This document shows, one piece after another, positions 1 through 21,361 of a stretch of DNA of 21,361 nt. Numbering within the stretch: the stretch's first letter is position 1; every line of letters starts with the position of its first letter. Source of the DNA: a virus (lineage: Duplodnaviria > Heunggongvirae > Uroviricota > Caudoviricetes); the IMG/VR virus record IMGVR_UViG_3300033121_001642, positions 64,001 to 85,361 of that record. The stretch is one strand, 5' to 3'. The position numbers were made by a program, and so were the translations under genes. A model generated the notes under the pieces. That model worked only from the letters and a program-made list of their open reading frames with translations. It did not search any database and was not told the DNA's origin.

Positions 1-366
1 ATATGTAAAATTGAGGCGTCTTTTTCAAGTCTACAACTAACGAAGCAAGTTCAACATTTGTTATCAAGATTTGGTGTGTTTTCAACTTTTCAATCAAAGC
101 TAATCAACTCTAAACCAGAACATATTTTGGTTATAGGCAAAAACTCTTGTGTTCGTCGATTTGTTGATGAGATTGGTTTTGTAGGAAAAGACGAGGATAT
201 TCAAGAGATTGCTCGCAATGTTGATCTTGAAAAGGTTAGCGATTCTCCAATTTTTTCACCAATTGTATCTATTAAAAAGATTGGAGCGAAAAGAACCTTT
301 GATTTGATGGTTTCTTCGGACCCGTCTTTGCAGAATTTCTGTTCAAATGGTTTTATCTGCCATAAT
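1..366 (+). mobile_element. C-terminal part of an intein with LAGLIDADG-type homing endonuclease remnant
   Basis: Endonuclease-like segment SLQLTKQVQHLLSRFGVFS...FVDEIGF, block F (IVSIKKIGAKRTFDLMV) and block G (NFCSNGFICHN). His-Asn ends at base 366 and is followed by Ser (367-369) of SGKD. Confidence 0.9.
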
Positions 367-1917
367 AGCGGAAAAGACTTTCTTACGTCTATTATAGCTC
401 TTTACGAAGCAATGAGACTTCTTGAGTGCCCTGGTGGTAATCCTTATGCCGTCTATAAGCTCGGTATGGCAACTCCGTTTACTATTCTTACAATAGCAAA
501 CTCTACTCAGCAGGCAAAGATTTTGTTCCGAGAAATTAAGGACAAGGTTCTCAATAGCGACTATTTTAAGGATAAGGTTTTGCCAGAGGGTATTACTGCG
601 GACGCAATCCACTTCTTAACTCCCGAAGATAAACGAAGGAACGAGGAGTTGGTTGCCAAGGGGTTTTCTCCTGGTTTGGGTTCTATTGTTGTTCGATCAG
701 GACACAGTAACTCGGACAGCTTGGTAGGTATTTCTTGTTATGTTCTTTTGTTGGACGAGATTGGTTTGTATAAGAACACTGCCGGATCTTCTTCGGGCGA
801 TGCTATCTTTAACTCGCTTGCTCCCGCTGTAAAAACCTATATTAGAAAAGTTCCAAAGATTGACGCAGAAGGTAAGCCCATTCTTGACGCAAATGGGCAA
901 CAAGAGTTTGACAAGATTTATGACGGTAAGATTATTTGTCTTTCAACGCCAAGAGGTAAAGAAGGCATTTTTTACGACTTATATCAAAACCATGTTGGTG
1001 TTGATCATAGGCTTGTTTGCAGGGCTGCTACTTGGCAAGTTAATCCAATGCAATCAAAAGAAGCCCTTATTCAAGCCTTTCCTAGTATGCCCGAAGAAAA
1101 GTTCCGAATGGAGTTTGGAGCAGAGTTTTCGGGTACGGCTGGTGAAAACTTCTTTCCAGAAGAAGTTGTTGAAAGATGTTTCTCTGATAAAGTTTTGAAG
1201 TTTAGAGAAAGAGGAATCCCTGGCGTTTATTATTTTGCTCATTTGGACCCTGCAACCTCAAGCCATAACTATGCTTTGGTTCTTGCTCACAAAGAGGTTT
1301 TCTTTGATCAACCGACTTCTAGAAAAGAGTGGAGAATTGTTGTTGACCATATTAAATACTGGTCGCCCTTGCCTGGTAAACCAATATCGGTTGAGGAAGT
1401 TGACGAGTATGTTGCTGATTTGAACAGCAGATTCTGTCTTGGCGTTGTTACTTATGATCACTTTAATAGCCAAGAAAGTATAGCCAAGCTTAGAAAAAGA
1501 GGCGTTCCAACCAAGATGACGCCATATAACAAACAGTACAAGAATCTTATTTATGATAATTTGTACCAAATAGCCGTACAGGGTAAGTTGTTTATACCAA
1601 ATCATATTTTACTTAAGAACGAAATGAAGAATCTTCAAAGAAAATGGCTCGATAGCGGATATAAGGTTTACCCAAGAAAAGACGGAGATATCGTTACAGA
1701 CGATATTGTTGACGCTCTTGCAGGCGCTTGTTATAATTGTATTGAAAAAGACTTGAATAAACTTCCACAAGGAAAATTAGTCTCTTTGCCAGTACAAGGA
1801 ACTAACGATATAGTATGGAGATCTATGTCTGGACAGCCTTATGGAGTTGGACCTGGACAGCAGGTTGCTAGGAAATTGGAACAAAGAGCATCATACCCTC
1901 GAAGGGGAGGAATATAA
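1..1917 (+). CDS. terL: Phage terminase large subunit, intein-containing (5' partial)
   Basis: Frame is open from base 1. After the intein come the Walker A remnant SGKD, Walker B VLLLDEIG, motif III LSTPRGKEGIFYDLY, and RNase H-like nuclease motifs AHLDPATS, TYDHFNS and DDIVDALAGA. Confidence 0.93.
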   Translation: MCKIEASFSSLQLTKQVQHLLSRFGVFSTFQSKLINSKPEHILVIGKNSCVRRFVDEIGFVGKDEDIQEIARNVDLEKVSDSPIFSPIVSIKKIGAKRTFDLMVSSDPSLQNFCSNGFICHNSGKDFLTSIIALYEAMRLLECPGGNPYAVYKLGMATPFTILTIANSTQQAKILFREIKDKVLNSDYFKDKVLPEGITADAIHFLTPEDKRRNEELVAKGFSPGLGSIVVRSGHSNSDSLVGISCYVLLLDEIGLYKNTAGSSSGDAIFNSLAPAVKTYIRKVPKIDAEGKPILDANGQQEFDKIYDGKIICLSTPRGKEGIFYDLYQNHVGVDHRLVCRAATWQVNPMQSKEALIQAFPSMPEEKFRMEFGAEFSGTAGENFFPEEVVERCFSDKVLKFRERGIPGVYYFAHLDPATSSHNYALVLAHKEVFFDQPTSRKEWRIVVDHIKYWSPLPGKPISVEEVDEYVADLNSRFCLGVVTYDHFNSQESIAKLRKRGVPTKMTPYNKQYKNLIYDNLYQIAVQGKLFIPNHILLKNEMKNLQRKWLDSGYKVYPRKDGDIVTDDIVDALAGACYNCIEKDLNKLPQGKLVSLPVQGTNDIVWRSMSGQPYGVGPGQQVARKLEQRASYPRRGGI

Positions 1918-1918
1918 A

Positions 1919-3088
1919 ATGACTTTTAATTTGAAAAAAGCACAAGTAATCAACAACAGCGTAACGCCTCAGTCGGCTGCTGTTCCGTCTCATTCTAAGA
2001 AGTATAATCTTTCGTTAGAGGGAAGCGGCATCAAGTCCATTAATGGACTTCTTGAGGTAGACCGTCGTTCTTTGGGCGAAAGTCCGGAGACCCACGAGGG
2101 TCTTTTGAATGAGGCTCGTCGCAAGGCCTCTGTTTCGGAAAAAATAACAGAAGGAGCAATAGAGGACGCTAATTCTCCTCTATATCCTCATAGACAGTTT
2201 AAGGGCGGAGAAGATAACTATGTTGTTTCTCCGATCGACGCTCTTGCTCATGCTAATGATAGAAAGTTTAGAGACGCCTTTTCAAAGGCGAACAAGGGAT
2301 CAGACACTTCTTTTTGGGACAAGTTTGTAGGCGCTCAGCTTGATGGCGAGCCAACAAAGGTTATGCTTAACTTACCAGAAAAGGGCAGTCAGCTACAAAA
2401 TAGTCCTCATAGATTCGGAAATCTTGACGGCCTTCCTCATGATCCCGATGCAGCAACAAACAGAGAACGTTTTGGCAAAGAGCCTGACATCAAGCCAATG
2501 AATAAGAAAGAAAAACCAATTGAGATTACGGCTTCCCTAAAGAGTGCAGATAAGCTTTTGTTTGGTATTTATCTTAAAGCAAATAGAGAGGGCAGGGATC
2601 TTACCGCTTCGGAAAAAGAGATTGTTTCAGCGATCAACAATGATAAAGTAAATATTCTTATGTCTTTGGCTCAAACAGAAGATCCCCTTTCTGCTGATCC
2701 TAATAATCCTCCATTTGAACCTAATGTTTCTCCAGCGCCAGAACCTTCTGTGAATCCTCAGGATAGAGAAGCTGATTTTATGGACGGAAATCCAACAGTT
2801 AGCGGCGACGAGCATTATTGGGCAACACAAAGCGGTTTCTCGCCCCCTGTTGATGACATGGCCGATCCGAACGCCGCTGTCGATCCTAATGCCTCTATTG
2901 ACCCGAACGATGATTCTGGATTTGATTTCCCTGAACCTATGTCTGGGATTTCTGGAGTAACAAGTAGAGATGTTTCTTACACTGGAGGAATTGGTCAAAC
3001 AACTCCAAGCGAGCCAGAGTCTCCTGTTGATAACGCAATTGGTCTTCCAAATCCACAAGAGGATACCGTTGACGATGCTCCCTTTTAA
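1919..3088 (+). CDS. Hypothetical protein with FNLKKAQ leader and acidic Pro/Asp-rich C-terminal tail; probable head-associated protein
   Basis: GGAGG at 1906-1910 precedes ATG 1919, so the start is revised from the track's 1841. The C-terminal third is low complexity (DPNAAVDPNASIDPND). Confidence 0.8.
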   Translation: MTFNLKKAQVINNSVTPQSAAVPSHSKKYNLSLEGSGIKSINGLLEVDRRSLGESPETHEGLLNEARRKASVSEKITEGAIEDANSPLYPHRQFKGGEDNYVVSPIDALAHANDRKFRDAFSKANKGSDTSFWDKFVGAQLDGEPTKVMLNLPEKGSQLQNSPHRFGNLDGLPHDPDAATNRERFGKEPDIKPMNKKEKPIEITASLKSADKLLFGIYLKANREGRDLTASEKEIVSAINNDKVNILMSLAQTEDPLSADPNNPPFEPNVSPAPEPSVNPQDREADFMDGNPTVSGDEHYWATQSGFSPPVDDMADPNAAVDPNASIDPNDDSGFDFPEPMSGISGVTSRDVSYTGGIGQTTPSEPESPVDNAIGLPNPQEDTVDDAPF

Positions 3089-3515
3089 TCTATCTAAAAT
3101 AGCTCGAACAAATCCGCCAACCGCATTCGACCCTTCATCTCCTTTGTTGAATGATCCTTATAGAAGGTCAAAAGGAAAGCCGAATAGCGGTGCGGGTGAT
3201 GATCTTTTAAGACCAGGCGAAACCGGCGGTGGTCCTTTGTCTCAAAACAAAGACTGGCCTACAGACCAGCCTTTTATAACAGACGACGAAGATCGTCCAA
3301 AGAATGATAACGGAACTGGTATTGTAACTGATTATGGTTTAGAATTGCATGACGACTACCAGGGCCAAGGCGGTTCTTCTGGCTCGGACGCAGCTTTGGG
3401 AAGAAATCAGACAGTTATTCGACAGATAGACGATAATAGAGACAGAAAACCATTCAATTTGAATAGCGGAGATGGCGTACTTAGAGGCCTTAGAAAAAGA
3501 CTTAGAAGCATATAA
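3075..3515 (+). CDS. Hypothetical protein with PFNLSKIAR leader
   Basis: ATG 3075 has GAGGA upstream and overlaps the previous stop, so the start is revised from the track's 2970. G/D/P-rich. Confidence 0.72.
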   Translation: MLPFNLSKIARTNPPTAFDPSSPLLNDPYRRSKGKPNSGAGDDLLRPGETGGGPLSQNKDWPTDQPFITDDEDRPKNDNGTGIVTDYGLELHDDYQGQGGSSGSDAALGRNQTVIRQIDDNRDRKPFNLNSGDGVLRGLRKRLRSI

Positions 3516-3526
3516 GGAAAAAACAC

Positions 3527-4132
3527 ATGAAGATCAAAGTTGCAGATAGCGTAAAGGGTAAGTTGAACATAATTGGGCTGACAGGAACTCTTTTAGCAGG
3601 GCAAGAGGCCGATCTAACGAAAGAGCAGTTTTCGTCTTATCAGGTACAGAGTTTATTAAAGAGCGGTGTTTTGCAATCAAGTAGTTATAAACCTTCGGCT
3701 AACTTGCAATATAAGAACAATACTGGTAATAAGGTTAGAATGCCTTGGGGACAGATTATTGGACCCAATCAAGCATTTGATGTTGAGCTTGAAAACTCGT
3801 CTTCTGTTCGTTTTTTGAATCTTATCAAAGAAGGGTTTATATCTCAGTTTGATAAACCAAAAACGGAAGAGGGGAAGCCAAAAATTGTAAAAGAGAAAAA
3901 ATCTAAAACTGTTGATAAACTTCCAAAGAACACGAAAGACGTTGTTGATTCTCAAAAACCCCCAAAAGATACTTATATTCACGATCCTAATGTAAAAACA
4001 AAGGCTTATGTTGAAAATAGAATTTCCGAAATTGAAAAAGATCTTGAAGAAGGTAATTTTGTAGATAAGAAGCAAACAAGAGATAGACTTTTAAAAATGC
4101 AAAACAGTTTAAGGAATCAACAGAAAGAATAA
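3527..4132 (+). CDS. Hypothetical protein with two tandem ~50-aa modules and Lys-rich C-terminal half
   Basis: AAGGA precedes ATG. Two similar segments end in LLKSGVL and LIKEGFI. Confidence 0.78.
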   Translation: MKIKVADSVKGKLNIIGLTGTLLAGQEADLTKEQFSSYQVQSLLKSGVLQSSSYKPSANLQYKNNTGNKVRMPWGQIIGPNQAFDVELENSSSVRFLNLIKEGFISQFDKPKTEEGKPKIVKEKKSKTVDKLPKNTKDVVDSQKPPKDTYIHDPNVKTKAYVENRISEIEKDLEEGNFVDKKQTRDRLLKMQNSLRNQQKE

Positions 4133-4135
4133 TAA

Positions 4136-4753
4136 ATGTTACAATTAGCTTCAAAAAATGTTCCTAAGAACTGGCTTAGAAGGAGAAAGAAGGACCAAGT
4201 AAAGCTAACGACTTACTGGTCTAATCTTTATCCTGAAGATTATGCCAAGAAAATGACTGCTGATTATCAGAAGCAGTCTGCTATTTTTTTTGAAGGACTG
4301 AGTAAGTTTGCTAACGAAGCAAGGGACGTTGTTTTTGTTGGAGAGCTTAGACAAACCCAAGACGGGTTTGTTTATGTGGATGTTCCAAATTCTATATTTG
4401 CTGGATTTATGCCTTTCTTAGGGGACGAGGTTGAAAAGCCGCCTAAGAATGAAAGACATTATGATGATATTGGCGCTCATATAACGGTTATAAAGACTAA
4501 AGAGATTACTGAACGAGGTATTCAGTTTGAAGACGTAGGTAAAAATGTAAATTACAAAATAACCGGAGTTGAACAAGTTGACAATCCTGACGGTTGGGAA
4601 GAAATGCAGTCTGTCTGGTTCTTGAAGGTTGAGGCTCCTCAACTTGAAAAACTAAGACAAAAGTATGGCTTATCGCCAAGGATAAAAGACCATGATTTCC
4701 ATATCACTCTTGCAGTCAAGAGAAGACCGATAGAGGACACGACCCTTGTATGA
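4136..4753 (+). CDS. 2H phosphoesterase superfamily protein with N-terminal extension
   Basis: Two HxT-hydrophobic motifs, GAHITV (His codon 4478) and DFHITL (His codon 4700), about 74 aa apart. WFLKV..PQLEKLRQKYGL precedes the second motif. Confidence 0.85.
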   Translation: MLQLASKNVPKNWLRRRKKDQVKLTTYWSNLYPEDYAKKMTADYQKQSAIFFEGLSKFANEARDVVFVGELRQTQDGFVYVDVPNSIFAGFMPFLGDEVEKPPKNERHYDDIGAHITVIKTKEITERGIQFEDVGKNVNYKITGVEQVDNPDGWEEMQSVWFLKVEAPQLEKLRQKYGLSPRIKDHDFHITLAVKRRPIEDTTLV

Positions 4754-5483
4754 CGAAATCAAAAAAGAACTACTAATTCATAACATTGCTCTAAAAGGCA
4801 ATGGCATTGTTTCTTTTGATAAAAAGAACCTTCCGGTTTCTCACTGTGCGGGGTTGTTAAAAGCTAAGGCCAAAGCTTCTTATGAAGTTGTTGAGAAACT
4901 TTGGGACGAGGTTTGCTCTCTTCTGACTGAAGAGACAGAGACTAAAACAAACCCACCTGAGGGTATTGACGGTGTTTTTGTTCATGCTTTACAGGGCCTT
5001 TATAGACTGCTTTATTTGTATCCTGGTCTTCTTAGATTTGATGATATTCAAAAACAAGTTGGACGGGCTTTGTGTAGAGATATCAACTCTTTTTCGTATA
5101 GAGTGATGTCTAAAATCATAGAGTACAAGCTTGGCATTGAGTGGGTAAGCCATTTGATTGCCAAGAATCTTTATCTTAGAGCTTTGCTTTTGGTTGTTCA
5201 ATATCCAAAACAGAAAGAGGTTTCTGCAAAAGGGGTTCATGGACCTTATTCTAATTTAGATATTCCAATGCAAGAAAGGGTCTTCTCTTGGTCGGCTATT
5301 GATGAAGAGACCAGAGGAAGAGATCGAGATATTAGGAATCAAAGAAGATATAGAATGGGTCTTGAAGGATACAATGACCCTTGGGTTAATGAAGGTTTCA
5401 AGTGGAGAGAACTTCGTAACGAGCCGTATTTGTGGGGAAAAGAAGGCGAGAGTCCTTATCCTAGAGGTTCTATGAGACCATGA
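4746..5483 (+). CDS. Hypothetical protein with Trp/Arg/Glu-rich C-terminal domain
   Basis: TTG start with GAGG upstream, coupled to the previous stop. 245-aa ORF in the operon. Confidence 0.75.
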   Translation: MYDEIKKELLIHNIALKGNGIVSFDKKNLPVSHCAGLLKAKAKASYEVVEKLWDEVCSLLTEETETKTNPPEGIDGVFVHALQGLYRLLYLYPGLLRFDDIQKQVGRALCRDINSFSYRVMSKIIEYKLGIEWVSHLIAKNLYLRALLLVVQYPKQKEVSAKGVHGPYSNLDIPMQERVFSWSAIDEETRGRDRDIRNQRRYRMGLEGYNDPWVNEGFKWRELRNEPYLWGKEGESPYPRGSMRP

Positions 5484-5719
5484 GTAATTGGTATAAAACA
5501 TCTCAAGTACAAACTCTAAAGTTTGATCCAAAAAGGCTTAAGAATCCTAATCAACCTAATCAAATAGATCCGAGGGTTAGGACGTTTCAACAAGCTTTTA
5601 CGACATTAGGCCTAAATGGTATAACTCAACTTTCTCAGGCAGATGTTATGGCTCTTGATTCTATACAGATGGAAATAAGAAAGAAGCTCCGTTCTTTTGG
5701 AGTTCAAGTGGGGTTCTAA
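5480..5719 (+). CDS. Small hypothetical protein (MSNWYKTSQ leader)
   Basis: ATGA overlap with the upstream gene. 79 aa, fills the operon gap. Confidence 0.7.
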   Translation: MSNWYKTSQVQTLKFDPKRLKNPNQPNQIDPRVRTFQQAFTTLGLNGITQLSQADVMALDSIQMEIRKKLRSFGVQVGF

Positions 5720-5720
5720 T

Positions 5721-6104
5721 ATGCAAAAAACTGCTCAACAATCTTTGATTGATATACTCATACAAATAATGCCGGCCTTGCAAGACGCAAGAGCGAGGCT
5801 TGTCAATAGGGGCGATGGTGTCAATAAGCAACTCTATTCTATGTGGTCCGATACAGGGAAGCTGTCAAATCGTAAGTTTTTGAAACCTGCAAATTTGGCT
5901 TCTGGCGAACTCAAGAAAATGGTAGAATCTGGTCTTGTCGAAGATCAAGGAAAGTACCTTAAGGTTACAGAGAAGGGCGCTCAAGCCTTAAAGGTAATGA
6001 TTCTTAATGATGATTCTTTTGCTTTAGAGAAGAGAGCGTCAAAAGAAGAAATTACTGGATGGTACTTGAGAGTCAAGAATGCAGACCTTACTTTTACAGA
6101 TTGA
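5721..6104 (+). CDS. Hypothetical protein with winged-helix-like C-terminal half
   Basis: ATG lies 1 nt after the upstream stop, so the start is revised from 5697. LKKMVESGLVEDQGKYLKVTEKGAQAL matches the recognition-helix/wing pattern (GLV...xTxKG) of winged-helix domains. Confidence 0.65.
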   Translation: MQKTAQQSLIDILIQIMPALQDARARLVNRGDGVNKQLYSMWSDTGKLSNRKFLKPANLASGELKKMVESGLVEDQGKYLKVTEKGAQALKVMILNDDSFALEKRASKEEITGWYLRVKNADLTFTD

Positions 6105-6441
6105 GAAAAAAAGAGTCAAGAAAGCACAGAAAGTCGAATCGACTCATTTTTGGTACAATCCAGAAACGGAGTCGATAGAAGCTCATCGTTGCGGTAAGCT
6201 TTCTTTTGTTTTTGATATTCAAACCGCTCGTTTAATGCCAAAACCTGAAGATGTTTATATCAATGTCTATACAGAGGTTAGCAATAAACAAGATATAGAG
6301 AAATGGATTCAAATTCATAATGATTATGTTGTTATTAATTCTGATTCTAGTTCTATGAATCAAATTGCTATCAACGTTGACGACAATGACGTTGGTTTTA
6401 TTCAGCAGTCATTGATTTTCGCAGGTATTAGATACGATTGA
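6079..6441 (+). CDS. Hypothetical protein
   Basis: 120-aa ORF overlapping the upstream gene by 26 nt. Exact start uncertain. Confidence 0.65.
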   Translation: MQTLLLQIEKKRVKKAQKVESTHFWYNPETESIEAHRCGKLSFVFDIQTARLMPKPEDVYINVYTEVSNKQDIEKWIQIHNDYVVINSDSSSMNQIAINVDDNDVGFIQQSLIFAGIRYD

Positions 6442-7695
6442 ATCGTATACTTCCAGATATTTCTTTGCGCAAATATCCCAATTATTGTCTTGAACGAATT
6501 TATAACCATTTTCAACAATAGAGTCTCTATACTCTTTTGAATTAAATATTGTATTTATTTCGTTTGCAAGTTCAATATGGTTTTTTGGTCTTGGTATAAT
6601 GCCTTCTAAATCATCAAATAGATGACTTTCGCTGGCTAGTACGGGTCTTTTATTTGCAAGAGCGATTCTTATTGCTCCGCTAGCGCCAAAAACCTCATTT
6701 GACGGATCTATGATGTAAGGGAAGATTGCAATCTTGGCAAGTCTGAGATAAAGATTTATCATTTCTTCGGTTTGATATTTCTGTATTATGACAATGTTAT
6801 TTTCTATGTCAAGTTCTTTTGCAAGATTCATTAGTCTTTTGCAGTATTCCGTATTAGCCGCTAGGTTGTGACTATTTGTACTGCATAGATAAATATATTG
6901 AATGTTTTGGTATTTTTTTTCTATAGATTTGAGTTGAGCGATTGCCATTAAAGCCCTATCAACCCCTTTATATGAAAATCCAAAGCCAAATTGTAGAACA
7001 GTATAAGGGTTTGTGCATATATTCCACAGTTCGTTTGTATTTTTAAAACTAATACAACCATGCGGAATGACATATGTATTGCTTGTGTTGCCGATCTCTT
7101 TGAGAGATTTTTTGGCTTCATTCGTATGAACGATAATATCTTTTGCTGATTCGCTGTAAACAGCTTTATCAAGATGTTTGTAAACGCTATGCATTACGAC
7201 AACATATGGTATTTTGTCAAAAGCTTGCATGAGTTGCATAAACTTGAAGGCGTTTGGAAAGATGCCGTATTCATGTTGTATTATAATGAAATCAGGGGCG
7301 TAGTCTTTGACTAGATTAATAAGATTTTGAACATCTTCTCCTCTTCTCCAGCAACGTGTCATGCCCTTTTCTTGGATATCGACGCTACCCTCAACATACT
7401 CGGAGAATATGGCAATATCTTTAACTTGATTTCTAAGAGAATCAACAAGAAATTGGCTATAAGTTGATATGCCGCATTTATCTTTCCAATTGCATATGAT
7501 AGCAACCCTGAGTTCGCTGTGATTCTTTTTTACCCTGGCTCCGATTTGCTCGGCGATCTTTTTGGGAAGTTTTTTATATATTTGTCTATTCCAGTTTTTA
7601 TTATTTGGCACAGATACCATACCAAGGCCTTCGCTCTTAACTGGTTTTGTGGATACAATTCTTATGATATAGTCTTTATCATATAATAGATACAT
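6409..7695 (-). CDS. Glycosyltransferase, GT-B fold, family 4-like, with ~60-aa N-terminal extension
   Basis: CGISTYS, IIIQHEYGIF, IIVHT, VIPHG, FGFGFSYKGVD, IAIFPY, ASGAIRIALANKRPVLAS. AAGGAG RBS upstream. Confidence 0.9.
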   Translation of the reverse strand: MYLLYDKDYIIRIVSTKPVKSEGLGMVSVPNNKNWNRQIYKKLPKKIAEQIGARVKKNHSELRVAIICNWKDKCGISTYSQFLVDSLRNQVKDIAIFSEYVEGSVDIQEKGMTRCWRRGEDVQNLINLVKDYAPDFIIIQHEYGIFPNAFKFMQLMQAFDKIPYVVVMHSVYKHLDKAVYSESAKDIIVHTNEAKKSLKEIGNTSNTYVIPHGCISFKNTNELWNICTNPYTVLQFGFGFSYKGVDRALMAIAQLKSIEKKYQNIQYIYLCSTNSHNLAANTEYCKRLMNLAKELDIENNIVIIQKYQTEEMINLYLRLAKIAIFPYIIDPSNEVFGASGAIRIALANKRPVLASESHLFDDLEGIIPRPKNHIELANEINTIFNSKEYRDSIVENGYKFVQDNNWDICAKKYLEVYDSIVSNTCENQ

Positions 7696-7708
7696 AGTTA
7701 ATCACTCC

Positions 7709-8698
7709 TTAAGTTAAGACGATTCGTTTATTTAGTTCTCTTAGCAAAAGCTTGTTTATTGAAACAAGGCTTCCTATTTCTTCTTTATTTTCAATACTAA
7801 ATATTGCATTTTTTAAAATTAGTTTTGCTTTTGCAATATTGAAATCTTCATATCCAACGGAAGCTTTTTCGTATTTTATAGTTTCAAGAAAGTATTTGTT
7901 TTTATGGCTATGAGTAATATCGAGAAAAGGCGTTTCTGTTGCGCAACTAAATATTGACGAGTGTAATCTTGTGCTTACAACAGCATCGCTTGCTGAAATG
8001 ATGTCAAGAGTTTCTTGAACATCAAGTTCGTTATAAATCATACAGTTCTTTTTCCACCACTTACATTTTACAGCAACCATGCCGTTAGCGATCCTGTCGT
8101 CCCAGGGTTGCTTTGTTCCGAATGGTACAAATATGAAACTTGCCGGTGTTTCGTCTATTGCGATTGAGAGATCAAAGCAGAATCGATCAAATCTTGATTG
8201 TTCATAAGCTGTTGTTCCGTGAGCAGGAACTAAATGTCCGTTGATTACTATTGCAACTTTCTTTTGATAGAGGTCGCTTCTATTTTTAACAAAATATTCC
8301 TCAATTAGAGAGGCACCTCTTTCTTTGTTGCCTTCAAGGATGAAAGAAAAATCAGGATACAGTAAGCATTCAACGCCTATTTCGGATAGTCTTTTTACCG
8401 ACTCTTGATCCCGAACTATAATTGTTCTAAAGCCATTGAATTTTTCTTTATCTTGTTTCTTGGAAACCGTTACAGACATTATATGCTTAGGTTTATCGAT
8501 GGTGACAAATTTATCAAGAAGTTTTTTTGTTAAGATATCTCCGCCTCCAATAATGTAGGCGTCAGCGTCTTTTATGGGCCAATCGGAAAATACAAAGTTA
8601 TGATCTGGAAAAATCTTTGGAAATGCTAGTTTATAACTTTCATCTCCGCAGTTATATTTATTATACCATCCAACAATATTTACTGTATTGCTATCCAT
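7709..8698 (-). CDS. Polysaccharide pyruvyl transferase family protein
   Basis: GWYNKYNCGDE, IIGGGDIL, IIVRDQES, YPDFSF and VVSTRLHSSIFS are typical of this family. AGGA RBS upstream. Confidence 0.88.
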   Translation of the reverse strand: MDSNTVNIVGWYNKYNCGDESYKLAFPKIFPDHNFVFSDWPIKDADAYIIGGGDILTKKLLDKFVTIDKPKHIMSVTVSKKQDKEKFNGFRTIIVRDQESVKRLSEIGVECLLYPDFSFILEGNKERGASLIEEYFVKNRSDLYQKKVAIVINGHLVPAHGTTAYEQSRFDRFCFDLSIAIDETPASFIFVPFGTKQPWDDRIANGMVAVKCKWWKKNCMIYNELDVQETLDIISASDAVVSTRLHSSIFSCATETPFLDITHSHKNKYFLETIKYEKASVGYEDFNIAKAKLILKNAIFSIENKEEIGSLVSINKLLLRELNKRIVLT

Positions 8699-8949
8699 GT
8701 AATTTTCCTAAAAGAACTCTTGATGTTGCTTTGTAATAGAAAGCCATTTCTTATAATTTTGACATCGAACCAATCTTGATGAGAACCGCAAACTGGAATG
8801 CAGGGATTACTGTCTAAGCTTATAAATACAGACTTAGGCGTCCATCCTGTCTTGATTTCTATTTGAGAAATTGACGAAGATACTGTTAGGCTTCCAGATG
8901 CGCTATGTCCAAAAATTAGTTTTAGTATAAACGTGAAGATGTTGATCAT
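8680..8949 (-). CDS. Small beta-rich hypothetical protein, possibly H-type-lectin/gp53-like fold
   Basis: GGAG RBS, overlaps the pyruvyl transferase start. Pattern TPKSVFISL...NGFLL...ITWIA. Confidence 0.7.
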   Translation of the reverse strand: MINIFTFILKLIFGHSASGSLTVSSSISQIEIKTGWTPKSVFISLDSNPCIPVCGSHQDWFDVKIIRNGFLLQSNIKSSFRKITWIAIQ

Positions 8950-9044
8950 TTGAAGTCTCCGTTTGGGTCATTTACTTTTACAAAAACGAGATCAAAAACT
9001 CCTACCTAAGAAGGGATAATCTTTTCAAAGATGTAAGTAATTCT

Positions 9045-10025
9045 ATGAATCTTAATACACTGCCAACTTTGCGAGTAAAAATAGCAGATACAATTGACGC
9101 GCAAGCCCGGGGCTTAATGTTTGTTAAGAGTATGCCTAGGGACTGTGGCATGTTATTTGTTTTTTCATCGAATAGAAAACTTAGTTTTTGGGGAGAGAAC
9201 ACTTTTATTCCTCTTGATATTGCATTTGTAAATGATAAAGGAAAAATTGTTAATATTGAAACGATTTCTCCTTTGTCTAGAAGATCTGTTTCTAGCTCGT
9301 CTCCGTGTCAGTTTGCTGTTGAAGCTAACTTAGGATTCTTTCAGAGTAGCGGAGTTAGACCTGGTGATATGATGATTTTCAACAAAAGCGCGTCTGTGGT
9401 TTCTTTTGCCAAAAGAGACTCTAAAGAGCCGATATCTTCTTTAAGACTTGCTCAACAAATGACGGACGAAGAAATGCTTTCTAAGTTTCCAACATTATCT
9501 GATTATTTCAATCATCTTGATTCTCCAAACCAGCAACCTCAGAGAATAGAGGAAACTAATCTTCCAGTTTTAAGTCAAGACGAAATAGGGCAGTATATAG
9601 AAGATTCGATACAAGAACAGCAAGATATGCAACAGGAAGACGGACTTGCGGTTGAAGAACCGCCCTCTCCTGAAGACACTCAAGAGCAGGAGCAAGAGAG
9701 TTTAGAAGATCTTCAACAAAGAATCCCAACGTTCGGAAGCGTGTCTGAGGCTTTTAATTGGGCGCAAGAAAACAAAGAGGTTATGAAGATTTCGTATCAA
9801 ACAAAATCAAAAAAGAAGGGACTTCGTTTCTTTGGTAATAATGTAATAACTAGGTATATTGAGCCTCATGGAAGATTTACTTCTCATCCAGAGAATGAGC
9901 CTTCCCATGAGATTCTTGTAACTTTTGATGAAACCGTTGGAGGAATTAGGGCCTTTCGTATGCAAAATGTAAGAGAGTTTTCTATTGTTGGAAAAAAGTT
10001 CAACCCTAAGTTTATTGTTCGATAA
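9045..10025 (+). CDS. DUF192 domain + acidic linker + WYL-like domain fusion protein
   Basis: N-terminal VKIADT..AQARGLMF...GMLFVF...FWGENTFIPLDIAFV...FAVEANLG is the DUF192 pattern. C-terminal MKISYQ...TRYIEPHG...ILVTFDETVGGIRAFRMQNV is a WYL-like pattern. Confidence 0.82.
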   Translation: MNLNTLPTLRVKIADTIDAQARGLMFVKSMPRDCGMLFVFSSNRKLSFWGENTFIPLDIAFVNDKGKIVNIETISPLSRRSVSSSSPCQFAVEANLGFFQSSGVRPGDMMIFNKSASVVSFAKRDSKEPISSLRLAQQMTDEEMLSKFPTLSDYFNHLDSPNQQPQRIEETNLPVLSQDEIGQYIEDSIQEQQDMQQEDGLAVEEPPSPEDTQEQEQESLEDLQQRIPTFGSVSEAFNWAQENKEVMKISYQTKSKKKGLRFFGNNVITRYIEPHGRFTSHPENEPSHEILVTFDETVGGIRAFRMQNVREFSIVGKKFNPKFIVR

Positions 10026-10040
10026 AGGAGTCGATTTAAA

Positions 10041-11402
10041 ATGGATAATATCATTCGATTGCTTGTGGAAGCAGCAGAAGCTCTTGACGCTCAAGGCCTA
10101 CGAGCTATAGCAGATAAGGTTGATAAGGTAGCAAATAAGGCCTTTGATGTTAAAACGGCTCAATATGTAGGTATACAGGGCTACGCCGTTAGGAATTCTA
10201 GATGTTGGGGTAACTGCTATAGACAGAAGAGGACTTCTTTTCCAAATAAATCCGCTCAACAGGTTTGGACAGAGTGTCACAAAGAATATGTTGAATCATT
10301 GAATAATGACGGTTCTAAGTGGGACAAGTACGCAGGTTCAGAAAACAACATTAAAATTGGTTCTGAGCTTCATGCTTTCTCTCAAGAAGTTAATGCAAAA
10401 ATTGCTAGTAAGGTTGAAGAGAAAATTGCTGAAGGTTTAGACATTGGCTCTGCCGTTTATGCTTCAATTGAAGAGGTTGCAAGCGAGCCAAATGAGCTTA
10501 TGATTTCTGCAAGTAATGAAATTATGGACATTGCGTCTAGACTTGTTTCTAACCCAGAAATAGCCGAAAAGCTTACAGCCGCTGCTGAAGAAATGGTAAA
10601 AGAAGCTGGTATAATGGATTTTTTCAAGGGCGTTGGACAGGGAGTTAAGAATTGGGGTAGTAACGTTGCTTATACTGGAAAACTAAGCTCATCAATAAAT
10701 CAACTAAATAGTAATTTTGAAGAATTCAAGAAAGCTTACGGTCAGGCCAATCAAACTTGGGGACAGCTTTCAGGCAATATTTCTTCTTTGTCGCAAGAGT
10801 TAAATAGGGCTGCAAATGACCCGAACTCGACTCCTCAGCAAAAACAACAAGCTTCAACAGCGATGCAGCATCTTAGTAATGTTTCAAGTTTGATAAAGGC
10901 GAAAAATATTCAAGGCGTAATGCAGAACTGGCCTAATACTCTAACTTCTTTGAATTCTATACTGAGAGGTAATTATGGCAGTTCTCCAGCCGCTCCGACC
11001 TCTGCTCCGACCTCTGCTCCAGCAACTGCTCCAGCAACTGCTCCAGCAACTGCTCCAGCAAGCGCTCCAACAACTCCGTCCTCTACTCCAGCAAGCGCCT
11101 CTCCAGCAGCCGCTCCTGGAGTTAATCCGTCAGCGTCTTCTAATCCATTAGGAGGAGCTTCTCCTGCGGCGACAACCTCAACTCCTAGCGGCCCAATAGG
11201 AACCATGCCTACGGGAAGCTCGTTTAGCGGTCCCTCGTTTAGCGGCGGAACCTCAACCATGACAGGCCCTGGAGCGGGCGGCGGTGGAGGTTCCGCTATG
11301 ACGGGCCCTGGGGTTGGAGCAAATCCTACAGCGCCAGCCGCTCCAACAGGCCGTCCTCCGCAACCAAGAAACAAAGGTAGGTTTGCTCCAAGAAAACCTT
11401 AA
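10041..11402 (+). CDS. Hypothetical protein: helical/Cys-containing N-terminus, coiled-coil-like middle, Pro/Ala/Ser/Thr/Gly-rich tail
   Basis: AAGGAG RBS, 453 aa. CWGNC...C motif near the N-terminus and a low-complexity C-terminal ~145 aa. Confidence 0.82.
   Translation: MDNIIRLLVEAAEALDAQGLRAIADKVDKVANKAFDVKTAQYVGIQGYAVRNSRCWGNCYRQKRTSFPNKSAQQVWTECHKEYVESLNNDGSKWDKYAGSENNIKIGSELHAFSQEVNAKIASKVEEKIAEGLDIGSAVYASIEEVASEPNELMISASNEIMDIASRLVSNPEIAEKLTAAAEEMVKEAGIMDFFKGVGQGVKNWGSNVAYTGKLSSSINQLNSNFEEFKKAYGQANQTWGQLSGNISSLSQELNRAANDPNSTPQQKQQASTAMQHLSNVSSLIKAKNIQGVMQNWPNTLTSLNSILRGNYGSSPAAPTSAPTSAPATAPATAPATAPASAPTTPSSTPASASPAAAPGVNPSASSNPLGGASPAATTSTPSGPIGTMPTGSSFSGPSFSGGTSTMTGPGAGGGGGSAMTGPGVGANPTAPAAPTGRPPQPRNKGRFAPRKP
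10992..11075 (+). repeat. Seven tandem 12-bp units encoding AP(T/A)(S/T)
   Basis: gctccgacctct x2, gctccagcaact x3, gctccagcaagc, gctccaacaact; all in frame within the CDS. Confidence 0.92.
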
Positions 11403-11430
11403 TTGAAAAGAAGGAATTTTGGAATATAAC
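11403..11430 (+). promoter_or_regulatory. Candidate sigma70-type promoter
   Basis: TTGAAA (11403-11408), 16-nt spacer, TATAAC (11425-11430), in one of the few intergenic gaps. AAGGAG RBS at 11468-11473. Confidence 0.45.
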
Positions 11431-11482
11431 CAGAAATCAAGAACAGGCTAAATAGCCATTAGATCCAAAGGAGTGTATTGAT

Positions 11483-12133
11483 ATGAAGTTTTATACGAAC
11501 AAGATTTCGACTGGTAAGTCACAGAACTTCGGCGAATTTGTACAAAAACTTGCTGCAAGTAATGTAGCTTTCTCTAAGACCGCCAACATTGCTAATCTTG
11601 GAGACAAGAAAGCTCCTCCATTCGGCAAGAAGGAAGAGAAGAAAGATGATAAGGAAGTGGATAACGCCAATAAGGCTGAAGGCACGGAAAAGGAATCTTG
11701 CAACGCTTCCGCTGAAAAGGAAGTTAAGGTTGCTAAAGAAGAGTGCTGCAAGGAAAAAGACGGCGAAACGCATGTCAAGATGCAGGAAATGGATCCCGTT
11801 GGCGGCACGAATACCGGCAAGCCAGAGGGCGAAAAGAAGAAGGCCTCTGTTGCAAAGAAGGCTGATAACTCCGAGATTCCAGCAGAGAACAAGGGCGTAA
11901 CCCATGAGGTTGATAAGTGCTGCGGCGCTCCAACGAGCGGCGACGGTAGCGAAGGCTCTAAGAAGTCTGAGGGCAAGAGCGAAGCCAAGACTGAGGAAAA
12001 GAAGGAAGCTTCTGCTTCTCGCAGAATGGTTCGCATTGCAAACCTTGACTCCAAGACCAAGAACGAATGGAAAAACTATTGGAAGAAGCTTTACCCATCC
12101 GAGTACGTTGACGCAATGTTCGCTGATAAGTAA
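11483..12133 (+). CDS. Lys/Glu-rich, largely disordered hypothetical protein with YWxxLYP C-terminal motif; possible head core/scaffold-like protein
   Basis: Strong RBS, 216 aa, highly charged, multiple KxA sites. Confidence 0.82.
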   Translation: MKFYTNKISTGKSQNFGEFVQKLAASNVAFSKTANIANLGDKKAPPFGKKEEKKDDKEVDNANKAEGTEKESCNASAEKEVKVAKEECCKEKDGETHVKMQEMDPVGGTNTGKPEGEKKKASVAKKADNSEIPAENKGVTHEVDKCCGAPTSGDGSEGSKKSEGKSEAKTEEKKEASASRRMVRIANLDSKTKNEWKNYWKKLYPSEYVDAMFADK

Positions 12134-12160
12134 ATCTCTTCCAACAATTAGGAGTTCGTA

Positions 12161-12931
12161 ATGCGCATTGTCCCGAGCGGTACTAAAAGAACAGTTACGG
12201 CTCAGCAGGCTAAGCCAGGGAATCCTCCTCCAAGAGAGGGGATTCAACAGGAGGATATAACTCCTGGGGCAAAACCTGCTGAGGGCGGTGACTTTAATCC
12301 AATGGCTAAGCTTGATAATACACTTCAGCAAAAACTAACGGCAAAACCAGCGGTTCCAAATCAACAACAGCTTGCGAATTCTCTAAAGTTTCCAGGCGCT
12401 CAACAGCAAGATCCAAAGCAAGCAATTGCTAAGAATATTGAGAACATTCAAGCCTTCAAAGAAGACTTTACAGGCTTTGTTCAAAAATTCAATATCAATA
12501 TGCAGCTTATTACAAGAGATAAAAATAAGCGAAAAATGCTTGATCGTATGTTCAAGATAGCTCCAACAACAGGTAAAGGTCGTATCGAAATACCTGGTTG
12601 GTGGATTGGCCCAGACGGTCAGCGCCATGTTATACAATACACAGAGGCGTATCAGTCTTTGAAAGAAATAGCAAACAATCATGAGTTTGAGATTGTTCCG
12701 ACAGAAATGGGCATGGGCGAGGATGTTTATGTATTTGACGTAAATCCTCTATCCGCTTCTGTTGAAGAAACCCCTGCTCTTAATGGTCTAGAGCAAATGT
12801 ACGGTAGCGGAGCGGGTAATTCTGATCATGGCGAAAGAAAAGCAGCAGAATCTAGACACTCCTTTATCAAACAAAGTCACAATGAAATTCTAGCCTCTCT
12901 TATGAAGAGCGGTTTTGGAGGTAAAAGATGA
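12161..12931 (+). CDS. Hypothetical protein (Gln/Pro-rich N-terminus)
   Basis: AGGAG RBS, 256 aa. Confidence 0.8.
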   Translation: MRIVPSGTKRTVTAQQAKPGNPPPREGIQQEDITPGAKPAEGGDFNPMAKLDNTLQQKLTAKPAVPNQQQLANSLKFPGAQQQDPKQAIAKNIENIQAFKEDFTGFVQKFNINMQLITRDKNKRKMLDRMFKIAPTTGKGRIEIPGWWIGPDGQRHVIQYTEAYQSLKEIANNHEFEIVPTEMGMGEDVYVFDVNPLSASVEETPALNGLEQMYGSGAGNSDHGERKAAESRHSFIKQSHNEILASLMKSGFGGKR

Positions 12932-13704
12932 TTCGTAAACAAGCTCAAAAATCAAGTCTTGTTGATGCTCTTCTTGGAACGTCAGATAAGAAGTCCGATT
13001 ATCGTAAAGAAGTTAATGAAAGACAGCCTGAAATGAAGCAAGCCAAGAAGATTGAAAAAGATCGTTCTTGGGCTAAGCAGGAGAATAGAGTTGCTGAATA
13101 CAACAACCCTATTGCTCGTGGTGTTTCTAGCGTAAGGCCTTCTCGTTGCGCAAGCAAGGGTGGTATTACCGATATGGGCGGTCCAACAAAGCAGATTGGC
13201 TGCGAAAGCAATAACTCTGTTTGGGATTCTGATATTCTCGGGAAGAAAGCTGAAAATATTTCTTCTAGAGAAGCAACAGCAGAAGAAAAAGCTTCGTCTG
13301 ATAGAATTCGTCAAAAGAAACAAGCAGAATATAAGCAAAGCATGAGTCCTAAACTTGGCGAAGACGCCGACGCTCTTGCTCAGAAGTCTTCTTCTGTAAA
13401 TCCAGCCTCTGCTAAGAGTAGCGGCAAGGGATGGGTTCCTTCGAATAAGATTAGCATGTTTGATAACAACTTGAACTTTGATAGATTGACAGCTATTGAG
13501 AATAGAGTTAGTCCAAAGGTTGAAAAGCAAGAAGTAAAGAAGGCAAGCCATCTTGGTAACAAGAAGGTTGCTTCTTCGAAGGACATGACCAATAGATTTG
13601 TTGACGGCATAGTTGATCAAAAGAAAGACTCTTCCTACAAGAGCGTTCATGACGATGCAACCTCTAGATTGTTCAAGGTTTTGTCTGAAAGAAACAAGGA
13701 GTAA
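12928..13704 (+). CDS. Hypothetical Lys/Ser-rich protein (MIRKQAQ leader)
   Basis: GGAGGT RBS and ATGA overlap, 258 aa. Confidence 0.8.
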   Translation: MIRKQAQKSSLVDALLGTSDKKSDYRKEVNERQPEMKQAKKIEKDRSWAKQENRVAEYNNPIARGVSSVRPSRCASKGGITDMGGPTKQIGCESNNSVWDSDILGKKAENISSREATAEEKASSDRIRQKKQAEYKQSMSPKLGEDADALAQKSSSVNPASAKSSGKGWVPSNKISMFDNNLNFDRLTAIENRVSPKVEKQEVKKASHLGNKKVASSKDMTNRFVDGIVDQKKDSSYKSVHDDATSRLFKVLSERNKE

Positions 13705-13707
13705 TTA

Positions 13708-14934
13708 ATGCCTGTAACGCCAGGGCCATCTGCTGCTAATGGAATCGAAAAGGTTAATCTTGGTCTTGCTCAGCAGGCTAATAACAACCTTCAGGCTGTC
13801 AATCCAGGCGTTGACCCAACAAGGCCGAAGTTTGAACAGCAGAATTTTTTGGATACACTAAGACAGGAATTGGAAATGGCTCAAGAAGAGGCTACTCAGG
13901 GGATTGACGACGTTGATCAAGAGCAATCGGACGTAAACAACGTTAGCGGGATGCCTATTATGGCTTCTTATTTTAATCTATCAAAGGTTGCCCAGTTTCA
14001 AGAGGCCCCAATGATGGGCGGAGATATTGGGGTTCCTATGGCTGACCCAGCGATCGATCCAATGGCTACAGATCCTTCAATTGATCAGTCTCAGCCAGAT
14101 TTGCAATCTCAGTTTAATAGTCCGCAAGAACTTCAATCTTTGTTGGATCAAAATGCGGATAATCCTGAATTTATAAACGAAATAGTTCAGTCGGCTCCTA
14201 CTGATAGTCAATCTCTTGTTAGAGACGCTGTTCAGAGATATTATGAGCCAGAAAGAGATCCTGCCGACAAAACGATTATAGCGGCAGAAGTTTTCAAAGC
14301 CATTCACGGCAGAGGACAAGGGGAAGAAACAGTGGATGCGAATTATACTCAAGCTTCAGCAGAAAATGCTGTAAATGAAACATTGAAAATAATTGAGGCG
14401 TTTGCAAAGAAAGCTGCTTCGTCTCAGAAAATAAACAAGAAAGCTTCTTACAATCTTAAGAAAGAAGCTCAGTACGGTGTTAATAGAAATGGTGGAAGTG
14501 AGTTTATTAACTTTGGTCCAGACTCTAAGAGGGTCTTTCCTCATAGCAACACAGGGCTTCTTGGCAGCGAGTGGCATAACTGGATTAGAGGTCGAGACCA
14601 TAACTTCATTTTCGACGACAGAGCGTTTGATTTCGAAACTTTCTGGCGCGGTAATATAATGGATAAGTACAGCCAGCCTTATCGTAATGATAAGGGAGAA
14701 TGGGTTGGCGGTTATATCAACAAGAGATTTGATGTAGATCGCAACATACCAGAAGGTAATAACTTGCAGTTGTTGCCAGGGCAGCGTCGTCGTCCATATT
14801 TGCCAGAGTTTGCGACTATAGAGGCCCGCATGGAGGCTTCAAGAAAGAAGATGGCAGAGGATAGGAGATACGAGCCAACAGATACAGAAGCTAAGCCTTA
14901 TAACTGGAAAGAAGCTGCTGTAAAAAAAAAGTGA
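13708..14934 (+). CDS. Hypothetical protein with internal FNLSKVAQ and YNLKKEAQ motifs
   Basis: AAGGAG RBS, 408 aa. Acidic N-terminal half and aromatic-rich C-terminal domain. Confidence 0.82.
   Translation: MPVTPGPSAANGIEKVNLGLAQQANNNLQAVNPGVDPTRPKFEQQNFLDTLRQELEMAQEEATQGIDDVDQEQSDVNNVSGMPIMASYFNLSKVAQFQEAPMMGGDIGVPMADPAIDPMATDPSIDQSQPDLQSQFNSPQELQSLLDQNADNPEFINEIVQSAPTDSQSLVRDAVQRYYEPERDPADKTIIAAEVFKAIHGRGQGEETVDANYTQASAENAVNETLKIIEAFAKKAASSQKINKKASYNLKKEAQYGVNRNGGSEFINFGPDSKRVFPHSNTGLLGSEWHNWIRGRDHNFIFDDRAFDFETFWRGNIMDKYSQPYRNDKGEWVGGYINKRFDVDRNIPEGNNLQLLPGQRRRPYLPEFATIEARMEASRKKMAEDRRYEPTDTEAKPYNWKEAAVKKK
14922..14931 (+). other. Candidate -1 ribosomal frameshift site (A9 run; A_AAA_AAG at 14925-14931)
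   Basis: The heptamer is in the correct X_XXY_YYZ phase directly before the stop. The -1 frame is the open frame of the next ORF. Confidence 0.45.
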
Positions 14935-15353
14935 TAGCACAGTCTCTTCCTAAGATACCGTCTCTTCCTCCTATAGACAAAGTTAAGCCTCTAGCTCTTG
15001 AAAAAGTATGTCCATCGTGCAGTTCGGATAACACTCCGACTGCTGTTTTATGCGCTAATTGCGGCGCTGATATTGCAAAAGTAAGAGCGCTTCCTAAACA
15101 AAGAAAAAGAGATCAAGAAGGCCCCCAAAAAGGACAAAACCCTCACGAGACCCTCATGAGCGGTGTTCCTATTAACAAGGTTCATGTTCCAGGTTTTACT
15201 CCTACGGCCCAATCTTTGATTCCAAGAACAATGAATCCGGCAGTTAAACCGATGAAATCAAATAGGAAGAGGATTTCAGACGACGACGTTCAAGTCGTTG
15301 ACGAAAATCATTTGTCCAACGTTGAGATATCAGCGAATCATTTGGGTCTATAA
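14931..15353 (+). CDS. Zinc-ribbon-containing hypothetical protein
   Basis: CPSC-x10-CANC. GTG start overlaps the previous TGA and has no clear RBS. Confidence 0.72.
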   Translation: MIAQSLPKIPSLPPIDKVKPLALEKVCPSCSSDNTPTAVLCANCGADIAKVRALPKQRKRDQEGPQKGQNPHETLMSGVPINKVHVPGFTPTAQSLIPRTMNPAVKPMKSNRKRISDDDVQVVDENHLSNVEISANHLGL

Positions 15354-15364
15354 CAGGATGACAC

Positions 15365-17638
15365 ATGGCAGATAAACCGATTAGGATGCAACTCCCGAAT
15401 AAGCAAGCTGTTACCAAGATGGCTTCTGCTAAAGGTGTTGTTATGAAAGACGGAGCCGTAACAACCAAGCCTTATTCTACATCTAGCGTTGTTAGTGTTC
15501 CAATTACAAAAGCCGCGCAGTTTGCTGGTTCTGGCGCTAATGTTATTATGGCTCAGCCTATGTTCTTTTCGCCTTTGCACACTCCTCAGAACTGGCAGAT
15601 TGCAAGCAAGAGGAAAGAAGTCTATCAGTGGGCGAGGTTTTATTATGAAAACGAACCCAAAGTCGCTGCTGGTATAGATTTTTACTCGCAGTTCCCAATT
15701 AACGGTCTAAAGCTTGAATGTAAAAAGAAGAGCGTATTACGCTTCTTTGAAAGGCTTATTGAAAAGATAGAGTTGATGTATTGGCTTAGAATGGTAAGCC
15801 ATCAACGTTTTCTTCTTGGCGACGTTTTTGTAATGACTGAAATCGAGTGTCCCCACTGCAAGGGCACGGGCGTTGATTCTGAAAAGAACGAACCATGTAA
15901 TCACCCTGACGGTTCTATAAGCAAGTTGACAGTTCTCAATCCTGATTGGATTGAGGTTATGAAGACTCCTATTTCGCAAGAACCACAGATTGTTCTTTTG
16001 CCAGACGAAGAACTTCAAAGAATTATTCAAACAAAGCAGCCTAAGTTTTTGTATGATCAAATCCCTGATAATATCAAAGTTCAGATTATGGCTAAGAGGC
16101 CTATTTTGCTTTCCAATAGAGTCACAAGCCATGTAAAACATGGCGGAAGCCCTTATGGAACTTATGGAGAATCTCTTCTTCGTAGATTATTTACCGTTTT
16201 GGCATACAAAACAAAGCTTATGACAGCAAACTGGATTGTTGCTGAAAGGCTTATACTTCCGGTTAGAGTTGTTAAGGTTGGTTCGGACGAAAGACCAGCG
16301 GACGACGACGCAATTGCGGACGTTTCTGCTCAGCTTGCTGCGGTTGCTAATGATCCCAATCTTACTATTGTAACTCATAACAATTTTGATTATGAATGGT
16401 ACGGAGCAAGCGGTAAGATACACAACATCAATCAAGAACTCGAATACGTTGGTAAAGAGATTCTTGACGGATTGATGCTTAATCAAACTCTTTTGAACGG
16501 AGAGATGGCCGGTTATAACTCAGCACAGGTCGGTGTTGAGGTTATGATTCGTCGTCTTGAGTCTTGGAGAAATGAACTTGCTCAATGGATTGAGAAGCAT
16601 ATTTTTCTTCCTGTTGCAAAGATGCAAGGGTTTATTGACGAAGAAGCTTCTGAAGAGTTTGGAGAAACAGTCTATCTGTTCCCGAAAGTTAAGTGGGAAG
16701 ATCTTAGACTTAGAGATAATACTAATCAGCTTCAAATGTTCTTACAGATGCAGCAGAGCGGTTTGATTTCTGCTCAAACTCTTTTGGAAGAATTTGATTT
16801 GGATTATGATTTAGAAACGGAAAGAATTAGAAACGAACAAGTACAAGCCATGCAAAACGGACAGCTTATGGCGGGCGGACAGATGGGCGGAATGGGCGGC
16901 GGCATGGGAGGCGGAATGGGCGGCGGAATGGATATGGGCGGTGGCATGGGCGGGGCTCCTGGCATGGACCCAACGGGCGGCATGGGCACTCCTGGCATGG
17001 GCGGGGCTCCTGGTATGGACCCAACAGGTGGCATGGGCGGTGGTATGGGAGGAGGAATGGGTGGAGGTATGGGAGGCGCTCCCGGTGTAGCCGCTGGCGG
17101 AGGAGATGGAAAGATTTACAGAAGAGGTAAGGCTCCTAAAGCTAAAGAAAGCGAAATGCAACCTATAAGACCAACAACCATACAGCTAACCAAGCCTGAA
17201 TCAAAGATGTATAGGACGCTTCTATCCATGAAGCTGCCTTTTAGATTGTTTGCTCAATATAAGCAACCAGTTCCAAGCGATTCAAATTTTTATCTTATGG
17301 ATTTTGCAATTCCTGAGCTTGGTGTTGATATTGAAGTGGACGGAGAAAAGTGGCATTCTTCTGTTGAAGACAGGCAGAAGGATAAAGAAAGAGACATGAC
17401 TCTTGCTTCTTATGGTTGGAGGGTTTTGCGGTTTACCGAGCAAGCTATTGGCGAGCATTTAGACAAGGTTGAGCAAGTCGTTCGCAAAGAAGTTGAAGAG
17501 GCGTCAAAGGAAAAGAAAGCTTTGTCTAAGAAGGCACAAGTAGAAGAAAGTGCGAATTATAAACCTGTTGGGTTTAGTCCTTTTGACGGATGCGTCGTTT
17601 CTAAGTATACTGCTGACAATGGAGCTAAGCAAGGATGA
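15365..17638 (+). CDS. Phage portal protein with Zn-binding insert, Gly/Met-rich linker and C-terminal DUF559/Vsr-like endonuclease domain
   Basis: Portal-like core (WARFYYENEPKVAAGIDFYSQFP, LGDVF, VLNPDWIEV, SPYG..GESLLRRLF, PVRVVKVG) and position upstream of the protease. The C-terminal TKPE...MDFA...IEVDGEKWH...D..RD..L...GWRVLRF matches DUF559. Confidence 0.85.
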   Translation: MADKPIRMQLPNKQAVTKMASAKGVVMKDGAVTTKPYSTSSVVSVPITKAAQFAGSGANVIMAQPMFFSPLHTPQNWQIASKRKEVYQWARFYYENEPKVAAGIDFYSQFPINGLKLECKKKSVLRFFERLIEKIELMYWLRMVSHQRFLLGDVFVMTEIECPHCKGTGVDSEKNEPCNHPDGSISKLTVLNPDWIEVMKTPISQEPQIVLLPDEELQRIIQTKQPKFLYDQIPDNIKVQIMAKRPILLSNRVTSHVKHGGSPYGTYGESLLRRLFTVLAYKTKLMTANWIVAERLILPVRVVKVGSDERPADDDAIADVSAQLAAVANDPNLTIVTHNNFDYEWYGASGKIHNINQELEYVGKEILDGLMLNQTLLNGEMAGYNSAQVGVEVMIRRLESWRNELAQWIEKHIFLPVAKMQGFIDEEASEEFGETVYLFPKVKWEDLRLRDNTNQLQMFLQMQQSGLISAQTLLEEFDLDYDLETERIRNEQVQAMQNGQLMAGGQMGGMGGGMGGGMGGGMDMGGGMGGAPGMDPTGGMGTPGMGGAPGMDPTGGMGGGMGGGMGGGMGGAPGVAAGGGDGKIYRRGKAPKAKESEMQPIRPTTIQLTKPESKMYRTLLSMKLPFRLFAQYKQPVPSDSNFYLMDFAIPELGVDIEVDGEKWHSSVEDRQKDKERDMTLASYGWRVLRFTEQAIGEHLDKVEQVVRKEVEEASKEKKALSKKAQVEESANYKPVGFSPFDGCVVSKYTADNGAKQG
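16868..17110 (+). repeat. Gly/Met-rich GGGM repeats including a duplicated 45-bp block
   Basis: 16943-16987 and 16994-17038 both encode GMGGAPGMDPTGGMG (3 synonymous differences by hand count), flanked by GGGM runs. Confidence 0.92.
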
Positions 17639-18078
17639 ATGATTTAGTTTATAACTTAGAGAAAATTGCTGGTCGTAAACGAATCAAGGACCGCGGTATT
17701 AAGTGGGAAGAGATGTATCGAGAAAGATCTATACCTCTTAAGGAAAAGTTTGAAAAGCAGGTCGGTCCTGGCGCTTATCATAGATGGGAAGGCCATGATT
17801 ATACAACAAACTCAATATATTATGTTGTTGTTGGTCCTTCTTTACAGCATAATGTAGGTAAGGTCTTTTTTGCGGGAATTAAAAAAATCCCTATTGAGGA
17901 GTTTACAAAAGATCCTGACACAAAGACATACAGCCCTTATGGAGAATATTTTCCAACGATAAAGGGCGCGCTTATTTACGCAAGTCAAAGGTGGGGAACC
18001 CCTGTCCCTAAGGGCCAAGTCCCATATAATAGAGAGTCCCTTGTAAACGCAGATATACCGGAGCATGTTAAGGCATGA
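17635..18078 (+). CDS. Hypothetical protein (YNLEKIA leader) between portal and protease
   Basis: ATGA overlap with the portal stop, GGAG upstream, 147 aa. Confidence 0.8.
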   Translation: MNDLVYNLEKIAGRKRIKDRGIKWEEMYRERSIPLKEKFEKQVGPGAYHRWEGHDYTTNSIYYVVVGPSLQHNVGKVFFAGIKKIPIEEFTKDPDTKTYSPYGEYFPTIKGALIYASQRWGTPVPKGQVPYNRESLVNADIPEHVKA

Positions 18079-19958
18079 ACATTGATCCAATGTCAATCAT
18101 TAGTAATCTTTTGCTAAAGCAAGCGGACATGCCTGCTATGCCTGGTTCTATCAATATTAAGAATCGAAGTCTTGATTTTCATGTATTTGACAGAAATAAA
18201 CTTAAGCAGCATCTTTCTAAATTACCAGATGTTGTAAAACAAAGTATACAAAGACAGATAGCCGAGTTCGATAAAGCTTTTAAGAGATTCCCCTCTGCTA
18301 AATCAAACGAGTATTCTGGCATGCTTCGCATTGCTTATGCTGAAGATCGATTAATTGGCGATTCTGAGCTTAAAGACCTTCAAAGAGAGCGTCCTGAACT
18401 TTTGCAGACAGCGCAGTTTGCAAGAGAGTATGGTTTGCAGCTTCCAATAAGCGCTTCAGGATTTTCTGGAGGCAACAAAATAGATAAAGGCATCGGCTCT
18501 AAGCATTGGTTTTCTATTTTTGGTTATGCTTATCAAGACTTGGCCGCAAATGGTCTTCAATATCATGTGTCGCAAAAATATAACAAAATACCTCGGCAGA
18601 TTCAAGAGAATGTTGGTGGAAAAGAATATCCTAACTCGACTAATGGAAACTTTCAAGTCGTTCCGTCTGGTGAGGGTTTTACGTTTGGTATTGTAAACGT
18701 TCATGGCGTTACAAACGTTTTTGATTCAACTGTTACTACAAATACGATTACGATGAAGAAATTCTTCAATGATCCTATTATTATGAATCGTAGCGCTGTT
18801 TATGTTTCTCCTGTAGAAGGTTTTGTTCCTGACGAGCAAGCTCTTGCTGCTCAGTTTAATCCTCAGTCTTTGAATATACGTTACGTCAATAATGCTGATA
18901 TGATTATTAAAAACAATCCTGAGCAAGCTAAGTTTATTTGGGGAATTTTTGCAGATCCAGAATCAGGGGCAATGTATCTTCAGAAAAAGATAAGATATGG
19001 AGCGGGTGGCCGTCCTGCAATTAATAAAGAAACAGGCGAAAGAGTTGAAAGAGTTACGGGCGAAAAGCTTTATTTATCGCAAGAACAAGTAGCCGCTCTT
19101 GCGAATAAGAATACGCTTGGTAAAGTTTATAGAGTAACCGCCCAGGCTCAGGGCGAAGATCTTGATGTTTCTGAGGTTGCAAGCGGATATAAATTTATCT
19201 ATTCAATAGACGACGAGAATACGGTTCAAAAAATAATGAACCCAAAGAACAAGGAAGAGTTTGTTTATTCTGTTCCGGCGTTGAAGCAACTTAAACAGTG
19301 GCTTGATACGAATGTTGATCGTTATTCGTTTGACGAGAATGGCGGTATTGTTAAGGCTCAAAACTCTCATACAGCTTTAGAGGGCTTTATTATTTACATG
19401 GCTGGTCCTGATTTTTCGACAGGACAAAATGCTGGCCAAGCAAAGACCACTGGTAAGCAGGACATGGTTCAGTATAAAGATATTCCAAATGAAGAACCAG
19501 AGTTCTGGGGCGGTTCTGTTGTTACAAACAGACAGTCGTTTGTTGTTGTTGCAAAACAAATATCTATACCAAGAATGATGGCTAGCGAAAGATATTATGA
19601 AACAAAGCTTGGACAAAAGAAACTTATACTTTCTCCTTGGAGAGAAGTTAGAAGCGGATTGCCTTCTCTTTCTTCCGCAGTTGCAGAAATGAAGAAAATT
19701 ATTGTTGGCGAGGGAGGTAGAATTGTTGAAGATAATGAAGGAAATCTAATTGAACAAGATCCGCTACCAAATCTTAGTCCAGAAGCAAAAGGTGTTCAAA
19801 GAGCAGATAAGGTGTTTAATCAGTTTGTAGGAAGAGAGCCGATAAAGCCTATTAAGCAGCCTCCTGTTCTCCGTCCTCCGGTTGAAGATGTTGAGCCTGA
19901 CGCGCAAGCATCTAGTCTAGCTAAGAGAATTATTAGGAGTTTGAACGAAAATGTTTGA
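18075..19958 (+). CDS. Large hypothetical protein
   Basis: ATGA overlap, 627 aa, no family recognised. Confidence 0.82.
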   Translation: MNIDPMSIISNLLLKQADMPAMPGSINIKNRSLDFHVFDRNKLKQHLSKLPDVVKQSIQRQIAEFDKAFKRFPSAKSNEYSGMLRIAYAEDRLIGDSELKDLQRERPELLQTAQFAREYGLQLPISASGFSGGNKIDKGIGSKHWFSIFGYAYQDLAANGLQYHVSQKYNKIPRQIQENVGGKEYPNSTNGNFQVVPSGEGFTFGIVNVHGVTNVFDSTVTTNTITMKKFFNDPIIMNRSAVYVSPVEGFVPDEQALAAQFNPQSLNIRYVNNADMIIKNNPEQAKFIWGIFADPESGAMYLQKKIRYGAGGRPAINKETGERVERVTGEKLYLSQEQVAALANKNTLGKVYRVTAQAQGEDLDVSEVASGYKFIYSIDDENTVQKIMNPKNKEEFVYSVPALKQLKQWLDTNVDRYSFDENGGIVKAQNSHTALEGFIIYMAGPDFSTGQNAGQAKTTGKQDMVQYKDIPNEEPEFWGGSVVTNRQSFVVVAKQISIPRMMASERYYETKLGQKKLILSPWREVRSGLPSLSSAVAEMKKIIVGEGGRIVEDNEGNLIEQDPLPNLSPEAKGVQRADKVFNQFVGREPIKPIKQPPVLRPPVEDVEPDAQASSLAKRIIRSLNENV

Positions 19959-21361
19959 AAAACGAGCAAAAACTAATGCCCAAATGAGCGTTGAAGCTCT
20001 TCATGTTCCTAAAGGTGGCGCATGGGATTATTATAATACTTCTCGCATTAAGGTTGCTTCTATTGATAAGACCAAGAAAGCTGATCTTGGTGGATTTGAT
20101 ATACAGGCGGCAATTGAAAAGAATCCAGACAACCTGTTTGTTAAAGTTTTTGCTATTAAAGCAAATGAAGTAAATGATAATGGCGATTGTTTTTCGGAAG
20201 AGGAACTCAAAAAAGCCGCTCATACCTTTGTTGGCGTTCCTGTTTTTGTAAATCACCAAAATGATAATGTAGAAAACGCAAGAGGCAAGGTTGTTCACTC
20301 TTGGTATGACGAGCCTTCAAAAGGTGTTTATTGCATTAACATGGTTGATAGAGCCGCTTATCCAAGACTTGCTAGAGGTATTGAAGAGGGATACATTACT
20401 GGTACGTCAATGGGAGCGCAGGTTACTTATTCTATTTGCTCAATTTGTCATAATAAAGCTCATACGGCGGACGAGTTTTGCACTCATATAAAGGGCGGTA
20501 AAAATCGTAAAATTAGCGGCAAGTATGATTGCAAGTACCATGATAGCCCTTGTAAGCCCACAGATCCATGCCCTCTAGATGGTAAGAAAAAGAACGAGGA
20601 ACATGAACTTCTTCATAAAGAAGCAAAAGTATATGAATGGAATTATGATATAAAGTTTATTGAAGACTCGTTTGTTGTAAATCCAGCATGCCATGATTGC
20701 TTGGTTTGCGATATTCTCAATCTTGATAATGTAAAAACAAAGGTTGCTGATAAGATTGAAGAATTGAAAAAGGTTGCTTCAAGACTTAGCGGTGCCGTTG
20801 ATACAATGAAAGACGGTTCGCTAGAAAAGACTGCGGGTAAGGCGGAGCTTCAAGCTCTTACTCAAGCCATGAATCTTATGGAGCATGTTGCTCGCTCCAT
20901 GATGGCTCAAAAGCAGCAAATTCAGCTAGATTATGTAAGCGATCTTGTTGAACAACTTGCTAAGGTTCAATCTCTTACTGACGAACTAACAGAGATGGGC
21001 TATGCTCAGCTTCCTTCTCCGCCAGAACAGGCTGTTGCTCTTGGAAATGTTATGTCTTTAGATCCATCAATGGCGGGTACTGGCGCTGCTCAGCAAGTAT
21101 CTAATCCAAGTCAAGTTGGACAAGGCGCTCAAAGCCTAACACAGCCGCCTCAACCTCAAACCACCCCCCAGGGGGCTCCTCAATCCGGCCCTATGGCTGG
21201 ACTGGGAAGCGTTACAAGACCAAGTTTTGTTGGAGCATCTGAAGAATTAAAGAAGGAATTTTTGAAGCAAGGCGAGAATATCACCAGTAAGCTAGCCAGT
21301 GTTAGCTCTGCATTGCGCGCTTCAATCGTTCTGCTAGCACAAAGGAGTAAGGAAGTGGCTG
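19951..21361 (+). CDS. Prohead (capsid maturation) protease, HK97-like fold, with Cys/His-rich insert and long C-terminal extension (3' partial; absent from supplied ORF track)
   Basis: Hand translation shows an open frame of 470 codons to the window end, with AGGAG at 19935-19939. Motifs: NDNGDCF, PVFVNHQ (His codon 20254), GTSMG (Ser codon 20407) and FIEDSFVVNPA (E-x-S-x-V-x-x-P-A). Confidence 0.87.
   Translation, partial: MFEKRAKTNAQMSVEALHVPKGGAWDYYNTSRIKVASIDKTKKADLGGFDIQAAIEKNPDNLFVKVFAIKANEVNDNGDCFSEEELKKAAHTFVGVPVFVNHQNDNVENARGKVVHSWYDEPSKGVYCINMVDRAAYPRLARGIEEGYITGTSMGAQVTYSICSICHNKAHTADEFCTHIKGGKNRKISGKYDCKYHDSPCKPTDPCPLDGKKKNEEHELLHKEAKVYEWNYDIKFIEDSFVVNPACHDCLVCDILNLDNVKTKVADKIEELKKVASRLSGAVDTMKDGSLEKTAGKAELQALTQAMNLMEHVARSMMAQKQQIQLDYVSDLVEQLAKVQSLTDELTEMGYAQLPSPPEQAVALGNVMSLDPSMAGTGAAQQVSNPSQVGQGAQSLTQPPQPQTTPQGAPQSGPMAGLGSVTRPSFVGASEELKKEFLKQGENITSKLASVSSALRASIVLLAQRSKEVA

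Follow-up and report, generated by a model that had tools for sequence, protein, structure and literature searches.

Encapsulin cargo-loading peptides are short terminal peptides that direct unrelated enzymes into a shell of the HK97 fold and are not cut. The phiKZ protease gp175 cuts after Glu, at S/A/G-x-E. In phage T4, internal proteins and Alt carry a capsid-targeting sequence (Mullaney and Black, 1996, as cited in PMC10052503), and the cleavage motif of the T4 protease gp21 is I/LxE (bioRxiv 10.64898/2026.03.04.709575). In phage SPN3US the protease gp245 cleaves a 64-residue propeptide from its own C-terminus and N-terminal propeptides from eight head proteins, the portal among them; Ser is preferred at P1' (PMC10052503). 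Herpesvirus proteases, which are made as protease-scaffold fusions, cut after Ala at the R and M sites (YLQA-T and VQA-S; PMC4498786).

The window analysed here is a stretch of 21,361 nucleotides from a giant uncultured phage, a relative of Bacillus phage G. A sequence-only reading had proposed that this phage marks about a dozen diverse cargo proteins with a Lys-x-Ala leader, for loading into the prohead and for processing by its own protease; no description of the motif was found in the literature searched. The underlying count is correct: 11 of the 19 plus-strand ORFs have K-x-A within their first 17 residues, all 11 at the ORF starts given. Three of these starts (1919, 3075 and 5721) were that reading's own choice of an internal ATG; the starts at 1919, preceded by GGAGG, and at 3075 are backed by ribosome-binding sites and by the starts of orthologues. 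Against the rate in interior windows (0.073), 11 of 19 plus-strand ORFs corresponds to a binomial p of 1.4e-8, and K-x-A ranks first among 1200 two-residue patterns tested. Lys makes up 11.8% of N-termini and 7.4% of interiors. Shuffles that preserved the N-terminal composition (K 11.8%, A 8.9%) gave 2.4 to 2.7 ORFs as the expected number and never reached 11 in 20,000 trials. The extended form K-x-A-[SQGND] occurs within the first 18 residues of 8 of the 19 ORFs (rate 0.034, p = 8.5e-8). Codon use at the motif is mixed (AAA 11 times, AAG 9 times; GCA, GCT and GCG all used), and selection therefore acts on the protein rather than on the DNA.

Table 1. K-x-A features of the window and the protease domain, with positions counted from the first nucleotide of the window. 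A dot or an x in a motif stands for any residue.
Feature	Position	Strand	Remarks
FNLKKAQ tag, ORF 1919-3088 (389 aa, putative protein)	1925..1945	+	FNLKK[AS]Q in orthologues, 32-91% identity
FNLSKIAR tag, ORF 3075-3515	3084..3107	+	[FY]NLSKxAR identical in four orthologues, 57-91% identity
KIKVAD, ORF 3527 (probably not a tag)	3530..3547	+	orthologues read MKIKAVAE, MKLNVVET, MNFKVAPT
NWYKTSQ variant tag, ORF 5480-5719 (Ser replaces Ala)	5486..5506	+	kept in close relatives
QKTAQQ N-terminus, ORF 5721-6104	5724..5741	+	M[QEK]KTAQQS conserved in relatives, 62-94% identity
VKKAQ, ORF 6079 (probably chance)	6115..6129	+	absent from orthologues of 25-40% identity
VKIAD, ORF 9045 (rejected as a tag)	9075..9089	+	first strand of a DUF192 domain
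Four head-module proteins, ORFs 10041, 11483, 12161, 12928	10041..13704	+	many internal K-x-A sites
IRKQAQ N-terminus, ORF 12928-13704	12931..12948	+	RK[QHN][AST][QDEN] in orthologues; Ser often replaces Ala
Internal full tag YFNLSKVAQ, ORF 13708-14934	13969..13995	+	F89 and Q96 invariant in 8 orthologues
Internal double site INKKASYNLKKEAQ, ORF 13708-14934	14431..14472	+	K244, A246, N249, L250, K252 and A254 invariant in 8 orthologues
C-terminal tag PYNWKEAAVKKK, ORF 13708	14896..14931	+	N399, W400, K401, E402 and A403 invariant
Portal N-terminal extension, LPNKQAV and TKMAS, before the portal fold	15392..15427	+	LP[ND]K.[AI][AS] conserved in relatives
YNLEKIAG tag, ORF 17635-18078 (147 aa, adjoins portal gene)	17650..17673	+	[YF]NL.K.AG conserved to 49% identity
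LLLKQAD N-terminus, ORF 18075-19958 (627 aa)	18108..18128	+	LLK[QT][AS]DM conserved to 30% identity
Protease-scaffold ORF, truncated at contig end	19951..21360	+	about 2000 aa in relatives
FEKRAK, extreme start of protease-scaffold ORF	19954..19971	+	MF[EK]K[RK]A conserved in all relatives; disordered segment 1-42
RIKVAS, just ahead of protease fold	20044..20061	+	[IV]K[TVL]A at the aligned place in 16/20 homologues, 33-57% identity; pLDDT <50
Assemblin / T4 gp21-fold serine protease domain (model), residues 45-257	20083..20721	+	AF2 pLDDT mostly 85-97
C-side cluster KTKVAD, LKKVASR, LEKTAG, directly past protease fold	20734..20838	+	pLDDT 39-53

As leaders, eight of the eleven instances are conserved and three, in ORFs 9045, 6079 and 3527, are not tags. 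VKIAD of ORF 9045 belongs to a DUF192 domain (Pfam match to residues 10-110), and two distant orthologues (L012 and L013) read E-[IV]-A-D-T at this place. The copy in ORF 6079 is probably due to chance, judging from its orthologues, and that in ORF 3527 is weak and probably no tag by the same kind of comparison. Among the N-terminal tags of orthologues, Ser often takes the place of Ala (FNLKKSQ, RKQSD, NWYKTSQ). The NWYKTSQ variant of ORF 5480 is of the same type as MNWYK tags elsewhere on the contig, and the distant orthologues of this ORF begin with MKKIATKSY, which contains K-I-A. The similarity of the window portal to other portals begins near residue 58; at the position equivalent to its N-terminal extension the portal of phage G has FQMAKQAAS. 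The tag of ORF 17635 closely resembles the C-side site of the protease itself (ILEKVAS), and its orthologue in L012 reads SYNLKKA...KIKVAG. In ORF 18075 the N-terminal copy is the sole K-x-A site, where 3.3 are expected.

Tags also occur away from N-termini. The two internal [FY]NLxKxA copies described earlier in ORF 13708 are present, and a third copy, YNWKEA, lies at its C-terminus. YFNLSKVAQ is located within a poorly conserved linker with a pLDDT of about 30 and the double site also has low pLDDT, but the model of this protein is poor throughout (mean pLDDT 45.7), so that 'disordered' is a weak statement here. The C-terminal tag runs into an A9 slippery run. The string G-T-A9-G-T is conserved, and ORF 13708 and the zinc-ribbon ORF 14931-15353 are fused in one relative (L008); the slippery run may likewise fuse the two products in the window.

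Most copies of the motif, which had been taken to be chiefly a leader, sit within scaffold-like proteins of the head module, where K-x-A-[S/Q/G/N/D] is over-represented 3 to 5 times. ORFs 10041, 11483, 12161 and 12928, whose products are candidate scaffold, core or internal proteins, have 8, 7, 5 and 6 K-x-A sites (2.9, 3.9, 1.7 and 2.9 expected), and the product of ORF 5721 has 5 (1.1 expected, z 4.2). With the proteins of these four ORFs and of ORFs 5721 and 13708 pooled, 22 K-x-A-[SQGND] sites are found against 5.1 expected (z 8.1). The protease-scaffold protein of relatives, with its roughly 2000 residues, is enriched to an equal degree: two such giant proteins have 19 (6.1 expected) and 25 (5.1 expected). 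Over these two proteins and the pooled head proteins of the window, z ranges from 5.5 to 9.0, and the control patterns A-x-K, R-x-A, K-x-S, K-x-G, K-x-V, E-x-A, KA and K-x-x-A are flat in the same proteins. The enrichment separates the head module from other genes: K-x-A occurs 71 times in the window against 37.8 expected, and 96 times in the other 64 kb of the contig against 94.8. In a 98%-complete relative of 494 kb, the head module contains 45 K-x-A-[SQGND] sites (18.1 expected), and there is no enrichment in the other 563 ORFs (174 against 160.8). The same K-x-A enrichment is seen in relatives of 38-50% identity and in phage G, in gp7 (14 against 7.3), the protease gp19 (8 against 2.6), gp21 (7 against 3.0) and the portal gp14 (5 against 2.4); the major capsid protein (MCP) and TerL of phage G have no K-x-A. 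The motif is specific and conserved: scaffold or core proteins are enriched in it, as are the ends of the portal, the minor head proteins and the protease, and the remaining proteome is not.

The modelled head protease has the fold of herpesvirus assemblin and T4 gp21. Its best VIA scores are Z 11.0 for the VZV protease (rmsd 2.4, 114 aligned), 10.5 for PRV pUL26N and 10.0 for T4 gp21, with unrelated folds from Z 6.6; the best 38 VIA matches are all herpesvirus proteases or T4 gp21, and the top Foldseek matches are all herpesvirus proteases. All 20 homologues keep the putative catalytic residues H102 and S153, whose spacing is akin to that of H85 and S140 in T4 gp21 (bioRxiv 10.64898/2026.03.04.709575). 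The domain matches a head maturation protease family (phrog_18299, 2.6e-11); the match to Pfam Peptidase_S78_2 is under the cut-off (19.5 against 24 bits). The four K-x-A sites that had been noted to bracket the protease, at residues 34, 264, 274 and 293 (nt 20050, 20740, 20770 and 20827), are all outside the core of the domain, in segments with pLDDT below 55, and are conserved across homologues of 33-57% identity. The copies inside the fold that were raised as a caveat, LKKAAH and HKEAK, exist and are located in a helix and a strand. A K-x-A stands no more than 45 residues ahead of the fold in 60 of 63 homologues, and an ILEKVAS-type site is present on the C-side in 41 of 53; these counts are not independent because the homologues are related to each other. 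Stand-alone forms of the protease carry a tail of about 45 residues after the C-side site. At least 90% of the sequences in alignment A1 keep V265 and A266 of the C-side cluster. From these patterns, RIKVAS is a candidate autocleavage site on the N-side and the C-side cluster a candidate release site.

In relatives the complete protease-scaffold protein has 2003 (L002), 1991 (L004) or 2008 (L010) residues. K-x-A occurs in it 42 times in L002 (20.5 expected; not reached in 2000 shuffles) and 41 times in L012 (17.4 expected). L-A-[QS] is conserved 14-17 residues from its C-terminus, where the Lys is not conserved. The position and composition of the long C-terminal part suggest that it is a scaffold.

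We hypothesize that K-x-A followed by S, Q, G, N or D is what the phage's own head-maturation protease recognizes and cleaves, a reading that we favour with slightly better than even confidence. A hydrophobic residue would usually precede the Lys by one or two places (P4 or P5, counted back from the presumed cut, with P1' the residue right after it). The presumed Ser/His enzyme forms the N-terminal domain of the protease-scaffold protein and, within the prohead, would release itself through the K-x-A sites on either side of its fold. The scaffold-like proteins, namely its own long C-terminal part and the products of ORFs 5721 and 10041-13708, would then be cut at many sites, and short N-terminal leaders would be trimmed off the portal and minor head proteins (ORFs 1919, 3075, 12928, 17635 and 18075). 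The processing half of the original proposal gains from the protease fold, the conserved flanking sites, the preference for S/Q/G/N/D at P1' and the internal enrichment in head-module proteins only; its emphasis on leaders and cargo is not supported. Several tagged proteins, such as the portal and the protease, are structural or assembly proteins. Some observations count against cleavage. The MCP family does not avoid K-x-A (1.31 against 1.59 expected) and retains one conserved IKAKEAI, and cleavage would shorten several leaders by just 5-7 residues, which would seem to make little sense if the leader did nothing else. The 2025 phage G proteome paper does not discuss processing.

Several other explanations can be weighed against cleavage by the head protease. 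That the motif has no function, and reflects Lys- and Ala-rich helical proteins, A-rich codons that aid translation after the start, or a post hoc choice of pattern and starts, is barely credible and already largely refuted. The Lys-rich N-termini, the three reader-chosen starts and the three non-tags among 11 instances speak for it, but shuffles that keep N-terminal or local composition never attain the observed counts, neither the reversed pattern nor the neighbouring ones are enriched, K-x-A ranks first, the motif residues are conserved within otherwise variable segments, their codons are mixed, and copies are found at C-termini and inside proteins as well. It is very unlikely that the peptides are a signal for another machine, such as a ClpXP-type unfoldase-protease or a chaperone, that recognizes short peptides at the N- or C-terminus and thereby times the turnover or folding of phage proteins. 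ClpX recognizes short terminal peptides as degrons, and some of these are rich in Lys and Ala; phage G encodes ClpP and ClpX, both detected in particle proteomics, and tags are present on enzymes outside the head module. However, a degron on the portal, scaffold and protease makes little sense, internal enrichment is limited to head-module proteins, and the best-conserved sites flank the fold of the head protease itself.

A docking peptide that is never cut is a more serious rival, although still an unlikely one. A single prohead receptor would recognize K-x-A-[S/Q] together with its hydrophobic flank; this receptor could be the scaffold, the HK97-fold capsid protein on its inner face, or some other hub. 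The many copies in the giant scaffold would provide avidity, and single copies at the ends would recruit the portal, minor proteins and enzymes in the manner of encapsulin cargo-loading peptides. The location of tags at the extreme N-terminus, the C-terminus and module joints is in agreement with docking, as is the small number of residues that cutting would remove. The aromatic-Asn-Leu/Trp element, invariant among ORF 13708 orthologues, is conserved beyond what a cleavage subsite would need, and a docking motif fits it at least as well. Since the N-terminal tags accept Ala to Ser and K-x-S is not enriched inside the scaffolds, terminal tags and internal sites may follow different rules. Docking without cutting does not account for the concentration of the motif in proteins that have to leave the head. 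Moreover, the S/Q/G/N/D after Ala, the conserved sites on either side of the protease fold and the tail after ILEKVAS match prohead-protease autocleavage sites (PMC10052503, PMC4498786). Docking and cutting are compatible, as the T4 targeting peptide does both.

Helicases, an acetyltransferase and a lysozyme-domain protein encoded far from the head module also have N-W-Y-K-x-A tags, and the N-terminal tag is therefore not a head-module feature. A short N-terminal peptide common to unrelated proteins is what characterizes T4-type targeting. By this analogy, the short leaders, [FY]-N-L-x-K-x-A and N-W-Y-K-x-A among them, may in addition serve as capsid-targeting peptides that work like the T4 sequence though outside its family: they end in K-x-A, lack the L/I-x-E ending and are unrelated to the T4 peptide in sequence. 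Under the cleavage reading, the aromatic-Asn-Leu/Trp part may add docking, and the peptide would be removed after loading. We further speculate, as a tentative and rather doubtful extension, that in Phage-G-like giant phages one bipartite peptide is both address and cut mark, loads dozens of unrelated enzymes into the capsid, to be injected together with the DNA, and has an Ala-Ser type of specificity shared with herpesvirus assemblins by descent from a common ancestor of the HK97-lineage maturation proteases. Such a peptide would consist of an aromatic-Asn-Leu/Trp dock and Lys-x-Ala followed by Ser or Gln; the enzymes concerned would be UvrD-like and SNF2 helicases, the acetyltransferase and the lysozyme-domain protein.

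If K-x-A is a cut site, the ends of mature head proteins become predictable in uncultured giant phages of a very large clade, with more than 1200 MCP homologues in public data, and in phage G, the only cultivated megaphage, for which existing methods suffice to test the cleavage reading and its consequences. In that case a simple sequence rule would also be at hand for choosing proteins that may be packaged and injected, and foreign proteins could be given a ready-made tag for loading into a capsid of very large size. A protease-scaffold fusion in a phage, with a protease that prefers Ala before and Ser after the cut, would place tailed phages and herpesviruses in close functional parallel.

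Compared with encapsulin cargo-loading peptides, the tags are alike in their short terminal form on unrelated enzymes, and differ in consensus. With T4 they share a short N-terminal peptide on unrelated proteins that ends in the presumed motif of the prohead protease, and the two proteases share a fold; Ala instead of Glu precedes the presumed cut, the peptides are dissimilar, and the phage tags are also located at C-termini and module joints. In SPN3US, phiKZ and 201phi2-1, many head proteins including the portal likewise have N-terminal propeptides with repeated copies of the motif of gp245 or gp175 (PMC10052503), but these propeptides are mostly long (111-254 residues), whereas many leaders here have 5-17 residues, and the lineage is separate. 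Herpesvirus pUL26 has the same protease fold (Z 9-11), as an N-terminal domain fused to a long scaffold part, with Ala before and often Ser after the candidate cut, and one candidate site (K-V-A-[SD]) lies directly past the phage domain, as does the herpesvirus release site (PMC4498786). In contrast to YLQA-T and VQA-S, the key residue of the phage motif is the Lys two places before Ala. The phage domain is shorter than the assemblins and has a Cys/His zinc-ribbon-like insert, and its presumed scaffold part, of about 1750 residues, contains around 40 candidate sites, where the herpesvirus protein has one or two.

The window forms the terminal 21.4 kb of an 85,361-bp phage contig, the end of which falls within the protease gene; ORF 19951 is incomplete in it. 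The features of the window, with gene starts assigned by a simple ribosome-binding-site rule, are listed in the table together with the fate of each N-terminal Lys-x-Ala peptide (K-x-A, or K.A as a search pattern). In relatives, the protease ORF is followed by genes for a decoration-like protein and a major capsid protein (MCP) that resembles phage G gp27 and lacks a delta domain. The minus-strand cassette, which breaks into the plus-strand head module, is kept in relatives, and K-x-A is absent from the N-termini of all three of its proteins. In the portal ORF, a Gly/Met linker leads to a C-terminal nuclease domain of DUF559/Vsr-like type, and two K.A sites (KKALSKKAQ) lie near the C-terminus. 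The match of this ORF to the related loci L004-L011 ends at residue ~501, and that to L001-L003 and L012-L014 extends into the C-terminal part.

Features of the window and N-terminal K-x-A peptides, with their forms in orthologues from 15 related viral contigs and three larger records
Feature	Position	Strand	Form in orthologues	Remarks
Large terminase gene, 3' end only, with LAGLIDADG insert	window start
Run of genes without assigned function	after terminase	plus
ORF 1919	from 1919	plus	FNLKK[AS]Q	conserved
Second element of ORF 1919, residues 26-34	1994-2020	plus	[KQ]K[YH]NLSL	follows FNLKKAQ; kept in all orthologues; Y-N-L core present, K-x-A absent
ORF 3075	from 3075	plus	[FY]NLSKxAR	conserved
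ORF 3527, KIKVAD	from 3527	plus	lost	probably no tag
ORF 5721	from 5721	plus	KTAQQS	conserved
ORF 6079, VKKAQ	from 6079	plus	lost	probably chance
Cassette: glycosyltransferase group 1, polysaccharide pyruvyl transferase, 89-aa protein	6409-8949	minus
ORF 9045, DUF192 protein, VKIAD	from 9045	plus	E-[IV]-A-D (distant relatives)	no tag; first strand of DUF192 domain
Five proteins without assigned function	ORFs 10041 to 13708			between DUF192 and zinc-ribbon proteins
ORF 12928	from 12928	plus	RKQ[AS]	conserved; Ser frequent in place of Ala
End of ORF 13708, slippery heptamer	14917-14934
Zinc-ribbon protein	14931-15353			after ORF 13708
ORF 15365, portal	15365-17638	plus	LP[ND]Kx[AI][AS]	conserved; assigned by 29% identity to Bacillus phage G gp14
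Two proteins without assigned function	directly downstream of portal
ORF 17635	from 17635	plus	[YF]NLxKxAG	conserved
ORF 18075	from 18075	plus	LLK[QT][AS]DM	conserved
ORF 19951	19951-21360	plus	MF[EK]K[RK]A	conserved; head-maturation protease domain at N-terminal end; runs past contig end
Zinc-ribbon-like insert of ORF 19951, residues 163-179	20437-20487

All 11 N-terminal K-x-A instances that the sequence-only reading had counted among the 19 plus-strand ORFs are present, compared with a rate of 0.073 in interior windows (p = 1.4e-8), and among 1200 two-residue patterns K.A gives the strongest signal. Against a background matched in N-terminal composition, the expectation is 2.4 to 2.7 instances, and a count of 11 was never reached in 20,000 shuffles. 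A bias of composition or of translation starts is ruled out by N-terminal and local-composition shuffles together with flat control patterns. Different codons are used at the motif, and the signal therefore lies at the protein level; this codon mixture and sequence-divergent variants likewise rule out a DNA-level motif (TGG-TAT-AAA, resembling an extended -10 promoter). Across the whole genome of a 494-kb relative, the first 17 residues show only a modest excess (51 K.A vs 37 expected, with crude gene calls), so a strong signal at N-termini is confined to the head module and a small number of further gene clusters. Eight of the 11 instances are kept as tags in orthologues, which are kin to one another, that of ORF 9045 is no tag, and those of ORFs 6079 and 3527 are probably none either.

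Many tags are longer, and a hydrophobic-x-K-x-A pattern is common to all their forms. In the window, the form [FY]-N-[LW]-(x)-K-x-A recurs: it stands at four N-termini and twice inside ORF 13708, and there is one further copy at the C-terminus of ORF 13708. The tag residues of this protein are invariant in eight orthologues and the neighbouring linkers are variable; its AF2 model is poor (mean pLDDT 45.7), and domain borders are not definable from it. The tag of ORF 17635, NLEKIAG, is near-identical to the C-side site of the protease itself, ILEKVAS. In the rest of the contig many proteins begin with N-W-Y-K-x-[AS] or near variants (MWYKIAQ, MDWLKKAS, MNWYKLSN, MNNYFDITKIAQ), among them a UvrD-like helicase with a topoisomerase zinc finger, an SNF2 helicase, a GNAT acetyltransferase, an AAA-type protein and a lysozyme-domain protein, located at G000:C1 (the whole source contig) 242-19564 (L036) and 31779-32588 (L037). 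The combination is reminiscent of the anti-restriction and cell-wall-cutting proteins that phages P1 and T7 package. A third form, MKRLIKKAS, occurs in phage G and low-GC relatives; MKRLIKKAS, MKRLVKA or M..RLKKTA starts many small proteins in L016 (phage G 1-45000), L017, L021, L026 and L028.

The junction between ORF 13708 and the zinc-ribbon ORF has features of its own. ORF 13708 ends GTA AAA AAA AAG TGA, which contains a dnaX-type A_AAA_AAG heptamer with the stop codon immediately after it, and the zinc-ribbon ORF lies in the -1 frame, has a GTG start and lacks a ribosome-binding site. Six relatives share the identical string G-T-A9-G-T despite differing flanking codons, and in locus L008 a tenth A joins the two counterparts into a single frame of 546 aa. 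From its sequence, the junction is a candidate for programmed -1 frameshifting or transcriptional slippage.

The motif had been described as a leader; the N-terminal signal is real, but K-x-A is more than a leader, as internal copies are in excess too. By per-protein counts against block shuffles, the window holds 71 K.A sites vs 37.8, a two-fold excess carried by ORFs 5721, 10041, 11483, 12161, 12928 and 13708 and the protease ORF, and the other 64 kb of the contig shows no excess (96 vs 94.8). The full-length protease-scaffold protein of one relative has 42 sites (20.5 expected; 0 of 2000 shuffles), K.A being its most over-represented gap-one pair. The identity of the residue after Ala matters: K.A[SQGND] is enriched in the pooled window proteins (22 vs 5.1, z 8.1) and in two giant proteins (19 vs 6.1, z 5.5; 25 vs 5.1, z 9.0), K.A with any other residue after it is barely enriched in them, and the control patterns A.K, R.A, K.S, K.G, K.V, E.A, KA and K..A are all flat in the same proteins. 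Two places ahead of the Lys, Leu or another hydrophobic residue is preferred.

The head module of the 494-kb relative (98%-complete) contains 45 K.A[SQGND] sites vs 18.1 expected, and its remaining 563 ORFs contain 174 vs 160.8. In phage G, K.A is enriched in gp7, gp11, portal gp14, protease gp19 and gp21, and the capsid protein and terminase have zero sites. The same enrichment is found in relatives with proteins just 38-50% identical. The capsid protein was examined for avoidance of the motif, which would be a sign of protease specificity; 120 MCP homologues give no such signal (mean 1.31 K.A vs 1.59 expected). The MCP (L040:5442-6335, minus strand, 297 aa) is highly conserved, at 72-99% identity among the best 120 of 1258 matches, and a single K.A site, IKAKEAI, is retained in 119 of these 120 sequences.

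Comparison of the protease-domain sequence with solved structures gave chance matches only, and the fold was therefore found through a structure model. In an AlphaFold2 model built with 20 homologues, residues 45-257 have high confidence, and residues 1-42 and ~258 onward are uncertain. The modelled core resembles herpesvirus proteases and T4 gp21 (Z 11.0, 10.5, 10.0); the first 38 rows of the structure comparison are all one or the other, with unrelated folds from Z 6.6. H102 and S153 are invariant in the aligned homologues. The four K-x-A sites said to surround the domain (K34; K264, K274 and K293) do lie in the uncertain flanks, and the caveat of copies inside the fold was justified, with one in a helix and one in a strand. 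Homologues at 33-57% identity have K-[TVL]-A before the fold and [KR]-V-A-[SD] after it, and outside the core, V265 and A266 belong to the small number of positions conserved in at least 90% of sequences. Stand-alone proteases of ~300 residues, like phage G gp19, have ILEKVAS after the fold and then a tail of ~45 residues.

The fold also contains a zinc-ribbon-like insert, which all 20 aligned homologues have, with C163, C166 and C177 invariant and H179 nearly so. The protease ORF measures 1991-2008 residues in relatives (for example L002:14602-20613) and 2356 in L012; the complete protein contains stretches of low complexity, Gly/Met-rich and acidic, and around residue 1045 a second CxxC...CxxC element. 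L013 has two separate genes, one for the protease (641 aa) and one for a K.A-rich protein of 1460+ aa.

We consider it somewhat probable that the head protease cuts at K-x-A where a small or polar residue comes next. The protease would free itself, break down the scaffold-like proteins, and remove the short leaders from the portal and minor head proteins. With less confidence, we speculate that longer leaders may dock proteins in the prohead and then be removed, like the T4 capsid-targeting sequence. Against cleavage, the loss of merely 5-7 residues has no clear purpose, Ser often replaces Ala in the N-terminal tags yet K.S is not in excess at internal sites, and the capsid protein does not avoid K-x-A. 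A motif that serves for docking only is a serious rival, albeit a rather unlikely one; cleavage and docking are compatible, and both can be true. The N-L...A pattern had also suggested mimicry of the Prp / ribosomal protein L27 leader, N-L-Q-F-F-A↓S, which we dropped because Lys-x stands in these tags where the Phe-Phe core would be. We also set aside clamp-binding motifs, since the tag is found on the portal and on the protease.

No description of the K-x-A motif was found in the literature searched, and the text of the 2025 phage G proteome paper does not discuss protein processing. T4, phiKZ and SPN3US are established cases of shared cleavage motifs and of targeting peptides at the N-terminus, and the kind of system is therefore already known. 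The SPN3US protease cuts off its own 64-residue C-terminal propeptide (PMC10052503), a layout like that of the candidate C-side K-x-A site and ~45-residue tail here. In herpesviruses, the precursor that joins protease and scaffold makes cuts in itself after Ala, at the release site that follows the protease domain and at the maturational site close to the C-terminus (PMC4498786), and the candidate Ala site behind the protease domain here is placed like that release site. What is new is the motif itself, with Lys at P3, Ala at P1 and Ser/Gln at P1' of the predicted cut, its likeness to the herpesvirus sites, the three lineage-specific flavours of the tag, and its spread across a very large uncultured clade plus phage G.
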